IMG/VR virus record: IMGVR_UViG_3300037041_001930
DNA from: a virus
Taxonomy: Duplodnaviria; Caudoviricetes
Strand: one strand, 5' to 3'
Length of the DNA stretch: 64,000 bases
Shown: one piece after another, positions 1 through 64,000 of the stretch
Position numbering within the stretch: the stretch's first letter is position 1
How the letters are laid out: every line of letters starts with the position of its first letter
Notes under the pieces: generated by a model
Told to the model about the DNA's origin: nothing
Database searches by the model: none
Seen by the model: only the letters and a program-made list of their open reading frames with translations
Made by a program: the position numbers and the translations under genes

Positions 1-441
1 ACTGATGACGTCCTTGAAGTCGCCATCCTCTTTGTAGGACTCATCGACTTCTTCGGCGTCGGCTTTACCCGAGCTCTCAGATGCCGTCTTCTTGGCACCC
101 GGCAACTTGTTCGGGGATTCGACGTCAGGGTAGTCCCCTGGTTTCGTACCATTCGCTGGCTTCTTGTCTTCAGCATCGGGTTCCGGGAATAACTCCTGGG
201 TGACTTCATCCGCATTGGTCAACGGAAAGGGATCCGCTTTGGCCTCGGCTTCTGAGTTCGCGAGATGACTGAGGGTGCGTGAGTTATTGACGGCATGGCT
301 GACCAAGGCGACCTCTTTAGCATTGAGGTCGAACTCCTGGGCTGCCTTGCGGAGTGCTGCATTGGGTGCAGCGCCATCGTTCATGCAGTCAACACAGGCC
401 TCGGCAGCTTTGATAAGAATGGCGTGACGCCGGGGTCCCAT
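1..441 (-). CDS. Partial hypothetical protein running off the left edge (K-x-A motif family, probable virion protein)
   Basis: Not in the ORF track. Manual translation from ATG 441 gives MGPRRHAILIKAAEACVDCMND...GAKKTASES... with no stop in 147 codons; the start is 12 nt after the stop of 453..1385. Confidence 0.75.
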   Translation of the reverse strand, partial: MGPRRHAILIKAAEACVDCMNDGAAPNAALRKAAQEFDLNAKEVALVSHAVNNSRTLSHLANSEAEAKADPFPLTNADEVTQELFPEPDAEDKKPANGTKPGDYPDVESPNKLPGAKKTASESSGKADAEEVDESYKEDGDFKDVIS

Positions 442-452
442 GAGTTCAAGGC

Positions 453-1385
453 TCATACAGAGGTCTCCTCGAGCACCGTGGCTTCCACGGTGCGAATCAT
501 TTCGTGAACACGAGCCTCCCGAGCCGGGAGTTGTTTGTTGGCTTCCAGTGAAGGATTCGCCACTGAGAACGGGATTTCTTGCAGGAACGTCATGACGGCG
601 TCAGCATTGGTATCCCCGGTGCCCACACCACCCAGGGCATGGATGGCACGATCCTTGATCATCATGAGCACGGATCGCATGGTCTCCAGACTGCGTTCGT
701 CTCCACGGGTCTTGCAGAAAGAGGAAATCAAGGTCTGGCGATACGCGATTTCTTCAATCTGAGAGGCCAGGGCTTCACGGAGTGCGCCACCCTTCATGGT
801 AGTCTGGAGGGCGCCCTTGGGGTCCACATAGGTCTCCAGGATCTTGGATCCCAGAAGCCAGCCGGCACGATGGTGTTCACCGAGTCGACTCGTATTACTG
901 ATGTCCCTGATAAGACCAAGGATGTCCCCAAACAACAGGGTGCAGATCCACTCAGGCTTGTTCAGGATCCCACGGACATCGAAGAAGGTTTCCGTGTACG
1001 CGTAGATGTCGCCGAGTTTAAGCCCGGCTTCATTCCCCTGCGTCCACTTGGACAGGATGTCTTCAACCTCGATGTCGGAACACAGGAGGTAGGCCTCCAG
1101 AGAGGACCTCAGCCCGGGGGCCTCAGTGAACAACGTGTACGCGTTTTTAATACAGGAGTATTCTTCGCCGACGTCGAGTTCACGATCTCTGAAAGTCTTG
1201 AACTCATACGCCGAGGTCACCCCGAGATCATTGATCTCCTCGAGGCGAACTCGTGCCGCGGTCTCCCGCATCGCACTGAGCTCACAGACCCGACCCCACC
1301 GCCAGTCCGCACGGAACAGAGAGCTACCCTGGATATCCCGGGAGCGTCCGTACTTCTTTGCGTAGATGTCGCCTACGAGCTTCAT
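453..1385 (-). CDS. Hypothetical protein, 310 aa
   Basis: ORF tightly packed in the minus-strand operon; no recognisable motif. Confidence 0.75.
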   Translation of the reverse strand: MKLVGDIYAKKYGRSRDIQGSSLFRADWRWGRVCELSAMRETAARVRLEEINDLGVTSAYEFKTFRDRELDVGEEYSCIKNAYTLFTEAPGLRSSLEAYLLCSDIEVEDILSKWTQGNEAGLKLGDIYAYTETFFDVRGILNKPEWICTLLFGDILGLIRDISNTSRLGEHHRAGWLLGSKILETYVDPKGALQTTMKGGALREALASQIEEIAYRQTLISSFCKTRGDERSLETMRSVLMMIKDRAIHALGGVGTGDTNADAVMTFLQEIPFSVANPSLEANKQLPAREARVHEMIRTVEATVLEETSV

Positions 1386-1388
1386 GGA

Positions 1389-1592
1389 TTACTTCTGGGC
1401 GGCCTGAGCAGCGGCGAAGGCATCGAGCTTGGCATGGGCAACCTTGGCGAGGCCATGGACCTGCTCATCGCTGAGGCCCATACCACGTGCGGCTTCATAG
1501 AAGCCGAGATCGACAGCATTGGCACCGTCGACTTGATCAGCGGCAGCCAACTTTTTCAAGGTGACTTCTTCAGCGGTCTTGGATAACGACAT
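1389..1592 (-). CDS. Small Ala-rich protein (67 aa) with K-x-A motifs
   Basis: Start moved from 1715 to ATG 1592 (AAGGAATCCACC-ATG; avoids overlap with 1627..3879). Sequence MSLSKTAEEVTLKKLAAAD... Confidence 0.7.
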   Translation of the reverse strand: MSLSKTAEEVTLKKLAAADQVDGANAVDLGFYEAARGMGLSDEQVHGLAKVAHAKLDAFAAAQAAQK

Positions 1593-1626
1593 GGTGGATT
1601 CCTTTTCTGGGAAATTGAAGACGGGA

Positions 1627-3879
1627 TTAGCCGTCCATGGTTGAATTGATGCCGAGACCGTAGAACTCGGGGTCTCCTGATAGCGTGCGTTTGCGCAAGA
1701 AAATGACAAGGTCACCTAAGCCCTCAAAGGACGACTTCAGGTTGTCACCGAGTTCAACACTGTCTTCCTTGCCAAACTTCTCCTGGAACTCATCGTAGTG
1801 CCAGTGCATCAGGAACAGGATGCGACCGAGGCGGTCCATTCCGGCGACAATAGTGGGCAGGAAGCGCTCAATCATTTCAATGGGGGCGTGAGCCTTGGTC
1901 AGGCTACCGAGTACAGCGGAGTCAAAGACTTCTTTTTGGCCAGTCTTCGCGGCTTGATCAATGGCATCGAAGGGGTCCCCACCACCTTCGTTTTCGGCGT
2001 CTCCATGCCCAAAGGGCGAGAAGTATTGGTATTGCTGCCGATTGTCGGGGATCTGTGCCGGTCTCGCCTGGGTCTCCCAGGGCACCTTGGTTGTATGGAA
2101 ACTCGACATCACACCACCTTCAGAGGTGTCATTGATGTCGGGGAACGCCATCATGTTTTCAGAGGCGGCTTGCTTGACTAACCAGTTCTGAGGAGCCCGG
2201 AGGGCATGCTTGAGCATGCTGCGGGTGTCGACCTCGGAGCACCCGTGCTTCTTCATGAGATAGCTGATCGCAGCTGTCTTCCCGAAGTAGTGGCTGCCGA
2301 AATCATCCTTGATGTTGATTCCGGTTTCGTCGGTCCAGACTTTAACAGCACTGGCCTGCTTCTTGAGGACTTCGATGATCGTGTTGTGGTCGCCGAAGTC
2401 AGAAGCCTCGAGATGTTTTTCCAGACGGGCCTTCTCGCGATCATCCCAGCTCACCTTGGAGTCGTCTTCACGATTACCATAGACAACGGCACTGTAATAC
2501 TTCGAGTTCACGTACAGAGTTGAATTTGTTTTCTTGAGGTCACGGTTCCCGGCAGCGGAAACGATGACTTGGTCGCAGTCGTGTTCGCCAATGTAGCCCA
2601 AGGGGCGATTGATAGCGAAGACACCACGATCCTTGTGAGCGAAGCGCTCGGGGATCGAGCGGAGATCCCATGTGGAACCCCCATGGGTCTTATAGGTCGT
2701 GATGCCGTCATCACTGACCGCGGTGAAGACATCCAGGGGAGCCGAGGTCTTCACACCATCATTGGCGACGAAGATGACTTGGTCGCCAGGGCGAACTTTA
2801 TCGGCGCCCACGCTGACCTTCTCGAGTTCCTTGGCGAAATCGGTTTCCGTGTATTGCCGCAGAGTCGCGATGACACCAGATGCTGTGATACAGGTTTTTT
2901 CATCCGAGCATCGGATCACGAAGACCCTGCCGTTGTCCTGCGACATCGGGATCACAAGTGTGGGTTCCACGGAGCCGTCTGAATACAGGACGTCGTAGAG
3001 GCCGCCACCAGTGGGACTCGTGAGCTGCTGCTTGGTCTGCGTCGAGTACACAATGGACTTCGACATCTCGGGACGCTTGTCGACAACGGCGACGTCACCC
3101 TCGAGGATCTGCTTGCGTTGGGCATCCGTGAGGTCGTCGACGCCTTCTTGGTCAATGGTCGAGATCACAGTGATGGGCTCACCCTTTTGCTCCGCGGCGA
3201 GTTTAACAACACCGGGAACCGTGAAGGCGAGATCGGGGTAGAACTTACGAACCGCATTGGCGAGTTTAACATGCCCTGCGGTCTGGGGGTTCGTGATGGT
3301 ATCCAGGAACATCGAGGCGACATCGTGACCCATGGCTTCGAGCCCACTGGGGAGATCAATGGCACCCGCGATCTTGCGGATATGGGTAATCTTGTGGACG
3401 GGGACCACGGGGCAGCCCCCTGCTGATTTCCGAGCCGCGGCGCGTTTGGACAAACTGCTGCCACCACCATCGCCGTCGTAAATACCGGCGGGGAGCGTGC
3501 GGAGACGATTGTAGTCTGGGGTGCGGACCCCACGTTGGACCCGGTTCCGCTTGTCGGCTTCACCGAGAACCGTGGGACGACGATTGATAATCGAGTTGAC
3601 CCAGTCTTCACTCAAAGGCACGAAGAGGTCTGAGTTCACGGAGTAGATGGAATCGAGCCCCTTGATCTCACCGTTAAGGAAGAACACGGGGCTGTAATGC
3701 CAGTCCCCGCCGATCTCGAACGCGAACATGCCGACCGCACGACCGCCATCTTCATCGGCATCAATGAGTTGAAACCCGACGAGATAGTCGAGGAGAACCG
3801 GTGACTTATCACGGAGTCTGGCGTTGGCGAGATCAGAGAACGTCTGTTCCAGCGCGGACTCAGAGGTATCTTGCGGCAT
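1627..3879 (-). CDS. Hypothetical protein, 750 aa, probable head/internal virion protein with several K-x-A motifs
   Basis: Long ORF with AGGAG RBS; motifs SKRAAA, RKIAGA, VKLAAE, KKQASA, GKTAAI, VKQAAS. Function is inferred from context only. Confidence 0.8.
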   Translation of the reverse strand: MPQDTSESALEQTFSDLANARLRDKSPVLLDYLVGFQLIDADEDGGRAVGMFAFEIGGDWHYSPVFFLNGEIKGLDSIYSVNSDLFVPLSEDWVNSIINRRPTVLGEADKRNRVQRGVRTPDYNRLRTLPAGIYDGDGGGSSLSKRAAARKSAGGCPVVPVHKITHIRKIAGAIDLPSGLEAMGHDVASMFLDTITNPQTAGHVKLANAVRKFYPDLAFTVPGVVKLAAEQKGEPITVISTIDQEGVDDLTDAQRKQILEGDVAVVDKRPEMSKSIVYSTQTKQQLTSPTGGGLYDVLYSDGSVEPTLVIPMSQDNGRVFVIRCSDEKTCITASGVIATLRQYTETDFAKELEKVSVGADKVRPGDQVIFVANDGVKTSAPLDVFTAVSDDGITTYKTHGGSTWDLRSIPERFAHKDRGVFAINRPLGYIGEHDCDQVIVSAAGNRDLKKTNSTLYVNSKYYSAVVYGNREDDSKVSWDDREKARLEKHLEASDFGDHNTIIEVLKKQASAVKVWTDETGINIKDDFGSHYFGKTAAISYLMKKHGCSEVDTRSMLKHALRAPQNWLVKQAASENMMAFPDINDTSEGGVMSSFHTTKVPWETQARPAQIPDNRQQYQYFSPFGHGDAENEGGGDPFDAIDQAAKTGQKEVFDSAVLGSLTKAHAPIEMIERFLPTIVAGMDRLGRILFLMHWHYDEFQEKFGKEDSVELGDNLKSSFEGLGDLVIFLRKRTLSGDPEFYGLGINSTMDG

Positions 3880-3908
3880 CTGGGGGACTCCTAGCGGTGC
3901 ATCAAAGA

Positions 3909-6900
3909 TTAGCGTGGGGATCGCGGAGGGGAAGTCGGTAGCGGCGGCGTGCCATAAGACCCCGTGGTCTTCAGGGTATCCCCGAAACCAGTGGCCTTGG
4001 CGAGAGCGGGGACATAGGACGTCGAGTTGGGATCCGAGACCCTGGAGCGATGAACACTGTCCAGGAATCCTGAGGAGGTATAGAAACCGGATAGCCTGGT
4101 CTGCCAGTCATTGTCGTTGTAGACCCCGAGGACCCCCCGCTGCATCACGGGCTGGAAATCGGGTTCGTCGTCATGGGCGTCGACATCCTTGACCCCCCAC
4201 TTCTGGAGATCCCCGGCGACCTTCTTGGTAATCCGGGTTCCCGGGGTGTAGTGGAGCACGGGTTCCTCGAGGTACTTGCCGACCCCAGAGTTCGGAGCAA
4301 CCCGCTTGGTCCCTGCTCTGGCCTTGTAGGCCCCGGCGACTGAGTTGTAAGACGCGACATCATCGACGATGTGGTCACCGACCCCGTTGGGATTCGTGAC
4401 CTTGACCCAGTTGATGAGCCCGGCGACCACGGTCTCGATGTTGCGACGATGAGTCTTGATCCCTGAGTTCGTCAGAGCCTCCTGGAGCATCTCGGCGTAT
4501 CTGCGGCGGGCTTCCCCGACTCCCTTGAGCCTGACGAGCTGCTCGGGGTGCGGGGCGCCATCGCTGATGTCATCCCCGGCTTCCAGGGCATCTCCGGGCT
4601 TCACCACGGGTTCGACACCGGGGTGGAGATAGTAGTCGCGGTCATCCACGGTGACGAACTGGCCACCCTGGGGTGCCTTGCGGATCCCCTTGACGACACC
4701 ATCGACCTCGGCGAGTGGACCTGACTCCGGGAATGTTTCAGGAGATTCTATAACACGGTTGAGGTACTCGAAACCAGTACGAAGATTCTTTTTAGCCCCG
4801 ATGGCACCAGACTGGTGCTTTGAGTTACTTACGATCATGCCATTACCCAGCACGAATAGGTGGTCGGGGTGAGCTACCTCGATATCATAGACATGAAGAT
4901 GCCCGGCATCTGTCCTGTCTTCCTGACGCCACCACTCTTCGCGAGTAACGCTCTCAACTGCTGTCTTTATTCGGTCGGCCGCTCTCTCACACTTCACGCC
5001 AAATAACCGTATGCTTCTATAAAAACGAATAACATCCCGATATTTAGTAATGCAGACGTTGTAATGTCGTCTCTTTTTCTTCGAGTTGGAGCTGCTCTTT
5101 GTCGCATAGATGCCGAACCTAATGCGCAGCAACTCCATTACGCCATCGATGAGTTTCTCACTGCTAGATGCAAATGAAAACCCCATACCATCTTTTTTCC
5201 GACTAAATACTGAGCCGTCGGTGACAAACAACCCGGCCAGGAGCTCACTCACTGCCTGGTTATCCCATTGATTCACAAACGAAGGTATTTCTTTTTCATG
5301 CGCGTATTTCCCATAAAGACCCTCATCTCTGAACCACTGCAAAATTGGATTTTCAGTGACCGTGCGCATCACACGTCCCGTGATTGTATCCCTCACGATA
5401 CGCCCGTACGACCGCTGGCTCAACCTGGTCAACGCATAATAAATGGTCTGCCCCCCGCATATATGGAACTGTAAATCATGTGGTGCTAAGTAGCCATTGA
5501 GGTGGTCAATCTGAGTCTGGTCTGCACAGGAAAGATGGATCCCGGTCACTGATTCAGTGTAGCATCCGTCCCCGAGAAGCACCCCGAGCAACTTAGCTCT
5601 CCAATCGTAGATCAGATGATTTTCGCTAGATAGCCCTCCCTCACAACGTATTCCAGATGCTTTACTCATGTCTCCAATCGCGCACACGGCATCACGGTGC
5701 ATTTCCCCATACTCAGAACTATAGTGAATGTGCGTTAAAACCTTGTGGGCAGGGGTGCATGTAATGGTATGAAACGTATGGTGGCTACAGCTCTGTCTGA
5801 AACGATAAGTAACACACGGCTGTACACCATTATCAAACGTATGGGTAACCTCCACTGGAAAGGTCTTTCCGGAGATGTCTGCCCCAAGCACGAACTCACC
5901 AGGCTTTATGGTCTCTATCTGACGTAAGCTAAAGTCAGCCATGCGAACAAGCGTACCCTTGGATAGACAATTCAGGGACCCCTGCGACAACGGGGCGCCT
6001 ATGCTCTGGGCAGCCGCGATACCTATCGCATCCCCAATGTTACTGAGTTCTGTTCTGTCTCTGCGCCCTGCTGCGATACGTGAGATCCCCCCGTCTTCAG
6101 TGGGCTCTGTCATCGGGCTGTGAACCAAGATGTCCTCAACCCCATCCTCTGACAGAGATTCCAGTATGTCTGGTGTAATTCTCTCTCCGGCTTTATGTGC
6201 GCCTGCATCCCTGGCAAGCACCGCGCCGATGTTATCAGTGTCGCTGACCTTGGATGGTAGCCCAACTGGTAGCCTGGTCATGGGAGCAGTGTCTTTATTC
6301 ACGACGATACGATGCGCTGCGTTAGCCAACTTCTTGCTTAAAAACCCTGCGTCAGCTGTCGCGAGCTTGACCTCTAGCATACCTTTTCTCTGCCCATAGG
6401 TCCCTGCCCAGTATTCCACGGGATCCAGGCCTTCACTGAGGCTGTGGAGAATCGGGATCGGAACGATTTCATTGCGGTGGTCATTGACGAGACCAGATGC
6501 CCCACGAATCGCGTTGTAGTCTGACATCTTCCCACGGGCACCAGATTTAACCTGAAACCAATATGGGTTGTTCTCGGATTCACCGGACTCCTCGAGCGCT
6601 TTCTGCATCTTCTCGACCATTGGAAACATGACATCGGTGATGGCTTGCTTCTTAGCATCGGGGTCGAGGTCAGAGGTCTCAATGGCCATGACCCTGGAGC
6701 GCGCACGCTGTATCAGCTTTTTCTCTTTGTCTGTTTTCCTGAGCCCGCTGAGACTGACGCTGACACCCTCGGTGAACGCGGCATCCCTGCCGACATCGTT
6801 CATGGTCTTGATGACGTCTTTGTAGCGATCGGGGTACTTCTCGGCGATGTGCCGCAGAATCGACATCAGCTCTTTTTTGTCGATGGCTTTACCCCGGATC

Positions 6901-6959
6901 TGGAGTTCCGGGGGAAGGCTGTCATTGAGCAAAAGGGTGCCGACCGTGGTGGGGTCCAT
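3909..6959 (-). CDS. rpoC: DNA-directed RNA polymerase beta' C-terminal subunit (rpoC2-like), intein-containing; 634 aa after splicing
   Basis: VKSGARG, bridge helix GLDPVEYWAGTYGQRKGMLEVKLATADAGFLSKKL, trigger loop AAQSIGAPLSQGSLN|SKH; N-terminus IDKKELMSIL...GVSVSL resembles the start of RpoC2. Confidence 0.93.
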   Translation of the reverse strand: MDPTTVGTLLLNDSLPPELQIRGKAIDKKELMSILRHIAEKYPDRYKDVIKTMNDVGRDAAFTEGVSVSLSGLRKTDKEKKLIQRARSRVMAIETSDLDPDAKKQAITDVMFPMVEKMQKALEESGESENNPYWFQVKSGARGKMSDYNAIRGASGLVNDHRNEIVPIPILHSLSEGLDPVEYWAGTYGQRKGMLEVKLATADAGFLSKKLANAAHRIVVNKDTAPMTRLPVGLPSKVSDTDNIGAVLARDAGAHKAGERITPDILESLSEDGVEDILVHSPMTEPTEDGGISRIAAGRRDRTELSNIGDAIGIAAAQSIGAPLSQGSLNCLSKGTLVRMADFSLRQIETIKPGEFVLGADISGKTFPVEVTHTFDNGVQPCVTYRFRQSCSHHTFHTITCTPAHKVLTHIHYSSEYGEMHRDAVCAIGDMSKASGIRCEGGLSSENHLIYDWRAKLLGVLLGDGCYTESVTGIHLSCADQTQIDHLNGYLAPHDLQFHICGGQTIYYALTRLSQRSYGRIVRDTITGRVMRTVTENPILQWFRDEGLYGKYAHEKEIPSFVNQWDNQAVSELLAGLFVTDGSVFSRKKDGMGFSFASSSEKLIDGVMELLRIRFGIYATKSSSNSKKKRRHYNVCITKYRDVIRFYRSIRLFGVKCERAADRIKTAVESVTREEWWRQEDRTDAGHLHVYDIEVAHPDHLFVLGNGMIVSNSKHQSGAIGAKKNLRTGFEYLNRVIESPETFPESGPLAEVDGVVKGIRKAPQGGQFVTVDDRDYYLHPGVEPVVKPGDALEAGDDISDGAPHPEQLVRLKGVGEARRRYAEMLQEALTNSGIKTHRRNIETVVAGLINWVKVTNPNGVGDHIVDDVASYNSVAGAYKARAGTKRVAPNSGVGKYLEEPVLHYTPGTRITKKVAGDLQKWGVKDVDAHDDEPDFQPVMQRGVLGVYNDNDWQTRLSGFYTSSGFLDSVHRSRVSDPNSTSYVPALAKATGFGDTLKTTGSYGTPPLPTSPPRSPR
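4824..5969 (-). mobile_element. Intein with LAGLIDADG homing endonuclease (382 aa) in the RNAP trigger loop
   Basis: Starts CLSKGTLVRMAD and ends GNGMIVSN with Ser+1; LLGVLLGDGCY and LLAGLFVTDGSV blocks; visibly more AT-rich than the flanks; removing it restores QGSLN-SKH. Confidence 0.93.
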
Positions 6960-7177
6960 TATCGGGATCCAGTACGGATGACCTCAACGGGGGTCGGGGT
7001 CAAACCAAGTTTGCGAACCGTGGATGAGAAATCTGACTTCGTGGCATCGGTATGCGCAACCAACCCATTTTCCTCATACGACAGCGCCAGGGGTTGTCCG
7101 AAGTCATCGGTAACGACGACTTCGGCAACGCTGATGTGGATCTGGCGTCCATCGGAGAGTCGGATGCGAGCACGCAT
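6959..7177 (-). CDS. Small hypothetical protein, 72 aa
   Basis: TAATG overlap with the RNAP beta'-C start and 1 nt from the upstream stop. Confidence 0.7.
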   Translation of the reverse strand: MRARIRLSDGRQIHISVAEVVVTDDFGQPLALSYEENGLVAHTDATKSDFSSTVRKLGLTPTPVEVIRTGSR

Positions 7178-7178
7178 G

Positions 7179-8060
7179 TTACCTCTGCGCTAAAACGGGG
7201 GCAGTTGAACTCTTTGGTGCCGTGATCGCAGCTGTCGTGGCGCTCGCCGAGGGGTCTTCGACTGGTTGATTATTGACGGACACGATGCCTGACTTGGTAC
7301 CCTTGGCGACAGGTGGAAATGAGAGTGTCTTCTTAGGAGCACTCGCCGCAGACTTGGAGAGACCAAGTCGGGACAAGATTTCCTTGGCCATCTTCACCGT
7401 GTTGCCACCGATAGCGCTGGGGTCGAGTTGGCCACCCAGTGAACCCATGGGCCCACCGCCACCTTGGGGTTGGCCAGTGATAGCACCATTGGCCGTTGCG
7501 GCGGCGTCGGCATCCGACTTCTTGCCCTTGTTCTCTTGTTCTTTCTTCTTGCCTTCTTGTTCGAGCTCGAACTCGGCTTGAGCTTGTTCTTTGGTGCGGC
7601 CTTCACCAATGGAGGCCATGGCGCGTTCAACGATGCCCATGACGACATCGGCTTGTCCACGTGTCACGGAATCATCGGGACTACCCTTGACGTCAGGAGT
7701 TCCCGGAGCCGTGGGATCCGGGGCACCAGCGCTGGGGTCACCACCTGCGGCGGGGTCACCACCACCAATAGCACTCAGCATGTCGCCTTCGGGTGGCATG
7801 CCACCTGCAGCTGCGAGGTCACCGCCCGGTGGCATCCCACCCATGGCTGCAGGATCCCCGCCTGGAGGCATCCCACCCATGGCCATGGGATCACCGCCTG
7901 GAGGCGCCGGAGGAGCTCCTGCGGCGGCGGGGTCACCACCAGGAGGTGCACCACCAGCGGCGGCGGCGGGATTGCTGCCCGGAGGAGGCGCGGCCACAAA
8001 GGCCAGCTTCTGTGCGAACTCATTGAGGCTGCGTTGAAAGAGTCTTGCGGAGATGTCCAT
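7179..8060 (-). CDS. Gly/Pro/Ala-rich low-complexity protein, 293 aa (scaffold/internal-protein-like)
   Basis: GGDP(A/M)A(M/A)GGMPP repeats; QKLAF, VKMAK and SKSAAS motifs. Confidence 0.8.
   Translation of the reverse strand: MDISARLFQRSLNEFAQKLAFVAAPPPGSNPAAAAGGAPPGGDPAAAGAPPAPPGGDPMAMGGMPPGGDPAAMGGMPPGGDLAAAGGMPPEGDMLSAIGGGDPAAGGDPSAGAPDPTAPGTPDVKGSPDDSVTRGQADVVMGIVERAMASIGEGRTKEQAQAEFELEQEGKKKEQENKGKKSDADAAATANGAITGQPQGGGGPMGSLGGQLDPSAIGGNTVKMAKEILSRLGLSKSAASAPKKTLSFPPVAKGTKSGIVSVNNQPVEDPSASATTAAITAPKSSTAPVLAQR
7794..7901 (-). repeat. Three imperfect 36-bp tandem coding repeats (GGDxxAxGGMPP)
   Basis: Units at 7794-7829, 7830-7865 and 7866-7901, each (t/a)ggcat(g/c)ccacc...ccgcc(c/t)gg. 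Confidence 0.85.
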
Positions 8061-8079
8061 GGTGACCTCTAAAGGGTGT

Positions 8080-9096
8080 TCACTTTGTGGCGGGGCCAGT
8101 CGCGGTTACCGGAGGTGTCGATTTGATTGCACCGTTTGTGGCGCTGGCCGGAGGTGCTGGGGGTGTGATCGGGACTACCGCACCGTTTGTCGCACTGCCC
8201 GGTGACTTACGTTGTAGCTGTGCCAACTCCGCTTTCAGGTCATCATTCGTCGGCAATTTAACTGGTGGAGCCCCCACGGGATCAGGTTTTAATAGCATGT
8301 TCATTGGATTTATGTTATGCGCTGCGTCGAATATCTCCGGTCCAGCTTTATTCAAGTCTACATCGTTGCCAGCCTGTGGCTGCTTTTCCGGCGCTGTCGC
8401 TGGGGTTAGTGCATCCTGCGCTTTACCAAGCCCTTCCCGAATCTGGGGGAATGCCTTGTCGACATGGGGTCCCGCGAAGTAACCCGCGGTTCCGCCGGCG
8501 AGGGCAGCGATGAGAGCATTGCGCCACTTGTTCTTCTTACTCAGGAGGGCAGCACCCCCACCGGCGAGAGCGGCACCAGTAACGGCACCGATATTGGCGG
8601 GGTCCTTGTAGAACGGGGTTGTCGGGGCGGCGTCTTGGGCAGTCTTCTTGCCAACAACCTTAGCAGGGGCCACCTTTGGTGCAGGGGCTGCTTTTGGCAA
8701 CACGGCTGGCTTCGTCGCCGAGCGCGGGGCCATCTTGGCGCCAAGTGCTTCGAGAAAATCCGGTGAAGTCCCCACTGCGTTGCCATCGAAGTCGGCACGT
8801 GATGCCGCCGCTGTTTTGGCGACATCCTTGGCACCTGCTCCAGAGAGAGCACCGAGGCCCTGGCGGATCTGGGGGACCGCTTTGTCGACATGGGGACCCG
8901 CGACATAACCAGCGGCACCCCCAGCCAAAGCAGCGATGAGGGCGTTACGCAACTTGTTCTTCTTACTCAAGAGAGCTGCGCCACCACCGGCGAGAGTGGC
9001 ACCAGCGACGGCACCGATATTGGCGGGGTCCTCATAGAAGGGGACTTCAGCAGCTGTTTTAGTCAGGCACAGGGCAAGAAGACGTGTTGGGCGCAT
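8080..9096 (-). CDS. Gly-zipper membrane protein with an internally duplicated 64-aa hairpin module
   Basis: Two copies of PFYxDPANIGAVxGAxLAGGGAALLSKKNKxRNALIAALAGGxAGYxAGPHVDKAxPQIRxGLG, each preceded by KTA. Confidence 0.85.
   Translation of the reverse strand: MRPTRLLALCLTKTAAEVPFYEDPANIGAVAGATLAGGGAALLSKKNKLRNALIAALAGGAAGYVAGPHVDKAVPQIRQGLGALSGAGAKDVAKTAAASRADFDGNAVGTSPDFLEALGAKMAPRSATKPAVLPKAAPAPKVAPAKVVGKKTAQDAAPTTPFYKDPANIGAVTGAALAGGGAALLSKKNKWRNALIAALAGGTAGYFAGPHVDKAFPQIREGLGKAQDALTPATAPEKQPQAGNDVDLNKAGPEIFDAAHNINPMNMLLKPDPVGAPPVKLPTNDDLKAELAQLQRKSPGSATNGAVVPITPPAPPASATNGAIKSTPPVTATGPATK
8425..9042 (-). repeat. 192-bp direct repeat pair (8851-9042 and 8425-8616)
   Basis: Near-identical DNA and peptide in both copies. 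Confidence 0.9.
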
Positions 9097-9126
9097 GGTG
9101 GATTCCTACTATGGGTTATGGGATGA

Positions 9127-9158
9127 CAGGATAACAACTGGATCGGAGACACCAAGAT
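9127..9158 (-). repeat. 32-bp intergenic copy of the RNAP beta::beta'-N 3' end (partner 10134-10165)
   Basis: caggataacaactggatcggagacaccaagat vs caggataaccacggggtcggcgacaccaagat, 28/32 identical; reads LGVSDPVVIL vs LGVADPVVIL. Confidence 0.85.
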
Positions 9159-9165
9159 GGTGTGT

Positions 9166-10110
9166 TCATGGGGCAGGCTGGGCTTCCCCTTGTCTGCGGA
9201 TGGTATCGAAAACTACTTGTTGGGCCTTACGCCTCGCCGCTGCCTTGATCTTAGCCAATGCGATTTCCTGGGCTTTAATGGCAGCCGCGGAGCCGACTAT
9301 GCGCTCTACAGCTTTCACTTTTACCTGGGTCTCCGGGGATTTCCAGGCAGCTTTGGCGTCATCAACGGCCTCGCCTGCGATTTCCTTGCGGTCGTTCCAG
9401 ACATCAACGAGAGTCTTAAATATGGCTGAGTTCTTGAAATCGTCTTTATTCGAGTGCATCAGTGCCGCTGCTAAACGCTTGCCAGTATCCACTCGTGTCG
9501 GAGCAAAGACATTGCCTGCTCCAGTCATCGCGGCACGTGGGATGGTGTCACCGACGACATTGGGCAGCGTGAGCGCCTTCCGGGGCTGTGTGTAATCCTT
9601 GAATACGGGTTGTTCCTTGAATGTCCGCAGGAGCTCATCGAGGTAGACACGCCCCATCGCACGATTCACGGGGTTGGTGATATTCAGGGATCGCAAAGCA
9701 AACATGGGGAGATGCTCGGCGACCCGTGCAGGGGATACCGGCAACCCGGTTTCCTTCACGATCATGGCGGCCGCGGAATCATTGGCCCTACTGGCAGCAT
9801 CCCCGGCTGCGTATAGTCCGGTTCCCGCTGCGGTGGCCCCGAGCCCTGTGGCCAGGAACTTACCAGGTCTGGTGCCCATGCCCATGACAAGTCTGGGGAT
9901 CGAGGAGGGGCCCACCTTAGTGGTCCCCGTCCATTGCTGATACGGAGTCATCTGCCCCTTGGGGGTCATCACGGGTGTGTGGAATTTCTGCACGGCATCA
10001 GTGGCCTTGTTGACCACTGGTTTCACCGCGCTGACCCCGGACTTCGCCGCGTTCCATATCCCGCTAAGACTGGCAGCTGCGGTCTTCGAGATTACACAGG
10101 GCAGCCGCAT
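9166..10110 (-). CDS. Hypothetical protein with Gly-rich hydrophobic segment and N-terminal KTAA leader, 314 aa
   Basis: MRLPCVISKTAAAS...; FLATGLGATAAGTGLYAAG; TAATG overlap with the RNAP stop. Confidence 0.8.
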   Translation of the reverse strand: MRLPCVISKTAAASLSGIWNAAKSGVSAVKPVVNKATDAVQKFHTPVMTPKGQMTPYQQWTGTTKVGPSSIPRLVMGMGTRPGKFLATGLGATAAGTGLYAAGDAASRANDSAAAMIVKETGLPVSPARVAEHLPMFALRSLNITNPVNRAMGRVYLDELLRTFKEQPVFKDYTQPRKALTLPNVVGDTIPRAAMTGAGNVFAPTRVDTGKRLAAALMHSNKDDFKNSAIFKTLVDVWNDRKEIAGEAVDDAKAAWKSPETQVKVKAVERIVGSAAAIKAQEIALAKIKAAARRKAQQVVFDTIRRQGEAQPAP

Positions 10111-13100
10111 TACTTGGACCCCTTACCAGAGTTCAGGATAACCACGGGGTCGGCGACACCAAGATCCCCCCTGAGGTAGGCCTGGTAGGCGTCCTCCTTG
10201 GAGGCAAAGGTGCGCGGAGTCTTGTTCTTCTTGATACTGGTGGCCAAGTAGAGCCCGGCGAGATAATCCTTGTCAGGCTTGAGATGGACGTCGAAATCAG
10301 CGGGGTGCCAGAGGTTCTTCGAGGGCATCATCTTCTCGATGACATCCCTGACGGCGTCGTGATGCGAGGGCACATGCAAATTGATCTTGTCGCCGTCGAA
10401 GTCCAGGTTCGCCCCGGGTTCGACGACCTGGGGGACCCCAATGTTGTTGCCTCTGGAGAGCACGGGCCAGGCCCCAACATAGTTGTAGCGTTGCAGTGCA
10501 GGGGCGCGATCCCAGTACACGGGGCGAGTCTTCATCTCGTTCTGGAGCTCACGGAGTGCAGCGGGCTTCTGTTCCCGTACAGCCATGACGGCCTCACGAG
10601 CACTCCACCCCGATCGGACGAGACGCCGGATCACATAGGGGCGATACACGGTCCACGCCATGTCCTTGGGGATCGAGACCTGGTCCATGTCGAGTTCGGG
10701 GTCCGGGGTGGCGACACCACGACCCACGGTATCCACGGCCTGGCCGAGCACCTTGCGCTGGAATCTCGCAAACTTGGGGGAGTCGCCGACACCAATGGCG
10801 TTCTGGAGAAGCCCCTTGACGCCCTGTTCGACATGCTTGGGGTTAATGGGGGCACCTAGACCCGCGACGGCTTTGGCAGCCGCGTACATGGCACCGTATT
10901 CCTCACCGGCATCCCCAAAGGTCTTCTGGGCCTCCGTGTAATTCTTCCCGGACTCCATGAGATCATGGTAGAGATAGTTGGCGTCATGGATGATATCCAT
11001 TTTACCAGCACGTATAACAGGCCTGAACTTCGGAGGTATAACAGGGATCTTGGAGATCATGAGGTCTCCGGGATCGACGCCTGCGGACTTCAGACCACTG
11101 AGATAGTTGAGGGCACGGACATGGACATCACGGGATGACTTCGATCCCGTCTTGACCCCCTGGATGTGCATGGCGATCTCGCGTTCAACATTGATCCCCT
11201 TGAGCGCAGTCTCAATGGCTTCAGGCCCAGTCTTGTCGCCAATCTTCTCCTGCCCACTGAGGACATCGAGGAACCTCTGCTTGGTGAGGCCAAGTATCCG
11301 GATGATGGGTTCCTCCATCACGGGATTCGGGATCTTCTGGGGCAACTCGATCTTGGTGAAGTGGCGGCCATCGGCACCACCTGTCTTCGCGAGATCGAAG
11401 AGGCCGCCATCCTTGGGCTGCATGGTCTCGAAGTCAAAAGTCTCCGATGTCGAGACTGAGTGCTGGGCCAGGGCATCGGTGTCCGCATCAGTCATCGGGG
11501 CGAGCTTGAGCCTGCCCTGGTTCTCACGCACGTTGACCCCGGCACCCTTGAGGAGGGTGAGGAAGTGACCGTGTGCACCCGACGCCTCGGGCATCACGGG
11601 ATCCATACCAAGTTTCACGGAGCGCCAGTAGTCATCGTTGCGTTGCCCACGAATCAGCTTGGCGTCTTTCAAAACATTTGTGGCACCGGCACTTAGGAGG
11701 CATTGCACGCCAAGCAGAGCAATTTTCTTACTACCTGAGCTGCCACCTTTGGCAGGCGAATCATCGGATGTGTAACCCCCGGTGTCCCGTGCGGCGAGGC
11801 CAGACTCCGCGGTGTGATGTAACCGCATGAGATGCTGGACCCCAGTGAAGATGCCCTTGATCTTCCGCCCCGTCCTGGGATCAGTGACATCATCGAGTTC
11901 ATCGACACCGTTGGCCTTGGCCTCGTTCAACGCGAACTCACCGAGGTCATCGTGGTCAAATGATTTTAGAACGTATGGTTTCCCGGTTTTCTGGGCCACC
12001 TTACCTAGCAGGGTCTCCGCGAGCACTGATGGGTTCGCTCGGGAGATGACCCCAAGGGCATTAACGATGACATCCAAGGGCTTGCCATCCGCACCCACTG
12101 GCATCTCACCATCGGGAACTATCTGGGAGACGACACCTTTGTTGCCATAGCGTGCTGAGAGCTTGGAGCCCTCAGTCATGGGCTCCACACTGGAGATCAT
12201 GACCTTGATGCCCTTGCGGGTTCTCACGACATCTGTGACCTGACCGGGGGTCGAGTGATCCCAGGTCTGCGAGGCATCAGAGAACGCTGATCTCGCCGAT
12301 GGGGTGACGACCCCACCAGGTCTCGGGGTCTTCTTGCGCACCGCGAGGAGCACGGGATCCCCGGGCTGCACAATGGTGCCCTCTTTGATCACACCGTCGT
12401 CATCGATACCCGAGATCTGCTCAGGTTTGTACTTACCCTGGAAGATCGAGGAGTAATCCGCTTTCTTCGTGGAATGAATGTTCTTATCGAGTTCAAGTTC
12501 ATGTTTGTAGGCGTGCTGTGAGGACAGCCGGCGAGCCGCGGATTCCGAGATGACAAAACCATCTTCATATGTTCTGCCGCTTCCAACCATATAACCAACA
12601 TTTAAGTTTGTACCCAGTGTTGCCTGGCCTTTGTCATCCGTGAAGTTCGATTTCGCGAGGACATCCCCGGGTTTGAAACTATCACCTTCGCGAACCAATG
12701 GTGTGTTGTGCAGACTTGTTTTACGCGCCAGGGGGTAGTTGTTATACAACTCATGTCGTTCCTTCTTGCCCCCAGCGTAGACGACATCGATGTGGTCTGG
12801 TGTCACGGCGACAACACGCCCGGGTGCCTTGGCCTTCACGGCGCCCATCCAGGTACCCATGGAGTCATGAATCGAGGTGCCGTCGGGATTCGCGGCTTGA
12901 ACTAAAGGGGCCTCAGGCGCTTGTAGCGGGAGGGCCTGTGACGTCATTCTTGCCCCCATCAGGGTTCTCTGTGACTTCGCACCTTGGGTCATCGGGACCA
13001 TATTGGTGAGCCTGGAGAACATCGAGGACCCATGGGGGAGTTCGTAGTCGACCTCTGCGGCGGGCTTCCACTTAATGTCTTCGCCATCGAGAACGCGTAC

Positions 13101-14657
13101 CATCGGTGGCAATGGCTTCCCGAGACCGTGCATGCCCACGGACGCCGAGAGCTCGGGATCCCTGGAGATGTCATCCATGGTGACCACGTGGTCCACATAC
13201 TTTCCATCATCACCAGGCAGGGGTACCTTGTAGAACTCGCGCTTCGCCGCTTTCGCGAACTCACCAGGAAACGCAATGGGCTTCTGGGAGGCCTGAAGTG
13301 CAGACAGCGTGACTTCCTCACCCTTGCGTGATCGCACCTTGAAATAAAGGCGACCATCGGAACCCTTGAGGGCGCCATCGGTGAGACGCATGTCGACACC
13401 GATGTTCTGGCCTTCAGGTGCCCGGATGGGATCAATGATACCGAAGTAGCTGGGCTGGACACCGCGTGCTGAACGCGGTACGGCTTGGTTGGACGAAATC
13501 CCGCCCTCGCCGAGGCGCGTTATGGTCTGACGGGCATCCATGATCTCCAGGGGATTCGTGTCTTCCACTGAGCTCATGAGTCCACTTTGAAACACGCCAT
13601 CCACTGCTGGGTTCAGGAGTCCTGGGGATACGTTTCCAAGATTGCCCTCACGGGTCGCCCGCCACAGCAATTTTCGCATGGCGTCACTGCCACGACTCAA
13701 GCGTTCCTCGAAGAAGTCCTCGGGGCCATGGAAACTCTGAAAGGCCTGAGAATCCCGGACATCGTCGGGGACCTCATCACGACTCCGCTTCAACATCTTC
13801 GTAGTCGCATTCAACATGGTGTCGAGATTGAAATTCTTGTACTTGGCTCCCAGCGTGGTCTCAGTGGTTTCCTCGTCGAGCTCGGCTCTTCCAAGGATCT
13901 CATGGAGTTTGTCTTTGAGGAGTTCGGTTGCCGTGTCTTGGTCACCTCGACGCCCCATCTTGGCCACGATCTTACGAGCCTCCTGGGCGTCGTGCCCACC
14001 AGGTGGGCGCCAGTTCGCCTTGAATAGATCATCCCCCCAGGCTTCCCTGATGGTTGCATCGGGGACCCCCATGGATCTCAGCAAGGGGTACAGCCGGGTT
14101 CCACTCTGGCCCACGTTCAACTTGAACACGCCTGTGGAGGGCTCGAGCTGGAGATCGAAGCCCCGACCACTGCCTGGCTTCGGATTCACCTGAGCCTTGA
14201 CGTCCCCGTTCTGCTGGCGGAGCACGTAGACCCCGGGGCGCAGGCGCTGCTGGTTCTTGGCGGCCCAAATGGTGCCCCCGCGAACAAAGATGCCACGTGG
14301 GGTCAAATGGGGGACATGCGCAAGGGTGGTCTCGGTTTCATCGACGACTGCACCGGATGCCTTGTCGACCAAGCGAACCCTGCCCTTGATGGCGCGCTGC
14401 ATGCTCTGACGAGACATCAGCGCTTTCTTCTCATCACTGAGGCTGGGGTTGTAGTCCTGGGCGTAATCGGAGTCTGCGATCTCAACCCTGTACTTCTCAT
14501 TCTCGACAGGCTTCAGGGCACGGACCCCGCGCAGTGCATTCGAGTAGATGGCGTCGCGTTGTCCGCTGACGTCATCAAAACTTCTATGGGTCACCGGGGC
14601 TACGGGACTCGGGCTACCCACGGGGGTATCAAAGGCGCCTTTGAGATCGCCTATCAT
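10110..14657 (-). CDS. rpoB: DNA-directed RNA polymerase beta::beta'-N fusion subunit, 1515 aa
   Basis: beta motifs RLRPGVY, NPLE..TRLGEGG, PEGQNIGV, RMTSQALPL, GSKLSARYGNKGVVS, DVIVNALGVISRAN; then beta' motifs DGGLFD, IPVIPPKFRP, RKVLGQAVDTVGRGV, RAPALQR and catalytic NLDFDGD (10389-10409). Confidence 0.95.
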   Translation of the reverse strand: MIGDLKGAFDTPVGSPSPVAPVTHRSFDDVSGQRDAIYSNALRGVRALKPVENEKYRVEIADSDYAQDYNPSLSDEKKALMSRQSMQRAIKGRVRLVDKASGAVVDETETTLAHVPHLTPRGIFVRGGTIWAAKNQQRLRPGVYVLRQQNGDVKAQVNPKPGSGRGFDLQLEPSTGVFKLNVGQSGTRLYPLLRSMGVPDATIREAWGDDLFKANWRPPGGHDAQEARKIVAKMGRRGDQDTATELLKDKLHEILGRAELDEETTETTLGAKYKNFNLDTMLNATTKMLKRSRDEVPDDVRDSQAFQSFHGPEDFFEERLSRGSDAMRKLLWRATREGNLGNVSPGLLNPAVDGVFQSGLMSSVEDTNPLEIMDARQTITRLGEGGISSNQAVPRSARGVQPSYFGIIDPIRAPEGQNIGVDMRLTDGALKGSDGRLYFKVRSRKGEEVTLSALQASQKPIAFPGEFAKAAKREFYKVPLPGDDGKYVDHVVTMDDISRDPELSASVGMHGLGKPLPPMVRVLDGEDIKWKPAAEVDYELPHGSSMFSRLTNMVPMTQGAKSQRTLMGARMTSQALPLQAPEAPLVQAANPDGTSIHDSMGTWMGAVKAKAPGRVVAVTPDHIDVVYAGGKKERHELYNNYPLARKTSLHNTPLVREGDSFKPGDVLAKSNFTDDKGQATLGTNLNVGYMVGSGRTYEDGFVISESAARRLSSQHAYKHELELDKNIHSTKKADYSSIFQGKYKPEQISGIDDDGVIKEGTIVQPGDPVLLAVRKKTPRPGGVVTPSARSAFSDASQTWDHSTPGQVTDVVRTRKGIKVMISSVEPMTEGSKLSARYGNKGVVSQIVPDGEMPVGADGKPLDVIVNALGVISRANPSVLAETLLGKVAQKTGKPYVLKSFDHDDLGEFALNEAKANGVDELDDVTDPRTGRKIKGIFTGVQHLMRLHHTAESGLAARDTGGYTSDDSPAKGGSSGSKKIALLGVQCLLSAGATNVLKDAKLIRGQRNDDYWRSVKLGMDPVMPEASGAHGHFLTLLKGAGVNVRENQGRLKLAPMTDADTDALAQHSVSTSETFDFETMQPKDGGLFDLAKTGGADGRHFTKIELPQKIPNPVMEEPIIRILGLTKQRFLDVLSGQEKIGDKTGPEAIETALKGINVEREIAMHIQGVKTGSKSSRDVHVRALNYLSGLKSAGVDPGDLMISKIPVIPPKFRPVIRAGKMDIIHDANYLYHDLMESGKNYTEAQKTFGDAGEEYGAMYAAAKAVAGLGAPINPKHVEQGVKGLLQNAIGVGDSPKFARFQRKVLGQAVDTVGRGVATPDPELDMDQVSIPKDMAWTVYRPYVIRRLVRSGWSAREAVMAVREQKPAALRELQNEMKTRPVYWDRAPALQRYNYVGAWPVLSRGNNIGVPQVVEPGANLDFDGDKINLHVPSHHDAVRDVIEKMMPSKNLWHPADFDVHLKPDKDYLAGLYLATSIKKNKTPRTFASKEDAYQAYLRGDLGVADPVVILNSGKGSK

Positions 14658-14659
14658 GG

Positions 14660-15427
14660 TTACCCCGTGATCTCAGTAGCCGGATCACGTTTCTTGAGAG
14701 TTGGAACCATAACAGCCATCGGGGTACTCGCCCCCACGTTGTTGAGGTAGTCGCGCATCGCCTTGGCTTTGGCGCGATACTTATTCTCGTCTTTGTTCTT
14801 GTTATACGCGTTCATGGCCACGATGGTTCCCGCGATACCCAGAGGGATCCCAATGGGGGCCAGGACTTCACCGACACCGGCGGCACCACGCATCCCGAGG
14901 TCCGCGATGAAGCCTGCGGTCTTCGGTAACTCAGCGGTATGACTACCGACTTCCGAGGTACCCAGGTTTTCCACATAGACGTCTTCGGCAACCTTCATGG
15001 CGCGGGAGAGCCCGGCATCCGCGGGGTCGGGTTCACCATTGATCAAGGCCTGGACACGTTTTCTGCTGCGCTCCAGTGAGCTCATCGCTTTGGCTTTTCG
15101 CTTCTTGTCCAGGAAACTATCGAGGGCAGACCAGCCACCAACTGCGGACAGGGTGCCAATGCTGCCTTGCACCGCTGTATCCAGAATGTTGTCGGCTGCT
15201 GTTTTAACTTTGATGCCCTGCTTCTTGAGCTCCTTGGCCTCTTCCTCACTGACATCCACGGGGACCTCAACCGCTGAGCTCTCCCCCGGGGGCAACTTGA
15301 CAGGAGCACGGGTGCCCGACTTATTGGCGATGTCGTAACCCCATCGGGCCAGACGAGCACCAACACCGAGTCCGAGACCGGCGATAGCTGGGAACGCGAC
15401 ATCACTGTAAGTAAGATTGAGTGCCAT
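14660..15427 (-). CDS. Membrane protein with three Gly-rich hydrophobic segments separated by KTA motifs, 255 aa
   Basis: FPAIAGLGLGVGA / KTAA...GSIGTLSAVGGWSAL / KTAG...LAPIGIPLGIAGTIVAM. Confidence 0.8.
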   Translation of the reverse strand: MALNLTYSDVAFPAIAGLGLGVGARLARWGYDIANKSGTRAPVKLPPGESSAVEVPVDVSEEEAKELKKQGIKVKTAADNILDTAVQGSIGTLSAVGGWSALDSFLDKKRKAKAMSSLERSRKRVQALINGEPDPADAGLSRAMKVAEDVYVENLGTSEVGSHTAELPKTAGFIADLGMRGAAGVGEVLAPIGIPLGIAGTIVAMNAYNKNKDENKYRAKAKAMRDYLNNVGASTPMAVMVPTLKKRDPATEITG

Positions 15428-15436
15428 GACGGGATC

Positions 15437-15859
15437 CTATTGTTCCGGGGACGCCTGTAGAGGGGCGAATCGGCGCGGGGGTCGAGGTGATCCAGGAAGT
15501 CCGTAATCGAGTGCAGACCATCGCATGAATGCTTTATACTTTCCGGTCTTCTCGGAGAAATCCACCCGATTCTCAGATAACACTGCACGGGCCTCAGCGA
15601 TGTCCTGCCAAACCCTACGATAGGCTTCCAGGTGGTCTGGGTTATCGAGATCGAATACGGCGACCTCAGGAGTATAGAACTCCTGGACTTGTTTGGAGTC
15701 GGGATCCTTGGGATGGATCAGTGGGACTTCCCCAGTGATCGGGACTTCACGTGGTGCCGTGTGGCGTACCACCCGCATGCCCTGAGGCAGGGGTACCCGG
15801 GTGCCCTGGAGGACCTGGTTGGCGTTAATGGTTCCTGGAGGCAGGGGGTTAGAGCTCAT
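15437..15859 (-). CDS. Hypothetical protein, 140 aa
   Basis: Operon-packed ORF with 3-9 nt gaps. Confidence 0.75.
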   Translation of the reverse strand: MSSNPLPPGTINANQVLQGTRVPLPQGMRVVRHTAPREVPITGEVPLIHPKDPDSKQVQEFYTPEVAVFDLDNPDHLEAYRRVWQDIAEARAVLSENRVDFSEKTGKYKAFMRWSALDYGLPGSPRPPRRFAPLQASPEQ

Positions 15860-15862
15860 CTC

Positions 15863-16591
15863 TCAGAACCTCATGGATTGTTTGGGGGCCGTGCGCTTGG
15901 CAAGAATAGATGACAAAATCTTATTCGTGCGCTGTGACTTCAACTGATCCGCTTTCTGCTCTAGGAGTCGCTTCTCAACCATGACACGCTCGATGTCTTC
16001 ATCAGTGGCGTCTTCCCCAAAGATATGCCCCATTGTGGTCCCCGCGGTACCATAGAGCCCAGCGGACGCCGAGGTCACACCTTTGATCGGTGCGGTGACC
16101 AGAGTGGGGTCCACGAGAAACGAGGCGGCTTCCTTGACGTGACCAGTCTTACAGAACCCGGGGTGATCGATGAGCCCAGAGGCCCGGGCACCCTCGAGGT
16201 ACCCAAGTCTGACCGCGTTGCGGACGTCCCGCTCAATCGCGAGTTTAATGAGTTCTGCCGGCTTCATTTTTGCTGTCTCCATTCCAGTTTTCATATTGAG
16301 TAGCGTCCCCAACCCAGCCCCAATGGTCTTCATTGTCGACGCCGTGGAATCGCTGACCCCCAGCCACTTCGCCGCGAGGGCACCGATGCCGAGGCCGACG
16401 CCGGCGCCCAGGGCACCCTGGACGACCTGAGTAGGCGTGATCCAGGGTTTGGCTGCCGGCTGCTGAGCTGCGGCACGATCAATGATCTCAATGCTCTTCA
16501 CCTTGTCCCAAAGATTCAAGGATGGGTCAGTGAAGACCCTGTCCTTGGCATCGCTCACCGCGATCATAGCCGCTGCGGATTCCATAGTCAT
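15863..16591 (-). CDS. Gly-zipper membrane protein, 242 aa
   Basis: VVQGALGAGVGLGIGALAAKWLG; HVKEAASF motif; ATGA overlap. Confidence 0.8.
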   Translation of the reverse strand: MTMESAAAMIAVSDAKDRVFTDPSLNLWDKVKSIEIIDRAAAQQPAAKPWITPTQVVQGALGAGVGLGIGALAAKWLGVSDSTASTMKTIGAGLGTLLNMKTGMETAKMKPAELIKLAIERDVRNAVRLGYLEGARASGLIDHPGFCKTGHVKEAASFLVDPTLVTAPIKGVTSASAGLYGTAGTTMGHIFGEDATDEDIERVMVEKRLLEQKADQLKSQRTNKILSSILAKRTAPKQSMRF

Positions 16592-19500
16592 GGTTTCTTA
16601 CCTCCCGCCAAGCCCCAAGAACGCAGTTTTAGATCAGTATTGTTGGCTAAGCCAGTCAGGCTCCATCTGCTCGCCTTTGGTTTACCAATGCGGTTTCCAG
16701 TCAGATATGCCAGCAGGGCCTCAAACTGGTCATCGTTGATGCCTTTGAAATAGGGGTCCGAGGCCTCGACACGAGATTTCAAAAAACTGGGCATGAAGTC
16801 ATGTGCGAGTTCAAGGCTGTTAAAGAATCTGGCGTTATCAGGGGACTTCATCCACTGCTGCCATTTCCCCTCGTCTGCCGAAGCCTGCCGCATGACTTCC
16901 AAGCGCTCCTTGACCACCTTGGCACGATAATCATCCATCTTCTTGGGATCCGCCTTGATCTGTGCGAGAAGATCTGGATCCGTGGGTGGTGGGATCTCAC
17001 CACCTGCGTTGTTCAAGGACTGATATCTCTGGTATGCCCCATAAGCGCCACCACCTAGGACAAGTGCCCCCATGATGGCGCCGGCCTTACCACCCATGAG
17101 CATGAGCACGAGACCCACGGGGATCGCGGCGAGGTCGAGGTTGTACTTTTGCGCCCAGTCCATGCCCTCTTGGGCCTTCGCCTTGGCCTGATCCCATACC
17201 GAGGGGGCCTGAGGAGGCTTCGTGGCATCGGGGCTGGTGGGTGTGGCCTGCGTCGTCGCTGAGACAGTCGTGCTGGTAGCCGTGGTCTGCGGTGCCTGTG
17301 TCGACTTCCGCTTGGCAGCCTGTGATTTCGCCACCGCATCTGACTTTTCCTGCTGGGTCAACGCAGGGGTCCCCGTGTTGCCACCAGTCCCAGGAGGGGG
17401 CTGGGGAGCCGACGGGGGTGTCTTGATCGAGTTTGTGTACGTCTTCCCCATGTCGCCGGCGTCAGGAGTTGCCGGAGGGGGCTGTGACGTGGGCTGTTTC
17501 TGCATCCCCATCATATTCTTCGCCCAGTCTATGGCGCCCTCAGCCAGAGGCCTCATCGGCTTCACGACGTTTTCGAGAGGGGTCCCACCATCAGCGGATT
17601 CCGCGGCGAGCTTGCACCCACGCCCCCACACCTTTGCGAAAGCCTTCTTTGGGTTGCCAATTACAGGCGGAGTATTCGAGACAACAGGTTTCACGGGTTG
17701 GATCTCCGTAGGCTTGACCTTAGCGGGTTCTTGGGGTAGGGGAACCACTGGGGCTTTCGGTGCCTCGACTTTAGTAAGATTTTTCCGGTAAGCCTCGTAA
17801 TCCTTTATGGCCTGTGCTCGGTTTCCACCTGCTCTCTTGTCCCAGTACGCCGAACTCCAGCTCTGCTCAGCGGGATCCCCTGGTGGCGTCTGTGGTGTCG
17901 AGTGACCCCTGAAGCCGCCTGGGAACATGTCACGGTACACCTTGGGGTTCTCGTGCATGTGAGTGATGACATCCTCCCGGGTCACCGGGCGTGCATTAGC
18001 ACCCTCACCAATGCTCTGAGTGGGTTTTCCATCAGCACCCATGATGTATTCAGGTGCGGGTTGAAAGGGGTCAGGGGCTTCGCCTGCTTTGGCCTGGTGC
18101 TGCCGCCAGTACGCATCCATGTTCTTGAATGTCTCCGGGGACTTCGCAGCCCAGAACTCGGGGTGCGCGGTCTGATACCTGGATACCCCGGTGAGGTAGA
18201 GGCCTGGGTTGGTAAGCGGGGAGTCGACTTGGTACCCACGACGGATGGCCTCGGGGCTCACCTGCATGATGCGGCCAGTGGTCTTATTGAAAGTCCACGC
18301 CGGCGCATTGTCGCCCTGGGGATCCCACTTCGAGGAGTCAAACCCATAGGCTTGTTCCTTGAACCCCTTGGGGGCCTCCTGGCCCTCGGCGAGGTCATGT
18401 GAGTTACCCTTGGCATCGACGTAGTACCTGCCCTGCACAGCCGGGGGTTCTACTTTATCAAAGCCATACTTCTCTCCAAGTTCCTGTAACAGTTTATTGG
18501 TTGCCTCTGGGTTTACGAAAGTGTTATCTTTGAATCTCTCAAATCCAGCAGCGCCTCCCAGGGTATGGCCGCCTTGAGACCGGACATCCTGGTTCAGGGC
18601 GTGCAGGGAAGCATTGGCACGTGTAAATGGCGCCAGGACTGCCTTGGCCGTGGTCTCCGGGAGTCTGGACAACTTGGCCTGGAAAATGGACTCAGCGTTG
18701 GGATCCTTGGGGTCGATGTCCAGGCGCTGATACGCCGCGGCTTTCGCGGCCTCCCTGCGGTCCTCGAGTACGATGCGTTGGTTCTTCAGGGAGTCACCCC
18801 CCATGGAATCAAACCCGTATCTGGAGTTCATGGGGTTACCGGGTCCCCCGAATGTCTTCCCGCCCCATGAATACTTGTCACTGGTGCGATCGCTGCCCCG
18901 GTACTCGACGAGGAGATCCCCGAGTCCGTTCTTCTTGAGATCATCTACGATCTCTTGTTTTCTCAGCGCACCTCGCTGGAGCATCTTGGGCTTCATGACA
19001 TCCGTGTAATCCGTGGTCTTCACCCTGGCCTTGGCCATGATCTGCTCAGGTGTGAGCCCCGTGGAATCCGTGATCAGCTTCGTGGTCTCCGGGGCCCCCA
19101 GTGCCTGGATGTCCTGGGGGTCCATTAGGGTGTCCAGGATACCCTGGACCCCGCGGTGGATGGCATGTGGGGAGTTCCGGGAGATATCGAACCGAGGCTT
19201 CTCGCCAAACCCTGCCCCAGTGGAGAAATCGTTAATCTGCTGTGTCGCCGGCGCAATCGCCGTGGAGGCCTGCGATAGCACTGAGGCGAGTTCGTCGTGG
19301 GTCTTCACGGACTCCAGGTTATTGACGATGCCATCAGTCTTGGACTGCCAGTGGGCCTGAGCACGTTGCGCCAACTGGTCCTTGTACGCCGCGGGGAGGT
19401 GCATGTATAACGGACTGGTGTCCAGGGCATCCCGCACCGTTGTCCTCACGCGATCATGAGTCGCCGCAACTGAGGTCCTCGCGATGTCCCTGAGATCACG

Positions 19501-22293
19501 ATCCCCGAGGACATTGAAGAGCCCCCTGAGCTGCCCCGCAGATTTATTCTGTTGTTCCCATGTCGAGGCATCGAGTCCAGGGGGTGCATTACCCCTGGGC
19601 TTCGAGGCCCCCGTGATCCTGGAGATCAAGGAGTCGTAGGGATTCCCGGCGCCTTTACCCAGGGTGTCGATGTCGATGACACCTGTGTTAAACGGCTCGG
19701 CTTCCTGCTTCATGATGTTGAATGCACGGTCCCCAATCGTGCTCGCCAACATCAATCTGAGATCTGGGGGGAGCCCAGCGAACAATGGGCTGTCTTTAAC
19801 AGTCCCATTCGCGAACTCAATGGCCCCCTGCATCAACTTGGCATCCACCAGCATCTTGGCGCCGCGTTTGTACCCGGCACCTAGCATGTTTAACTTGGAT
19901 TCATCACCAAGATTGTTGATATAGTTCTGTTTTCCCTGTCTTACATTAAAGGCTTGGAGAGGGGACAATGCAGTACCCCAGAAACCCATACCATGGCCAC
20001 CGTTTGCGAATGTGTTCTGGGCAACCTGAGCAATCTTCTCGTCTTCGTACCCCGTGGTATCCGTGAGCAGCCCATACGCCCATCTCCCGATATCCAGTGT
20101 GGACGAGACACCCTCCATGATTACGGCGCCAGCTGCAGTGTTCGCACTCAGAGCACGGATTCCCTTGAGGACAGAAGCTAGTCTAACAGCGGAGGATGCC
20201 CCAGCGGCGGCCCCACTACTCGGAGATCCCGTGAGGACTCTAGCAGTGGATTTCATGCGATCGAGAGCACCAGTGTAAGCCTTCCCTGCAGTAGCCGCGG
20301 GGTTCAGCACTGCGCCTGCAACGGACTTCGTGGCATCAATGGGGTGCCTGACGGTTTGATAAACCTTGTTCAGGATTCCCGTGGGGCTGGCCCCTGGGGG
20401 CGCACTGGCCTTCACGGCATCCTGGGTGGCCTTGTCGAGTCCACGCCACCAGAGCTGCTGGGCACCGAAATGTGCGGACATGTCCAGGGTCTGCTGGCCA
20501 ATGTTGAGAGCTGAACTCTTGATCCATTCAGATGTCGGGACATCTACGTTCGTGGGGTTGTTCCACCTGTTATAGATTGCCCCGCCAACGCCGGCTAGGG
20601 TGCCCCATAAAGGCATACCAATAAGGCTACCATTCCTGGACATCAGCGCTGACGCCATTATCCCAGCGTTCTGAGTCACGTTTCCGAAATTATCACGATC
20701 ACGAAGTTCTCGATAGAGATCAGACCCGGGTGGAATCTTTTTGTCCAGGATGGAGTTCACCCTGGCCTGGGCTTCCTGCACAGGTAACCCACGAACCTCG
20801 TGGAGTGCATCCTGCATCGCATTGAAGTGGTTGTGATAATTGATGACATTGGGGTCCCCCCCAACAATCCTAGCCCCCTTCTTATCGATCCGGTTTATGT
20901 TGAGATCAGTCGGCATGAATGGGGCTGCTACAGGAGTGCATGCCCCGAGTCTCGGCAAGAATAGTTCAACTGGTACGTCGAGAAAGTTGGAAAGCGAACT
21001 AGCGACTTCAGCGACGGGGCGTGTCCCCGAACTCACCATGTTATGGTGATCTTTGATTGCGCGTAAGGTGTGGTCAACTTGGAGTTGAGCCCGGATCCCA
21101 GACTCAGATTTTACCCTCTCATAAACTCGAGTCGCGGCTGCAACAGCATTATCCAGGAACTCTGGGTTCTTCTCACTCCACTGCTGGATCTCAGCCGGAG
21201 TCTCCGGGATCCCCATCTTGAGGAACTCAGTGGCCATGGTATGCGCGGGGTTCAGGGGATCCCCAGCCGCAGCCTTCATCCCAGTGGTGACATCGGCGAT
21301 GTAGCCAGCACGCAGCTTGGCCCCGAGATTCCGAGATTCCGGGTGATCTGGGTTATCTACGAACGCAGACAACATACCCTCGGGGTTCAGCCCCTTATTC
21401 GCGGTGTCCACGCGGTACGCCTTCAAGGCGTCGGCAAGATTTGATGGTTTCCCTGTCCTCTCGGATTCAATGATCGCTGCCTGCGCTGACTTCAGGAGCA
21501 TGTAATCATCGGTGTTGGGTTCACCATTCTCTAGGTGTAATAAAACTGGAAGTCCAGTTTTCCTATGAGTGTGGTAGTCCACTGCGGTATCAATGATGTC
21601 TCTGGCAGTCTTGTCCGCAGAAGCACGGTTCCAGATGTCACCAGTGGCACCAGTATCGGCTTTCCAGAATCTAATGATTTTATCAGTGGGTGCCCCAGAC
21701 GCCTTTCCGACTTCCCAGGCCTGGGCAGCAAAGTATCTCTTGGCCATCCAGGCCTTCGCGGCCTCGTCAGGATTCGGCCCATCCAGTTTCGGAGGCGGTG
21801 CCCATCTGGAATCAAACTTGAACTCGCCATCCTTGGCCTGGGCATCACTGGCCAACATGTCGACGTATTGGTCGCGAACCCCAGGTGACAGTGTCTTTGG
21901 TATCGCGGCGAGATCAGGGGTCATCGTGGCGGCACCATCGTTGACCTGCTTGGTGAGCTCCTTCGAGGGAGTCTTGCCGCCTGCGATGGTATCGACGAGA
22001 TCACTGACCCCTGGGATCCTCATGGCTCCAATAGAAGTCAGGGCCGCTCGAGCCTTATCTGGGTAATTCTTGATCCAGATGTAACCCGCGGCGCCAAGAC
22101 CACCGATGGCAGCCAACCAGATCCATGTATCGGACTTTTCTTCATCCTCGTCGTCATCCGGGGTCCGGGAGTTCGCGGCGAGTTTACGTGTCTTACCATG
22201 CCCAAAGAAATTGGGCGTGTTATTGCGGAGTTCATCAATAGGAAAATGAGCGCGTCGATTCTTGACGCGCTTGATCTCCGACTTTGGTTTCAT
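16588..22293 (-). CDS. Very large (1901 aa) protein with N- and C-proximal hydrophobic helices; possible ejection/internal or tape-measure-like protein
   Basis: WIWLAAIGGLGAAGYIWI near the N-terminus, LAAIPVGLVLMLMGGKAGAIMGALVLGGGAYGAY near the C-terminus, two KLAA motifs; adjacent to the portal-like gene. Function is inferred. Confidence 0.7.
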   Translation of the reverse strand: MKPKSEIKRVKNRRAHFPIDELRNNTPNFFGHGKTRKLAANSRTPDDDEDEEKSDTWIWLAAIGGLGAAGYIWIKNYPDKARAALTSIGAMRIPGVSDLVDTIAGGKTPSKELTKQVNDGAATMTPDLAAIPKTLSPGVRDQYVDMLASDAQAKDGEFKFDSRWAPPPKLDGPNPDEAAKAWMAKRYFAAQAWEVGKASGAPTDKIIRFWKADTGATGDIWNRASADKTARDIIDTAVDYHTHRKTGLPVLLHLENGEPNTDDYMLLKSAQAAIIESERTGKPSNLADALKAYRVDTANKGLNPEGMLSAFVDNPDHPESRNLGAKLRAGYIADVTTGMKAAAGDPLNPAHTMATEFLKMGIPETPAEIQQWSEKNPEFLDNAVAAATRVYERVKSESGIRAQLQVDHTLRAIKDHHNMVSSGTRPVAEVASSLSNFLDVPVELFLPRLGACTPVAAPFMPTDLNINRIDKKGARIVGGDPNVINYHNHFNAMQDALHEVRGLPVQEAQARVNSILDKKIPPGSDLYRELRDRDNFGNVTQNAGIMASALMSRNGSLIGMPLWGTLAGVGGAIYNRWNNPTNVDVPTSEWIKSSALNIGQQTLDMSAHFGAQQLWWRGLDKATQDAVKASAPPGASPTGILNKVYQTVRHPIDATKSVAGAVLNPAATAGKAYTGALDRMKSTARVLTGSPSSGAAAGASSAVRLASVLKGIRALSANTAAGAVIMEGVSSTLDIGRWAYGLLTDTTGYEDEKIAQVAQNTFANGGHGMGFWGTALSPLQAFNVRQGKQNYINNLGDESKLNMLGAGYKRGAKMLVDAKLMQGAIEFANGTVKDSPLFAGLPPDLRLMLASTIGDRAFNIMKQEAEPFNTGVIDIDTLGKGAGNPYDSLISRITGASKPRGNAPPGLDASTWEQQNKSAGQLRGLFNVLGDRDLRDIARTSVAATHDRVRTTVRDALDTSPLYMHLPAAYKDQLAQRAQAHWQSKTDGIVNNLESVKTHDELASVLSQASTAIAPATQQINDFSTGAGFGEKPRFDISRNSPHAIHRGVQGILDTLMDPQDIQALGAPETTKLITDSTGLTPEQIMAKARVKTTDYTDVMKPKMLQRGALRKQEIVDDLKKNGLGDLLVEYRGSDRTSDKYSWGGKTFGGPGNPMNSRYGFDSMGGDSLKNQRIVLEDRREAAKAAAYQRLDIDPKDPNAESIFQAKLSRLPETTAKAVLAPFTRANASLHALNQDVRSQGGHTLGGAAGFERFKDNTFVNPEATNKLLQELGEKYGFDKVEPPAVQGRYYVDAKGNSHDLAEGQEAPKGFKEQAYGFDSSKWDPQGDNAPAWTFNKTTGRIMQVSPEAIRRGYQVDSPLTNPGLYLTGVSRYQTAHPEFWAAKSPETFKNMDAYWRQHQAKAGEAPDPFQPAPEYIMGADGKPTQSIGEGANARPVTREDVITHMHENPKVYRDMFPGGFRGHSTPQTPPGDPAEQSWSSAYWDKRAGGNRAQAIKDYEAYRKNLTKVEAPKAPVVPLPQEPAKVKPTEIQPVKPVVSNTPPVIGNPKKAFAKVWGRGCKLAAESADGGTPLENVVKPMRPLAEGAIDWAKNMMGMQKQPTSQPPPATPDAGDMGKTYTNSIKTPPSAPQPPPGTGGNTGTPALTQQEKSDAVAKSQAAKRKSTQAPQTTATSTTVSATTQATPTSPDATKPPQAPSVWDQAKAKAQEGMDWAQKYNLDLAAIPVGLVLMLMGGKAGAIMGALVLGGGAYGAYQRYQSLNNAGGEIPPPTDPDLLAQIKADPKKMDDYRAKVVKERLEVMRQASADEGKWQQWMKSPDNARFFNSLELAHDFMPSFLKSRVEASDPYFKGINDDQFEALLAYLTGNRIGKPKASRWSLTGLANNTDLKLRSWGLAGGKKP

Positions 22294-24161
22294 TGGGGAG
22301 CTCCGCCACCAGGGGCCTGACCTCCCTGCCCACCCTGGAGAAGCATTTGCTGGCCCTGTGACGAGGCCTGCTGACGTATTTCATCCAGCTTGGCCTTGAC
22401 GAGGCCATGGAGATCTTTGTTGCCTTCGCGAAGCGCCTTGAGCTGCTGCTTGCGGTCGTACTCGGGCATCCCGGCTAATTGACCCGCGATCTGCTCGGCC
22501 TGGGAAGCCATGCCGCCCAGGGTACTCGCATTTGCGCCGCCACCTGCGGGGAGTCCCCCCATAGGAGATCCACCCATGGGCATACCAGGAGGTGGAGGTG
22601 CACCGGCACCGCCTTGCTGCTGGGCCTGCTGTTGCTGCAGCATCGCCGAGGGGCTCTGGGCTCCGGCGAGGGCACTGACAGCTCCCATCTCCTGATCCTT
22701 GACCGCCTTGTCGTCCTGCTCCTTCTGGAGCTCCTGGATAAACTCTTGATGCTTGAAGACTTTCCTGGCCTCGTCGCCGGCGAGGACACCCAGGGGTTCC
22801 AGCGCGGTCTGAGGACTGATCTGATTCGCAGCCATGAGCTGCATGAGAATGTTCTTGCGTTCCTGGTCGTCAGCAATGGTACTCCGCTGAATCCGGACAT
22901 CGGTTTCCTCGAGACCAAAGTTGCGTGCGGCAACTTTAACGATCCATTGCAGGATCGAGGTGTACATCGCGGGCACCGCAGACCACGCGGACTCAAACAG
23001 ACGCAGGGCCATCGGAGCCGCCTGTGCTGTCAGTGTCATCTGGTGGTACTCAAGTGGGACATTGCACTGGTTCAAGGATTCCTGCTGACGGAACTTCAAC
23101 TTGTCCGCGGGGAGGAGATCCTTGCCCTCACCACCCAGGAACTGGTAGTTCACGGGGTACGGTGCGGTGTGGTAAGACATGGGTTCAGCGCGATGTGCAT
23201 TGATGATACGATTCATACCACCAACGAAGTTGTCCATGCCATGCTGGATCATGGGGTCGTTCTGATTCGCCATTGCTGGAGAAATCAAACGGAGGCCCAG
23301 GGTGTAGTCCGATGCAATGGCTTGGTCGGCACGGTTCAGGATCTGCTGCAACCAGAATGTCCGGAAGTTGGAGATCGAGGCGGGGACACCCCAGCCACGA
23401 GTCCGCATCCCCGAGATCACGGGTTCATCGACGTGGTAAATCATGTCCTCGTCGAAGAGGAGACGACCATTAACCGCGACGGCCTCGAGGACCTCGATGG
23501 GAGTGTCATCAATGAAGATGCGGGCCTTCGACATGATGTCTTGACGGAAGTCGTTGGGGATCCTCCACCAAATGTTCTTGCGCTGGGACCAGAAGTTCTG
23601 GGCGAGCTCGATCTCGAAGGGGGAGTACCGGAGGACACGGATCCGGGAGATATCGGGATCCTTGCGATCCCGGAGCACGAAGTCCTGGGTATTCCCACAG
23701 GAAGGGCATGGCTTCTTGCGGAGCCAGCGGACCCCTCGCTGAGAAGTCAGATCAATGGTGTAATCGACATGCTTGATGGGCTGCTCGAAGTAGCAGTGTG
23801 GGCATGACAGGTTACGCTTGAATGGTAAGTATATGGACAGGAAGCAGTTACCATAACATAGGAAATCGGATCCTGCCGCCTTTAGCTCGCGGCTATAGTT
23901 GAGATGCTTCTGGAAGAGATCCTTGAACTCGGACTCCTCATTCTCGGAGAGTGCCGGGAATTGAACATTGGTAATGAAATGTGCGATGACACGCCCGAAA
24001 GCAGAACGATAGTTGCCATCGGTGAGCCAGAGGTACTGGGCCCACCACATGATGAGCTCATGGTTAGTGGGCATCACCGTGGAGGCATAGTCGAGCCAGG
24101 GGACATGGAGTTGACGTACGGCCTGGCCGCGATCCCCACCATTGACATTGAGATTCGCCAT
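22290..24161 (-). CDS. Putative portal protein with zinc-ribbon insertion, 623 aa
   Basis: Portal-like segments DFLCYGNCFLSIY, RVLRYSPFEIEL, RGWGVP, then a helical region; CPHC...CPSC insert; Q/G/P-rich tail. Resemblance judged by eye only. Confidence 0.55.
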   Translation of the reverse strand: MANLNVNGGDRGQAVRQLHVPWLDYASTVMPTNHELIMWWAQYLWLTDGNYRSAFGRVIAHFITNVQFPALSENEESEFKDLFQKHLNYSRELKAAGSDFLCYGNCFLSIYLPFKRNLSCPHCYFEQPIKHVDYTIDLTSQRGVRWLRKKPCPSCGNTQDFVLRDRKDPDISRIRVLRYSPFEIELAQNFWSQRKNIWWRIPNDFRQDIMSKARIFIDDTPIEVLEAVAVNGRLLFDEDMIYHVDEPVISGMRTRGWGVPASISNFRTFWLQQILNRADQAIASDYTLGLRLISPAMANQNDPMIQHGMDNFVGGMNRIINAHRAEPMSYHTAPYPVNYQFLGGEGKDLLPADKLKFRQQESLNQCNVPLEYHQMTLTAQAAPMALRLFESAWSAVPAMYTSILQWIVKVAARNFGLEETDVRIQRSTIADDQERKNILMQLMAANQISPQTALEPLGVLAGDEARKVFKHQEFIQELQKEQDDKAVKDQEMGAVSALAGAQSPSAMLQQQQAQQQGGAGAPPPPGMPMGGSPMGGLPAGGGANASTLGGMASQAEQIAGQLAGMPEYDRKQQLKALREGNKDLHGLVKAKLDEIRQQASSQGQQMLLQGGQGGQAPGGGAPQ

Positions 24162-24173
24162 GGGGTCAGCGCC

Positions 24174-24371
24174 TTATCGGGGGCTCGGGTGGTAGTCGCG
24201 TAACAGAGTGGCCTGAGCACATGAGCGCTGGATGTCTTCGGCGGCGACTTCATCACTTATCCCGACAACAGCGAAAACACGGGAGTTCATACGAATCGCG
24301 GTTTCGGCCCCGGCGTCTTCAGCGATCGCGGCGAGCACGGGTTCCGTCGAGGCATTAGCGCAGTGTGGCAT
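24174..24371 (-). CDS. Small hypothetical protein (~65 aa)
   Basis: Fills the gap between the portal-like gene and an upstream promoter-like element; ATG 24371 preferred to TTG 24383. Confidence 0.55.
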   Translation of the reverse strand: MPHCANASTEPVLAAIAEDAGAETAIRMNSRVFAVVGISDEVAAEDIQRSCAQATLLRDYHPSPR

Positions 24372-24404
24372 AGGAGTTCCCAATCTAGGTAGCAGCGGTG
24401 TCCC

Positions 24405-24432
24405 AGCGTACCCCGGGGGGCAAATCGGACAA
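24405..24432 (-). promoter_or_regulatory. Sigma70-like promoter TTGTCC-N16-TACGCT
   Basis: Intergenic, just after the stop of 24435..; same TTGTC(C/G)GAT start and 16-nt spacer as the element at 37142-37169. Confidence 0.45.
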
Positions 24433-24434
24433 GG

Positions 24435-25316
24435 CTACTGGGCGACGGGAACAATCACGAAGACGAAATACAGCTTGTTGTCCTTCTCAGCTGACCACCC
24501 CCCATAGATGCACTGATACGAGTTCGCATCGATCTGGAGTTGTAGAGGTGCCTTGGCACCCGCGGGGTTGGGTTCGTAGATGGTCTCGGCGTCGGCATCA
24601 TAGATCAGGATGATGATGCTGGGACTCAGGATGATGTCGTCGACCTGGGAGCGCACCTTGCTGCCATCTGCGGGCATGAAGACGACACGGCGGCGTGGGG
24701 GCTTCGGAGGCGGCACGTGAACCGCTGGGGTCACCGGGGCTCCACGGGGCACCCGCTCCGCCATCACAGGGGTCTCCTCGGCAATCTTGACCGTAGGGGT
24801 CACTGCGCGGACTTCACCTGCGTCTCCAACAGTTACCGACTTTGTGGCATTGATGCGACTGCCCCCTGCTGCGGTGCCATCTGAAGCGAACACCTTGGGC
24901 TTGAAACCCTCGGGGTCACTGGGTATCCCAAACTTGTCGACATCGGCATTAGACTGAATCAGGATCGGGCGTTCGGAGAGCCCGAGATCACGGGAGCTCA
25001 TCACGGCACCCTTGCCACGTTTCGCGGGGCCATCACCACGTTGGACCTCGACTGCCCTTGGCTTCATGACCACGGTGGCACCATCGGGGAGACCATCCTG
25101 GTTCGCGGCGAGGAGGACTTCCTGTGCGGTTCCCTGAGGATTCGGGGACTGCAGGGTCACGATGCCATCGGCATCTGCACTCTCGGCCACCGATGGCGTC
25201 GAGGCCTGGCGGCGATCAATGTGCTGGTCGAGATGGTACTCGACACGCTCCAGGGGTTCACGTGTTTTGGGAGTAGGGCTCAGCGAGTCCACGGCTGCGT
25301 CGAATTCACCTGGCAT
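24435..25316 (-). CDS. Hypothetical protein (~293 aa)
   Basis: ORF 24435..25364 with the start moved to ATG 25316 (MPGEF) to avoid overlapping 25351..26214. Confidence 0.75.
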   Translation of the reverse strand: MPGEFDAAVDSLSPTPKTREPLERVEYHLDQHIDRRQASTPSVAESADADGIVTLQSPNPQGTAQEVLLAANQDGLPDGATVVMKPRAVEVQRGDGPAKRGKGAVMSSRDLGLSERPILIQSNADVDKFGIPSDPEGFKPKVFASDGTAAGGSRINATKSVTVGDAGEVRAVTPTVKIAEETPVMAERVPRGAPVTPAVHVPPPKPPRRRVVFMPADGSKVRSQVDDIILSPSIIILIYDADAETIYEPNPAGAKAPLQLQIDANSYQCIYGGWSAEKDNKLYFVFVIVPVAQ

Positions 25317-25350
25317 CTTGTATTCCTTGTACGACAAGGCTAGATGGGGT

Positions 25351-26214
25351 TCACTGAGCGTCAAGCCCTGCTATGTAGCCGTCGAGGTCGCTGCCATTGA
25401 TCTCGGTGAGTAAAACACGCTCCCAGAGCACACGGACTCCATTGAGATTCCGCTTGGCTTCTGGGGTGTCACCCTCGAGGTCGGCATAGGGAACGAAGGC
25501 ATCAAGGGTGCCCGGATCAGTCTCCTGTGTCGAGACTATCCAGTTGTGGTTCCCTGCCGTATTGGTGTCGAAAGGATGCAACAGTGTGAAGTCCGCGAAG
25601 AGGAGGCTGCGAGGTGCCACCCCAGCGGCGACGAGATCCTGGAGCATGGTCTTCATGGGGTCAATGTTGGGGCGACCAATGATATTGATCCAGATGTTCC
25701 GAGTAATCGCGGCACAGGCCTTGAAGAAGGCGACCTGATCCCCGGTGATCAGAGACTTGCCATCATAGGCGTCGTGGAGGATAAAATCGTAGGGGTAATT
25801 GTCACGCGGGCTCCCCGCGATGAGGGGGATCATGGCGAGGGCATCAGCGGTGAATACCCGAAGACGGCCGGACTCGATGGCAGCATTGACCTCAGGGAAT
25901 CCTTGCTTGCACAAATGGACTGCCACGGGGTCAATTTCGATGACATCGATGCGGACCCCAGGGAAGTTGGTGAGCACGGCGACGGCACCGGCACCACTGC
26001 CGAGACCAATCATGAGACCTCTCCCCCTTGGGTTCATCGCTGCGGCGGCAAGCCACCCCAGGGTGTACGGGGATGCCGAGACGACACCGGGGCCGCCGTG
26101 CTTAGACGGGGGATCCAGGAACGCGGCACCCTGGACCTGCCCATTGATTCGGAGCTGGCGTGCGCCATTGACGTCGATGACATCGACGACGCCGAACATA
26201 CCCGGGGCCATCAT
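25351..26214 (-). CDS. Spermidine-synthase-like class I SAM-dependent transferase
   Basis: LMIGLGSGAG (motif I), IDVIEIDPVAV, FTADAL, YDFILHDAYDG. Confidence 0.8.
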   Translation of the reverse strand: MMAPGMFGVVDVIDVNGARQLRINGQVQGAAFLDPPSKHGGPGVVSASPYTLGWLAAAAMNPRGRGLMIGLGSGAGAVAVLTNFPGVRIDVIEIDPVAVHLCKQGFPEVNAAIESGRLRVFTADALAMIPLIAGSPRDNYPYDFILHDAYDGKSLITGDQVAFFKACAAITRNIWINIIGRPNIDPMKTMLQDLVAAGVAPRSLLFADFTLLHPFDTNTAGNHNWIVSTQETDPGTLDAFVPYADLEGDTPEAKRNLNGVRVLWERVLLTEINGSDLDGYIAGLDAQ

Positions 26215-27158
26215 GCCGACTGCAACTCAGGATGGGTATGGTCAGCAGGGGCGTACTTCCGACGTAGTTTAGTGGGTCTGACATCCCCACTGTAGGGGTC
26301 ATCAGATGACCGACGTTTCTTTGTAGACTCCACAGGACGATTAGACATTTTGTATAAGAGATACAATAGTCCAGCAGTGGCTACACCAGCAGTACCCAGG
26401 ACAAGAGGTGATGTCAAAGTTTTAACAGCATCGCCCATGTTTTCGACACCACGTGATGTCCGCTCACCAGTGGCGGCTACATCTTTAGAAAGTTGTTCAA
26501 CATTCTTCGCCGTATTTGCCGTACTTGTCAAGCCTTCAACAACTGGTTTATTTGATTCCTCGATGAGTTTCTTGGAGGCTCCAGCTGCCCCCTCGAAAGC
26601 ATTGGCTGCACTACTAATTGACTTCGCAGATCTAGCGGCTTCCAACCCAAGACCAATTCCAGCTTTAACACCGATATTCTTCATGATTGCGTCAGTTCCA
26701 GCCCTTGATTTCAAGGGGTCAAGAATGGCAAGCGCACGCTGGGGATTCGCAGATGAAATCTCGAGCTGTCCCCCCTTCGTAGTGGGGTGATCAATCCGCA
26801 TCGTAAATGCCCCTGGATTTTTGGGGTCTGGTGACCAGATATTAGATTTAGATAGATCGGGTTGTCCTTTACCTGCTTTTAAGGCATCTTGGAGTTCGCT
26901 GTGTCCAGCGTGTAAGTGGCCCCCACGCATTGCGTGTCGCTGCCCCTTCGTAGTCGCCAGTGCCCCTATCGCAGAGAAAGTTGCGGCTTGCAGTGGATCG
27001 ATGGGTTGTCCACGAATCTTATCAATGGCAATGGGAATGGTGCCACCAGCTACACCTGTGGCCACTGGCCAAATGATGTCACGGAGTGCCGCCGCCGCCT
27101 CCTTTTGCATGGCCACTTTACGAGTGAGATAAAACAACATGATCTGTGCTGGGCTCAT
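26211..27158 (-). CDS. Membrane-anchored hypothetical protein, 315 aa, AT-richer than neighbours
   Basis: Leader ...LTRKVAMQKEAAAA; hydrophobic IIWPVATGVAGG and LVLGTAGVATAGLLYLLY; ATGA overlaps at both ends. Confidence 0.75.
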   Translation of the reverse strand: MSPAQIMLFYLTRKVAMQKEAAAALRDIIWPVATGVAGGTIPIAIDKIRGQPIDPLQAATFSAIGALATTKGQRHAMRGGHLHAGHSELQDALKAGKGQPDLSKSNIWSPDPKNPGAFTMRIDHPTTKGGQLEISSANPQRALAILDPLKSRAGTDAIMKNIGVKAGIGLGLEAARSAKSISSAANAFEGAAGASKKLIEESNKPVVEGLTSTANTAKNVEQLSKDVAATGERTSRGVENMGDAVKTLTSPLVLGTAGVATAGLLYLLYKMSNRPVESTKKRRSSDDPYSGDVRPTKLRRKYAPADHTHPELQSA

Positions 27159-29245
27159 ATCTGGGGCTCCTGTGCAGACGTTTGTAGCGGTGCTTCGGCT
27201 ACTGCCTCTGGGTTCTGGATCTCGGGGGTCTCCGGCTTCACCGCCTTCGACCTCCGAATCGCACGGTGGATCACCCTCGCCCTGGCACGATCAAGATTAC
27301 GGAATGGCTTATTGATGGCTAGACCCATGGACCCGTAGACCTGCTTGAGGACCTGGTCATGGGGGATCCACTCACCGGGGAAATCCGCGGGTGCCTCGCC
27401 TTCACCGAGATGAAAGGCGTAGTCGTAGCCGTGGTACCCAGGCTCCGGCGCCCCTTCATCAGGGATCACGCGGACGTTGGACGAGTAGGGGGCTGGGGCC
27501 CCCTTACCCTCAGTCGGGAAATGAAATCGACGGTTGCTGTCACGTCGAACCAATACTTTACCTTCGGGATCCAAATAGACGTACTCAGTTTTAGGAAGCA
27601 GCGCGGCAGCATCTGCCTGCTTCTTCAGTGGCATCTCGGTGTGCGTGGCCAGGACGTCCTCACCGACCCCGCCTGTGAAAAACTCTTTCTCATCGAAGTA
27701 GGTGACCCCAGCGGTCTCTGCGGCGTCATGATCGTCATCGGTGTTGCCAACCATGCAGATCACGGGATCCAAGGAGAACGCTTCCTCGGCGTATTCGAGC
27801 ATCGCCGGCGAGGGTTTCCTACCCGCATCGTCTTCATCGGTGCAGAACACGATGTCGTCGATCTCAGGCAGGAGCTCAAGGGTCTCGTCATTGAAGTCGA
27901 GGACATCAGCTAGGGTGCTCGTCCCCATGACACTGCGATTCGTGACCCCGATGATGCGGACCCCCGCTGCCTTAAACTTCTTCAGGAGTTCCTTGACCCC
28001 AGGCTGTATCTTCTGAGTAGCATCGATGCCGGCGTCGTCATCCCATTCGGCGACCACGGTGCCATCGAGATCAACGAGGAGCCCAGGCGCCGTCGATGGT
28101 GTCTTGTCCTGGAACTTCTGGGTGCGCATGGATCCCGAGATCTCAGCGGCATGCTTCTCGGCGAGAGTATTGGTGTGCTTGGCCATCGTGAAATCCCCGT
28201 TGGTCGGGGAGTCCCCGCTGCGGAGGACAAGGAGAACCCGGCCATCCGGGAATCTCCGGACTTCATCGAAGTAGTGGCCATGGGCGGCCTCGAGGTCCTG
28301 GAGGGCCTTCACGAAGACCTTGGGGTCCTTGGGCGCATAGATACGGCGAAGACTATTGCGGTACAGTGCCCAGCCGTGGTGCTGACGCGGAACACTGGCC
28401 AGCTTCTTGCCCTTGAGTTCGGGATCCTTCTTCGCCATGCCCCTGGCGGCCTCGACGAGTTCGAGGCGGACCTCGTTGGCCCTCTTGGCCCAGTCGTTCT
28501 TGGCTACGAGTTCTTTGAGACGGGAGATCAGCGTGGCGAAGGGGATCACATCGAAGTCCTCCCGATCCGGGTGTGTGGTCCCCAGCTTGCCGTCATGGAC
28601 TCCAGTGAAGAAGTAGGTTCGTTCACCGTCGAATGCGGAGTCGTCCCAGAAGTCGTTGACCCCCTGGGGCCAAATCGACTCCACGATCTCACGGGTCTCC
28701 GGGGAGATGATCTTGAGATCGGCTTCCTCAATGGCCTCCCGAATCGCGGCGAGCAATGGGGGTTCGCCATCGTCGATGCCACCCCCGGGGAACAGGATGT
28801 AGTCTCCCTTGTCGATGCCGACGACTCCATCCTTGTCGAACGCGACGATCTCGGATCTCGGCCTCAGGAGCTGGCTCGGGGAGCCCTCGTGTTTATCCGG
28901 TGTGGGTTCATTCTCGGCGGCACGCTTGCCCAGCCCTCTGGCGAAGCTGTGATCCCTGCGTTGTCTTGCCAAGGCGGCCTCATCGGGCGCGACATCCTTG
29001 GGCTTCGCCGGCATCATCTTTGTCGCATTGGTCCAGATCTTCGCTGCTGGAGACGGCAGGCTGTGGTCCTCGGATGTCCCCCTGCAGTCACCGCCACTGA
29101 AGAGTTCAAGAAAGGTTTTGCCCTCGACCATGTGGGCATTCGTGGCTTTAACAGGATTCCCACCCGTTGGCGTCGCCACAGGTGTGTTGGTTACGGGGCG
29201 ATCACTGCCCCGGCCTGGAGATGGAATCTTGGTCTCCGCACGCAT
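27155..29245 (-). CDS. Multidomain protein: Nudix hydrolase + PCD-like domain + HAD phosphatase + degenerate Nudix-like C-terminal domain
   Basis: Nudix box GGGIDDGEPPLLAAIREAIEEADL; HAD motifs LVDLDGTV, GVTN, RKPSPAM, MVGNTDDD; the middle domain GWALYRNSLRRIY..HGHY..GDFTMAK resembles pterin carbinolamine dehydratase. Confidence 0.85.
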   Translation of the reverse strand: MRAETKIPSPGRGSDRPVTNTPVATPTGGNPVKATNAHMVEGKTFLELFSGGDCRGTSEDHSLPSPAAKIWTNATKMMPAKPKDVAPDEAALARQRRDHSFARGLGKRAAENEPTPDKHEGSPSQLLRPRSEIVAFDKDGVVGIDKGDYILFPGGGIDDGEPPLLAAIREAIEEADLKIISPETREIVESIWPQGVNDFWDDSAFDGERTYFFTGVHDGKLGTTHPDREDFDVIPFATLISRLKELVAKNDWAKRANEVRLELVEAARGMAKKDPELKGKKLASVPRQHHGWALYRNSLRRIYAPKDPKVFVKALQDLEAAHGHYFDEVRRFPDGRVLLVLRSGDSPTNGDFTMAKHTNTLAEKHAAEISGSMRTQKFQDKTPSTAPGLLVDLDGTVVAEWDDDAGIDATQKIQPGVKELLKKFKAAGVRIIGVTNRSVMGTSTLADVLDFNDETLELLPEIDDIVFCTDEDDAGRKPSPAMLEYAEEAFSLDPVICMVGNTDDDHDAAETAGVTYFDEKEFFTGGVGEDVLATHTEMPLKKQADAAALLPKTEYVYLDPEGKVLVRRDSNRRFHFPTEGKGAPAPYSSNVRVIPDEGAPEPGYHGYDYAFHLGEGEAPADFPGEWIPHDQVLKQVYGSMGLAINKPFRNLDRARARVIHRAIRRSKAVKPETPEIQNPEAVAEAPLQTSAQEPQI

Positions 29246-29988
29246 CAGATACCCCCGAGATACCGGATCGCATAGGCGCCGAGACGCCGGAGTTCCACTG
29301 CTGTCTTGGGGAGATTGGGGCCCATGCCATAGCTGGCGCCCGTGGACTGTGTTGGCGGGCTCCCGGGCTGCCCACTCGCCGTGGAGGTCATGGGTTGGGC
29401 TTGGGCGACACCACCGGAACCGATACCAGGAGTGGACCCCTGGGCTCCACTGACCTGACCACCTCCAGCGGGGATGATGGTCTTTGAGCGATGCTGGGGG
29501 TCCACGGCGAGATCGCCGGGACCCTGGTTCTTCTGGATCCCCACGCCACCCGGTGCGGGCATCCTGCTCACATTGGGGGTCGAGGATGCCGTATTGGAGA
29601 CTGACATCGATGTGTTCGGCAGCCTGCCACCAGCCATCGCCTTCTTTTCCAACTTCTCGGATTCCGTATAATACTTTGGATTCTTGGCGAGGTGGTCGAT
29701 GGAGATTTCTTTACGTGCCTCGAGGTTGGGGGTGTGCTCACCCTCTTCCTTGATCCCCTTGATGAGTTCCTTGACACTGAGCTTGCCATGCCTTGGTGTC
29801 TGCCCCCCGAGGATGGCAGCTGCGACCTTGCCAACACCTAACCCCAGGAATGCCGCCTCTTTCTTCCAGTTCTCCGGTTTACGCCCCTGCTTGTTGGCAG
29901 TAGCGTAGAACACACGCTCAGCCTTTTCCTTACTGTAGGTGTCTCGCATGGAATTAAGAACTTTCTTGGCATCCCCGACGATAGGCAT
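29245..29988 (-). CDS. Modular protein: small basic N-domain + DUF5661-like domain + low-complexity tail
   Basis: ELIKGIKEEGEHT...EISIDHLAKNPKYYT resembles DUF5661; modules are separated by KEAA/KVAA, KKAMA and KTAV. Confidence 0.75.
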   Translation of the reverse strand: MPIVGDAKKVLNSMRDTYSKEKAERVFYATANKQGRKPENWKKEAAFLGLGVGKVAAAILGGQTPRHGKLSVKELIKGIKEEGEHTPNLEARKEISIDHLAKNPKYYTESEKLEKKAMAGGRLPNTSMSVSNTASSTPNVSRMPAPGGVGIQKNQGPGDLAVDPQHRSKTIIPAGGGQVSGAQGSTPGIGSGGVAQAQPMTSTASGQPGSPPTQSTGASYGMGPNLPKTAVELRRLGAYAIRYLGGI

Positions 29989-30004
29989 AGCTGCTTCCTT
30001 TCGC

Positions 30005-30406
30005 TTACATCAGGGCCTGTAGACTGGCGAGAACGGTTACCGGGATCTCGTTGGTGTCCAACTGTAGGTCGGATTCAACGATCTTCTCCGCGTTAATCTC
30101 GACTTCCTGATCTAAGATCTTTTCGAGTTCCGCGCTAAACTCGACCACGCGGTCAGCCGGGATATGGTTTCTCACCGCGAACTGTTGCTCGAGCCCAGCA
30201 CGCGCCTTGTCAAATACTTCGGCGGCGTTGCGGATCTCGTGAAACAGCTTGCTGAGACGAAAACGGAATGTGCCAGTGAAGTTGTAGGGCTTCACGTAGA
30301 CGCCGCCACGCTCCCCATCAGCTCCGGGAGTGGTAGGTACGGCGCGACCGTCTAGCGCTGCCATGTGCTGGCGAAGTTCGGCGATACGGCGGTTGGTCAA
30401 TTTCAT
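30005..30406 (-). CDS. Tail-fibre-associated protein (DUF1617-like), 133 aa
   Basis: Start moved to ATG 30406 (GAGGAGGAG RBS); MKLTNRRIAEL...FRLSKL...ELEKILDQEVEI; downstream of the fibre genes. Confidence 0.55.
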   Translation of the reverse strand: MKLTNRRIAELRQHMAALDGRAVPTTPGADGERGGVYVKPYNFTGTFRFRLSKLFHEIRNAAEVFDKARAGLEQQFAVRNHIPADRVVEFSAELEKILDQEVEINAEKIVESDLQLDTNEIPVTVLASLQALM

Positions 30407-30511
30407 AGTAACTCCTCCTCTCGCTACGGAGAGATTGGGGTGGGTGCACTGCGTGAAATACGCGGATGGGCACAAGTATGGCAGCAAGGCGTCACCTGCA
30501 ACCCGCCGCTA

Positions 30512-31270
30512 CTAGGGGGTCACTGGCACCTCACTCAGAGCCTCTAGCTCTGCAACTCTAGCGATTTCTCGTGTGTCACGTATGCCCTGCAGATGCCTCC
30601 CCAGGGAGTAAATCATGGTGTGAATACTGCCAAGCGTTGTGAGACCGATCTCAACGTCATCCACGCTCCGACGTAAGATTACAACCTCGTCTGGGTTAGT
30701 CGGATAATGAATAAGTTGTGGAAACTGGCGTGACACCGAACGCTCGACTAGCTCCCCATCAAGCAGAAACAACCCTACGCACTCCTCATACATTATCGCA
30801 TAGGGTGAAGCGCCCAGGGGGTTGTTGTTTTCATTGCGCCAGATGCGCCGCCTCGTGGTCCCCAACACCGTCAATGGCGCGTAGTTAGGTGCACTGTAAT
30901 TCCCGAGACCATCTCGAGCATAACGGGCAGCTTCGGCGGCATCCCGCAAGGACTGCATGTGCCGCCCCAGGGAGTAGATCATGGTGTGGACCACGCCTAA
31001 AGTTGTCAGCTGTATCAACTCATCGGTGATGACGTGGCGGAGCTCAACTACCTCTTCAGGACGTACAGGGCAGTGAATCAGGGCGACACTGTGAGTTCGT
31101 ACAGGAACCTCGCGCTGGGTGCCGTCAATAAGCCCCAGCCCGACATCCTCCTCGTGCATCGTCGCGAATGGAGCGTGGTCTACCGGGTTGTCATTCTCAT
31201 TCCTCCATATCCGACGCCGCGTACTGCCGAGCGAAGACAATGGGGAATAATTGGGTATAAAGTAGGGCAT
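30512..31270 (-). CDS. Tail-fibre-associated protein made of two tandem ~120-aa homologous domains
   Basis: Both halves: PNYxPLxxLGxTRRRIWRNENxNP...EExVGL...LTTLGxxHTMIYSLGRH. Confidence 0.8.
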   Translation of the reverse strand: MPYFIPNYSPLSSLGSTRRRIWRNENDNPVDHAPFATMHEEDVGLGLIDGTQREVPVRTHSVALIHCPVRPEEVVELRHVITDELIQLTTLGVVHTMIYSLGRHMQSLRDAAEAARYARDGLGNYSAPNYAPLTVLGTTRRRIWRNENNNPLGASPYAIMYEECVGLFLLDGELVERSVSRQFPQLIHYPTNPDEVVILRRSVDDVEIGLTTLGSIHTMIYSLGRHLQGIRDTREIARVAELEALSEVPVTP

Positions 31271-31405
31271 GGTATACTCCTCTCCCCTGGGTGGTTAGTG
31301 AACTTCGCGAAACCCTATGCTCCCCTGATAAGTCTGGTCTGAGCCGTTTACCGTAGAGACTGGCAGGGGGAGGATATCGCTCGTCTGATAGTCATTTCAA
31401 ATCCC

Positions 31406-34072
31406 TTAGAATATGGTCCAATCAGTACCAATCGCAGTGAGCGAGAATGCCTCACCTGGGGAGATGGTGAAATTAGCAGTTGACCCCTCAATTGTATCAG
31501 CCCCTGCACGCGACACTGTGATAGCCACAGTGCCGGAATTACGAATCCAGACATCCCGCCCATTCCCTGCCGCGGGGAGCTCGAAGACCTGCCCAGCAAT
31601 AGACCCCGTGAATCTGACGCGTGAAGCCGTGATCACCGAAGTGGTCGTGACCGACTGAGTGCTGTTCTTCAGAAAACCGCCAATGCCGACATCTCCATTT
31701 ACTGTCACGCTGCCACCAACACCAACTCCTCCGGCCACCTGTAACGCGCCAGTCGCCGGGCTAATTGAATCAGTGGTGTATTTGATTTGCAGGGCCCCGG
31801 TCCCCAGGTTACCGCCGGTAAACTGAGCGACTTCACTTGTGTTAATACCTATAATTATAGGCTTGTTCGTGTTGTATATCCCAAATAACAATCTATCTGG
31901 CGCAAAGCTACCCGACGACAAAATAATTGATGACGACGACCTGGTGGAATAGCCGAACAACGACGAGGGTAGTGGGCCTGGCTGTGGAGACGCCCCAACC
32001 GAAGTCAAAATCAGATCAAACTTTTCGACAGACGAACCACCGCGAACAAGTATAGTCCCCCAGTAGTCATTCCCACCACCATCAATTAAGATGTGCTTGC
32101 TCTTCGAGTAGCCTGTGAGGCTTATACTTGTGTACGTCCATATAGGTCCCTGTACGTTAAGCGCCTCGGATATCCCCACACCACCTGCGACTTTTAGCGC
32201 CCCAGTGGTAGACGATGTCGACGATGTGGTGTTTGCAATCGCGAGTCCACCACTCGCAAGCGTGGAGTTATATGTCAGTAGCGTACTGCCCGCCTGGACG
32301 TTAGCCCCTCCCCAGTAAGCTACCTGCCCGGTTACCCCATTACCAGATACGACAGATGTTGGTAGATCTGCCAGAACTAGAGATCGAAATGTAGGGATAC
32401 CGTTGCCACTGCTTGGAGCGGCGTAGACAGTGTTGGCGGCCTGGGGACCTGTCAGCGCGACATATGCGGCGCTCGACAAATGGTAAGCCTCCCCTGATAC
32501 CCCACCCTGTATACCAGCGGTGTCATTGTGATTGACGATCCCTGAAGAAGAAAAAGCGACTGCGAACGCAGAATCAATCTGTGTCGCCGTCTCCGATGAC
32601 TTCATGACAATAATGCGCCCAACAAGTATCCCCTGCTTGGAAATAACAGCAGGTAAACTCGCAGGTGGCTGCGAGGCCTGTGCCTGCGCTAGCGTGTACG
32701 ACGCGGTCCCGAGAACCACGAATAGTCCACTGTCTGAAACAGAGCGGTACACCCAAGAAACGCTGTAATGGTTATTCCCTATCGTCTGTAGTCCGGTACC
32801 GTTGTCGTACTCACTATTACTGTACTGTGTGCGCGATACCGCAGTCCACACCCCAGGTGAGGCATGATAGTACAGATGATACGACGTCGTCCCGGAGCTA
32901 ACTACACCAAGCGGAATCTCGCTCCCATCATACCACACCGTACCCGCAGAGACCTCGATCTGTCTTGACCCCGGGTCAGATAGCGATAACCCATCCTGCC
33001 ATCCAAAGCGCTCAGTGTGAATGAGTCGGTGGGCGATTTTATTCGATAGCCCATAACCATAGGCGCCAACGCAGAAGACATGACCCTCATTGATAAGCCC
33101 GGTGTTCTCCCAGAATAGGTTGCATACAGCGATGCGATTAGCATGGTTGATCAGAGTGTTGTCGGTAATGACCTCGTAAACTGGTGTGCCCGCGTTATAG
33201 AAGACAGTGAGGTAGTAATACGTGTTCGCTGAGAGCTGATAATTAGTCAGCTCAGGTATCACGAAGGACGTTGTATCCCCACTGAAGTCAGCGTTTGGAT
33301 TCAAATTAGCACTGATGCTCGACACATTGAGTAGGCCCGTGACGCCGATTGTAACTACAGGGACCGAGGTTCCCCCGCTACTGAGAAGGGAGCTTCGACC
33401 AATAATCTTGGTAATCGGCAATAGCGGGATGTCCGTGAAAACCAGAGAACGGAAGGCGGGGGCTGCTGGGTCTGCCACGGGATCCGCGGGGCCAGCGAAC
33501 ACGAGGCCTGGAATCTGAGGTGCCCACGCAGCAGTGAGCTCGCCCACCCCAGTAACAGGAGATCCTGTTACGGAAAACTCAGGGGGGAGTGCGAGACCAA
33601 CAGAGGTCACCGTCCCCACCCCAATCATACCGGACCATCCGCTACCGTTAAAGTGGAGATACGCCCCCGTGGCCTTGTTAAATGATATAGTCCCGAGGAC
33701 TGCAGGTACGAAGAACCATGCGCCATCCCGCCAGCTCGCATAGGCGTGGGCATGCCCGTCCCAGGCCCCGGTCGGGAGTGGTCCCACGATCCAGCGCTGC
33801 CCCGGCAAAGGGGCTACCGGCGGGGTGTTCGTGATGGTCTGAACAGGGTCACCCCAGAACCCATCAGCGATTCTGCGGTCAACGGTTCGCCGTGTGGTCA
33901 AATGGGCATCTGCGGTGGCGTCTACGCCGGCCACAGCGGCCACGAATGGATGGAGACCATCCGTGGTGACGACATCGGGCTCCAGGGTATCCGTGTCGAT
34001 AGGATTCGTAGGGGAAACCCTGCGAAGCTGGCGACCATCGAAGAACACTGGCTTCTGAGGAGTGCTTGGCAT
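31406..34072 (-). CDS. Tail fibre protein with N-terminal DUF2793-like domain, 888 aa
   Basis: PPVAPLPGQRWIVGPLPTGAWDGH...WRDGAWFFVP (DUF2793-like); GTVTSV and PxFRSLVxxDxP repeats; TGALxVAGGVG fibre repeats. Confidence 0.8.
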   Translation of the reverse strand: MPSTPQKPVFFDGRQLRRVSPTNPIDTDTLEPDVVTTDGLHPFVAAVAGVDATADAHLTTRRTVDRRIADGFWGDPVQTITNTPPVAPLPGQRWIVGPLPTGAWDGHAHAYASWRDGAWFFVPAVLGTISFNKATGAYLHFNGSGWSGMIGVGTVTSVGLALPPEFSVTGSPVTGVGELTAAWAPQIPGLVFAGPADPVADPAAPAFRSLVFTDIPLLPITKIIGRSSLLSSGGTSVPVVTIGVTGLLNVSSISANLNPNADFSGDTTSFVIPELTNYQLSANTYYYLTVFYNAGTPVYEVITDNTLINHANRIAVCNLFWENTGLINEGHVFCVGAYGYGLSNKIAHRLIHTERFGWQDGLSLSDPGSRQIEVSAGTVWYDGSEIPLGVVSSGTTSYHLYYHASPGVWTAVSRTQYSNSEYDNGTGLQTIGNNHYSVSWVYRSVSDSGLFVVLGTASYTLAQAQASQPPASLPAVISKQGILVGRIIVMKSSETATQIDSAFAVAFSSSGIVNHNDTAGIQGGVSGEAYHLSSAAYVALTGPQAANTVYAAPSSGNGIPTFRSLVLADLPTSVVSGNGVTGQVAYWGGANVQAGSTLLTYNSTLASGGLAIANTTSSTSSTTGALKVAGGVGISEALNVQGPIWTYTSISLTGYSKSKHILIDGGGNDYWGTILVRGGSSVEKFDLILTSVGASPQPGPLPSSLFGYSTRSSSSIILSSGSFAPDRLLFGIYNTNKPIIIGINTSEVAQFTGGNLGTGALQIKYTTDSISPATGALQVAGGVGVGGSVTVNGDVGIGGFLKNSTQSVTTTSVITASRVRFTGSIAGQVFELPAAGNGRDVWIRNSGTVAITVSRAGADTIEGSTANFTISPGEAFSLTAIGTDWTIF

Positions 34073-34539
34073 TATTCATCCTCGCCATCACGGCTCAAAA
34101 ACTTGTTGAGAAGATATGCGGAACCCAGGCCGAGGCCGGCGCCAGCAGCGGTGCCCCCTGCGGCGATACCAGTGGTCGCCATGGGACCCCCGTCGCCGTA
34201 ACGCGCATGCCGTCTGGCGACCTCACCACCGAGGCCAGCGCCGAGTTCGGTACCCGCGCCACCCAGGGCGCCAGTGATGGCCCCCTTCATGGTATCCCGG
34301 AGTTTGTCGCCCTTCTTCGCCGTGAGGTACTTGTAGGCGCCGAGACCGAGTCCACCGAGGAGAGCCCCCTTCCAGGGGACACTCATGCCCAGGGATTCCG
34401 CGAGACCAACCCCAGGTGTGGGATTCGGAGTCGGGAGATCGTAAACTGGAACAGGGGCACGCTCGGGCTGCGCGAGCAATGGAGTCGCCTCAGCGGCGAC
34501 TTTAACAAGACTGGAAGCCAAGAAGACGTCGAGTGTCAT
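34072..34539 (-). CDS. Gly-zipper membrane protein with KVAA leader, 155 aa
   Basis: MTLDVFLASSLVKVAAE; GALLGGLGLGAY-KK-GAITGALGGAGTELGAGLGG. Confidence 0.8.
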   Translation of the reverse strand: MTLDVFLASSLVKVAAEATPLLAQPERAPVPVYDLPTPNPTPGVGLAESLGMSVPWKGALLGGLGLGAYKYLTAKKGDKLRDTMKGAITGALGGAGTELGAGLGGEVARRHARYGDGGPMATTGIAAGGTAAGAGLGLGSAYLLNKFLSRDGEDE

Positions 34540-35273
34540 AGAATTACCGCCATGCTGAAATCAACGAGGGCTTTGGTAGTCGTCAGCGCCCTGCACAGGG
34601 GGACCGCGGCTTCAGCGGCAACACCGACGGCGTCGGGGTTGAGTACCCATTTGCCCGAGACATTGGAGAGATAGTAAACCCGGTTCGGAATCAGAGCTGA
34701 GGACCCCGTGAGATAGTTGATCTCACCTGAGGTGAGTTCGATGACGTGCCCGGGGAGTATGATGCCGAAGTCATCAACCGGTGGGTTCGGAGACGCGGGT
34801 ACCGTGGCGCTCAGGAGCCCCAGGGGTTCATAGATCCCGGCGGCAACTGAACCCGCGCCGGCGCTGGCGAGACCAACCTTCCCCGGACTCGATGTCCGCA
34901 CGGCGGCACCCTTGCGAAGGGATACCATGTTAGGGATTCCTGCGAACTGGGAGCCCGCTGAACTCCCGCTACCCCCGGTGTAGTTATAGGTGACCCCGCC
35001 ACTGCGATACCGTAAGGAGACCGCACCGCCGTCATCAAGGATCCAGAAGTCGCCTTCTTGAGGCGACACTGGATCACTCAGAAACCTGGGGATGATTATT
35101 CTGCCATCCCCACGGACACCGTGTTTAACGACGCCTTGGTTTTCCCATTGATCCAGGACAGCACCAGCGGCAACCTCGGCCTCCGTGTTCGCGGAGGCCA
35201 CGGGGCCCACACCGGGGCGCAGAATCCTGCGCTCTCCATTAGCGGGGTTATTGACTGAGCGGATGATCCCCAT
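34536..35273 (-). CDS. Putative virion structural (decoration/fibre-like) protein, 245 aa
   Basis: C-terminal beta-domain LRKGAAV..GKVGLASA..LGL..NRVYYLSNVSGKW resembles a segment of 59734..61788. Confidence 0.55.
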   Translation of the reverse strand: MGIIRSVNNPANGERRILRPGVGPVASANTEAEVAAGAVLDQWENQGVVKHGVRGDGRIIIPRFLSDPVSPQEGDFWILDDGGAVSLRYRSGGVTYNYTGGSGSSAGSQFAGIPNMVSLRKGAAVRTSSPGKVGLASAGAGSVAAGIYEPLGLLSATVPASPNPPVDDFGIILPGHVIELTSGEINYLTGSSALIPNRVYYLSNVSGKWVLNPDAVGVAAEAAVPLCRALTTTKALVDFSMAVIL

Positions 35274-35344
35274 GTGCGCAGCCTAAGGCTTCAAGCCGAC
35301 GAGGAAAGCCTATGCCCTCGCCCTGAACAGTCTCGGCGTCGAGA

Positions 35345-35602
35345 CTATTCAGGTTCCTCAACTGAAACCGCGGACAAGGGATCAGGCGACAGGGCTTCCA
35401 TGGTCCACCCGGTGAGCCCAGACATCTTGCGGAGCAAGTCGATCGTGGGGGTTCTCCGGTTCGCCTCGATGAGACTGAGGTAGGAGTCACTGACCCCCAG
35501 AGCTGCTGCCATCTTGTCCTGGGCGAGCCCGCATTCATGGCGGGCCTGCTTCCAGGCCTCACCGAGATTTCGGGGCTGGGGAGGCTTGGGCTTGTTAGTC
35601 AT
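35345..35602 (-). CDS. XRE/Cro-family helix-turn-helix transcriptional regulator
   Basis: LGEAWKQARHECGLAQDKMAAALGVSDSYLSLIEANRRTPTIDLLRKMS, a canonical HTH_3 pattern. Confidence 0.92.
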   Translation of the reverse strand: MTNKPKPPQPRNLGEAWKQARHECGLAQDKMAAALGVSDSYLSLIEANRRTPTIDLLRKMSGLTGWTMEALSPDPLSAVSVEEPE

Positions 35603-36345
35603 GATATCTTTCCTGCGGCGAAGTCCCGGAGGACCTGTTTCGCCATGGGGATGAAGTCCTGTACTGGGGTTCCCTCGGCGATGTCCATGATGGCCGCGGC
35701 GAGTTGCACCACACTTGTCGAGCCTCTAAGAGGACCCATGTCCTGCTTGGGTATCGAGGCTGGATCCCCGTATGCCACACCCACCGTGGTTTCCACAGGG
35801 GGCTCACTCAGGGGTCCATTGGTGTTGACCTGGTTGGGTGCCAGGGCTGCGCTGGCCCTGCAGGGGTCGGTAACACTGGGGCCAGGGGAGGTCATGCCGT
35901 GGACAACCCCGGGGCCACCATCGACGACATGGGCCTGATCTGGTGGGTTCATGAAGCCATGCTTGTTGGTCCCCGCGGCTTCCGCGGTCGCCAGGGTCTC
36001 CGCAACCGTTGGAGCCGCCATAGGCGGTTTCGCCACGTTCTGGTGTGTAGGGCTCGACTGGACCACGGACTCCCCGACAGCGGCACGTACCGCGGCCTGG
36101 ATCTCAGAGATCCGATTAGGATTGGCTTCAAGGGTGGTCGCAGGCATGAAGTCGGGACCATAGGCATTGGTGAGCATGTAATCCCTGCGCTCACCGATGA
36201 TGCCAGGGATCCACCGTCTGGCCTGCCCGAACATCGGGATGCCCTTGGTGCACTTCATGACCACCAGCATCCCGAAGGGATCAATGGCGGCGTGTGTGCA
36301 CCCCGGAAAGAATCGTTCGAGCTGTTCCCAGTTATAGGACGACAT
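35599..36345 (-). CDS. Hypothetical protein, 248 aa
   Basis: ATGA-coupled to the XRE gene; preceded by a dyad site. Confidence 0.75.
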   Translation of the reverse strand: MSSYNWEQLERFFPGCTHAAIDPFGMLVVMKCTKGIPMFGQARRWIPGIIGERRDYMLTNAYGPDFMPATTLEANPNRISEIQAAVRAAVGESVVQSSPTHQNVAKPPMAAPTVAETLATAEAAGTNKHGFMNPPDQAHVVDGGPGVVHGMTSPGPSVTDPCRASAALAPNQVNTNGPLSEPPVETTVGVAYGDPASIPKQDMGPLRGSTSVVQLAAAIMDIAEGTPVQDFIPMAKQVLRDFAAGKIS

Positions 36346-36376
36346 CGCAGCACCTCATGCCGCACAGCCTATGAGG

Positions 36377-36393
36377 GTTGACTCCCTGTAAAG
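36377..36393. promoter_or_regulatory. Dyad operator-like site 1 (TTTACWGNNNGTCAA)
   Basis: Plus strand GTTGACTCCCTGTAAAG; the minus strand reads TTTACA-N15-TAGGCT upstream of 36345. Confidence 0.55.
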
Positions 36394-36396
36394 AGA

Positions 36397-36439
36397 CAAA
36401 ACGAGTCGAGGTCACGTCCCCGGGGAGACGTGACCTCGA
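36397..36439 (-). terminator. Intrinsic terminator after 36459..36938
   Basis: 13-bp inverted repeat tcgaggtcacgtc (36406-36418) / gacgtgacctcga (36427-36439) followed on the minus strand by CTCGTTTTGT. Confidence 0.85.
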
Positions 36440-36458
36440 TTCCTAGAATCACTTGAGA

Positions 36459-36938
36459 TTAGGGAATGAAGGCGATGGCTTCGACGGCGACATCCCAACC
36501 CACGGTTTCAGCGGCGGCGCCGGTGACCTTGAGCTTGAGGACATTGGTGTCGTTGATCAAGGCGACGACATAGGCGGCTTCACCGATGTGATCAACCACA
36601 GTGGGGGAGCCGGATTCCAACAGGGTGACTGTTGAACCCACGACCTTGACGAGGTAGCGACGGATCTCGGCGGCGACTTTGGCACCATCGGATTTGCGAG
36701 CCACGGCTTTGACTTCGATCAGGCTGACGCTGCCATCGGCGAAGATGCCTGCGGGGAGGCGTTGGTCACCGTTCTGAAAGAGTTCAGTGGCGGTGGCGTT
36801 GGTTGTGGTGCCGAGGAAGTTGAATTTCTCGACATTACGGTTTTCCAGGGCACGCTTGGTCTTGGCGCGGCCTGTACTGCGTTCGCGGGAATCCACGGGA
36901 AGGCGGAGAGCGCCGGCTTCATTGATACCTTTGGTCAT
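36459..36938 (-). CDS. Hypothetical beta-rich protein, 159 aa (possibly structural)
   Basis: CCAGGAG RBS; flanked by terminators on both sides. Confidence 0.8.
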   Translation of the reverse strand: MTKGINEAGALRLPVDSRERSTGRAKTKRALENRNVEKFNFLGTTTNATATELFQNGDQRLPAGIFADGSVSLIEVKAVARKSDGAKVAAEIRRYLVKVVGSTVTLLESGSPTVVDHIGEAAYVVALINDTNVLKLKVTGAAAETVGWDVAVEAIAFIP

Positions 36939-37032
36939 GGGAAATCTCCTGGAAGAGTTGACGAGGACGTCGGTGAAGTCCCTAGAGTAAGTGGGATCTC
37001 AGGTTGTGGAAGAGGGGTTCGGCGTCGCCAGC

Positions 37033-37064
37033 AATAAAAGGGCCCTCAGGTTTCCCTGAGGGCC
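37033..37064 (-). terminator. Intrinsic terminator
   Basis: Minus strand GGCCCTCAGG-GAAA-CCTGAGGGCC-CTTTTATT (10-bp stem, GNRA loop, U tract). Confidence 0.9.
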
Positions 37065-37136
37065 GCTCCGACACCGAAGTGTCCACCAATCTATCACTGT
37101 CGCCCAATTCACCCACCCCTGAGGACCTGGGCGACC
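37033..37136 (-). ncRNA. Candidate ~100-nt structured small RNA or attenuator leader
   Basis: Own promoter at 37142-37169; hairpin GTCGCCCA/TGGGCGAC, C(UUCG)G hairpin 37070-37083, terminator 37041-37064. Confidence 0.5.
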
Positions 37137-37141
37137 CCAGA

Positions 37142-37169
37142 AATCTACCATGGCTTGGGGATCCGACAA
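37142..37169 (-). promoter_or_regulatory. Sigma70-like promoter TTGTCG-N16-TAGATT with extended -10 (TGn)
   Basis: Directly after the nrdJ stop; predicted +1 near 37135-37136 coincides with the first hairpin. Confidence 0.55.
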
Positions 37170-37178
37170 GGCCTACTA

Positions 37179-40100
37179 TCAGGCGTGTTGTAAGGTGCAG
37201 GCTCCACCCGCACATGCCATCTCAGGTTGGGTACCCTTGGTGCCATCGTGTTCCTCGACCATCAGGGAGTAGTCGACATCACGCCAGCTCCGGGTCAAAC
37301 GTTCCCAGAGGTGGAGGTTGTTGACTTCCTTGAGGCAATAGGTCATCTGCTTCAGCGCAGCGTCACGGTCAGCCTTGCGCTCATAAGTCATCTCTACTGG
37401 GCACTGGAAGTAATTCTCTGCGAACTTCCTGGCCCTACGTATCCAATCCTTCTTGAGTTCATGGACGTGCTCATAGGCCTCGCGGATGGCATCAGGGAGT
37501 GCATCGGGATCCCCAGGATATGGAACACCATTGGCGAGAACGGCGGCTTCACCAAGCCCCATCACGGTATCACATGCCAACCAGAGATTGTTACCAAAGG
37601 CGTGGAGTCCATCTACGATGAGACCAGATGCAAAGAAGGCGCCGCGACCATAGCGCTCCAGGATCTCACTTTCCGTGCGGACCTCGCAGAACGGGGCCTG
37701 GGGGTAATCGAGATCCCCTGATGTCCCCAGGATGCTGACCCCCGTGAAGGACTCACGGTTATCGTAGATGTACCGTGCCGCGGCCTCCTCTTGGGTCTGC
37801 CGGATCGTGATCGTGTTGGAGACATTGTGGTGCAGCCAGGGCTTCACTGCTCTCGCGGGGACACTGCCAGCGGCGACCCAGTTGTCCTGGGTGAGTTTGA
37901 CGTACTCGAGCTGCTTGAGCCCATTGACCTCGCGCCGCGTCAGGGCCTCATCGGAGGCCTCGATGCAGAACGTGATCACCGCGGTGTTACCATTGGGCTC
38001 CCACACCGAGCGTTCAATGGCATCGGGATTGTGGACCTTGAAGTATTGGAAGGGGGCCTCGTTGATGTTGGCCTGGGCCCTACGGAAGTATCTCTTGGCG
38101 TGCTGGGCATGAATACCGCTAGAGGTCCCGAGCAGGCAAGACGTCGAACCCGCGGGTTTAACACATGTCGCCCGTGCAGTTGGCCGGATACCCAGACGAG
38201 GTGCGAGATGCGCGTTGACATCGAGGATGAGCTGGGCCAGGGCGCGTTGCTTCTGGGGATCAAAAGACTGTGTGGGGTTGTCCATCATCCCGGTCATGGA
38301 GACCCCGAGCAGGGCCTCACGCTTCGCAATGCACTCGCTGACATTGCCGAGGTAGTCGAACTTGGTGTACCCGGCCTGGAGTGTGCCCAGGATCGCCGCA
38401 GCGGTACACGCGAGACCCCAGTCCTTATCGGTGCGGCACGCCTTCGCGTTGACTTCACAGAGGTTGCATTGCTTGGTGAGTACGTTGTTGAACACACAAC
38501 AATGTGTGTCCGGTTCCTCTAAGCAGTAGGTATCACCTTTTCCTAAGAAATTTACTGACCGGATTATCTGGTGCTTGCCCTTGCAGCGTGGGGTGTACCC
38601 CTTAGATGTATCCAAGCGATGACACGGTATCTTCTGGCACTCAGTAATCTGGATATACCATGATGCCTCAGTCCGTTCCCCAAAGTTGGTGGCGGCATCA
38701 TTATGAAGATTGACGGAGCACAGGATTCCAACTCGGCTTAATAGAAGCTGGGCGTCGCGACAACGTGACTCGGTACCGTAAATCCGGATACCATTGCCAG
38801 CCTGGGAACCATCGGCATCAGCCCACCCCGCGATGAATGATAAGATGCTATCCGATGACCACGCGTGTAGATCACGCAAGGCGTTCGGATCTCTTTTCAA
38901 TCGTGTAGCAAAACCAACGTCGATATCAAAAACGATATCAACTGAGTCGACCCCGTATCCTGGTTTCCTGACACGCGGGCCCCGCTTGCCATCTAGTGGT
39001 AGATCAATTTTAGGACCATATAGAGTTGCCTTCGCACGCCCTTTACCGTGAAGAGGTTCCGTGTGACCATCCCCAAGTAGGAAACCCATCTCATAGGCAC
39101 AGGGTTCATCGAGCCCTGGCTGCTCCTGAAAACCACTACGGGGAACATGGATGGGGTGATCCGAGAATTGTAATAGTTTACCAGTGGGCACCTCAGAGTA
39201 TCCCTTGCCAAATCTATCTTTTACCAACCAGACATGATCCTCAGTGCAGTCGAGAAAACTGCCATCGCTGAGCTCAACTCGATAGAGCTTCCGATTACTG
39301 CCAGTGGAAAACGGTTTAGCCACGCACCACCTGGTGCCATTCCATATCTTTATCTGCTTACCGACTACATCCTTGATAGCGTGGATGCCGTCCTCAGTCA
39401 TCAGAAGCGTATCCCCGCCGACGCAGAATGCCCAACCACTGAGCTCATCGTCTTGGTTGACTATTGCGGCGTGGGTGGATCCATCATTGAAATCGACGTC
39501 AACGAGCCGACGCCCATCCTGCAGTAACTGGGTACGTGATGCGGGGTCGTTCAGGATCTCCTTGAGATCCTTCCGAGAAATCGCGGGGTACATCCCAGTT
39601 TCCACGCAGGGGTTCACCATGAGCTCCGTGCTATCCGACCACACGAACCCGGGCTCCCCGTACTGGCGACGCGCCAACATGAAGATGTCATGGAAGGCTT
39701 CCCAGGAGGTCTCACCACGGATCAGCATCGCCGAGTTATTAGAACGCGCGCGCTGTGGGTTGTCCTGCATCCAGTTCCCAGTCTTCGCATTCATCATCTC
39801 GTGGTCGTCGACACTGAACAAGCAGATCGTGGCACTGCGGCGAACCCCGCCGGCGAGGACGGCATCCGAGGCGTGCATGATGATGTCATAGACGTCGATG
39901 GGGCGGAGACGGCAGTCCTCACCATGGCAGCGAGTCAGCGCGGCATCGAGGACCCCTCTGATCTTCTCTAGGGATGCTGACAGCGGCCCAGGCCCCGGGG
40001 CCTTGCCGGCACCCGTGCTCAGACTCGAGCCCTGGTTACGGATCCGGGAGTAATCGAAGCTGACATGACTGCCCATGTAATCAGAGAAGCATCCGGGGTG

Positions 40101-40649
40101 TTGGAAGGACACCTGGGAATCATTGCCTGGTGCGGTTTCTTCCGCGAACTCGTTCATACCACTGCCAAGACATCCATAGGACGCCAGGAGGACACCAAGG
40201 GCATCCGCCCAGCCTTCAACAGAGTCGGCAACCGTGAACACCTTGATCTGATGTTTATCCACGGCGATTAACTTGGGCAGCTTGGCGACGTGGTGGAGTT
40301 GAACCGAGAACCCGGTGCCGCAGCCACAGAGCAGGAGATACAAGCACTCCTGGAAGAAGCGGGGGCGATCCGCGTAGGACCCCGAGCAGTTGAACGCACG
40401 GGCTTCCTTCCTCAGGATAGGGGAACCTCCGAACTGAAGAGCTCTCTGGGAGCCTAGAACCAAACCAGCCTTCATGGCTTCCAGACAGGTCTTCAACTCA
40501 GCTTCGATATCAAACCCTTTGTACTTCGTGCGGTGCATGTCGATGACGCGTTCAAAACTCTCACTTGGTATCTCTCGGCGATTCAGTTCAGGGATAAAGC
40601 ATCCATAAGACGCTGCGAACTTATAGGCTGCTAGGGATTGCGTTGTCAT
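37179..40649 (-). CDS. nrdJ: Class II (adenosylcobalamin-dependent, RTPR-like) ribonucleotide reductase with intein; ~837 aa after splicing
   Basis: GSQRALQFGG, FNCS, LLCGCGTGFSV, GGVRRSA, NPCVE, CNLCE, TCVKPAGSTS, C-terminal CAGGAC; start moved to ATG 40649 (GGAG RBS). Confidence 0.93.
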   Translation of the reverse strand: MTTQSLAAYKFAASYGCFIPELNRREIPSESFERVIDMHRTKYKGFDIEAELKTCLEAMKAGLVLGSQRALQFGGSPILRKEARAFNCSGSYADRPRFFQECLYLLLCGCGTGFSVQLHHVAKLPKLIAVDKHQIKVFTVADSVEGWADALGVLLASYGCLGSGMNEFAEETAPGNDSQVSFQHPGCFSDYMGSHVSFDYSRIRNQGSSLSTGAGKAPGPGPLSASLEKIRGVLDAALTRCHGEDCRLRPIDVYDIIMHASDAVLAGGVRRSATICLFSVDDHEMMNAKTGNWMQDNPQRARSNNSAMLIRGETSWEAFHDIFMLARRQYGEPGFVWSDSTELMVNPCVETGMYPAISRKDLKEILNDPASRTQLLQDGRRLVDVDFNDGSTHAAIVNQDDELSGWAFCVGGDTLLMTEDGIHAIKDVVGKQIKIWNGTRWCVAKPFSTGSNRKLYRVELSDGSFLDCTEDHVWLVKDRFGKGYSEVPTGKLLQFSDHPIHVPRSGFQEQPGLDEPCAYEMGFLLGDGHTEPLHGKGRAKATLYGPKIDLPLDGKRGPRVRKPGYGVDSVDIVFDIDVGFATRLKRDPNALRDLHAWSSDSILSFIAGWADADGSQAGNGIRIYGTESRCRDAQLLLSRVGILCSVNLHNDAATNFGERTEASWYIQITECQKIPCHRLDTSKGYTPRCKGKHQIIRSVNFLGKGDTYCLEEPDTHCCVFNNVLTKQCNLCEVNAKACRTDKDWGLACTAAAILGTLQAGYTKFDYLGNVSECIAKREALLGVSMTGMMDNPTQSFDPQKQRALAQLILDVNAHLAPRLGIRPTARATCVKPAGSTSCLLGTSSGIHAQHAKRYFRRAQANINEAPFQYFKVHNPDAIERSVWEPNGNTAVITFCIEASDEALTRREVNGLKQLEYVKLTQDNWVAAGSVPARAVKPWLHHNVSNTITIRQTQEEAAARYIYDNRESFTGVSILGTSGDLDYPQAPFCEVRTESEILERYGRGAFFASGLIVDGLHAFGNNLWLACDTVMGLGEAAVLANGVPYPGDPDALPDAIREAYEHVHELKKDWIRRARKFAENYFQCPVEMTYERKADRDAALKQMTYCLKEVNNLHLWERLTRSWRDVDYSLMVEEHDGTKGTQPEMACAGGACTLQHA
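38469..39425 (-). mobile_element. Intein with LAGLIDADG endonuclease (319 aa), C-terminal Gln
   Basis: Starts CVGGDTLLMT and ends VFNNVLTKQ before Cys+1 of CNLCE; EMGFLLGDG and FIAGWADADGS blocks; AT-richer than the flanks. Confidence 0.92.
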
Positions 40650-40704
40650 ATGACACTCCATGTAGTCGTTGGTTTTTTCGTCACAGGTGCTACATCCTGT
40701 GGGG

Positions 40705-40721
40705 GTTTACTGTCAGTCAAG
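40705..40721. promoter_or_regulatory. Dyad operator-like site 2, upstream of nrdJ
   Basis: GTTTACTGTCAGTCAAG; supplies a TTGACT -35-like hexamer on the minus strand. Confidence 0.7.
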
Positions 40722-40736
40722 TCTGGTTGTGTTGGC

Positions 40737-41021
40737 CTAAGTGCGACGTCGGGTGGGTTGTGTTGCCACGCGTTCTGTTTCCAGAATGGTTACGCGTGTT
40801 TTCAAGTCTTCCACTGAATTCAGGAGATCAACACAGAGGTCAAGGAAGGGTGCGGACTCCTTGAGTTTCTTTTTAATCGGGGTAGATGTCGAGGGGGCCC
40901 CGGGCGCGCGGACCACTGGAGTCTTCCTGTAGCCGACACCATCGCCAGCGAGCATGCGGTCGGTGGTGGGCGCGTACTCCACCGGCGTACACCGTGGAGC
41001 CGGTTTCGTTTTCTTTTTCAT
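40737..41021 (-). CDS. Hypothetical basic protein, 94 aa
   Basis: Operon-packed; C-terminal coiled coil LLNSVEDLKTRVTILE. Confidence 0.7.
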   Translation of the reverse strand: MKKKTKPAPRCTPVEYAPTTDRMLAGDGVGYRKTPVVRAPGAPSTSTPIKKKLKESAPFLDLCVDLLNSVEDLKTRVTILETERVATQPTRRRT

Positions 41022-41024
41022 GAA

Positions 41025-41219
41025 TCACCCGACGGCTGCCATTGCAGCGGCGAAAGCGGCTTGCGGGAATCTCACCGTGGCGGCGTCGAGTCCCCGAAAT
41101 CTCACGTTCACAAAATTGGGATCATCGTCGGGAGCATACCAAGTGATCTTGGTAAGATCATAGGCAGGACCATCGGCCCCATTCGGATACCAGATCTGTG
41201 GGGATGTCACAAGTGCCAT
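41025..41219 (-). CDS. 64-aa protein, free-standing copy of a repeated module
   Basis: WYPNG..AYDLTKITW..VNVRF..VRFPQAAFAAAM; homologous to 41291..41485 and to the C-terminus of 41485..44853. Confidence 0.75.
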   Translation of the reverse strand: MALVTSPQIWYPNGADGPAYDLTKITWYAPDDDPNFVNVRFRGLDAATVRFPQAAFAAAMAAVG

Positions 41220-41290
41220 ACGATTCCCTTACTCTATCGAGGTCAAAGATGGCTGGATTCTGGCAGGTCAAGTCGAGGCGCAAGTCGGGG

Positions 41291-41485
41291 TCAGAACCCA
41301 GACCCCTCAGCGGCGTCCAGCGCAGCCGCCCATGCCACGGCATCAAAGGTGACAAGCACGTTGGGCTGCGAGGCAAAGCGGACAACAACCTTGTCGGTGC
41401 CGTAGGGCTGCCACATCACGGCTTCACGCACATTGTATGTGGCACCGCCGACAACAGGAGTAAAGAAGTTATCTGTGACAGCCAT
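41291..41485 (-). CDS. 64-aa protein, free-standing copy of the same module
   Basis: FFTPVVGGATYNVREAVMW..VVVRFASQPNVLVTFDAVAWAAAL. Confidence 0.75.
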   Translation of the reverse strand: MAVTDNFFTPVVGGATYNVREAVMWQPYGTDKVVVRFASQPNVLVTFDAVAWAAALDAAEGSGF

Positions 41486-44400
41486 TATGACCTCGACTTC
41501 GACGCCTGCATGGCGGTCTCAAAAGCATTGAGATCAAAACTCACGTTGACATCAGGGGAATCAGCGAAACGTACAAGTGAAGGCGTGCTACGGTTCCAAG
41601 TCGCCACCCAATCCAGGTTATAGTACACGCTACCCCCATAGGGGTTCCACCACTGGAGACTCGAGGGCAGCGCTGCCAGGAACGTGGCGCGGGGGATGCG
41701 AAGCGGGGGATTCACTGGCATCTGGGAATCCTCGGCCATCGCCGAGTACGCCATCCAGACATCCACGTACCCCAGGGCCGGGTAATCCACATACCTCTGA
41801 ACGAAGAGCACGTTGAGCGTGGTCTGCCCAATGATGAGGTCAGGCAACGCCGAAGCTATAACAGGGCTGCCGAGGAGAGTCGGACTACTTGAACGCGAGA
41901 GGTCCCACTGGGTCAGGAACCAGGCACGACTGAAATGGATCGGGGAGTATGGGTTGCCAAAGAAGATCGCCGATATCGACTGGGTGTCGTCCTTAAACGA
42001 GACCAGCCAACGGAGATCATAGATAGCGCCATTACTGGATTCATAGAAATGTGAGCTACCAAAGATAACGTTGTGGTTGTCCCCGCGATCCTTGATACCC
42101 CCGCGCGCATACACCGGGCTCCCCGCACTGGCGTTACACCATGCTATGCCCTGAGAAGAGTTTCCTTTGATGTAGCTGCTCGAGCTCGCACCAGACCGGC
42201 TCACGAGATTCCAGGCCCCGGCGGCCTGGAGATCGAGACCCTCGATCTTGATCTGGCCACCACGCAGGGTTGCCCCGACATAGTTCAACAGTGCCGCTGA
42301 AGTCAGCGTGAGTGCACCAAAGGCGTCGAGCACCCTGGCGTGGAGATCCACACTGGACCCCGCGAGAGCCGTGAAGGCACCAGTGGTGAGTACGACATCA
42401 TTAGAAAGATCGAGAATCGTGCCGGCACCAGAGACCAGGATGGAAGGGAATGCTGCGGGGAGCCCACCGTTGATCTGGAACTGCTGACGCACCCCACCAA
42501 CGAAGTCAACTCTGGGGACTCCATTAGAGACCACGTTGACCCCGGCCCCGATGACCAGCTTCCCGGTAAACTTGGCAAGAGATGCACCTGCACCTGAATG
42601 CGGCATCGCCGCGATACCCCATCGAGTCGTACCCCCGGATCTACCGAGGGTGACATCACCATACGTGATGTCGACGACATCTGCGTTTCCAACGGGGTAA
42701 TCGAAAAAGTAATCGCTGCCGCCACCGGCGACATAGGTGTACGTGAAACTCGAGATATTCGCGATGACTCCGTCACGTGCCTGAATCTGCATGACCTTGT
42801 TACCAGATGTGCGCTTCGCGAGGAGACCCGCGATATTCACGTTTCCTGGCCCCTCGAATCGACATTCGAGATTTGCGGACGCACCAGTGGCCTCCATGGT
42901 GAAGCCACCTTGGAGGTCAACACTACCGTTGAATATGAGCCTACACAGGTTGCCCCAGAGACCCTTGAGAGTCACGGGAGACGTGAAGACGTGACCAGTG
43001 GGCACCGAGTAGATCGTGTTGCCACTGGGACCCTCACGGAACTCAATGGGGCACGTGAAGACCACACTGGCAGGGGCCGGCAGAGGAGTCGACTTCAGGG
43101 TGTCCAGGATGAGCGTGGGGGTTCCAGCAATCGTACTCCCCGACCCCGTGATCAGAGTGGGGTAGCTGGCCACACCCCCAGCTAACCGCAGATTCCCAGA
43201 CACAAGGGTGAGAACAACCCCGGTTCCAAGTGTGATCCCGAGGAGATTCGCACCAGGTCCGACAACAGTGATATTCATCAACTTCTCGGTACCACCCATG
43301 TCTAACACTGCGGAGTAGTTAAATGCGAGACGAGACGGTATCTTCTGAGAAGGCGTGGAACTGAATACCACTGAGGCCCCTGCGCAATCCACGGCCAGGA
43401 CACCGCCCCAACTATTGTTGGCATCAGTGATCGTAAACTTGGAGAAATCGAACACGTAGTTGTCGCGTCGAAGCGTGACATTGTTGTTCGCGTAATTTAT
43501 AGTTAAACCAGTTTCGACCACAGTAAGCGCGAAAGTCCATGTGAGCGCAGAGTCAATGGCAAGCCCGAAGACTTTGGAGCCCAGGGTAAGATTGCCGGTG
43601 CCCGCAGGGGAGTCACCCCCGATGAAAAAGTAATGGTTGGTGTTCAGCCCACTCGCGGTGAGCCCACCTGCGAAGGTGTTCGCCCCGGTGACATGGAAAC
43701 CGTTGTCATTCTCCATGGTGTTCTTAGTGGTCTGGGACACACAGGACAGCCCGGCCGAATAGCCGATCTCACTGCCGATGGCCCCTGACAAGTTGACCCG
43801 GCACCCCGCACTGGTCGGCATGATTATGAATGTGCGTGTCCCGGCACCATTGAGCAGCGTAATCGCACCTGTGAAATTCACAGGGCTCTGCGCTCTCACA
43901 TGGAGCTTTACAGTGCCCCCGACTTCGATGGCACCACTAAACGTGTAATTGGCACTCAAGCCCGCAGGCATCGAGATCGTAGAAGTCGTGTTGCCGATCC
44001 CCAGTGCCATGTTGGTCGCAAAGGTTCGGGTAGCTCCTGCATCGACATACCACTCGAAGTAGGAGCCCTCGTAGAGGGAGATCTTTCCGGTTCCAAAGGA
44101 GTGAGTAGTCGTGGCGCCAGAGTAACTCAAGGAGAGTTGAACCCCAGCGGCGACTACTGTATTCCGGTGAGCCGGGAATGTCGTCGAACTCGAGTGCGCG
44201 TAAGCCCCACCATTGACCAGGATGTCATGTGCACCGGTCACAGAACCCGTGGTGAGCAGGAATCCCGAGCTCGTGTTGTCGATCGTGAAATCCGTCTTCA
44301 GCAGAAGCGGAGCCGAGATCGTAACAGTGTTGGATCCCGAGACCTGGTAGTACCGGGAGATCGAGAGGTTGCCACCATTCGATGCCGCCAGGGTCTTTTC

Positions 44401-44853
44401 ACCACTGGAGTCACTGGTGATGGTCAATATCGTGGTGTCCCCGTAGAAGGTGAATACCTTGGTCCCCGAGTTCGTGAGATGTAACTTGGTGATGACTTTA
44501 CCAGCGAAGTCGTAAGTAGCCGTGGATTCAATGACCCATCTACCCGTGGCATCGCTTACAGTCACCCCACTGGATAACGCGAGAGCGGTGACCCCAGCAG
44601 CCATAACTGCGAAATCAAAGGTGCCTAAGCTGAGGGTGCCCGTGTAACCCGTGAAGACCGCAGTGTTGACCGTGAGATTCGCACTCAGGGTACACGCATC
44701 ATTGTTCCCCGCACCACTGCCATCAAAACGGATGTCATCGGCGGCAAGAGAGCCCGCGGCGGCCGCAGTGGTGCCCCCGATGTCCGTGGTGTAGTTCTGA
44801 CGCTTATTCGCGTCGGAGTCGCCGACTTTGTTGTGCCAATAAAGGGTGGCCAT
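41485..44853 (-). CDS. Beta-helix tailspike/adhesin-like protein, 1122 aa, with C-terminal repeated modules
   Basis: N-terminal MATLYW..DDIRFDG..GYTGTL; G/T/S-rich beta-helix repeats such as VTGANTFAGGLT and LSGAIG (autotransporter-passenger-like). Confidence 0.7.
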   Translation of the reverse strand: MATLYWHNKVGDSDANKRQNYTTDIGGTTAAAAGSLAADDIRFDGSGAGNNDACTLSANLTVNTAVFTGYTGTLSLGTFDFAVMAAGVTALALSSGVTVSDATGRWVIESTATYDFAGKVITKLHLTNSGTKVFTFYGDTTILTITSDSSGEKTLAASNGGNLSISRYYQVSGSNTVTISAPLLLKTDFTIDNTSSGFLLTTGSVTGAHDILVNGGAYAHSSSTTFPAHRNTVVAAGVQLSLSYSGATTTHSFGTGKISLYEGSYFEWYVDAGATRTFATNMALGIGNTTSTISMPAGLSANYTFSGAIEVGGTVKLHVRAQSPVNFTGAITLLNGAGTRTFIIMPTSAGCRVNLSGAIGSEIGYSAGLSCVSQTTKNTMENDNGFHVTGANTFAGGLTASGLNTNHYFFIGGDSPAGTGNLTLGSKVFGLAIDSALTWTFALTVVETGLTINYANNNVTLRRDNYVFDFSKFTITDANNSWGGVLAVDCAGASVVFSSTPSQKIPSRLAFNYSAVLDMGGTEKLMNITVVGPGANLLGITLGTGVVLTLVSGNLRLAGGVASYPTLITGSGSTIAGTPTLILDTLKSTPLPAPASVVFTCPIEFREGPSGNTIYSVPTGHVFTSPVTLKGLWGNLCRLIFNGSVDLQGGFTMEATGASANLECRFEGPGNVNIAGLLAKRTSGNKVMQIQARDGVIANISSFTYTYVAGGGSDYFFDYPVGNADVVDITYGDVTLGRSGGTTRWGIAAMPHSGAGASLAKFTGKLVIGAGVNVVSNGVPRVDFVGGVRQQFQINGGLPAAFPSILVSGAGTILDLSNDVVLTTGAFTALAGSSVDLHARVLDAFGALTLTSAALLNYVGATLRGGQIKIEGLDLQAAGAWNLVSRSGASSSSYIKGNSSQGIAWCNASAGSPVYARGGIKDRGDNHNVIFGSSHFYESSNGAIYDLRWLVSFKDDTQSISAIFFGNPYSPIHFSRAWFLTQWDLSRSSSPTLLGSPVIASALPDLIIGQTTLNVLFVQRYVDYPALGYVDVWMAYSAMAEDSQMPVNPPLRIPRATFLAALPSSLQWWNPYGGSVYYNLDWVATWNRSTPSLVRFADSPDVNVSFDLNAFETAMQASKSRS

Positions 44854-44863
44854 TGTGCTGGCC

Positions 44864-45490
44864 TCAGAACTTGATCAGGCCGGTATGGTACCCAAATGAC
44901 TTCGAGGTGTAGTCTCCAAAGCAGCAGAGATGGAAGGCGGTGAGACTGTCGAGGGCATCCGTCCAATCTGACTTCAGGCGGCCCGTGACGTCTTCGACAC
45001 CACCACTGGGGATCGCTTGGATCCAGGACAGCAGCTTGATGTTGATCTCCGACGTCAGGTAGTAGGCGTCCTGACTCAAGGTGACCACGGCGCGTGCAAT
45101 CGAGAGGGCCTGAGCATTGATCTCATTGGCAGGGGTCGAGTTCCCGGCGTCCATCCAGACCGCGCAGGTCGTGGCCACCGCAGACTTCGTGGTCTTGGGG
45201 TCCACGGCTGCCAGCGTTGGCGCGGAATCATTGTTGACCGAGTAGAGGCGCCAGAGATCGGATCCCAGGGCGTACCATTTATCGACGGTGCGGCCATCAC
45301 CACGCCAGTTCTCGAAACGTGCAGCACGTGTTCCCGGGGCAACCCCCAGCGCAGGGATCATGTCGGCAAGCCAGACATCACGGAAGACTCGCCCGATCTG
45401 GGCAAGCTCTTTCTGGAGACGCATGATGTTGCGTGCGGTGTCCTGAATGCGGGTTTCGGTTTCACGTACCCGTGTTTCGATGATTGACAT
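44864..45490 (-). CDS. Hypothetical protein (~208 aa)
   Basis: Start moved to ATG 45490 (MSIIETRVRE) to avoid overlap with 45547.. Confidence 0.7.
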   Translation of the reverse strand: MSIIETRVRETETRIQDTARNIMRLQKELAQIGRVFRDVWLADMIPALGVAPGTRAARFENWRGDGRTVDKWYALGSDLWRLYSVNNDSAPTLAAVDPKTTKSAVATTCAVWMDAGNSTPANEINAQALSIARAVVTLSQDAYYLTSEINIKLLSWIQAIPSGGVEDVTGRLKSDWTDALDSLTAFHLCCFGDYTSKSFGYHTGLIKF

Positions 45491-45546
45491 GTTGGCACCC
45501 CTATCGATTCGAGAGCTTATGTACGCCCCGGCGTCAGCAAGACCGC

Positions 45547-46056
45547 CTACTTGGTCACCGCGGTGTCGACAAGGGTATCCATCAGGGTATCCCAATCCGG
45601 GTACTTGATACGGCTGGGATCAATGCTGGGGCCCCCTGCAGTCAACGCAGTCGCGGGATCCAGGGAGGCCATGAGATCGAGGCGGACCCCACGGACGTAC
45701 TCGGCAAGGAAGGCATACTGGTCGACGAGCTCGGCCTCGGCCTGGGCGAGCTCCCCGACGGCATACCAGGCGTGCCGGGCGTAACCCAGCCTGGCCTCTA
45801 CGAGGAGGGCTCTGGCACTGCCCACATGCTTGCGCGCACAATCCAGGCATGTCGGCCGATTCGCGAGCTCGGCATTGATCTCGGTGAGGTCGACCCCACG
45901 CTCCTGGGCTTCCACGGCGTTCATGATAACCGTAGGGGGCACCCTTCGATCCTCGAGCCCTTCCATCATGGCGCGTACCCTTGGGAACGTATCCCTGGTG
46001 ATGCCCTCTGGGGCCGCATCAGGCTTGACGTAGCGGGTGTCGAATTCATGTGGCAT
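45547..46056 (-). CDS. Hypothetical protein with CxxCxxKH motif, 169 aa
   Basis: CLDCARKHVGSA; follows the glycan-modification genes. Confidence 0.75.
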   Translation of the reverse strand: MPHEFDTRYVKPDAAPEGITRDTFPRVRAMMEGLEDRRVPPTVIMNAVEAQERGVDLTEINAELANRPTCLDCARKHVGSARALLVEARLGYARHAWYAVGELAQAEAELVDQYAFLAEYVRGVRLDLMASLDPATALTAGGPSIDPSRIKYPDWDTLMDTLVDTAVTK

Positions 46057-46066
46057 GGGTGGGCTC

Positions 46067-48544
46067 CTATTTGATCACGGTGAGATAATTGGTAAGCCTG
46101 TTGAACTCCAACTCAGCAAGAATCTGGTTGTGATGAAGCGGCTTCAGAAGGGCTGCTAGGGCGTCTGAAGCCGGGTGCGTACGACTCACGAGAACCCCGA
46201 GCCCAAACACCGCTGGGATCAGATATAGATCAAAATCCCCTGACCACATCTTGATGAAGTCCTCGATGGCAGTCAGGACTCCATTGCGCTCGCCCCCCGC
46301 GCGTAACGCGATGAAAAACTTTCCATTGCTCCGGAAACCAGATCCGGAGTGCACCATATCATTCAAGTCGACCCCAACGGAAGACGAGTTCGGTAGCAGG
46401 AACTCATCGGGGATACTGCTGGGGTCGTAATACTGGTCACGCCGCCCCCAGGGCCACCCTACATCGTAGATGACTGCTAAAAGCGGTTTCTTGTGGCGAT
46501 CACAGCTGACCTTAATAGCAGTCAACTCGTTATAGACGGTAAACCAGTTGTGATCGCCATCCAGCGACCACATATCGATGGCACCCGCACGGGGGATGGC
46601 GTCCAAACTGCGCCCACAGAACTTAGACAGCCTTTCTCCCTCGTTGAATTGCTGTAGCGAGTTGGGGTCGGTGTCCACCATTAACACTTTGCCGATGGCG
46701 CGCCCCGCACAGTAGTCCACCCATCGGCGCGTCATCCCACCGCCCTCAACACCGATCTCACAAACCGTGTTCACGCCGGCGGTCTCCGCGATATCCAGCA
46801 AGAGATTTGAGAACGTGCTCAAGGAGTGAAGCAGCGGGGGGCGTGAGAATCCATGCTTGGGGTTCACGTTAAAAAGAGCGTTGGCGAGATCGTACGCCTT
46901 AGGGGCTTCTGTGATCCTGGTGGCCTGGGCGACCTCAGGGGGCACATCAACCTGGGGGTGTCGCCACATGATATCGATCTCGCGGTACGTGATCGTGGAT
47001 GAATGCCGTGTAATCGTGGCGGCGACTCCACCGGGGGTAATCCCACTGAGATCTGGTTTATACAGGGGCCATAGGGCGACCGCGGCGTCCACAGCCTTAT
47101 GAGCGACATCAATGAGATCGGGATGATTCTCATGGGGAGCCCGAACAGGGGTGTCCCCTCTATACGTGATCAGAGAACCCACGACATCTTGATTGAAACT
47201 CTCGATACTCCACTTGGCACGCGTGAGTTCAGGTGGCATCATGACTGGAATGCAGTTCACGTTCGTATTGATACCTGCGAGGGCAACCATGCTGAACTGA
47301 TCCATGGGGCCTAACCCGAGGCGCGCCCATGCCCCCTTGAGAGATCTCCCACTCGCACGGATGTCGACCACTGTACGATCACGCAAGCACCCACGTAGAT
47401 AGGCGGCATAGGCGCCATCTGCGCTGGCCTCCGCCAAAGCGTTTCGGGATATGTTGACGATCTCAGCCTTCTTGCCCGTGATGCACTCGTACAGCTTGGT
47501 GAGTAAACAACAGTCCCGATAAATGAAAACTGGCTCGCGTTTCAAGGTCTCCTGCAGCCACTTCACGCCCATGCACAAGAACGGGATGTTCATGAGGACC
47601 TGCTCGGTCCACAACTGAGATCTCACACAATCCTTGGAGATGTGATATGGGTTGCTCCGCACGACATGACGCAACCAGGGGTACAAGGAGGGTACGTGTT
47701 TCGCGTACTCCCAGATATTACTGTCCCTGAAGAATAGCGCCTCGAGCCCGGCGGCGCGTGGGTTCGCGACATCACCATGGACGGCATCCCCGTAATGGCA
47801 CTGCGTGGTGCGCGCCAGGGGATCCCGCCACGTCGCCCCCGATGACTTGCCACCATAGGTAACCAGGATCTCGACACTCGCGGTGAGTCCGCACTTCACG
47901 AGAATCCGTCTGATGGCCTCAGCGGGGAGATACATGTCGGAGATGATGAGATCACCGTCTCGCACGAGACCCATGTTGGCCACGATTGGGTAAGCCTGGT
48001 TGACCTCCTCATCGATCTCCCGTGCCTTGGCAGCTGCGGTCTCGGATTCCGACCACTTGAACACCCCTGCAAGGCTGGCATAGATGGCATCAAGGGTGGA
48101 GCGCGTCGCCCCCTCGGCGGCGCGCCGTGCAGCCGTGAATCCAGGGATCCCGGTGGCCTTCTCGATGATCTCGAACACGGCAACGGGGTGTACACAGCGC
48201 CGGCCCACCAAGGTGTCAAAGCAATCCCAGCTCTGACGCCCCGTGAGATGCTCGGGCTCATGAATGGGTAACAGGTAGTGATATAAATTGGTGGTGTGGT
48301 AGTGACCTAGGAAACAATCCCACTTCATATCCTGGATATTGAAAGTTGAGGTCACCCCACCGGTCTGGTTCAGGAGAACCAAGGAGCCCTCGCGCAACTC
48401 CCATGACGACTCATTGGCGTGCGCGTACTCCCCGATCTTACCCCCTGGCAATAATCGCATGGGGCCGTAGGGCTGATACACCCCGTCCTTCCAGACCCTG
48501 CCAAACATGTAACGTCGCTGGAGAAACTCGGGGCTCGCTGCCAT
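46067..48544 (-). CDS. Fusion of a HAD-like hydrolase and a class I SAM methyltransferase (Methyltransf_24-like), 825 aa
   Basis: SWDCFDTLVGRR, IISDMYLP, HYGDAVHGD (HAD-like); CEIGVEGGG, SLDGDHNWFTVYNEL, YDVGWPWGRRD (MTase). Confidence 0.8.
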   Translation of the reverse strand: MAASPEFLQRRYMFGRVWKDGVYQPYGPMRLLPGGKIGEYAHANESSWELREGSLVLLNQTGGVTSTFNIQDMKWDCFLGHYHTTNLYHYLLPIHEPEHLTGRQSWDCFDTLVGRRCVHPVAVFEIIEKATGIPGFTAARRAAEGATRSTLDAIYASLAGVFKWSESETAAAKAREIDEEVNQAYPIVANMGLVRDGDLIISDMYLPAEAIRRILVKCGLTASVEILVTYGGKSSGATWRDPLARTTQCHYGDAVHGDVANPRAAGLEALFFRDSNIWEYAKHVPSLYPWLRHVVRSNPYHISKDCVRSQLWTEQVLMNIPFLCMGVKWLQETLKREPVFIYRDCCLLTKLYECITGKKAEIVNISRNALAEASADGAYAAYLRGCLRDRTVVDIRASGRSLKGAWARLGLGPMDQFSMVALAGINTNVNCIPVMMPPELTRAKWSIESFNQDVVGSLITYRGDTPVRAPHENHPDLIDVAHKAVDAAVALWPLYKPDLSGITPGGVAATITRHSSTITYREIDIMWRHPQVDVPPEVAQATRITEAPKAYDLANALFNVNPKHGFSRPPLLHSLSTFSNLLLDIAETAGVNTVCEIGVEGGGMTRRWVDYCAGRAIGKVLMVDTDPNSLQQFNEGERLSKFCGRSLDAIPRAGAIDMWSLDGDHNWFTVYNELTAIKVSCDRHKKPLLAVIYDVGWPWGRRDQYYDPSSIPDEFLLPNSSSVGVDLNDMVHSGSGFRSNGKFFIALRAGGERNGVLTAIEDFIKMWSGDFDLYLIPAVFGLGVLVSRTHPASDALAALLKPLHHNQILAELEFNRLTNYLTVIK

Positions 48545-48550
48545 ATCAGA

Positions 48551-50995
48551 TCACCTCGTCATGAAAGTGTAGGGGCCGACACCATCCCGGAAGTACCAGG
48601 CCGCGCCGACTAATGACCATGTTGGTTCCCCTGCGTTCGGGACCCCACGCGCCTTCGCCACGGGGTCAAAGTACCACCAGGGGAGTTCAACGAAATCAGT
48701 GGCCCTGATGTTGTCTGAGAGCACGGAGTCAAGCGACTGCATGGGAACCTGATTCATCCTAACCCTGGCCTTGCAGGCATCCCCCCAGGCCTCAACAGTG
48801 ACTGATGTGGCCGCAGCTCCGACTACCCTGGTCTGCACCTTGCCCTGGAGATCCTTGTAGCCAAAGGCCCCGGCACCAAGAGCACGGAGAGCGCTGGGGT
48901 CCCGGAGGACTTCGACATCAGCGTCGATGCAGATGCCACCGCTGGACGCGCTGAGTACCGCTGGCTTCGCGATCTCATTCAGGAGATCACGGGGGAGATC
49001 GGAGATCTTGGCCGCGAGGTCGTCTATGGCATCAGAGTCAAGACTATCGCCGGCGGCATAGAAACTAACAATGACAGCGTTGGTCTCAGGGGTGCTCTGC
49101 CACAAATTGACATCCCAGCCCAGGGCCGACAGCTTCTTGATGTTGTTGGCCACAGTGGCGGCAACCTCGCCCTCGATGGCGATGCCAATGCTCATGATGT
49201 GGATAACCTTGGGGATCGTGGGCTCATCAGCAGTCGGGGGATCCAGGGGATCCAAGCCGAATCCTTCGAGGTCGGTGAAGACGCCGGCCTGTTTGAGGAA
49301 CCTGAGGTACAGGCGTTCCTGTGGGGTATAGGCGCCCGCAGGGGGCTCCCCCCAGTACCGCATGTGCTTGGATTCAATGTGAGTGTCGATACCAGCGGTT
49401 ACAATAGTCTCCGCCCAGGTCTGTGCCCATCGAATCGCTTCGGCACCCGTGGAGAGCCCCCATGTCTCATGAATCAAGGGTGACTGTAGGAGGCGCTGGG
49501 CATACGCGGGATCCCAGACATCTGGCTTGGTCGCACTGATGTGCCGCAGTCTCGCGAGCACCTCGGCATACCGGGCACCCTGCACGGGATGGTCAAGCAC
49601 TCGAGGCCGGATTACAACTACACGCCAGGGCCTCAGTAGGGCCAGCCCGATCTCGAGGTCGTCGAGTGCACGGGGATGCAAGGGGTTCAACACCCAGTAA
49701 TCCGTGCGGGTACCCACGGGGTAACCGTCAAGACGCGGGAAGTTGACCCGTATAACGATGTCATCACTTTCGATGCCATCGACGCTTTCATCCCCGAGCA
49801 CCTTGGCAGTGGACCCATTGCCCACGATGACGGCCCTGCGGCTCCCATCGAGCTTATCGTTGTGCACCTTGATGGGCTTCGTGGACCCCGGGATATTCCA
49901 GGCACCATTGCGCGGTGGCATCCCCGCAGCGGCGAGAGCCTTGTCCTCGAGTTCGGCGAGGCGTTCAGTGGGCTTCCCGGGAGGTGTAGCCACGATCTCA
50001 GCAGTGTAGGCTGCCCATGCCGCCCTGACCCCGTCAACACTGAGTCCAGCCGAGTACCCCCAGGCGAGATCACGCAACGAATCCGTTACTATAGGGGGTG
50101 CGATTCGAGGCCTCGCTGAATCCACGGGATCCTTGAAGTGGCCGTCGTAGAGACCAGCCGAGGACTCCCTGGGGTTCACCTTGGAGTCATTGGTGGCCTG
50201 AGCCCTGGCATCAATGAAGGACTTGTAGGGGAAAGCAGTGAGCCCAGAGATCTGGGTGGTATTGAATACCTCGAATCCATGGTGGAGAAACTCGACCTGG
50301 AGCTGGGTGAACAATCCATTGAGGTACTCGAAGAGAGTATTGTTCTTAGCAGCGACTGCGGCGTCGACGACCTGATCATGGTTGTAGGCCCTCTTGGGAT
50401 CCATCTTGAAGTCGGCACCAACGAGGTAGACCCGCTTGAAACCCAGGATGTAGAGGATGCGGAGTGCAGCGACCATGGTGCTGCGACCACCTCTTACGGT
50501 ATCACTACCCTCCTGCCCCCAGTTGATGGTGTCCTCGTTCAGCCAGGTCTTGGCATCGAACTTGTCATTGCGCCGGATGAACCAGGTGTTCGGGCAATCC
50601 CGTGGGGTCTTCGCGAGGTGCTCACGAAGTGGCATGTCCTGGTAGGCCAGGGGATAGAACTTCGTGATCCCGGGATCCAGCCAGATCGAGTTCAGGAAGC
50701 GATGGGGTTCATCGAGGCCACACCAGAGCTGGGGACGCCAGCCCTGGGCGGCATTGTTGACCGCCATCGTGACGACCCCAGGAGTCGCTGAGAGCGCTTT
50801 GAGGTCGATGTCCCCTGCGCTGGGGCCCCCGCAGACCAGGAACGCCGTGGCGCCCTGGTAAGCGTGCCCCAGCCACGCGTTCTCCATCTGTGATGTAAAG
50901 AACACGGCGGGCTGGGAGCGCAGCACCCTCCCAGCCCGGGCCTCAGTTGAAGTCGTGATCTTGAAGACATCGTGACGCCCGGGGTGGGTGGTCAT
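48551..50995 (-). CDS. Three-domain glycosyltransferase (MAF/DUF115-like + GT29-like + GT32 DXD), 814 aa
   Basis: AFLVCGGPS..GRSTMVAAL..GFKRVYLVGADF; AVIVGNG..IVIRVN..GTRTD..GLSTG; IPKVIH..GGICIDADV. Confidence 0.75.
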   Translation of the reverse strand: MTTHPGRHDVFKITTSTEARAGRVLRSQPAVFFTSQMENAWLGHAYQGATAFLVCGGPSAGDIDLKALSATPGVVTMAVNNAAQGWRPQLWCGLDEPHRFLNSIWLDPGITKFYPLAYQDMPLREHLAKTPRDCPNTWFIRRNDKFDAKTWLNEDTINWGQEGSDTVRGGRSTMVAALRILYILGFKRVYLVGADFKMDPKRAYNHDQVVDAAVAAKNNTLFEYLNGLFTQLQVEFLHHGFEVFNTTQISGLTAFPYKSFIDARAQATNDSKVNPRESSAGLYDGHFKDPVDSARPRIAPPIVTDSLRDLAWGYSAGLSVDGVRAAWAAYTAEIVATPPGKPTERLAELEDKALAAAGMPPRNGAWNIPGSTKPIKVHNDKLDGSRRAVIVGNGSTAKVLGDESVDGIESDDIVIRVNFPRLDGYPVGTRTDYWVLNPLHPRALDDLEIGLALLRPWRVVVIRPRVLDHPVQGARYAEVLARLRHISATKPDVWDPAYAQRLLQSPLIHETWGLSTGAEAIRWAQTWAETIVTAGIDTHIESKHMRYWGEPPAGAYTPQERLYLRFLKQAGVFTDLEGFGLDPLDPPTADEPTIPKVIHIMSIGIAIEGEVAATVANNIKKLSALGWDVNLWQSTPETNAVIVSFYAAGDSLDSDAIDDLAAKISDLPRDLLNEIAKPAVLSASSGGICIDADVEVLRDPSALRALGAGAFGYKDLQGKVQTRVVGAAATSVTVEAWGDACKARVRMNQVPMQSLDSVLSDNIRATDFVELPWWYFDPVAKARGVPNAGEPTWSLVGAAWYFRDGVGPYTFMTR

Positions 50996-50996
50996 A

Positions 50997-51305
50997 TCAA
51001 CTCCTTCGAGTCTTTTTCTTCTTGGCGTGCTCGCGGCGTGCGCGTGCCTTGATAACGCTGCTACGCTCTCTCAGGATCTTGAGCTGGCGGGCCTTCTCGG
51101 CCTCACGTGCCTCCAGGATTCGCTTGCGCCTGAGCGCACGGGCTTTCTCCAAGTGGTCATCACGGCTACCGGGGTGATCCCCGGTGGCCTTCTCATAGGC
51201 CGCACGTTCCTCGGGGGTCAGGATTCCCGGGGCTGCCTTGGGTTTCTCGGTCTCCTCGAGAACTGATGCCGTCGCGGCATCGATGACAGCGCTGAGGTCC
51301 TTCAT
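50997..51305 (-). CDS. Basic coiled-coil hypothetical protein, 102 aa
   Basis: ATGA-coupled; R/K/E-rich. Confidence 0.7.
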   Translation of the reverse strand: MKDLSAVIDAATASVLEETEKPKAAPGILTPEERAAYEKATGDHPGSRDDHLEKARALRRKRILEAREAEKARQLKILRERSSVIKARARREHAKKKKTRRS

Positions 51306-51796
51306 GACTTCACCTTCTTAGCCTTCGCCTTCTTCGACTTCGCAGTCTCGACACTGGAGACTTTCTTTTTCTTACTGGCTGCGGGCTGCTGAGATTTCAC
51401 TGTCTTCAACTTTTCCAGGACCTCCTTGGTAGCCATTGTCAGAGTTTTGACGATATCCTGGGTACCCTTGAATGTCGCCACCGCGGTACTCTTCAGGGCA
51501 TCGATGTGGGCCTGGGCAACCATGTTGTCCCCTTTGCGCGTGACCACCCATTGTATCCCCGCGATGGTGAGGCGCTGGGCTTCAGTCTCCACAGAACTGG
51601 CATTACCAGGGATCAGGCTCATGAGGCGTGACTGGGCCTTCAAGTAGAGCTCGCCCACGCCGCGTGGGGTCCTGATGGGGTTGATGGCTATGACTTTAGC
51701 GGTCTGGACGACGACGTTTAACATCGCGTCGATCTCCTTCATACGCTCGTAATGAGCCTGGCTGGCCGGGCTGGGGCATGCGGATTCCGATGACAT
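51302..51796 (-). CDS. Hypothetical protein (~164 aa) with Lys-rich tail
   Basis: Start moved to ATG 51796 (GAGGAG RBS), leaving 51797-51864 intergenic. Confidence 0.75.
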   Translation of the reverse strand: MSSESACPSPASQAHYERMKEIDAMLNVVVQTAKVIAINPIRTPRGVGELYLKAQSRLMSLIPGNASSVETEAQRLTIAGIQWVVTRKGDNMVAQAHIDALKSTAVATFKGTQDIVKTLTMATKEVLEKLKTVKSQQPAASKKKKVSSVETAKSKKAKAKKVKS

Positions 51797-51830
51797 ATAG
51801 TCTCCTCTGGGCGTGAGCCCATGTGGGTGG

Positions 51831-51868
51831 GTTGACTGACAGTAAACCATGACTCCGTGCGGTGTCAA
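51831..51868 (-). promoter_or_regulatory. Sigma70-like promoter TTGACA-N16-TTTACT (TGn) overlapped by dyad site 3 (51831-51847)
   Basis: -35 at 51863-51868, -10 at 51841-51846; plus strand GTTGACTGACAGTAAAC is 16/17 identical to the reverse complement of site 2. Confidence 0.7.
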
Positions 51869-52146
51869 GTCGGTGGGGTGTCCGGGATATCCTTGATGGC
51901 CTGACGGGTGCGCGCGATTCCACCGGTAGCCGCGATAAACAAGTTCTGGATGTAATCCGTGCTCGCGCGTTCCTTGAACTCCTGTGCAGTTATTCCAGGG
52001 GTCCCCCCGAGCTGGGCAAGCGAGTTCCGCAAAGTCAGGGAGACCTGGTGGAGCTCAGCTGCACAGTTGATCACATTCTGAATCTCCGGTGGCAACTTGG
52101 TTGCCTGTGCCGGCTTCGAGGAGTTCAGCATTATCGTGTCCATCAT
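51865..52146 (-). CDS. Hypothetical helical protein, 93 aa
   Basis: AAGGGA RBS, operon-packed. Confidence 0.65.
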   Translation of the reverse strand: MMDTIMLNSSKPAQATKLPPEIQNVINCAAELHQVSLTLRNSLAQLGGTPGITAQEFKERASTDYIQNLFIAATGGIARTRQAIKDIPDTPPT

Positions 52147-52154
52147 ATAGTCCC

Positions 52155-53900
52155 TTAATCAATTGGTTTGAGCCCGAAGCGTTGGAGAACATCCCCAATG
52201 CTCGATGTACGCTGAACTCTAAGTGCCCAGTACCCGGCGAGAAGACGCTCGCGGTGGCGCCAGGGGTGGACCTGCAGGGGGCACTTCCCCAAGGCGACCA
52301 CGGGCACCCCAATCATGGCGGCCTCGATCAACGAGGTCGAATTGATTCCGACGACGACCTCGCTGACACGGGCGGCGTCATAGAAGTCCTTGACGACCTC
52401 GCGGCCCTCAATGCTGGCCCGTGCTGACCTCCAGGGCCGCTGGGACCCCGACTTGGGATGCGGGCGCACCACGATGTCATGACTCGGGTACATCGCGGCG
52501 ACGTGTTCAACAAACTCGCCCATGTTGCGGTAGGCACAGTGATACAAGATCTGGGAGTCATTCTCGATCTGGAGGGGGACGAGGACTCGCGATTTCTTGG
52601 GTTCCAGGGGATACTTGGCGCGGAGTTCAGAGACCCCCTCGCGGTATGCCTTGAGGTCGGCGTCGGTAACCCAGCCCAGGGGGCGCATGAGCATCGAATC
52701 CCCAGCGAAGCCATCGAGGTCGACGAGGAATGTTGAAGCCTGCGGGGCCACCCCCCACTCGAAGAAGGCATAGGGGATCTTCATGGCCTCACAGAGCGCC
52801 TTGGCGTTGCGACCATTGTGCTGGGCGCCATTCCAGATCACGACGAAGGCGGCCCTCTTGAGATCCCCGGCGACCTTGAAGAACTCGGTGTCGATGCCAA
52901 TGAAGGCGTAGGGGCGCCCCAGGGACTCCGCCCAGCGCTTCACGAAGCCCTGGCACTCGCTGCCATTCCAGCCAATGTAAACAATGGCGCCGTCATCGGC
53001 ACGGCGACCCGGGGCCTCCTCGGGCTCACATTCGCCCTGGGGGACCTCGTGGAGGCTCTCCTTGCCCGGCCAGGGATCAATGGGGGCCAAGACGGCATCG
53101 GAGGCCCTGACCTCGTAACCCATGGTGGCCCTGGTGTACACCGAGGTGAGCTCGCGTTCCAAGCGATCCGCCCACTTCGAGGGGGTCACAATCATGGTGG
53201 CACGGGTGACCCGGGCATGAAGCACGGCGACCCCGGCGTGGTGGAGGTAGAACCTCTGCGGCGACATCCAGGGACTCAGGGGTTCCTCGACGAACCCTGT
53301 GGGATTCCTGCCGAGCTCACGGTTGAGATGGTTGACCTGAAAGGGGAACTCGGCGATGACGCGCTGGGCAAAAATGACGTCATGGTTACGCATGACACCC
53401 TGGGGATACGTGATGCCCGCGTCTACAATGGCGGCGCGGCGGAAGAACGCGGCGTTATACCTCAGCGGGAACTTGCCCTCCAGGGACTGCCGGGTCACCG
53501 AATAATCGCCCCAGACCACGGAGTTGCGGACCACGGCTTCACTCGCCTTGAGCTCATGGGTCCACAACACGATGTCAGGAGACTTCTCGGCTTCCTGTTC
53601 GAGGACTGCGATACGGACTTCTTCGGAGAAATCCCTGTCGCCGTGGACCAAGATGAAGTCAGCTCTTGAGCGTGCGATGAGGAAGTTGAGGGCGGCACCG
53701 GGGCCAATGCGGTACGCACTCGTGAAGACCTCAATCCTGGAGTCAATCCCGCGTTCCTCCTCGATGAGCTCAGCGGTCTCCGCTGTGGCGGCATCACTGA
53801 ACACTAGGACGCGGTTGACCCCGCGAATCTTGAGGATGTTCTGGAGGGTGGCCTCGATGTGGGAGTTGTCATGGGTGACTAAGACGACGTCAGTGGTCAT
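52155..53900 (-). CDS. GT2-like glycosyltransferase fused to a capsule-polysaccharide-modification (KpsS/Capsule_synth-like) domain, 581 aa
   Basis: DVVLVTHD..VLVFSDA..ADFILVHGD; VLVPLQIENDSQI, VVRPHP, VVGINSTSLIEAAMIGVPVVALG. Confidence 0.8.
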   Translation of the reverse strand: MTTDVVLVTHDNSHIEATLQNILKIRGVNRVLVFSDAATAETAELIEEERGIDSRIEVFTSAYRIGPGAALNFLIARSRADFILVHGDRDFSEEVRIAVLEQEAEKSPDIVLWTHELKASEAVVRNSVVWGDYSVTRQSLEGKFPLRYNAAFFRRAAIVDAGITYPQGVMRNHDVIFAQRVIAEFPFQVNHLNRELGRNPTGFVEEPLSPWMSPQRFYLHHAGVAVLHARVTRATMIVTPSKWADRLERELTSVYTRATMGYEVRASDAVLAPIDPWPGKESLHEVPQGECEPEEAPGRRADDGAIVYIGWNGSECQGFVKRWAESLGRPYAFIGIDTEFFKVAGDLKRAAFVVIWNGAQHNGRNAKALCEAMKIPYAFFEWGVAPQASTFLVDLDGFAGDSMLMRPLGWVTDADLKAYREGVSELRAKYPLEPKKSRVLVPLQIENDSQILYHCAYRNMGEFVEHVAAMYPSHDIVVRPHPKSGSQRPWRSARASIEGREVVKDFYDAARVSEVVVGINSTSLIEAAMIGVPVVALGKCPLQVHPWRHRERLLAGYWALRVQRTSSIGDVLQRFGLKPID

Positions 53901-54742
53901 ATCAGGCCTCCGACACCGTAGTCGATGGCAGCGAAGTTAATCTCCCCTCGTGGCGCCGTGGTATCGATGCCGAGGCCATGCCAGATCTCAGTGGTGACCT
54001 CGAAGGTGCCCTTGTCACCCATGGTGATCCGTGGCCATACCGCATCAGCGATGACGACGTGGTGACCACAGAAGCCCCCGCGGAGCACACATGTCTTATG
54101 GGGCAACGCGGAGGCCTTAGGAGCCCCGACGACAACCCTGGCGCCGACGTCACGCGCCAGCAGGGGATTCGCGGACAGCCTGGCCTTAATGGCAGCGCTG
54201 AGCAGCCATGCCTCGGGGTACACGACGAGATCACATGCGGAGACCATCACCGAGGTGACCTGCTCACCTGGCTTACTGGCATCGAGAAGGGTGGCACGCG
54301 AGATCACGGAGTCGAGAACCCCGAGCACCCTGGTGTCCACTGCGAATGCAAGAGGAGTGAGGATATCACGGGTGTACCAGTCCCAGAAGGATTCACCTGT
54401 CTTCAGGAGATCCGCGATTGATGACTTCGCGGTCACCGGGGTGCGCAGGATCGAGAACTTTACATCTCCCTTTACACCGGGTTCGACGACATTGGCGACG
54501 AGGACGTCCTTGGGGTTCGCGGCGAAGTGTGCCCTGGCAGCGTCGACATTGGCAGCAGGGGCATCCAGGGCGACACCGAAGACCTCGGCGAGGCTGCGGC
54601 GTGTCGGGGGCCACCACTTCATCGTGGTCGCCACGTTCTCCAACCACTCCAGGGTCCAGACCCCGAGGATGGCGTTGAATGCCACGGGGTCGGACTTCAC
54701 GGAGTCCAGGAGACCAACAGGGGATCCAGTGAATGGAGTCAT
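53897..54742 (-). CDS. Hypothetical protein, possible diverged HK97-fold capsid paralogue, 281 aa
   Basis: SSIADLLKTGESFWDWYTRDILTPLAFAVDTRVLG resembles the HK97 spine helix; paralogous to 54739..56106. The CDS is solid; the fold call is weak. Confidence 0.45.
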   Translation of the reverse strand: MTPFTGSPVGLLDSVKSDPVAFNAILGVWTLEWLENVATTMKWWPPTRRSLAEVFGVALDAPAANVDAARAHFAANPKDVLVANVVEPGVKGDVKFSILRTPVTAKSSIADLLKTGESFWDWYTRDILTPLAFAVDTRVLGVLDSVISRATLLDASKPGEQVTSVMVSACDLVVYPEAWLLSAAIKARLSANPLLARDVGARVVVGAPKASALPHKTCVLRGGFCGHHVVIADAVWPRITMGDKGTFEVTTEIWHGLGIDTTAPRGEINFAAIDYGVGGLI

Positions 54743-56106
54743 GAGTTCCTCGTCAAACGGAGACCACGGAAGGCGTCAGCGAAATCGATGACGCATGTAT
54801 AACTCAGGGTGACTTCAAGAATGCCGGATTTCGCTGCCTTTGTCTTCTCAGCCTTGGCTACCTTGAGTTCCTTTTCCTCAGCGCAGGCACGAACAAGGGC
54901 CTCCTCGAGCTCAAGAGACTTGTCACTCCTGGCCTGGGCGACCTCAGTGGCGAACTCGGGAAGCACGGGTTCCTGAGGTGTCTTCAAGAAGTCCTCAAGG
55001 GCCTGCTTGGCTGTTGCCGCCTTGATCACGGCGGCGCTATGGGCTTTCGTGGCCTCGTCGGCCGCAATCTTCCCGATGTCCTTGATGCGGATGCCATAGG
55101 CCCAGTGGTCTTCCTTGAACACACCGCCAGGACGCTTGAACACCGCGATGCCATGTGGCAGCGGTGTCGGGTCTTCCACGGCGACCTGGGCTGCCTTGAG
55201 ATCTCCGATGACTTCACCATTGGCGAGACCAATGGCAGCGTACATCTTGGAGTCCATGAGCACGGCATCGTTATCCAGGGTCAGCCTGACGAGAACATCG
55301 TGCTCGGGCCTCGTGGTGTCCACAAAGATGGTGTGGCCATCCAACGCGATATCCAGGTAATCCGCGATGCCCCTGCAGAGATGGTTGGCGAACCATTGCC
55401 GGAATGTCACACCTTGATTCGCGATATCACCGAGATCGACGACAGCCTTGACCACGAATATCTTGGCAGTCCCGTTCTCAGCGATGCCCTCGTGGCCATC
55501 GATGAAGTCGTGACGGAGCCCGGAGAGCTCAGGGATCACGGTGCCCTGGATCTCGGGTTTCCAGAGGCGTTGAAGACAAGAGTTCTCGAGCATCCACCAC
55601 GCCGCGAACTCCCTGCAGGTCTGGAACCCCATGAGGGCGTCCTCGAGGACCGCGGCGTAGAACGCAGCATTGAGCTCCCGGGCACGCTCGGGCCCCGGAC
55701 TCGCGAGTTCCACTGGTGGTACGTACCTCGGGGGTGCCGAGAGCGAATCGATATGAGCACCAATGGTCTTCCAATCCGGGGCTGCCACGATGCCGTCGAG
55801 CTCGGGATCCTTGATGTAATTCACTGAGTTGTTTAATACGAGGTTGCCATTGGGGAGCCGAGTCATCAGGATCTTGCCGGCATTGGCACGCGCCGCCGCA
55901 ATGGCCTGCCTGAGCTCCATGGTCATCGGGAGACCATCGGGCAACGAAGCCGGGTCAACGATCTGGGCCTTGTCGACGACATGAAGCCCTTTGGCCGCGA
56001 TGTGATTCTGTCGCCATTGCCCCAGGATCTCATCCCGTTTGTGGGCAAACGAGGATCCCAAGTTGATCTCAAAACCGCCTGAGACCATGTCGCCTTCGCG
56101 CAGCAT
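54739..56106 (-). CDS. Hypothetical protein, possible diverged HK97-fold capsid paralogue with C-terminal coiled coil, 455 aa
   Basis: VDLGDIANQGVTFRQWFANHLCRGIADYLDIAL aligns with 53897..54742; CCAGGAG RBS. Confidence 0.45.
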   Translation of the reverse strand: MLREGDMVSGGFEINLGSSFAHKRDEILGQWRQNHIAAKGLHVVDKAQIVDPASLPDGLPMTMELRQAIAAARANAGKILMTRLPNGNLVLNNSVNYIKDPELDGIVAAPDWKTIGAHIDSLSAPPRYVPPVELASPGPERARELNAAFYAAVLEDALMGFQTCREFAAWWMLENSCLQRLWKPEIQGTVIPELSGLRHDFIDGHEGIAENGTAKIFVVKAVVDLGDIANQGVTFRQWFANHLCRGIADYLDIALDGHTIFVDTTRPEHDVLVRLTLDNDAVLMDSKMYAAIGLANGEVIGDLKAAQVAVEDPTPLPHGIAVFKRPGGVFKEDHWAYGIRIKDIGKIAADEATKAHSAAVIKAATAKQALEDFLKTPQEPVLPEFATEVAQARSDKSLELEEALVRACAEEKELKVAKAEKTKAAKSGILEVTLSYTCVIDFADAFRGLRLTRNS

Positions 56107-56145
56107 AAACTCTCCTGGTTGGGGTGTGCCCTTACTGTGACCAGG

Positions 56146-56162
56146 GTTTACTGTGCGTCAAG
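56146..56162. promoter_or_regulatory. Dyad operator-like site 4
   Basis: GTTTACTGTGCGTCAAG, intergenic, upstream of 56106. Confidence 0.7.
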
Positions 56163-56173
56163 TCTGCTGGGGG

Positions 56174-57115
56174 TCAGCCTTCTTCATCGGAGTCTTCGGA
56201 TTCGCCCTTACCCATCGTCTTGTATAACAAGGCGGCGAGGAGAGCTGCGGCGCCGCCACCAATGGCGATCTTGCCCCAGGGCAGCCCGGGTTCATCTGGC
56301 TTCGGTTTCCCGATGACATTGGAGACCCCGGTGATCGCGGCATCGCGGACACCACGATACGGGGCGCCACCCCATGAGGGTGCATTGGGATCCCCTGGCT
56401 TCGATGACAACTTGTCGCCAGTGGTCTGCAGAGCATTGAGAGCTGGAGTCGACGCGAGACCTGCGGCACCTGCGATGACTGCATTGCGATCCGCGGAGCG
56501 TTCTTTGCCAGGGGCCTGGTTGGCCTTGATGGCATCCACGGTCTGCTGACCAGTGTCCACTAGGGACTGGGCCTGTTCGATGGGGGCTGTCTTCGCTTTA
56601 AGCGCGGCCTCATTGGCGGCGTGATCCGCGACTGCCTTGGCATCGATCATGGGATCCTTGCCCTGGGCCTTCCCGGCGTCCCATACCAAGTCGTGCTGCT
56701 GTTTGTTTCTTTGTGCCACCGGGGTCGCCAGGGCTGCGGCGTATTCAGGACTGTACTTGATGCCGTTGGCATCAAGGGCAGCCAGAGATTTGTCGTGGAC
56801 ATCTTGCTCGGGGAGAACATCCTTGGGGGACTTGATGCCTGCCCTGCCGAGTTCGACTTTAAGATTGTCTTTGGCACCCCGGAGGAACCTCTGGGGCTGC
56901 TTGAGTGCGCGACCTCGGTTGAACGCACTTGCGGCCCCCATGACACCCTGAGTACCCAGGGCAGTGATCGCCGCTGAGTTGGCTTCGTCATTGGTGGCCC
57001 CGGCGACCTGATTGGCGCCATAGGCGAGCCCCGTAGGAGCCAAGGTGCGGAGAGCCTTGCCGCCAAGGCTAGGAAACTGGGCTTGGGTCCACCACTTCGG
57101 TACTGGGTTTGGCAT
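56174..57115 (-). CDS. Membrane-anchored hypothetical protein (~313 aa)
   Basis: Start moved to ATG 57115 (AGGAGG RBS); C-terminal GKIAIGGGAAALLAALLY followed by an acidic tail. Confidence 0.75.
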   Translation of the reverse strand: MPNPVPKWWTQAQFPSLGGKALRTLAPTGLAYGANQVAGATNDEANSAAITALGTQGVMGAASAFNRGRALKQPQRFLRGAKDNLKVELGRAGIKSPKDVLPEQDVHDKSLAALDANGIKYSPEYAAALATPVAQRNKQQHDLVWDAGKAQGKDPMIDAKAVADHAANEAALKAKTAPIEQAQSLVDTGQQTVDAIKANQAPGKERSADRNAVIAGAAGLASTPALNALQTTGDKLSSKPGDPNAPSWGGAPYRGVRDAAITGVSNVIGKPKPDEPGLPWGKIAIGGGAAALLAALLYKTMGKGESEDSDEEG

Positions 57116-57749
57116 GACGTGTCCTCCTGCTCCTGAGTCGGCGACCATCGGGTCGGTAAAATCTCAGGATATGATAGACGCGCCCCGAGGATAGCCCTGA
57201 GGCCTGGGCGACCTTCCTGAGACTCTTGAGATCCGCGTAGAGGGTGTGCACTGCTTTGATGTCCTCGGCTTCACCAGGAAGCAGCGCCGGCCTCTTGAGG
57301 CCAAACTTCTGGGCGACATAGAAGATGGTCGCGGGTGCCTTCCCCAGCTTCTCGGCGATGTCAGACAAACGGTCTCCAGCGTCGAGACGTTCTTGCATCC
57401 ACTTCAGGATCCCGGGATCCATGTTCCGTTTCGTGAACGCATACTTGGCGTGGAACCCAGGACCATGCTTGTAATACGCGGCGCGAACACTGGAGAGCTT
57501 GTGAGCCGTGCGCACCGAGATGACCTCGAGGTCCTGAGTCTTCGCGAACTCGGCTGCCCATTCATCTGGGGACATCGGCTTGGGGCGCGGACGCTTGGGT
57601 TTCGAGGGCTTCGATCTCCGGAGATCGCTGGGCAACGGCGCCGGCTTCGAGAGGTCAATGAACCCCTTGGGGATCTCTGAGAAGGCAACCACAGGGGCGT
57701 ATCGGATCCTGTCGCCCTGCGGACTCGGTCTTCCGATATCAATGGTCAT
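57069..57749 (-). CDS. Multi-HTH DNA-binding protein, 226 aa
   Basis: RLSDIAEKLGKAPATIFYVAQKFGL and SLRKVAQASGLSSGRVYHIL. Confidence 0.7.
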   Translation of the reverse strand: MTIDIGRPSPQGDRIRYAPVVAFSEIPKGFIDLSKPAPLPSDLRRSKPSKPKRPRPKPMSPDEWAAEFAKTQDLEVISVRTAHKLSSVRAAYYKHGPGFHAKYAFTKRNMDPGILKWMQERLDAGDRLSDIAEKLGKAPATIFYVAQKFGLKRPALLPGEAEDIKAVHTLYADLKSLRKVAQASGLSSGRVYHILRFYRPDGRRLRSRRTRHAKPSTEVVDPSPVS

Positions 57750-57750
57750 C

Positions 57751-58059
57751 TCACCACTTCCCCAGTGGGCACTTGGATTCCGGGATCATGGTGAACTTGC
57801 TGACAAAGCAGTTGCACTTGGCACAGCGGCGGGCCCTGACTGGCGCTGCCACCGGTGATGACTCCACGCACTCCGAGCATTTGGCTAGGCGGATCAAGAT
57901 GGTGCCTTGATCCGCGTGTCCTGGCCGCGGGGGTAGCGACTGCTGCTGCTGCTGGGGTAGTGGAGGTGCCACCACAGAACTCACGGCGAGGACCGCCTTG
58001 GTGATCGGACCCGCGTTAGACGGATTCTGGCCCCACGGGGGCTGTGTTGTCGCCGGCAT
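57751..58059 (-). CDS. Cys-rich small protein (DUF6171-like, ...CPLGKW)
   Basis: RLAKCSEC...CAKCNCFV...KCPLGKW. Confidence 0.7.
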   Translation of the reverse strand: MPATTQPPWGQNPSNAGPITKAVLAVSSVVAPPLPQQQQQSLPPRPGHADQGTILIRLAKCSECVESSPVAAPVRARRCAKCNCFVSKFTMIPESKCPLGKW

Positions 58060-58082
58060 TAGTGTTACCTCGTAATGGGGGT

Positions 58083-58478
58083 TTAATCTTTTGGATGCGC
58101 GCCTGTGAGCTCAGGAGGCCTTGGATTCTTGATGTCGTTATCTGCGATGACATCTGGGTTCTGGGGTTTCTGCAGGACTCGCGAGCAGAGTCCCGGCGGT
58201 GTCGGCAGTATGCTCTTCTGCGTTTCCCGGAGAACCCGAGATTCTTCCTCAGATAGTGTGCGCGGTTTTGTCTTCTCCGCGCTCTCGAGATACCGCGTGT
58301 AGTCCTCAGTGGTCTCGATAGCCCTGAGCATGGGGTACACGACGCCGATCTCACGCCCGGACTTGATGCCATCTCCAATGGCCTGCCTGGCCAGGATCAG
58401 AAGCATCTGGAGCTCCTTGAACGTCGGGGCACGAGGAGGGGTCATCTTTGGCATCTCAGGGGGAGGTGTGGGTGTCAT
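58083..58478 (-). CDS. Hypothetical protein, 131 aa
   Basis: Preceded by a dyad site; fills the minus-strand gap. Confidence 0.65.
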   Translation of the reverse strand: MTPTPPPEMPKMTPPRAPTFKELQMLLILARQAIGDGIKSGREIGVVYPMLRAIETTEDYTRYLESAEKTKPRTLSEEESRVLRETQKSILPTPPGLCSRVLQKPQNPDVIADNDIKNPRPPELTGAHPKD

Positions 58479-58496
58479 GGCTGCAAGGATGCCGGG

Positions 58497-58513
58497 GTTT
58501 ACTGGGGGTCAAG
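58497..58513. promoter_or_regulatory. Dyad operator-like site 5
   Basis: GTTTACTGGGGGTCAAG, intergenic, upstream of 58478. Confidence 0.7.
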
Positions 58514-58541
58514 ATGCGGGTGGTGCGTGAAACGTGTACAT

Positions 58542-58841
58542 CTACCACTTACCAAGTGGACACTTAAAAACTCTAACTCCGACGAACTTAGCAATAAAGT
58601 CACCAGCGGACTCAGCGCACTGCCTCTCCCGTGCAGGGGAATTGCTTGGGGACGACTGCATGCAGTCATGACAGATTTCCAGCCTACTCTGCACAGTTAT
58701 GCGGTCAGCCACATTGCTGACATGGAGGGGGCCATCGACACCGACAGAGGGGTCGTCTGGGGAGTTGGGGGGTGGTGCCCCCAAGACCACCAGTGCATGC
58801 CAAATCGTACCGAAGTTACTCTGTGGCTGATGTGGTGTCAT
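58542..58841 (-). CDS. Second ...CPLGKW Cys-rich protein (99 aa), paralogue of 57751..58059
   Basis: Start moved to ATG 58841 (ATGA overlap); RLEICHDC...CAESAGDF...KCPLGKW. Confidence 0.65.
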   Translation of the reverse strand: MTPHQPQSNFGTIWHALVVLGAPPPNSPDDPSVGVDGPLHVSNVADRITVQSRLEICHDCMQSSPSNSPARERQCAESAGDFIAKFVGVRVFKCPLGKW

Positions 58842-59737
58842 GGTGGAATACATGTCGACGTAAAGTTCCATGCGGTCCCCGAACCACCCTCGCAGTTCGG
58901 TATTACGATTATGCGAATTACACGTGATCCCGTGGGCACCAACGCATTAAAGGTGACACCAGTGATACCCACGCACCCGGTATCAAATAGGACCGTGCCT
59001 GTGGCAGCGGCTACAGTGGGTGAGCGTGGATTCGTTGGGTTCGAGGTCACGATAATACGATCCTTTTGCGTATATGTCGTGATCACGAATCTGATGGTTG
59101 TGCCTGCTGCGGGGGCACCCCAGTCTCTGCAGTAGCCTTCATCACCACCAGCGGCACTCAAGACGAGATCGCACAGCGGAGACACGCAGACACCACATGC
59201 AATCGTGTTGATATCAAATGGAATAGTTGTCTCGGGCCCACCCCCAAACGCGGAATCGCCCATAATTCTATTCATAATGGGGTGCCCGTCTCCCTGGGCC
59301 TCGCAGACCTGAAACAACGTCATAGACCCTATGTTACCAACATTACTCCAATTGATGCTATCTAGGATAATATGGTAAGCAGAGAACTCAGCGATTACAG
59401 GAATGTTCGGCGAGAAATGAAGCTGAGTATTAACTCCTCCAGCGATGAAGTCTGTCATCGCTGGAGTCGGTGGCAGCGCCGCTGGGAACTCACATTGCGC
59501 CTTCGTGAATGAGGAGAACCTCTCGGGGATAATGAGCTGCCCTGCGTAACCACCACCACTACCTAGCGTCAGCCATACCGGGTTCCCCAGGTTATTCTTG
59601 ATCAGTCTGCCGTTTACCTTGATTACGAAGGAGTGCGTTAGAAGACCAAGATCATCTGCGATCCAGATGCCGAGATCCCCTGTAGGGCAGGGTACCAGGG
59701 GGTTACAACACGAACACGTCGTAGGCCACTTGATCAT
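58838..59737 (-). CDS. Cys-rich putative virion/tail-tip protein, 299 aa
   Basis: N-terminal CSCC; C-terminal TYTQKDRIIV..FDTGCVG..VIPNCEGGSGTAWNFTSTC; ATGA overlaps. Confidence 0.65.
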   Translation of the reverse strand: MIKWPTTCSCCNPLVPCPTGDLGIWIADDLGLLTHSFVIKVNGRLIKNNLGNPVWLTLGSGGGYAGQLIIPERFSSFTKAQCEFPAALPPTPAMTDFIAGGVNTQLHFSPNIPVIAEFSAYHIILDSINWSNVGNIGSMTLFQVCEAQGDGHPIMNRIMGDSAFGGGPETTIPFDINTIACGVCVSPLCDLVLSAAGGDEGYCRDWGAPAAGTTIRFVITTYTQKDRIIVTSNPTNPRSPTVAAATGTVLFDTGCVGITGVTFNALVPTGSRVIRIIVIPNCEGGSGTAWNFTSTCIPP

Positions 59738-61788
59738 GAGTACATCTCAGAGCACAGCACGATGATCTTCTTCACGGAGTCATCACTGGAATCACAGATC
59801 TCGATCTCCCGGAACTTCAAGGGCAACGCGGCCTCCGCATTGGGGTTGCCATTCAGAATCGGGATGAGGTCCTGGTCATGATTGAGGATCAGGGCGTCAT
59901 CGAAGGTGCCCCCACTATCCGTGGTGTATCTCCAGGCCCAATCATGGGCCTGGTACTCCGTGGCGATGTCCCAGACGACCTTGCGGTAACGCTTGTCGTA
60001 GTCACCCACCCCCGCAGGTGAATGCGTACCAAACTCAGGGCACGTGTACCACTTCATCACCGTATAGTAGCCGTCTTGGACGTTGACGAGACCACCAATC
60101 ACGGTGTTTCCGGGGCCGAAGTCGTTCCCCTTGCTAACCGGTGTCCAGGACAGGCAGTAATCTTGGAGTTCAGCGAAATCGTAGGCATCACCAATACGGG
60201 CGTCATCCTCGTAATCCATGTAGAACACGAGTTGCCCCGGACGGGTGGGTGCCGTGAAATCCAATTCAGGTATCGTGGTCTGATCTGGGTTCCCCGCGAT
60301 GACGAGGTCGAGGCGCTTCATCACGAAGGCCCTGCGTTCATAGAGCTCAGAGGTGAACCAGGACATGACATCCCAGGATTCCGGGGCCTGGCCCAATGGG
60401 GCCTCTGGTGATGTCCCCTTCTCACCATCGGGGAGATCATCGGGATCCGGCATCACCGAGGGGCGATCACGGAACCTGAGCAGAGCAGTCGCCGTGGTGG
60501 GGTCATTGTAGTAGAACCAATCGAATGCGATCTCAGCGATGTTGAAGACCTCGGGGGACACCCCGGAATCGACACCGTACCGCCACGCCATGGCATGGTC
60601 GATTACGGGCTCCACGATCATGCACCACCCCTTGGTGTAGTGGCGGAAGATGGGCCGAGTCATCACGGCGTTGCCAGGGGGCTCCGAGGTCCACATCCCC
60701 GGGCTGTGGTCATCCGTGGGAGAGTTCTCGTAATTCGCCGCGGGGTCCAAGTAATACGTGGTGTGGCCTCTCAGGGGATGTGAGGCCGGGTTAATCCAGA
60801 AGCGACCCGAGACCACGACGGCGACGTTGCCATCGGCGTCCTGATCCGACCACAGGGCGACCCCGACTTCCTGCTGGGGATCCCTGACATTGACATTGGC
60901 GAACGTGGAGGCATCGCAGCTCGCGAGTTCCCATATCGCGGGGACGACATCGGTGCGGCGTGTCATAATCGCGGGCTGCACGATGTGTGCTGGGTTCTCG
61001 ACATTGTTGGGGGTATCTGGCTTCAACTTCAGGATCTTGGCATCCGGGGATCCCGAGGGCTTAATAGCCCAGACCGCGATGTGATCCGTGGACCCCGTGT
61101 CGACGTGGTGGATCATGGCGACCACGGGGCTCCAGACCTGAAGCGGTGGGGCATGGTAGTCATTCCAGCCATCCACGATTACGGGGTCACCCTCGGGGAA
61201 ATCTGTGCTGTCTGGCGTGAAGACATCGGGGTAGTACCCAAGGGGGATCCTGATGCCATCGGTCTCCTCCCCCTTGTCGCCATACATGGAGCCATCGGGG
61301 GCTATGAAAGCAAGACGGGCATAACGCCCCGGGAAGACGACCCCAGGACCGGCCTTGTTGGCTACTGCGAAACTCTGATCGGGGACCACGGCACCGGGGC
61401 CACCACCACTGAGTCCGAGGACGACGGCGTTGAACACCGCTGAGGTCGGGATCTCGACACAGGTGACCCCAGTGAACTCCCGGTACAACCGGATAACCAG
61501 GGCACCGGGTTCCCGGGCATGGGTGACATCTATCTCATAGGTCCGGCGGCCCTCGCCATCAATGGACACCGTGGCATCCAGGGTTCCAAAGAAGTAGATC
61601 GCGGCGGCGTACCAGGGCATCGGGGAGCCCGTTGATGATGTCACATGCGCGGGGATCCGGGTCGCCGTGAACTCACCGCTGAGGACCTCGACTTCGACTT
61701 CGCACGGGGGGTCGATGCCACCGGCGCCCCCAGGGGCCACGGAATCACGAATCTTACCGGTGAGCCGGCCCAGGTAGACATCAGCCAT
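59734..61788 (-). CDS. Putative tail/structural protein, 684 aa
   Basis: Acidic and beta-rich; segment GVAL..VVVSGRF..TTYYLDP..GMWT similar to 34536..35273; C-terminal FREIEIC..KKIIVLCS. Confidence 0.6.
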   Translation of the reverse strand: MADVYLGRLTGKIRDSVAPGGAGGIDPPCEVEVEVLSGEFTATRIPAHVTSSTGSPMPWYAAAIYFFGTLDATVSIDGEGRRTYEIDVTHAREPGALVIRLYREFTGVTCVEIPTSAVFNAVVLGLSGGGPGAVVPDQSFAVANKAGPGVVFPGRYARLAFIAPDGSMYGDKGEETDGIRIPLGYYPDVFTPDSTDFPEGDPVIVDGWNDYHAPPLQVWSPVVAMIHHVDTGSTDHIAVWAIKPSGSPDAKILKLKPDTPNNVENPAHIVQPAIMTRRTDVVPAIWELASCDASTFANVNVRDPQQEVGVALWSDQDADGNVAVVVSGRFWINPASHPLRGHTTYYLDPAANYENSPTDDHSPGMWTSEPPGNAVMTRPIFRHYTKGWCMIVEPVIDHAMAWRYGVDSGVSPEVFNIAEIAFDWFYYNDPTTATALLRFRDRPSVMPDPDDLPDGEKGTSPEAPLGQAPESWDVMSWFTSELYERRAFVMKRLDLVIAGNPDQTTIPELDFTAPTRPGQLVFYMDYEDDARIGDAYDFAELQDYCLSWTPVSKGNDFGPGNTVIGGLVNVQDGYYTVMKWYTCPEFGTHSPAGVGDYDKRYRKVVWDIATEYQAHDWAWRYTTDSGGTFDDALILNHDQDLIPILNGNPNAEAALPLKFREIEICDSSDDSVKKIIVLCSEMYS

Positions 61789-61806
61789 GGTGACCTCGTG
61801 AGGGCA

Positions 61807-62703
61807 TCATGGCTGAGTTGGCACCGGGGACAACTCGGCAAGGGCAGCGGTGATCTCCGATTTGTTGATCTCGATGATGTACGTGGCCTGGTCCTGGATC
61901 CCCGCGATGACCTCATAGTTCCCTGTCCGCGCACTCTCCCGGATCCCCATGGGGAACACAACAGACTTGATCTTCCGGGTCTCCCATGACGGCGGCGTCA
62001 GCCCACATGTCGCGATGAGTTCATCGGTGTCCAAGAACATGGGTTCGTAGGCGATGCCAGAGTTGTCCACGAAGCCCAGCCAGCCCTCGTAGACGTAGCC
62101 CTGCATGGTCAGCGTCGTGGTATGGAATGCTGCCAGCGACCACTCCGGAGTGATCCTAAGTGGTACGGAGCCCCCGCGGATATCAATCTCCAGGGGGCGC
62201 AGATTCTTGATGACTTCAAGCTCCCACCAGCACATGGTCTCCCGGCGTCCGGGGTGATAGATGATGACGTCGTCATGGGGGATCACGTTCTTGTGGCTGA
62301 CCCCTGGTGGTCTCGGGATCTCACGGATATCATAGACCTTCAGTTTGACGAGATCGAGGGGGGCATAGCGCTGCCCCCAGACCACACCACCTCGAGGGCC
62401 TCTCCCCGTCGCATACGCCCAGATCACGGCGGGCCCGAGATGGGGATGCCAGAACGGACGGACATCATGGGGTGCCATGCCCCCGGCTTCACCGAGTTCT
62501 ATCAAGTGGGTGTGAAAGCGAGTTGACTTCGTGGGCCTGGCGTCCAGGGGGCCCGAGATCAGCATGAAGGCCCGGGGACCGGCTTCATCCCGGATCCGCG
62601 CCGTCATGACTTCACCGGTGCGGAAATTACCATACCCCATGTTGTACGCCGAGATCTTCTCGATGCCGAACTCGCGCCAAGACTTTGGTTTGATGATCCT
62701 CAT
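61807..62703 (-). CDS. GH130/DUF377-like five-bladed beta-propeller glycosidase or phosphorylase
   Basis: AYNMG, HDVRPF (EDxR position), HKNVIP, IRGGS, FHT, VVFPMG, GIQD, in the expected order. Confidence 0.6.
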   Translation of the reverse strand: MRIIKPKSWREFGIEKISAYNMGYGNFRTGEVMTARIRDEAGPRAFMLISGPLDARPTKSTRFHTHLIELGEAGGMAPHDVRPFWHPHLGPAVIWAYATGRGPRGGVVWGQRYAPLDLVKLKVYDIREIPRPPGVSHKNVIPHDDVIIYHPGRRETMCWWELEVIKNLRPLEIDIRGGSVPLRITPEWSLAAFHTTTLTMQGYVYEGWLGFVDNSGIAYEPMFLDTDELIATCGLTPPSWETRKIKSVVFPMGIRESARTGNYEVIAGIQDQATYIIEINKSEITAALAELSPVPTQP

Positions 62704-62709
62704 GCGTGG

Positions 62710-62898
62710 CTACAGCGGGGTGCCGTCATCATTGAGGATCTCGATAGCGGTGACCACACAGGTCATGCCGTCATGCCAGCGCTCGGTGAGCAGGCAGTCC
62801 GCGGACACCCCCTCCTCGAAGATCGTGCGCTTAATGGGGAGACACTTGCACGTACTGAAGTCCTGCTGATTGGACAACACAGTGATCTTGGTCTTCAT
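62710..62898 (-). CDS. Small hypothetical protein, 62 aa
   Basis: AAGGA RBS, operon-packed. Confidence 0.65.
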   Translation of the reverse strand: MKTKITVLSNQQDFSTCKCLPIKRTIFEEGVSADCLLTERWHDGMTCVVTAIEILNDDGTPL

Positions 62899-62956
62899 GG
62901 TTGATCCTTTGGTGGCGTATAAGTCATCCAGGCCCGGTACTTGTCGCAGCAGGACT

Positions 62957-63268
62957 TCAGGGAGTCTCGCAGCGCACGGGCTGTGTTGACGACGTAGGCA
63001 TAGACTGCGTAGGCGTAGAACATGGTTTATCTCGCTTGTTCAGAGTGATGAGGGTAATTATGAGGGCAGCCATCGCGAGTGAGAGGCCGGCGAGGGCGAT
63101 GCCCTTGGATACCTCGGAGTTCACATTGAACCAGTGGCCTCGGATCCCCGAGATCTCAAACCAGTGGTCTCGACGCCCACAGCGCTGGCAATCCCTGTGC
63201 TTGATGCTGATTGTCGTGGGTTGGAACACGATCCAGTCGTGACCTCTAAAGAAACATTTTAGGTTCAT
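62957..63268 (-). CDS. Small CxxxGHxW...CxRC (DUF1660-like) protein with transmembrane helix
   Basis: LKCFFRGHDW..DCQRCGRR; IALAGLSLAMAALIITLITL. Confidence 0.7.
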   Translation of the reverse strand: MNLKCFFRGHDWIVFQPTTISIKHRDCQRCGRRDHWFEISGIRGHWFNVNSEVSKGIALAGLSLAMAALIITLITLNKRDKPCSTPTQSMPTSSTQPVRCETP

Positions 63269-63271
63269 GGG

Positions 63272-63571
63272 CTACCCCACTATGGATTCAATGACGTCTC
63301 TGCCGGCACGAGGCCCCCAGATGACGAGGTGGAAGAAACCGAAGCCCAGGGCCCCAGCACACGCCAGGGCGGCGCCGAGGTGCCACAGCGGCGACATCAG
63401 GATCTCGGACGTGGTTGTCGTACCCAGGTAGTCCGCGTGGGAGGGCGGCCCCGTGAGAACCATGATGACGTGGCCGAAGAACACCGCAGGGACCGCGAGG
63501 GCGAGCACGGGGCACAGCAGGGTGCCCAGGATGCCCCGGGTGATCGCTAAGACGAGCTGATGTGTGGTCAT
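63272..63571 (-). CDS. Small two-helix membrane protein (99 aa)
   Basis: Start moved to ATG 63571 (ATGA overlap); two hydrophobic segments. Confidence 0.65.
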   Translation of the reverse strand: MTTHQLVLAITRGILGTLLCPVLALAVPAVFFGHVIMVLTGPPSHADYLGTTTTSEILMSPLWHLGAALACAGALGFGFFHLVIWGPRAGRDVIESIVG

Positions 63572-63891
63572 GGCTTCTCTGCCTGAACTGGTGGTGGTGG
63601 GTTCGGGGTCTTGAAGCACAGAATAGGTGCAATGCACAGGAAGACGAAGAAGGCGAGGACAAACAGGAGGATCAGGATCACCTTCCATTTCGGGGGCTCG
63701 TAATCCGTGTTCTCCCAGGACCCCCGGGAAGAACCTCCCCACCCCGGCAACCAATACTGGGCGCGCCCGCATCTCATGCAGACCCTTACCGGGGGGTCAT
63801 AGGGTACCATGGGGTACGGAAAGATGTCCGCTGTGGTACGTGGGCGTGACTGTTCCCATTTATGGATGCCGAAGCAGCACAGTAAGCTCAT
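63568..63891 (-). CDS. Second DUF1660-like protein with transmembrane helix (107 aa)
   Basis: MSLLCCFGIHKW..RVCMRCGRA; VILILLFVLAFFVFLCIAPILC; start moved to ATG 63891. Confidence 0.7.
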   Translation of the reverse strand: MSLLCCFGIHKWEQSRPRTTADIFPYPMVPYDPPVRVCMRCGRAQYWLPGWGGSSRGSWENTDYEPPKWKVILILLFVLAFFVFLCIAPILCFKTPNPPPPVQAEKP

Positions 63892-64000
63892 GACTCGACT
63901 CCCTCGGATAACGTGGCCGCCAGGGCCCACTCATTCGTTTTACCAGATTTGATCAGGAGCACGAGCTGGTGGATGTGGTGGACCCCCTGCTTACCCATGG
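63888..64000 (-). CDS. 3' end of a CDS entering from the right edge
   Basis: Manual frame ...MGKQGVHHIHQLVLLIKSGKTNEWALAATLSEGVES-TGA overlaps the ATG at 63891. Confidence 0.45.
   Translation of the reverse strand, partial: MGKQGVHHIHQLVLLIKSGKTNEWALAATLSEGVES

Follow-up and report, generated by a model that had tools for sequence, protein, structure and literature searches.

A short, nearly palindromic sequence recurs ahead of genes in this phage genome, and the question is what it does there and which protein reads it. The window is the whole 64,000-nucleotide stretch of DNA, and its positions are used below unless "genome" is stated; the record analysed (G000) is 171,559 bp long. The five sites that an earlier note had listed in the window are confirmed by reading the stretches and by an exact search with TTTACWGNNNGTCAA, which matches at 36378-36392 (-), 40706-40720 (+), 51832-51846 (-), 56147-56161 (+) and 58498-58512 (+), five times against 0.00 in 100 dinucleotide-preserving shuffles. 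According to the ORF table, each falls in a gap bounded by the stop of one minus-strand gene and the start of the next. The claim of intergenic sites at operon heads, oriented either way and overlapping with core promoter hexamers, is upheld. The pattern as noted is real but was drawn too narrow. Its inner bases are free, leaving TTTAC-N5-GTCAA, which occurs 10 times in the whole record, every time between genes and never otherwise. With at least four conserved one-mismatch variants across the genome in addition to these ten exact sites, a regulon of five is too small. That there are none in 1-35 kb holds for exact matches, but a one-mismatch copy lies in the virion block. On the other strand the motif reads as a 15-base near-palindrome, TTGAC-N5-GTAAA. 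A near-perfect 17-bp palindrome describes two copies only, the general dyad being TTGACT-N3-AGTAAA, with halves that agree at 5/6 consensus positions and stand 9-10 bp apart centre to centre. Every exact site pairs one G-type half (TTGAC) with one T-type half (TTTAC), and no site with two like halves is found in G000 or in the genomes G001, G007 or G044.

The best explanation, to which we give a probability of about one half, is a family of phage promoters overlaid by the operator of a phage helix-turn-helix (HTH) repressor. The motif would be the core of 10 or more promoters, probably at least 14, that serve operons on the minus strand lying outside the main virion block, each promoter made of a -35-like TTGACn (TTTACa/c at two sites), a spacer of mostly 15-16 bp and a weak nAnnnT as -10. 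The 15-bp pseudo-palindrome TTGACT-N3-AGTAAA, its two halves spaced by one helical turn, would overlie this promoter and serve a regulator encoded by the phage as its operator. Sitting across the -35 and spacer (at site 3, across the -10 and +1), the regulator would block RNA polymerase and so shut off about ten operons together in a Cro-like way, its own operon included. The best candidate for this regulator would be the single XRE protein of the record. The features in question are collected in Table 1.

Table 1. Motif sites, their promoter-like elements and candidate regulator genes in the window.
Feature	Positions	Strand	Description
Variant site	25350..25364	(-)	One mismatch; virion block; minus strand reads TTGACGCTCAGTGAA
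XRE/Cro-type HTH_3 protein, P0002	35345..35602	(-)	85 aa; HTH_3 E 3.3e-10
Site 1	36366..36392	(-)	Inverted layout; TTTACA 36392..36387 as putative -35, GTCAA half in spacer
Site 1, putative -10	36371..36366	(-)	TAGGCT; N15 spacer; layout and -10 identical in relative G001
Intrinsic terminator	36406..36439	(-)	15-pair stem and T-run; closes upstream operon just before site 1
Site 2	40694..40720	(-)	TTGACT 40720..40715 as putative -35, AGTAAA in spacer, N15
Site 2, putative -10	40699..40694	(-)	CAGGAT
Site 3	51839..51868	(-)	Different register; separate TTGACA 51868..51863, N18, TACTGT 51844..51839
Site 4	56134..56161	(-)	TTGACG 56161..56156, N16, CACAGT 56139..56134
Triple-HTH protein, P0001	57069..57749	(-)	226 aa; three tandem three-helix HTH modules; site-5 operon
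Site 5	58476..58512	(-)	TTGACC 58512..58507, N15, CATCCT 58491..58486, 7 nt, ATG 58478..58476

The genes behind the sites are mostly those that had been named as targets. Site 1 stands 33 nt upstream of the ATG of a 248-aa gene (35599..36345) that overlaps the start of the XRE gene, next in line, by 4 nt, and so does head the XRE operon, as had been proposed. Site 2 is upstream of a 1160-aa gene (37179..40661), the supposed nrdJ, whose product is indeed a ribonucleotide reductase (PHROG 367, E 3.5e-80). Downstream of site 3 come a gene that begins near 51799 and the glycan genes, the latter present as described; the dyad of this site spans the -10 and start region of the TTGACA-N18-TACTGT promoter-like sequence, again as noted, and no -10 is found 15-17 bp from either dyad half. 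Site 4 is upstream of a 455-aa gene (54739..56106). At site 5 no Shine-Dalgarno sequence precedes the ATG of the 131-aa gene, and the product is probably a leaderless mRNA. The one target to fall away is a "capsid-like pair", which gets no Pfam or PHROG support. The variant in the virion block has TAGCCT at 16 bp, followed by AAGGAA and an ATG, and forms a fully conserved island of 26 nt whose flanks match the relative at 73% identity.

Are these sites promoters? All ten carry TTGAC as a -35-like hexamer, and at two of them TTTACA or TTTACC takes the -35 place in the direction of the gene. An nAnnnT hexamer lies 15-17 bp past the upstream half of the motif, in the gene direction, at 8/10 sites; given a background of 0.115 per position set, the binomial probability is about 1e-6 (simple arithmetic from those figures). 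A -10-like hexamer with A at position 2 and T at position 6 is thus found at a fixed distance in this record, and likewise in a more distant relative, G009. The earlier note had called these hexamers weak; they are significant and conserved, which makes the motif first of all a promoter family. The sites are best taken as predicted promoters at operon heads, the RNA data being one metatranscriptome run of short, low-depth contigs. Three other layouts drop out. A -24/-12 arrangement of the sigma-54 type lacks its GG/GC, a class II activator box centred at -41.5 lacks a -10 at the matching distance, and divergent promoters in general do not fit, since in the opposite (TTTAC) direction a -10-like hexamer occurs at only one of seven normally oriented sites.

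Conservation in G001, a 216-kb relative about 80% identical to this phage, points the same way. TTGAC and GTAAA are kept at all nine orthologous sites (90/90 positions); identity is 87% in the N5, 74% in the 20 nt upstream and 92% in the 20 nt downstream. The motif with some 40 bp downstream is the best-conserved part against this relative. The -10 hexamers are unchanged despite substitutions on either side; at site 5, for example, hexamer and ATG are the same while each flank has 3 substitutions. At site 3 the TTGACA and the dyad are kept and 3 substitutions fall in the spacer. A blastn search of 7.9 kb against a phage collection returned no close record. In an IMG/VR scan CTTGACTGNNAGTAAAC occurred in 51 stretches, almost always as a single chance match, and only the 216-kb relative had it several times. 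Relatives G008, G020 and G041 have other motifs.

The sites are also places where strains differ. Homology between strains begins at the upstream edge of the motif at two G001 loci and in contigs of other strains, with a loose end at 58513 and a replacement from 40723. In the latter case 633 unrelated letters are substituted at site 2 in another strain's contig, and at site 5 both G001 and a third strain cease to be homologous at that same edge. These mosaic junctions imply that recombination happens at the sites, and one might therefore think of a regulator-free promoter cassette spread by recombination from one ancestor or, alternatively, of the site of a dimeric host regulator, as FNR/CRP-type boxes have a layout close to the 5+5+5 bases seen here. 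We consider either very unlikely. No known host box matches (the FNR gap is 4 bp), and the flanks are unlike beyond about 20 bp although the ten defining bases are invariant in 10 sites and 9 orthologues, which argues for selection rather than recent copying. In T4-type phages, conserved early-promoter cassettes known as PeSL sit at module boundaries, and the repeated promoter sequences at mosaic junctions between strains recall them; the PeSL cassettes, however, have no inverted-repeat operator, and their promoters are of the ordinary host sigma-70 kind with a 17-bp spacer.

The spacer of 17 +/- 1 bp expected with a primary sigma factor is not what is seen: the mode is 15 bp both here and in G009, which is unusual for the primary sigma factor of a host. 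A generic sigma-70 scan with 16-18-bp spacers called none of the sites, and canonical sigma-70 patterns are rarer in the genome than in shuffles. Spacers of 15 bp suit alternative sigma factors better than primary ones, and this phage lineage has its own RNA polymerase and a sigma-like factor. The latter is a 354-aa protein of G001, in a region missing from the present record, where the Sigma-70 r2 and r4 models find no match; the ORF was found through a weak r4 match in G001, and its homologues carry Sigma70_r3 and have FliA/SigB/SigF-like scores. It is quite possible, if on the whole doubtful, that such an enzyme reads the entire TTGACT-N3-AGTAAAcc plus nAnnnT and that there is no regulator. 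The enzyme may then be borne in the virion and transcribe early operons, with the near-symmetry incidental; in Salmonella phage Arash, virions contain abundant polymerase subunits and sigma factor (PMC10585845). A de novo search of this genome also finds the motif to be the sole strongly enriched intergenic word, with nothing comparable as a second class, and the word is specific to the lineage: among 37 genomes carrying the sigma-like gene the exact motif occurs in the closest lineages only. Against the earlier statement that the sites are probably read by a phage HTH protein, the phage sigma-like factor, of which the earlier note was unaware, stands as a serious alternative reader.

A promoter of this kind should nonetheless be directional and fail when inverted, and it is the behaviour of the second half that speaks for an operator. 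At site 1 and at genome position 164929 the dyad is used the other way round, with exactly 15 bp between the TTTAC half and a full TAGGCT or TAGAGT hexamer. At site 3 and at two variants (genome positions 130626 and 86636) the dyad covers the -10 and +1 of separate TTGACA, TTGACT or TTGCAT promoters, and in G001 the sites in this register are conserved with changes in the spacers only. There are thus three layouts, in which the -35 is supplied by the TTGAC half or by the TTTAC half, or the dyad covers -10/+1, although they were assigned post hoc, with the data already seen. In G009, 18 promoters of the form ACAAT-N4-TTGACT-N15-17-TAcaGT are found against 0.10 expected; 12-13 of them have the -10-like hexamer, and none has it at 12, 13, 18 or 19 bp. 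The AGTAAA half accompanies only four of the 18 and is absent from the other 14, so it is dispensable for that class of promoter. The occurrence of the dyad in both orientations and two registers, together with its presence at so few G009 promoters, makes it likely that the second half is an operator added to the promoter. Virion-block genes, those for the polymerase included, lack the motif, which also sits badly with a virion enzyme reading it. A compromise can be put forward tentatively, in which the dyad and the 15-bp-spaced nAnnnT make up a promoter of the phage polymerase and its divergent sigma-like factor, and the XRE protein times the shut-off of this promoter in the manner of Cro.

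If the sites are operators of an HTH repressor, as we prefer, the reader favoured over both the triple-HTH protein and a phage sigma-polymerase would be the XRE protein. No other HTH_3 gene than the one for this protein occurs in the record, and it comes second in the site-1 operon. G001 and G009 likewise have a single HTH_3 gene, and G008 has neither such a gene nor the motif. A full dyad stands at the head of the gene's operon both in G000 and in G009, where this dyad is one of four and where, as in the window, the gene is the only XRE gene, though this link between protein and motif rests on three related lineages. The recognition helix is of the commonest type in the family. The best solved-structure matches are a designed HTH, SinR and the Xre regulator of ICEBs1. 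A homodimer prediction scored 0.16 against a mark of 0.42 and bears neither way. Only three homologues were found outside IMG/VR, and the one with 66% identity is uninformative, as its contig is 814 bp long and the DNA ahead of the gene is coding.

The alternative candidate is the triple-HTH protein P0001, encoded in the site-5 operon and present in G001. As a monomer, and as activator or repressor, it might read TTGAC with one HTH module and GTAAA with another, the two modules lying in neighbouring major grooves; MarA-type and paired-domain proteins also have two-part sites. The strict make-up of one G-half and one T-half would suit a monomer with two different reading heads, and the structural neighbours of P0001, weak at E 0.13 or worse, have two-part HTH domains (Pax paired domain, Tc3 transposase). 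The predicted fold, however, has a mean pLDDT of 69.6 and no significant PDB neighbour (best E 0.13) or family match, and the halves repeat a single word in inverted form, a better fit to a dimer than to tandem heads. A homologue at E <=1e-3 is also missing from G009 with its four full dyads, which is weak evidence as that record is 74% complete. We regard this reading as unlikely.

The sites give a first, predicted transcription map for an uncultured ~216-kb phage lineage of freshwater and sediment, which takes in about 10-14 starts of operons, an mRNA that is probably leaderless, and a terminator. Together with the two small proteins they are a cheap test bed for the timing of phage gene expression, and the identity of the reader would tell whether the phage depends on a host enzyme at all. 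The polymerase-promoter reading, if true, would provide the first promoter consensus for one group of jumbo-phage transcription machines, a group that is widespread and uncharacterised.

Several known systems resemble parts of this arrangement. The Cro/CI operators of lambda, 434 and P22 are 14-17-bp pseudo-palindromes over -35/-10 hexamers, bound by a small HTH dimer from a controlled operon, and those of lambda combine consensus and non-consensus halves. As in these operators, the sites here are inverted repeats with halves about 10 bp, or one turn, apart that overlap the -35/-10 hexamers whatever their orientation (with layouts assigned post hoc). The lambdoid operators, however, come in twos or threes, clustered in a temperate switch, whereas here single sites are spread over >110 kb in a phage with no integrase. 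Cro/CI/XRE operators have halves that are perfectly or variably symmetric, and lambdoid half differences vary; the difference here is invariant. That strict G/T asymmetry is not predicted for the site of a simple symmetric homodimer, and a phage polymerase with a sigma-like factor might read the whole motif. In kind, a promoter overlapped by a pseudo-palindromic operator is ordinary textbook material, to which these sites add a case.

The closest likeness in sequence is to the C-box of C.PvuII, where a small XRE-type dimer represses from a GACT-N3-AGTC box whose upstream half contributes to the -35 (PMC2175313). Both have a GACT-N3-AGT(C/A) inverted repeat with the upstream half within a TTGACT-like -35, a small XRE-type HTH protein, repression by the occupied box and autoregulation of the regulator's own operon (both only inferred for the phage), and a leaderless mRNA from a controlled promoter (putative here). 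The C.PvuII box is nevertheless a doublet with a conserved 4-nt linker, whereas each phage promoter has a single box, the second half is AGTC there and AGTA here, and one operon stands against about 10-14 in a phage case without R-M genes. Activation from the distal box has no counterpart in the phage. Nor does the phage XRE protein resemble solved C proteins more closely than it does SinR or ImmR-type proteins, and its solved-structure matches with E up to 0.1 include no C protein.

For the idea of one phage repressor that silences a genome globally from many asymmetric sites scattered over short gaps between genes, the nearest parallel is mycobacteriophage L5, whose gp71 reportedly binds about 30 genome-wide stoperators with the 13-bp asymmetric sequence GGTGGMTGTCAAG. 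Those, however, are not themselves promoters, are locked in one orientation relative to transcription and block elongation, whereas the sites described here lie at promoter hexamers and occur in both orientations.

The five intergenic dyads that the earlier note described as one regulon were all present when these stretches were read directly, and their exact form, TTTACWGNNNGTCAA, matches 5 times within the window, whereas 100 dinucleotide-preserving shuffles give 0.00. The window corresponds to bases 18590-82589 of a virus record of 171,559 bp (~79% complete), and across this whole record TTTAC-N5-GTCAA, with the inner bases free, occurs at 10 sites; the looser TTKAC-N5-GTMAA gives the same ten and no extra. 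A weight-matrix scan adds further conserved one-mismatch copies, and the proposed regulon keeps its sites but grows to 10 exact sites and at least four variants, with orthologues in relatives. All 10 sites are intergenic, on a crude gene map in which the intergenic share is ~8% of the DNA, and, T-runs excepted, enrichment of intergenic words is strongest for AGTAAAC and GTAAACC. In gene direction the dyad reads TTGAC-N5-GTAAA at 8 sites and is inverted at 2 (window sites 1 and 3); from ~20 kb onward the minus strand carries nearly all genes.

Positions of the dyads and of other features (window numbering unless another record or genome is named)
Feature	Position	Remark
Site 1	36378-36392	
Site 2	40706-40720	
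Site 3	51832-51846	
Site 4	56147-56161	
Site 5	58498-58512	
One-mismatch dyad	25350-25364	
Tenth exact site	genome 164929	TTTACC-N15-TAGAGT, aimed at a plus-strand 614-aa gene
Layout as at site 3	genome 130626	TTGACT-N16-CACTAT
Layout as at site 3	genome 86636	TTGCAT-N15-TACTCT
Variant dyad	genome 167605	adjoins a GTCTC-N7-GAGAC copy
GTCTC-N7-GAGAC	11440, 25520, 51345-51361, 57372-57388	7 more in record
XRE gene	35345..35602 (-)	85 aa
Triple-HTH gene	57069..57749 (-)	226 aa
Gene of 1160-aa protein	37179-40661 (-)	
Sigma-like gene, G001	L078:1483-2547 (-)	~88.5 kb
XRE operon and integrase, G009	~43.3-48.9 kb	
Tandem 21-bp units	genome 69-400	18.5 kb before window
Recurrent words, G008	L143-L152, 57-143 kb	
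Recurrent words, G041	L171-L179	

The dyad sites are predicted promoters. In gene direction, an nAnnnT hexamer lies 15-17 bp downstream of the upstream dyad half at 8/10 sites (CAGGAT, CACAGT, CATCCT, GATCAT, CAGAAT, TAGGCT and TACGTT at normally oriented sites, TAGGCT at inverted site 1), for which binomial arithmetic on a background of 0.115 gives ~1e-6; in the reverse direction only 1/7 normally oriented sites has one. At site 5 the transcript is probably a leaderless mRNA, because the ATG comes 7 nt past the -10 and there is no Shine-Dalgarno sequence. A close relative, G001 (IMGVR_UViG_3300032236_001859; 216,043 bp with terminal repeats, syntenic, ~80% identical), has 9 orthologous dyad sites with unchanged orientations. 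When the two genomes are aligned on the motif, identity is 90/90 positions for TTGAC and GTAAA, 87% for N5, 74% over 20 nt upstream and 92% over 20 nt downstream. Site 5 keeps its -10 hexamer and ATG intact in G001, with three substitutions on either side. Homology between the two genomes starts exactly at cTTGAC at two loci, and in contigs of other strains the sequence breaks or swaps at the upstream edge of sites 2 and 5. Conservation runs from the -35 downstream, a pattern like that of a promoter module.

The dyad is found in both orientations. The best -10 hexamers are those of two inverted sites (TAGGCT at site 1, TAGAGT at genome 164929), each at exactly 15 bp from TTTAC. Site 3 has no -10 at the usual distance from either half; here TACTGT, which belongs to the dyad, is preceded at 18 bp by a separate TTGACA, and the dyad therefore covers the -10 and start. 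This layout recurs at two loci, and G001 preserves the hexamers and dyads at the dyad-over--10 loci, with 3-4 substitutions in the spacers between. In the more distant G009 (IMGVR_UViG_3300033412_000002), 18 promoters of the form ACAAT-N4-TTGACT (0.10 expected) have nAnnnT at 15-17 bp (mode 15, often TACAGT; none at 12, 13, 18 or 19 bp), and only 4/18 carry the AGTAAA half. That the promoter class occurs both with the second half and lacking it, and the dyad in different registers, points to an overlaid pseudo-palindromic element that is most likely an operator over core promoter elements, the layouts having been assigned post hoc with the data already seen. Across four related records, every exact site pairs a TTGAC half with a TTTAC half and none has two alike, a pattern that a symmetric dimer site would not predict; nor would the asymmetry follow if the -35 had to be TTGAC, because two sites have TTTAC in that position.

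As for what reads these sites, the phage's own holoenzyme may use the dyad promoters. Virions of the related Salmonella phage Arash contain polymerase subunits and a sigma factor in abundance (PMC10585845). A sigma domain search of our virus record found none; G001, within 47 kb missing from that record, encodes a 354-aa sigma-like protein (weak Sigma70_r4 match) with a disordered N-terminus and then regions 2-4. Its G009 counterpart is 47% identical, homologues have Sigma70_r3 and score as FliA/SigB/SigF-like, and the gene is present in 56 large IMG/VR viral contigs. The 15-bp spacer mode suits an alternative sigma factor, as does a standard sigma-70 scan that calls none of the dyad sites, but inverted and shifted dyads are not accounted for by this holoenzyme alone. 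Across window 35000-64000 there are fewer canonical sigma-70 patterns (spacer 16-18 bp) than shuffling gives, with 2 observed where shuffles have 8.0 (sd 2.9) and 1 where they have 3.3 (sd 1.8).

The interpretation in the earlier note is partly supported, and for the putative operator the XRE protein is the favoured candidate reader, with the phage sigma-polymerase and the triple-HTH protein as alternatives. The XRE gene, the only one of its type in the record (HTH_3, E 3.3e-10), is second in the operon headed by site 1. G001 and G009 have exactly one each, and G008, a 95%-complete relative, has neither an XRE-type gene nor a TTGAC-type motif. A full dyad, TTGACTACGAGTAAA-N6-TATCGT, stands at the head of the plus-strand operon that contains the G009 homologue (37-38% identical). 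This operon adjoins a tyrosine integrase (444 aa) with a divergent promoter pair; G009 may be temperate, and no integrase was found in our record or G001. The nearest solved relatives of XRE are generic (a designed HTH, SinR, the ICEBs1 Xre regulator), and its recognition helix is the commonest family type, so sequence alone is uninformative on specificity. The triple-HTH protein, the second HTH candidate, is built of three tandem three-helix modules; a search of 1.84 billion representatives detected just 17 relatives, and the protein has no significant fold neighbour and no homologue found in G009.

The closest architecture described is the operator at which R-M controller proteins, autoregulating XRE-type dimers of ~80 aa, repress; there the upstream half of the box GACT-N3-AGTC forms part of a -35, and the controlled promoter gives a leaderless mRNA (PMC2175313). 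Unlike that doublet, the phage dyad is a single box with a different second half and without R-M genes, and the XRE protein is not detectable as a C-protein relative. The likeness is one of working, not membership. Further analogues are the lambdoid Cro/CI operators and the dispersed L5 stoperators, and the promoter family with its overlaid element belongs, in kind, to a well-known class.

GTCTC-N7-GAGAC (mostly AGTCTCCAGCGTCGAGACT) is another dispersed palindrome of 17 bp, with 11 copies in our record and 12 in G001, where ~0.5-0.6 are expected, and none in G009 or G008. Some of these are in coding DNA, and one precedes a T-run beside a variant dyad. Only three parts of the 1160-aa protein match phage ribonucleotide reductase (PHROG 367), the best being residues 730-996; there is no Pfam match at 1e-3, residues 388-533 look faintly primase-like, and the part shared with G008 is limited to residues 732-1157. 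The protein may be a fusion or an inserted element. Sixteen tandem 21-bp units (CCACTGGGTAAGTGGGATGAC) stand at the record's very start. In G008, GGTCAGATCTGG occurs 17 times just 5' of minus-strand start codons, alongside 9 leaders of the form GATTC-hairpin-GAGGA, and in another family member, G041, CAAGGATAAAAT occurs 11 times; these recurrent intergenic words are quite unlike the dyad motif.

Follow-up and report, generated by a model that had tools for sequence, protein, structure and literature searches.

Analysis of the window, a 64,000-nucleotide stretch of viral DNA, showed that its minus strand encodes an RNA element of three hairpins (P1, P2 and P3) between a ribonucleotide reductase gene and a gene for a 159-aa protein. 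This minus-strand RNA is very probably a real structure under selection. The explanation favoured here, with a probability of roughly 0.45, is a lineage-specific small RNA of ~100 nt that would have its own promoter, share the terminator of the reductase and act via the tip of P1. The window comes from a 171.6-kb IMG/VR virus record (G000, 79% complete), while a close relative (G001) is a complete 216-kb genome with terminal repeats. The source is an uncultured freshwater phage of ~200 kb, with nearly all of its genes on the minus strand. The element sits in the 240-nt gap 36939-37178, and the features of the locus, in window coordinates, are as follows:

37179..40661, minus strand: class II RTPR-like ribonucleotide reductase gene with intein, 1160 aa (context)
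37164..37169, minus strand: -35-like hexamer TTGTCG (TTGGCG in four variants), TTG and C invariant in the eight intergenic variants
37142..37150, minus strand: extended -10-like TGgTAGATT (TGgTATATT in L012), with TG at 37150-37149 and TAGATT at 37147-37142
37099..37135, minus strand: P1, tip-bearing 12-bp helix with one mismatch, in which 37135-37124 pairs with 37110-37099 around a 13-nt tip
37109..37125, minus strand: invariant 17-nt P1 tip UCCUCAGGGGUGGGUGA (alignment columns 18-34)
37084..37098, minus strand: single-stranded, semi-conserved linker between P1 and P2, GAUUGGUG, with a second -10-like TGaTAGATT at 37096-37088
37070..37083, minus strand: P2, 5-bp hairpin GACAC-UUCG-GUGUC, with other loops and stem sequences in relatives
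37033..37064, minus strand: P3, intrinsic terminator with 10-bp stem, GAAA loop and U tract (terminator scan)
36957..36978, minus strand: variant promoter-like motif CTTCAC-N10-GTCAAC, lying past P3, with the ATG of the 159-aa gene 40 nt further on
36459..36938, minus strand: 159-aa gene of no family, with a disordered basic N-terminus and a beta-sandwich
36393-36377: variant promoter-like motif CTTTAC-N5-GTCAAC, after the next terminator and directly before a 248-aa gene

Every feature that the first-pass annotation had listed here was found in place on the minus strand. The 8-bp stem (GTCGCCCA/TGGGCGAC) that it drew around 21 nt is present and is really part of the 12-bp P1 helix with one mismatch. 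P3 consists of GGCCCUCAGG-GAAA-CCUGAGGGCC at 37064-37041, followed by the U tract CUUUUAUU at 37040-33, and 8 of its 10 bp are GC pairs.

The 159-aa protein has only seven 90% clusters among 5.8 billion proteins, and the contigs of these clusters together with two IMG/VR relatives formed the comparison set. Within this set the gap occurs in eight different forms and the element in seven, the latter aligned as A4 (window, L001, L002, L008, L012, L014 and L018). Pairwise identity was 55-95% for the element and 80-98% for the flanking 159-aa proteins; the element changes faster than its neighbours. It is also a mosaic, with P1/P2 types and P3 types differently combined among the variants: L008 has the P1/P2 of L002 and the P3 of L001, while L014 has the P1/P2 of the window and the P3 of L001. 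Such combinations point to recombination between co-occurring phage strains within about 110 nt. Covariation events are few because there are just seven closely related variants, some of them recombinant. The element is single-copy, with one match each in the record and in G001. No cultured phage relative was matched when the locus was compared with 50,697 phage records by BLASTn, and a search with the covariance model found no element next to the 47 reductase homologues that share 47% identity or less.

Folding of 116 nt gave a minimum free energy (MFE) of -57.2 kcal/mol (z -3.87) and folding of 103 nt gave -55.1 kcal/mol (z -5.54), with no match among 200 shuffles in either case. The minus-strand fold was 12 kcal/mol better than the plus-strand fold, and the G-U pairs in P1 and P2 fit the minus strand only. 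Each of the seven variants, folded alone, gives P1, P2 and P3. RNAalifold on an unfitted MAFFT alignment recovered inner P1, P2 and P3 with 8 doubly changed pairs. A covariance model was built and the variants were realigned to it; in this alignment, which is thus fitted to the structure, the share of paired cells is 95.8%, with both sides changed in 10 of the 31 pairs. As controls, none of 500 shuffles was as good, and slid partners were 31-44% paired with 0-3 pairs doubly changed.

By helix, the pairs changed on both sides were the four outer pairs of P1, two pairs of P2 and four pairs of P3. All cells (100%) are paired in P2 and in P3, and the latter occurs in three stem versions with the GAAA loop and the U tract invariant. 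L018 has its P2 hairpin wholly replaced and an outer P1 of different sequence, and the hairpins are still kept. Covariation across related phages, which had been named as a check of the first description, therefore supports all three hairpins by compensatory changes. Indels of 1, 2, 3, 4 and 6 nt among the variants rule out a coding reading. The small ORFs across the element do not keep their frame among the variants and were rejected. A hairpin in the promoter-like stretch and a further helix around P1 (P0) were also discarded, with no consistent compensation for either.

The element had been described as belonging to no recognised Rfam family, and the database search agrees: no family was found at the gathering threshold. 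At permissive thresholds the best sub-threshold match scored 16.8 bits where the gathering score is 39, and it lay mostly over the terminator. A tRNA/tmRNA search of the element found none.

In the linker between P1 and P2, TGaTAGATT (37096-37088) echoes the extended -10 TGgTAGATT (37150-37142), and a -10-like hexamer of some kind (GATGAT, AATGAT, TATAGT) is found in the linker of every variant. This word could be a sigma-dependent pause site or could have arisen by chance in an A/U-rich linker.

The tip of P1 comprises 17 consecutive columns that are identical in all seven variants, while 50 of 117 columns are invariant overall. Two drawings fit it: an open loop of 13 nt, or a short helix of C-G/U-G/C-G/A-U pairs that has a bulged U and is closed by a GGGG loop; this possible inner helix would have 4-6 bp. 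Since the tip never varies, covariation cannot choose between the open loop and the GGGG-capped helix. A tip that stays the same while its scaffold changes fast suggests sequence-specific recognition.

The 17-mer occurs once in the window, and its matches in IMG/VR were just in two close relatives. The idea that it mimics a host RNA was rejected: its 41 GTDB matches are scattered across phyla without further parts of the element, and are thus attributed to chance. Six metagenome matches likewise lacked the element, and a composite-pattern search found none. On both strands of the 171.6-kb record the best non-self duplex of the tip reached -30.4 kcal/mol, compared with -26.4 to -28.9 kcal/mol for shuffled loops, and no phage target stood out against these controls, which counts against the small RNA. 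The complete 216-kb relative held no complement of the tip with 3 or fewer mismatches.

The promoter-like site begins 10 nt past the stop codon of the reductase and has a 16-nt spacer between the -35-like hexamer and the TG-extended -10. Nine sigma70-like sites scoring at least 9.5 were found on both strands of the 171.6-kb record, this one included. From the end of the -10 to the base of P1 there are 6 nt in 7/7 variants; these 6 nt vary in sequence and never in length, and the spacing holds even in L018, where P1 is rebuilt. Among the eight variants the promoter stretch has five variable positions, none of them at a consensus-matching base, and the one change within the -10 (G to T, giving TATATT) moves it toward consensus. 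Positions 37142-37172 are conserved as well as coding sequence, with no supported pairing. A conserved sigma70-like site, one of only nine and held at a fixed 6 nt from P1, argues for the small RNA. Against it, such sites are not enriched in the other 79 intergenic regions of the phage (2 observed, 3.2 in shuffles). A proposed second promoter class was dropped, as the word TGGTAGAT recurs at chance level and one of its matches is a gene start.

One 375-nt contig from one freshwater-sediment metatranscriptome (run X14) spans 36796-37173. Its start lies 38 nt ahead of the predicted +1, and it runs across P3 into the 159-aa gene, so that at least some transcripts start earlier and read through P3, an observation that weighs against the small RNA. 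Contigs give no ends, strand or level, and this one is therefore taken as a hint of longer or read-through transcripts. In the same RNA run the neighbouring 1 kb of the reductase gene is not covered by any contig, although DNA runs do cover it; these RNA contigs, all from one study, do not fix a start site. A second query of RNA runs, with the element alone, returned the same run only, with a small share. RNA contigs also bridge both P3 and the next terminator (36439-36406).

The phage encodes a bacterial-type multisubunit RNA polymerase, with beta and beta-prime fused and split over two proteins. Neither a sigma factor nor a T7-type RNA polymerase was found in searches of the phage. A polymerase of its own and the absence of sigma-factor matches speak against a small RNA made from a sigma70-like promoter. 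The polymerase genes and the copies of a directional 18-bp motif, CTTGAC-N5-GTAAAC(C), are located as follows:

10110-14657: 1515-aa polymerase protein, beta and the first part of beta-prime (Rpb2 domains 3 and 6, Rpb1 domains 1 and 2)
3909-6959: 1016-aa polymerase protein, the rest of beta-prime (Rpb1 domain 5 and a LAGLIDADG insert)
40721-40705, 56162, 58513, 51824 (plus strand) and 25372 (weaker): motif copies in the window
G000:C1 112350, 122018 and 138437: motif copies elsewhere in the record

Seven copies of the motif are present in the record and six exact copies in G001, while the reversed-pattern control gave 0. Every copy is co-oriented with a gene start 1-100 nt downstream, and the motif has no -10 partner at sigma70 spacing. 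It is likely to be a promoter, either one used by the phage's own polymerase or one that depends on a factor. A relaxed pattern gave just two extra matches genome-wide, both conserved in all relatives. From the variant motif that follows P3, the 159-aa gene probably has its own promoter downstream of the terminator, and this weakens the reading of the element as an attenuator.

The upstream gene was identified as a class II ribonucleotide reductase from PHROG 367 (3.5e-80), TIGR02505 (2.8e-43) and PDB 1L1L, with a match to an intein N-terminal region, and the earlier placement of the element behind nrdJ was essentially right. The reductase has the phage-type motif at 40721-40705 and no terminator before P3, where its transcript would end. 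Other terminators in the genome lie close behind stop codons without such an insert.

The downstream gene had been called isolated, and it does have terminators on both flanks. A very strong 15-bp hairpin terminator lies directly behind it at 36406-36439, which makes the 159-aa gene a one-gene unit. Two further units of promoter, small gene and strong terminator were seen in the record (G000:C1 112350 to 111880 and 122018 to 121610). Residues 1-29 of the 159-aa protein are disordered and Arg/Lys-rich. Its moderately confident structure model (pLDDT 62.6) matches C-terminal domains of tail fibres and tailspikes at TM 0.4-0.55, a hint of likeness in the modelled fold and not an assignment. A conserved gene for an 85-aa HTH_3 (Cro/C1-type) regulator (35345-35602) is present in all relatives; in the window it stands two genes downstream of the element, within the virion-gene block.

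In another phage (L006:589-702) the gene for a 160-aa homologue of the 159-aa protein (60% identical) is preceded by two unrelated small genes and a plain terminator (GGCTCC-loop-GGAGCC), and neither the P1/P2 element nor the CTTCAC/GTCAAC motif was found upstream of it. That this homologue does without the element, and that the 159-aa gene in the window has its own promoter-like motif after P3, are points in favour of an independent small RNA.

The favoured explanation would run as follows. The minus-strand module of P1, P2 and P3 is most likely released as a small RNA of ~100 nt, with a predicted start at ~37135 from the conserved sigma70-like extended -10 promoter and a predicted end at the same terminator as the reductase mRNA. 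P3 would be an ordinary, somewhat leaky terminator and not a switch. The invariant 17-nt tip would be the active part, read sequence-specifically by a protein or by an RNA, most likely from the host, while the outer P1 stem, P2 and P3 would provide scaffold and protection. The comparison covers seven close variants, some recombinant, and both ends of the RNA are predicted from sequence.

The enterobacterial DapZ and MicL are 3'-UTR small RNAs that have their own promoter and share a terminator with the upstream mRNA; they are Hfq-dependent and have known mRNA targets. Like them, the element would have a promoter at or just after the coding end, a length of ~100 nt, a shared intrinsic terminator and a conserved short region, but this region is a hairpin tip and not clearly a single-stranded seed.

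Giant phages offer a precedent for short terminated transcripts. In 201phi2-1 and phiKZ, transcription that stops just past a start site yields small RNAs (PMC11512511), which favours the small RNA here. The examples are sRNA005 of 201phi2-1 and the small RNA before the tail gene gp182 of phiKZ, which are promoter-proximal and prematurely terminated; one of them is conserved ahead of a tail gene, and their ends were mapped by cappable sequencing (PMC11512511). Compared by layout only, the element would likewise be a short, structured, terminated transcript directly before a virion-type gene, belongs to a large phage with its own multisubunit RNA polymerase, and is conserved in position and fold among relatives. 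Start to termination within 250 nt before a virion gene is present at the sequence level, with predicted ends. The element differs in that its ends are inferred and not mapped, that it lies in the 3' region of the upstream gene, and that the downstream gene seems to have its own promoter motif after the terminator.

The same arrangement was considered as a cis-acting leader of the virion-gene block, in which polymerase would read P1/P2 and then pass P3 and the terminator at 36439-36406, either by reading them directly, in the manner of the HK022 put RNA, which suppresses downstream terminators in cis via the zinc-binding domain of polymerase beta', or by way of a phage factor bound to them, on the model of lambda N at nut. 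This is unlikely, and the evidence is divided. A promoter-like site is followed by two hairpins over 66 nt (37135-37070), a terminator 5 nt further on and co-oriented genes; RNA contigs bridge both terminators; and no canonical promoter motif occurs downstream until position 25372 of the window. Variant promoter-like motifs nevertheless follow each terminator, and as they stand directly before the 159-aa and 248-aa genes, read-through is not needed. Compensatory change keeps P3 strong, and the 60% homologue of the 159-aa gene does without the element.

An invariant hairpin tip would suit contact with a protein or with polymerase, and likeness to the put RNA adds to this case. That RNA has ~70 nt and two stem-loops just past a sigma70 promoter, its adjacent stems forming a V with a triplex (PMC9378689). 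The element resembles it in that two stem-loops, here over 66 nt, come right after a sigma70-like site, in the terminators downstream and in an internal -10-like hexamer, found in the linker of every variant as in putL. The likeness is in layout only: the put stems adjoin each other, whereas P1 and P2 are separated by a 15-nt linker and are followed 5 nt on by a strong terminator. Either the host or the phage enzyme may transcribe the region. That P1-P2 would reprogram polymerase, possibly the phage's own, to ignore P3 and the next terminator, and so license a virion block of ~11 kb, is a distinctly long shot; if true, this would be a giant-phage counterpart of put, its invariant tip making the contact with polymerase or a cofactor.

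The late region of lambda (PR'-6S RNA-tR') is a further model for a leader, with a constitutive promoter, a short terminated transcript and late genes under Q antitermination; its leader has no conserved structured hairpins. The element would share with the PR' leader the order of promoter, short terminated transcript and co-directional genes. No Q-type antiterminator was found in either genome: the Q families PF06530 and PF03589 were absent from G000 and the complete G001, while positive controls were found, and this too stands against a cis leader. No -10-like pause element was present in the first ~25 nt, the only -10-like hexamer being at +43 to +48 (37093-37088).

It is similarly improbable that the element lacks a promoter and is simply the 3' UTR of a reductase mRNA terminated by P3. 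P1/P2 would then protect the 3' end or bind a factor that controls the stability of the reductase mRNA, and a stable processed 3' fragment may accumulate. Three observations fit: a phage-type promoter motif stands before the reductase gene at 40721-40705, and no terminator intervenes up to P3; the RNA contig reaches 37173, which lies 6 nt beyond the reductase stop codon, ahead of the putative start; and sigma70-like promoters are otherwise unused in the genome of a phage with its own polymerase. The conservation of 37142-37172, as high as that of coding sequence without supported pairing, is left unexplained, as is the fixed 6-nt distance from the -10 to P1. Reductase genes of distant phages (47% identity or less) lack the element, and, as a weak objection, the RNA run has no contig over 1 kb of the reductase gene.

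The first-pass annotation had also proposed a terminator/antiterminator switch, in which a copy of the terminator arm in the P1 loop pairs with the 3' arm of P3, blocks termination and so regulates the 159-aa gene. In the window the copy, GUCCUCAGG at 37126-37118, can form 10 bp with the 3' arm (-19.8 kcal/mol), near the -21.2 kcal/mol of the terminator stem. In the other six variants the pairing is interrupted by mismatches and reaches only -14.1, -12.9, -11.6 and -10.2 kcal/mol (the last value in three variants), while in the full set the terminator stem itself ranges only from -21.2 to -22.7 kcal/mol. The loop is invariant and the arms of P3 co-vary solely with each other, so the alternative pairing decays across variants. 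Folds with either P3 arm blocked were 16-24 kcal/mol worse than the MFE and unlike among variants.

Terminator/antiterminator riboswitches and attenuators likewise consist of a structured leader, an intrinsic terminator and then a gene; unlike them, the element has no conserved alternative pairing or known aptamer, and its energy gap is large. A switch is thus highly improbable, with a pairing that falls from -19.8 kcal/mol in the window to -10.2 kcal/mol in relatives while the terminator arms compensate each other, unconserved blocked-arm folds, a loop held within a stable P1, and no match to a riboswitch family or to a ligand- or factor-binding domain of a described class. Attenuator control of 36459..36938 is doubtful as well, given the promoter-like motif after P3 and the 60%-identical homologue without the element. 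Of the original alternatives, small RNA or attenuator, what stood was a conserved, structured, terminator-ended RNA of no curated family with a conserved promoter-like site; the switch did not. A switch seen in a single genome can vanish when relatives are compared.

Support from compensatory evolution is rare among non-coding RNAs of uncultured large phages. The element has a clean three-hairpin design, and its invariant tip suggests a specific partner. It lies at a transcription-unit boundary in a phage with its own RNA polymerase. It is a candidate new RNA family, and it bears on how transcription is divided between the host and the phage polymerase.
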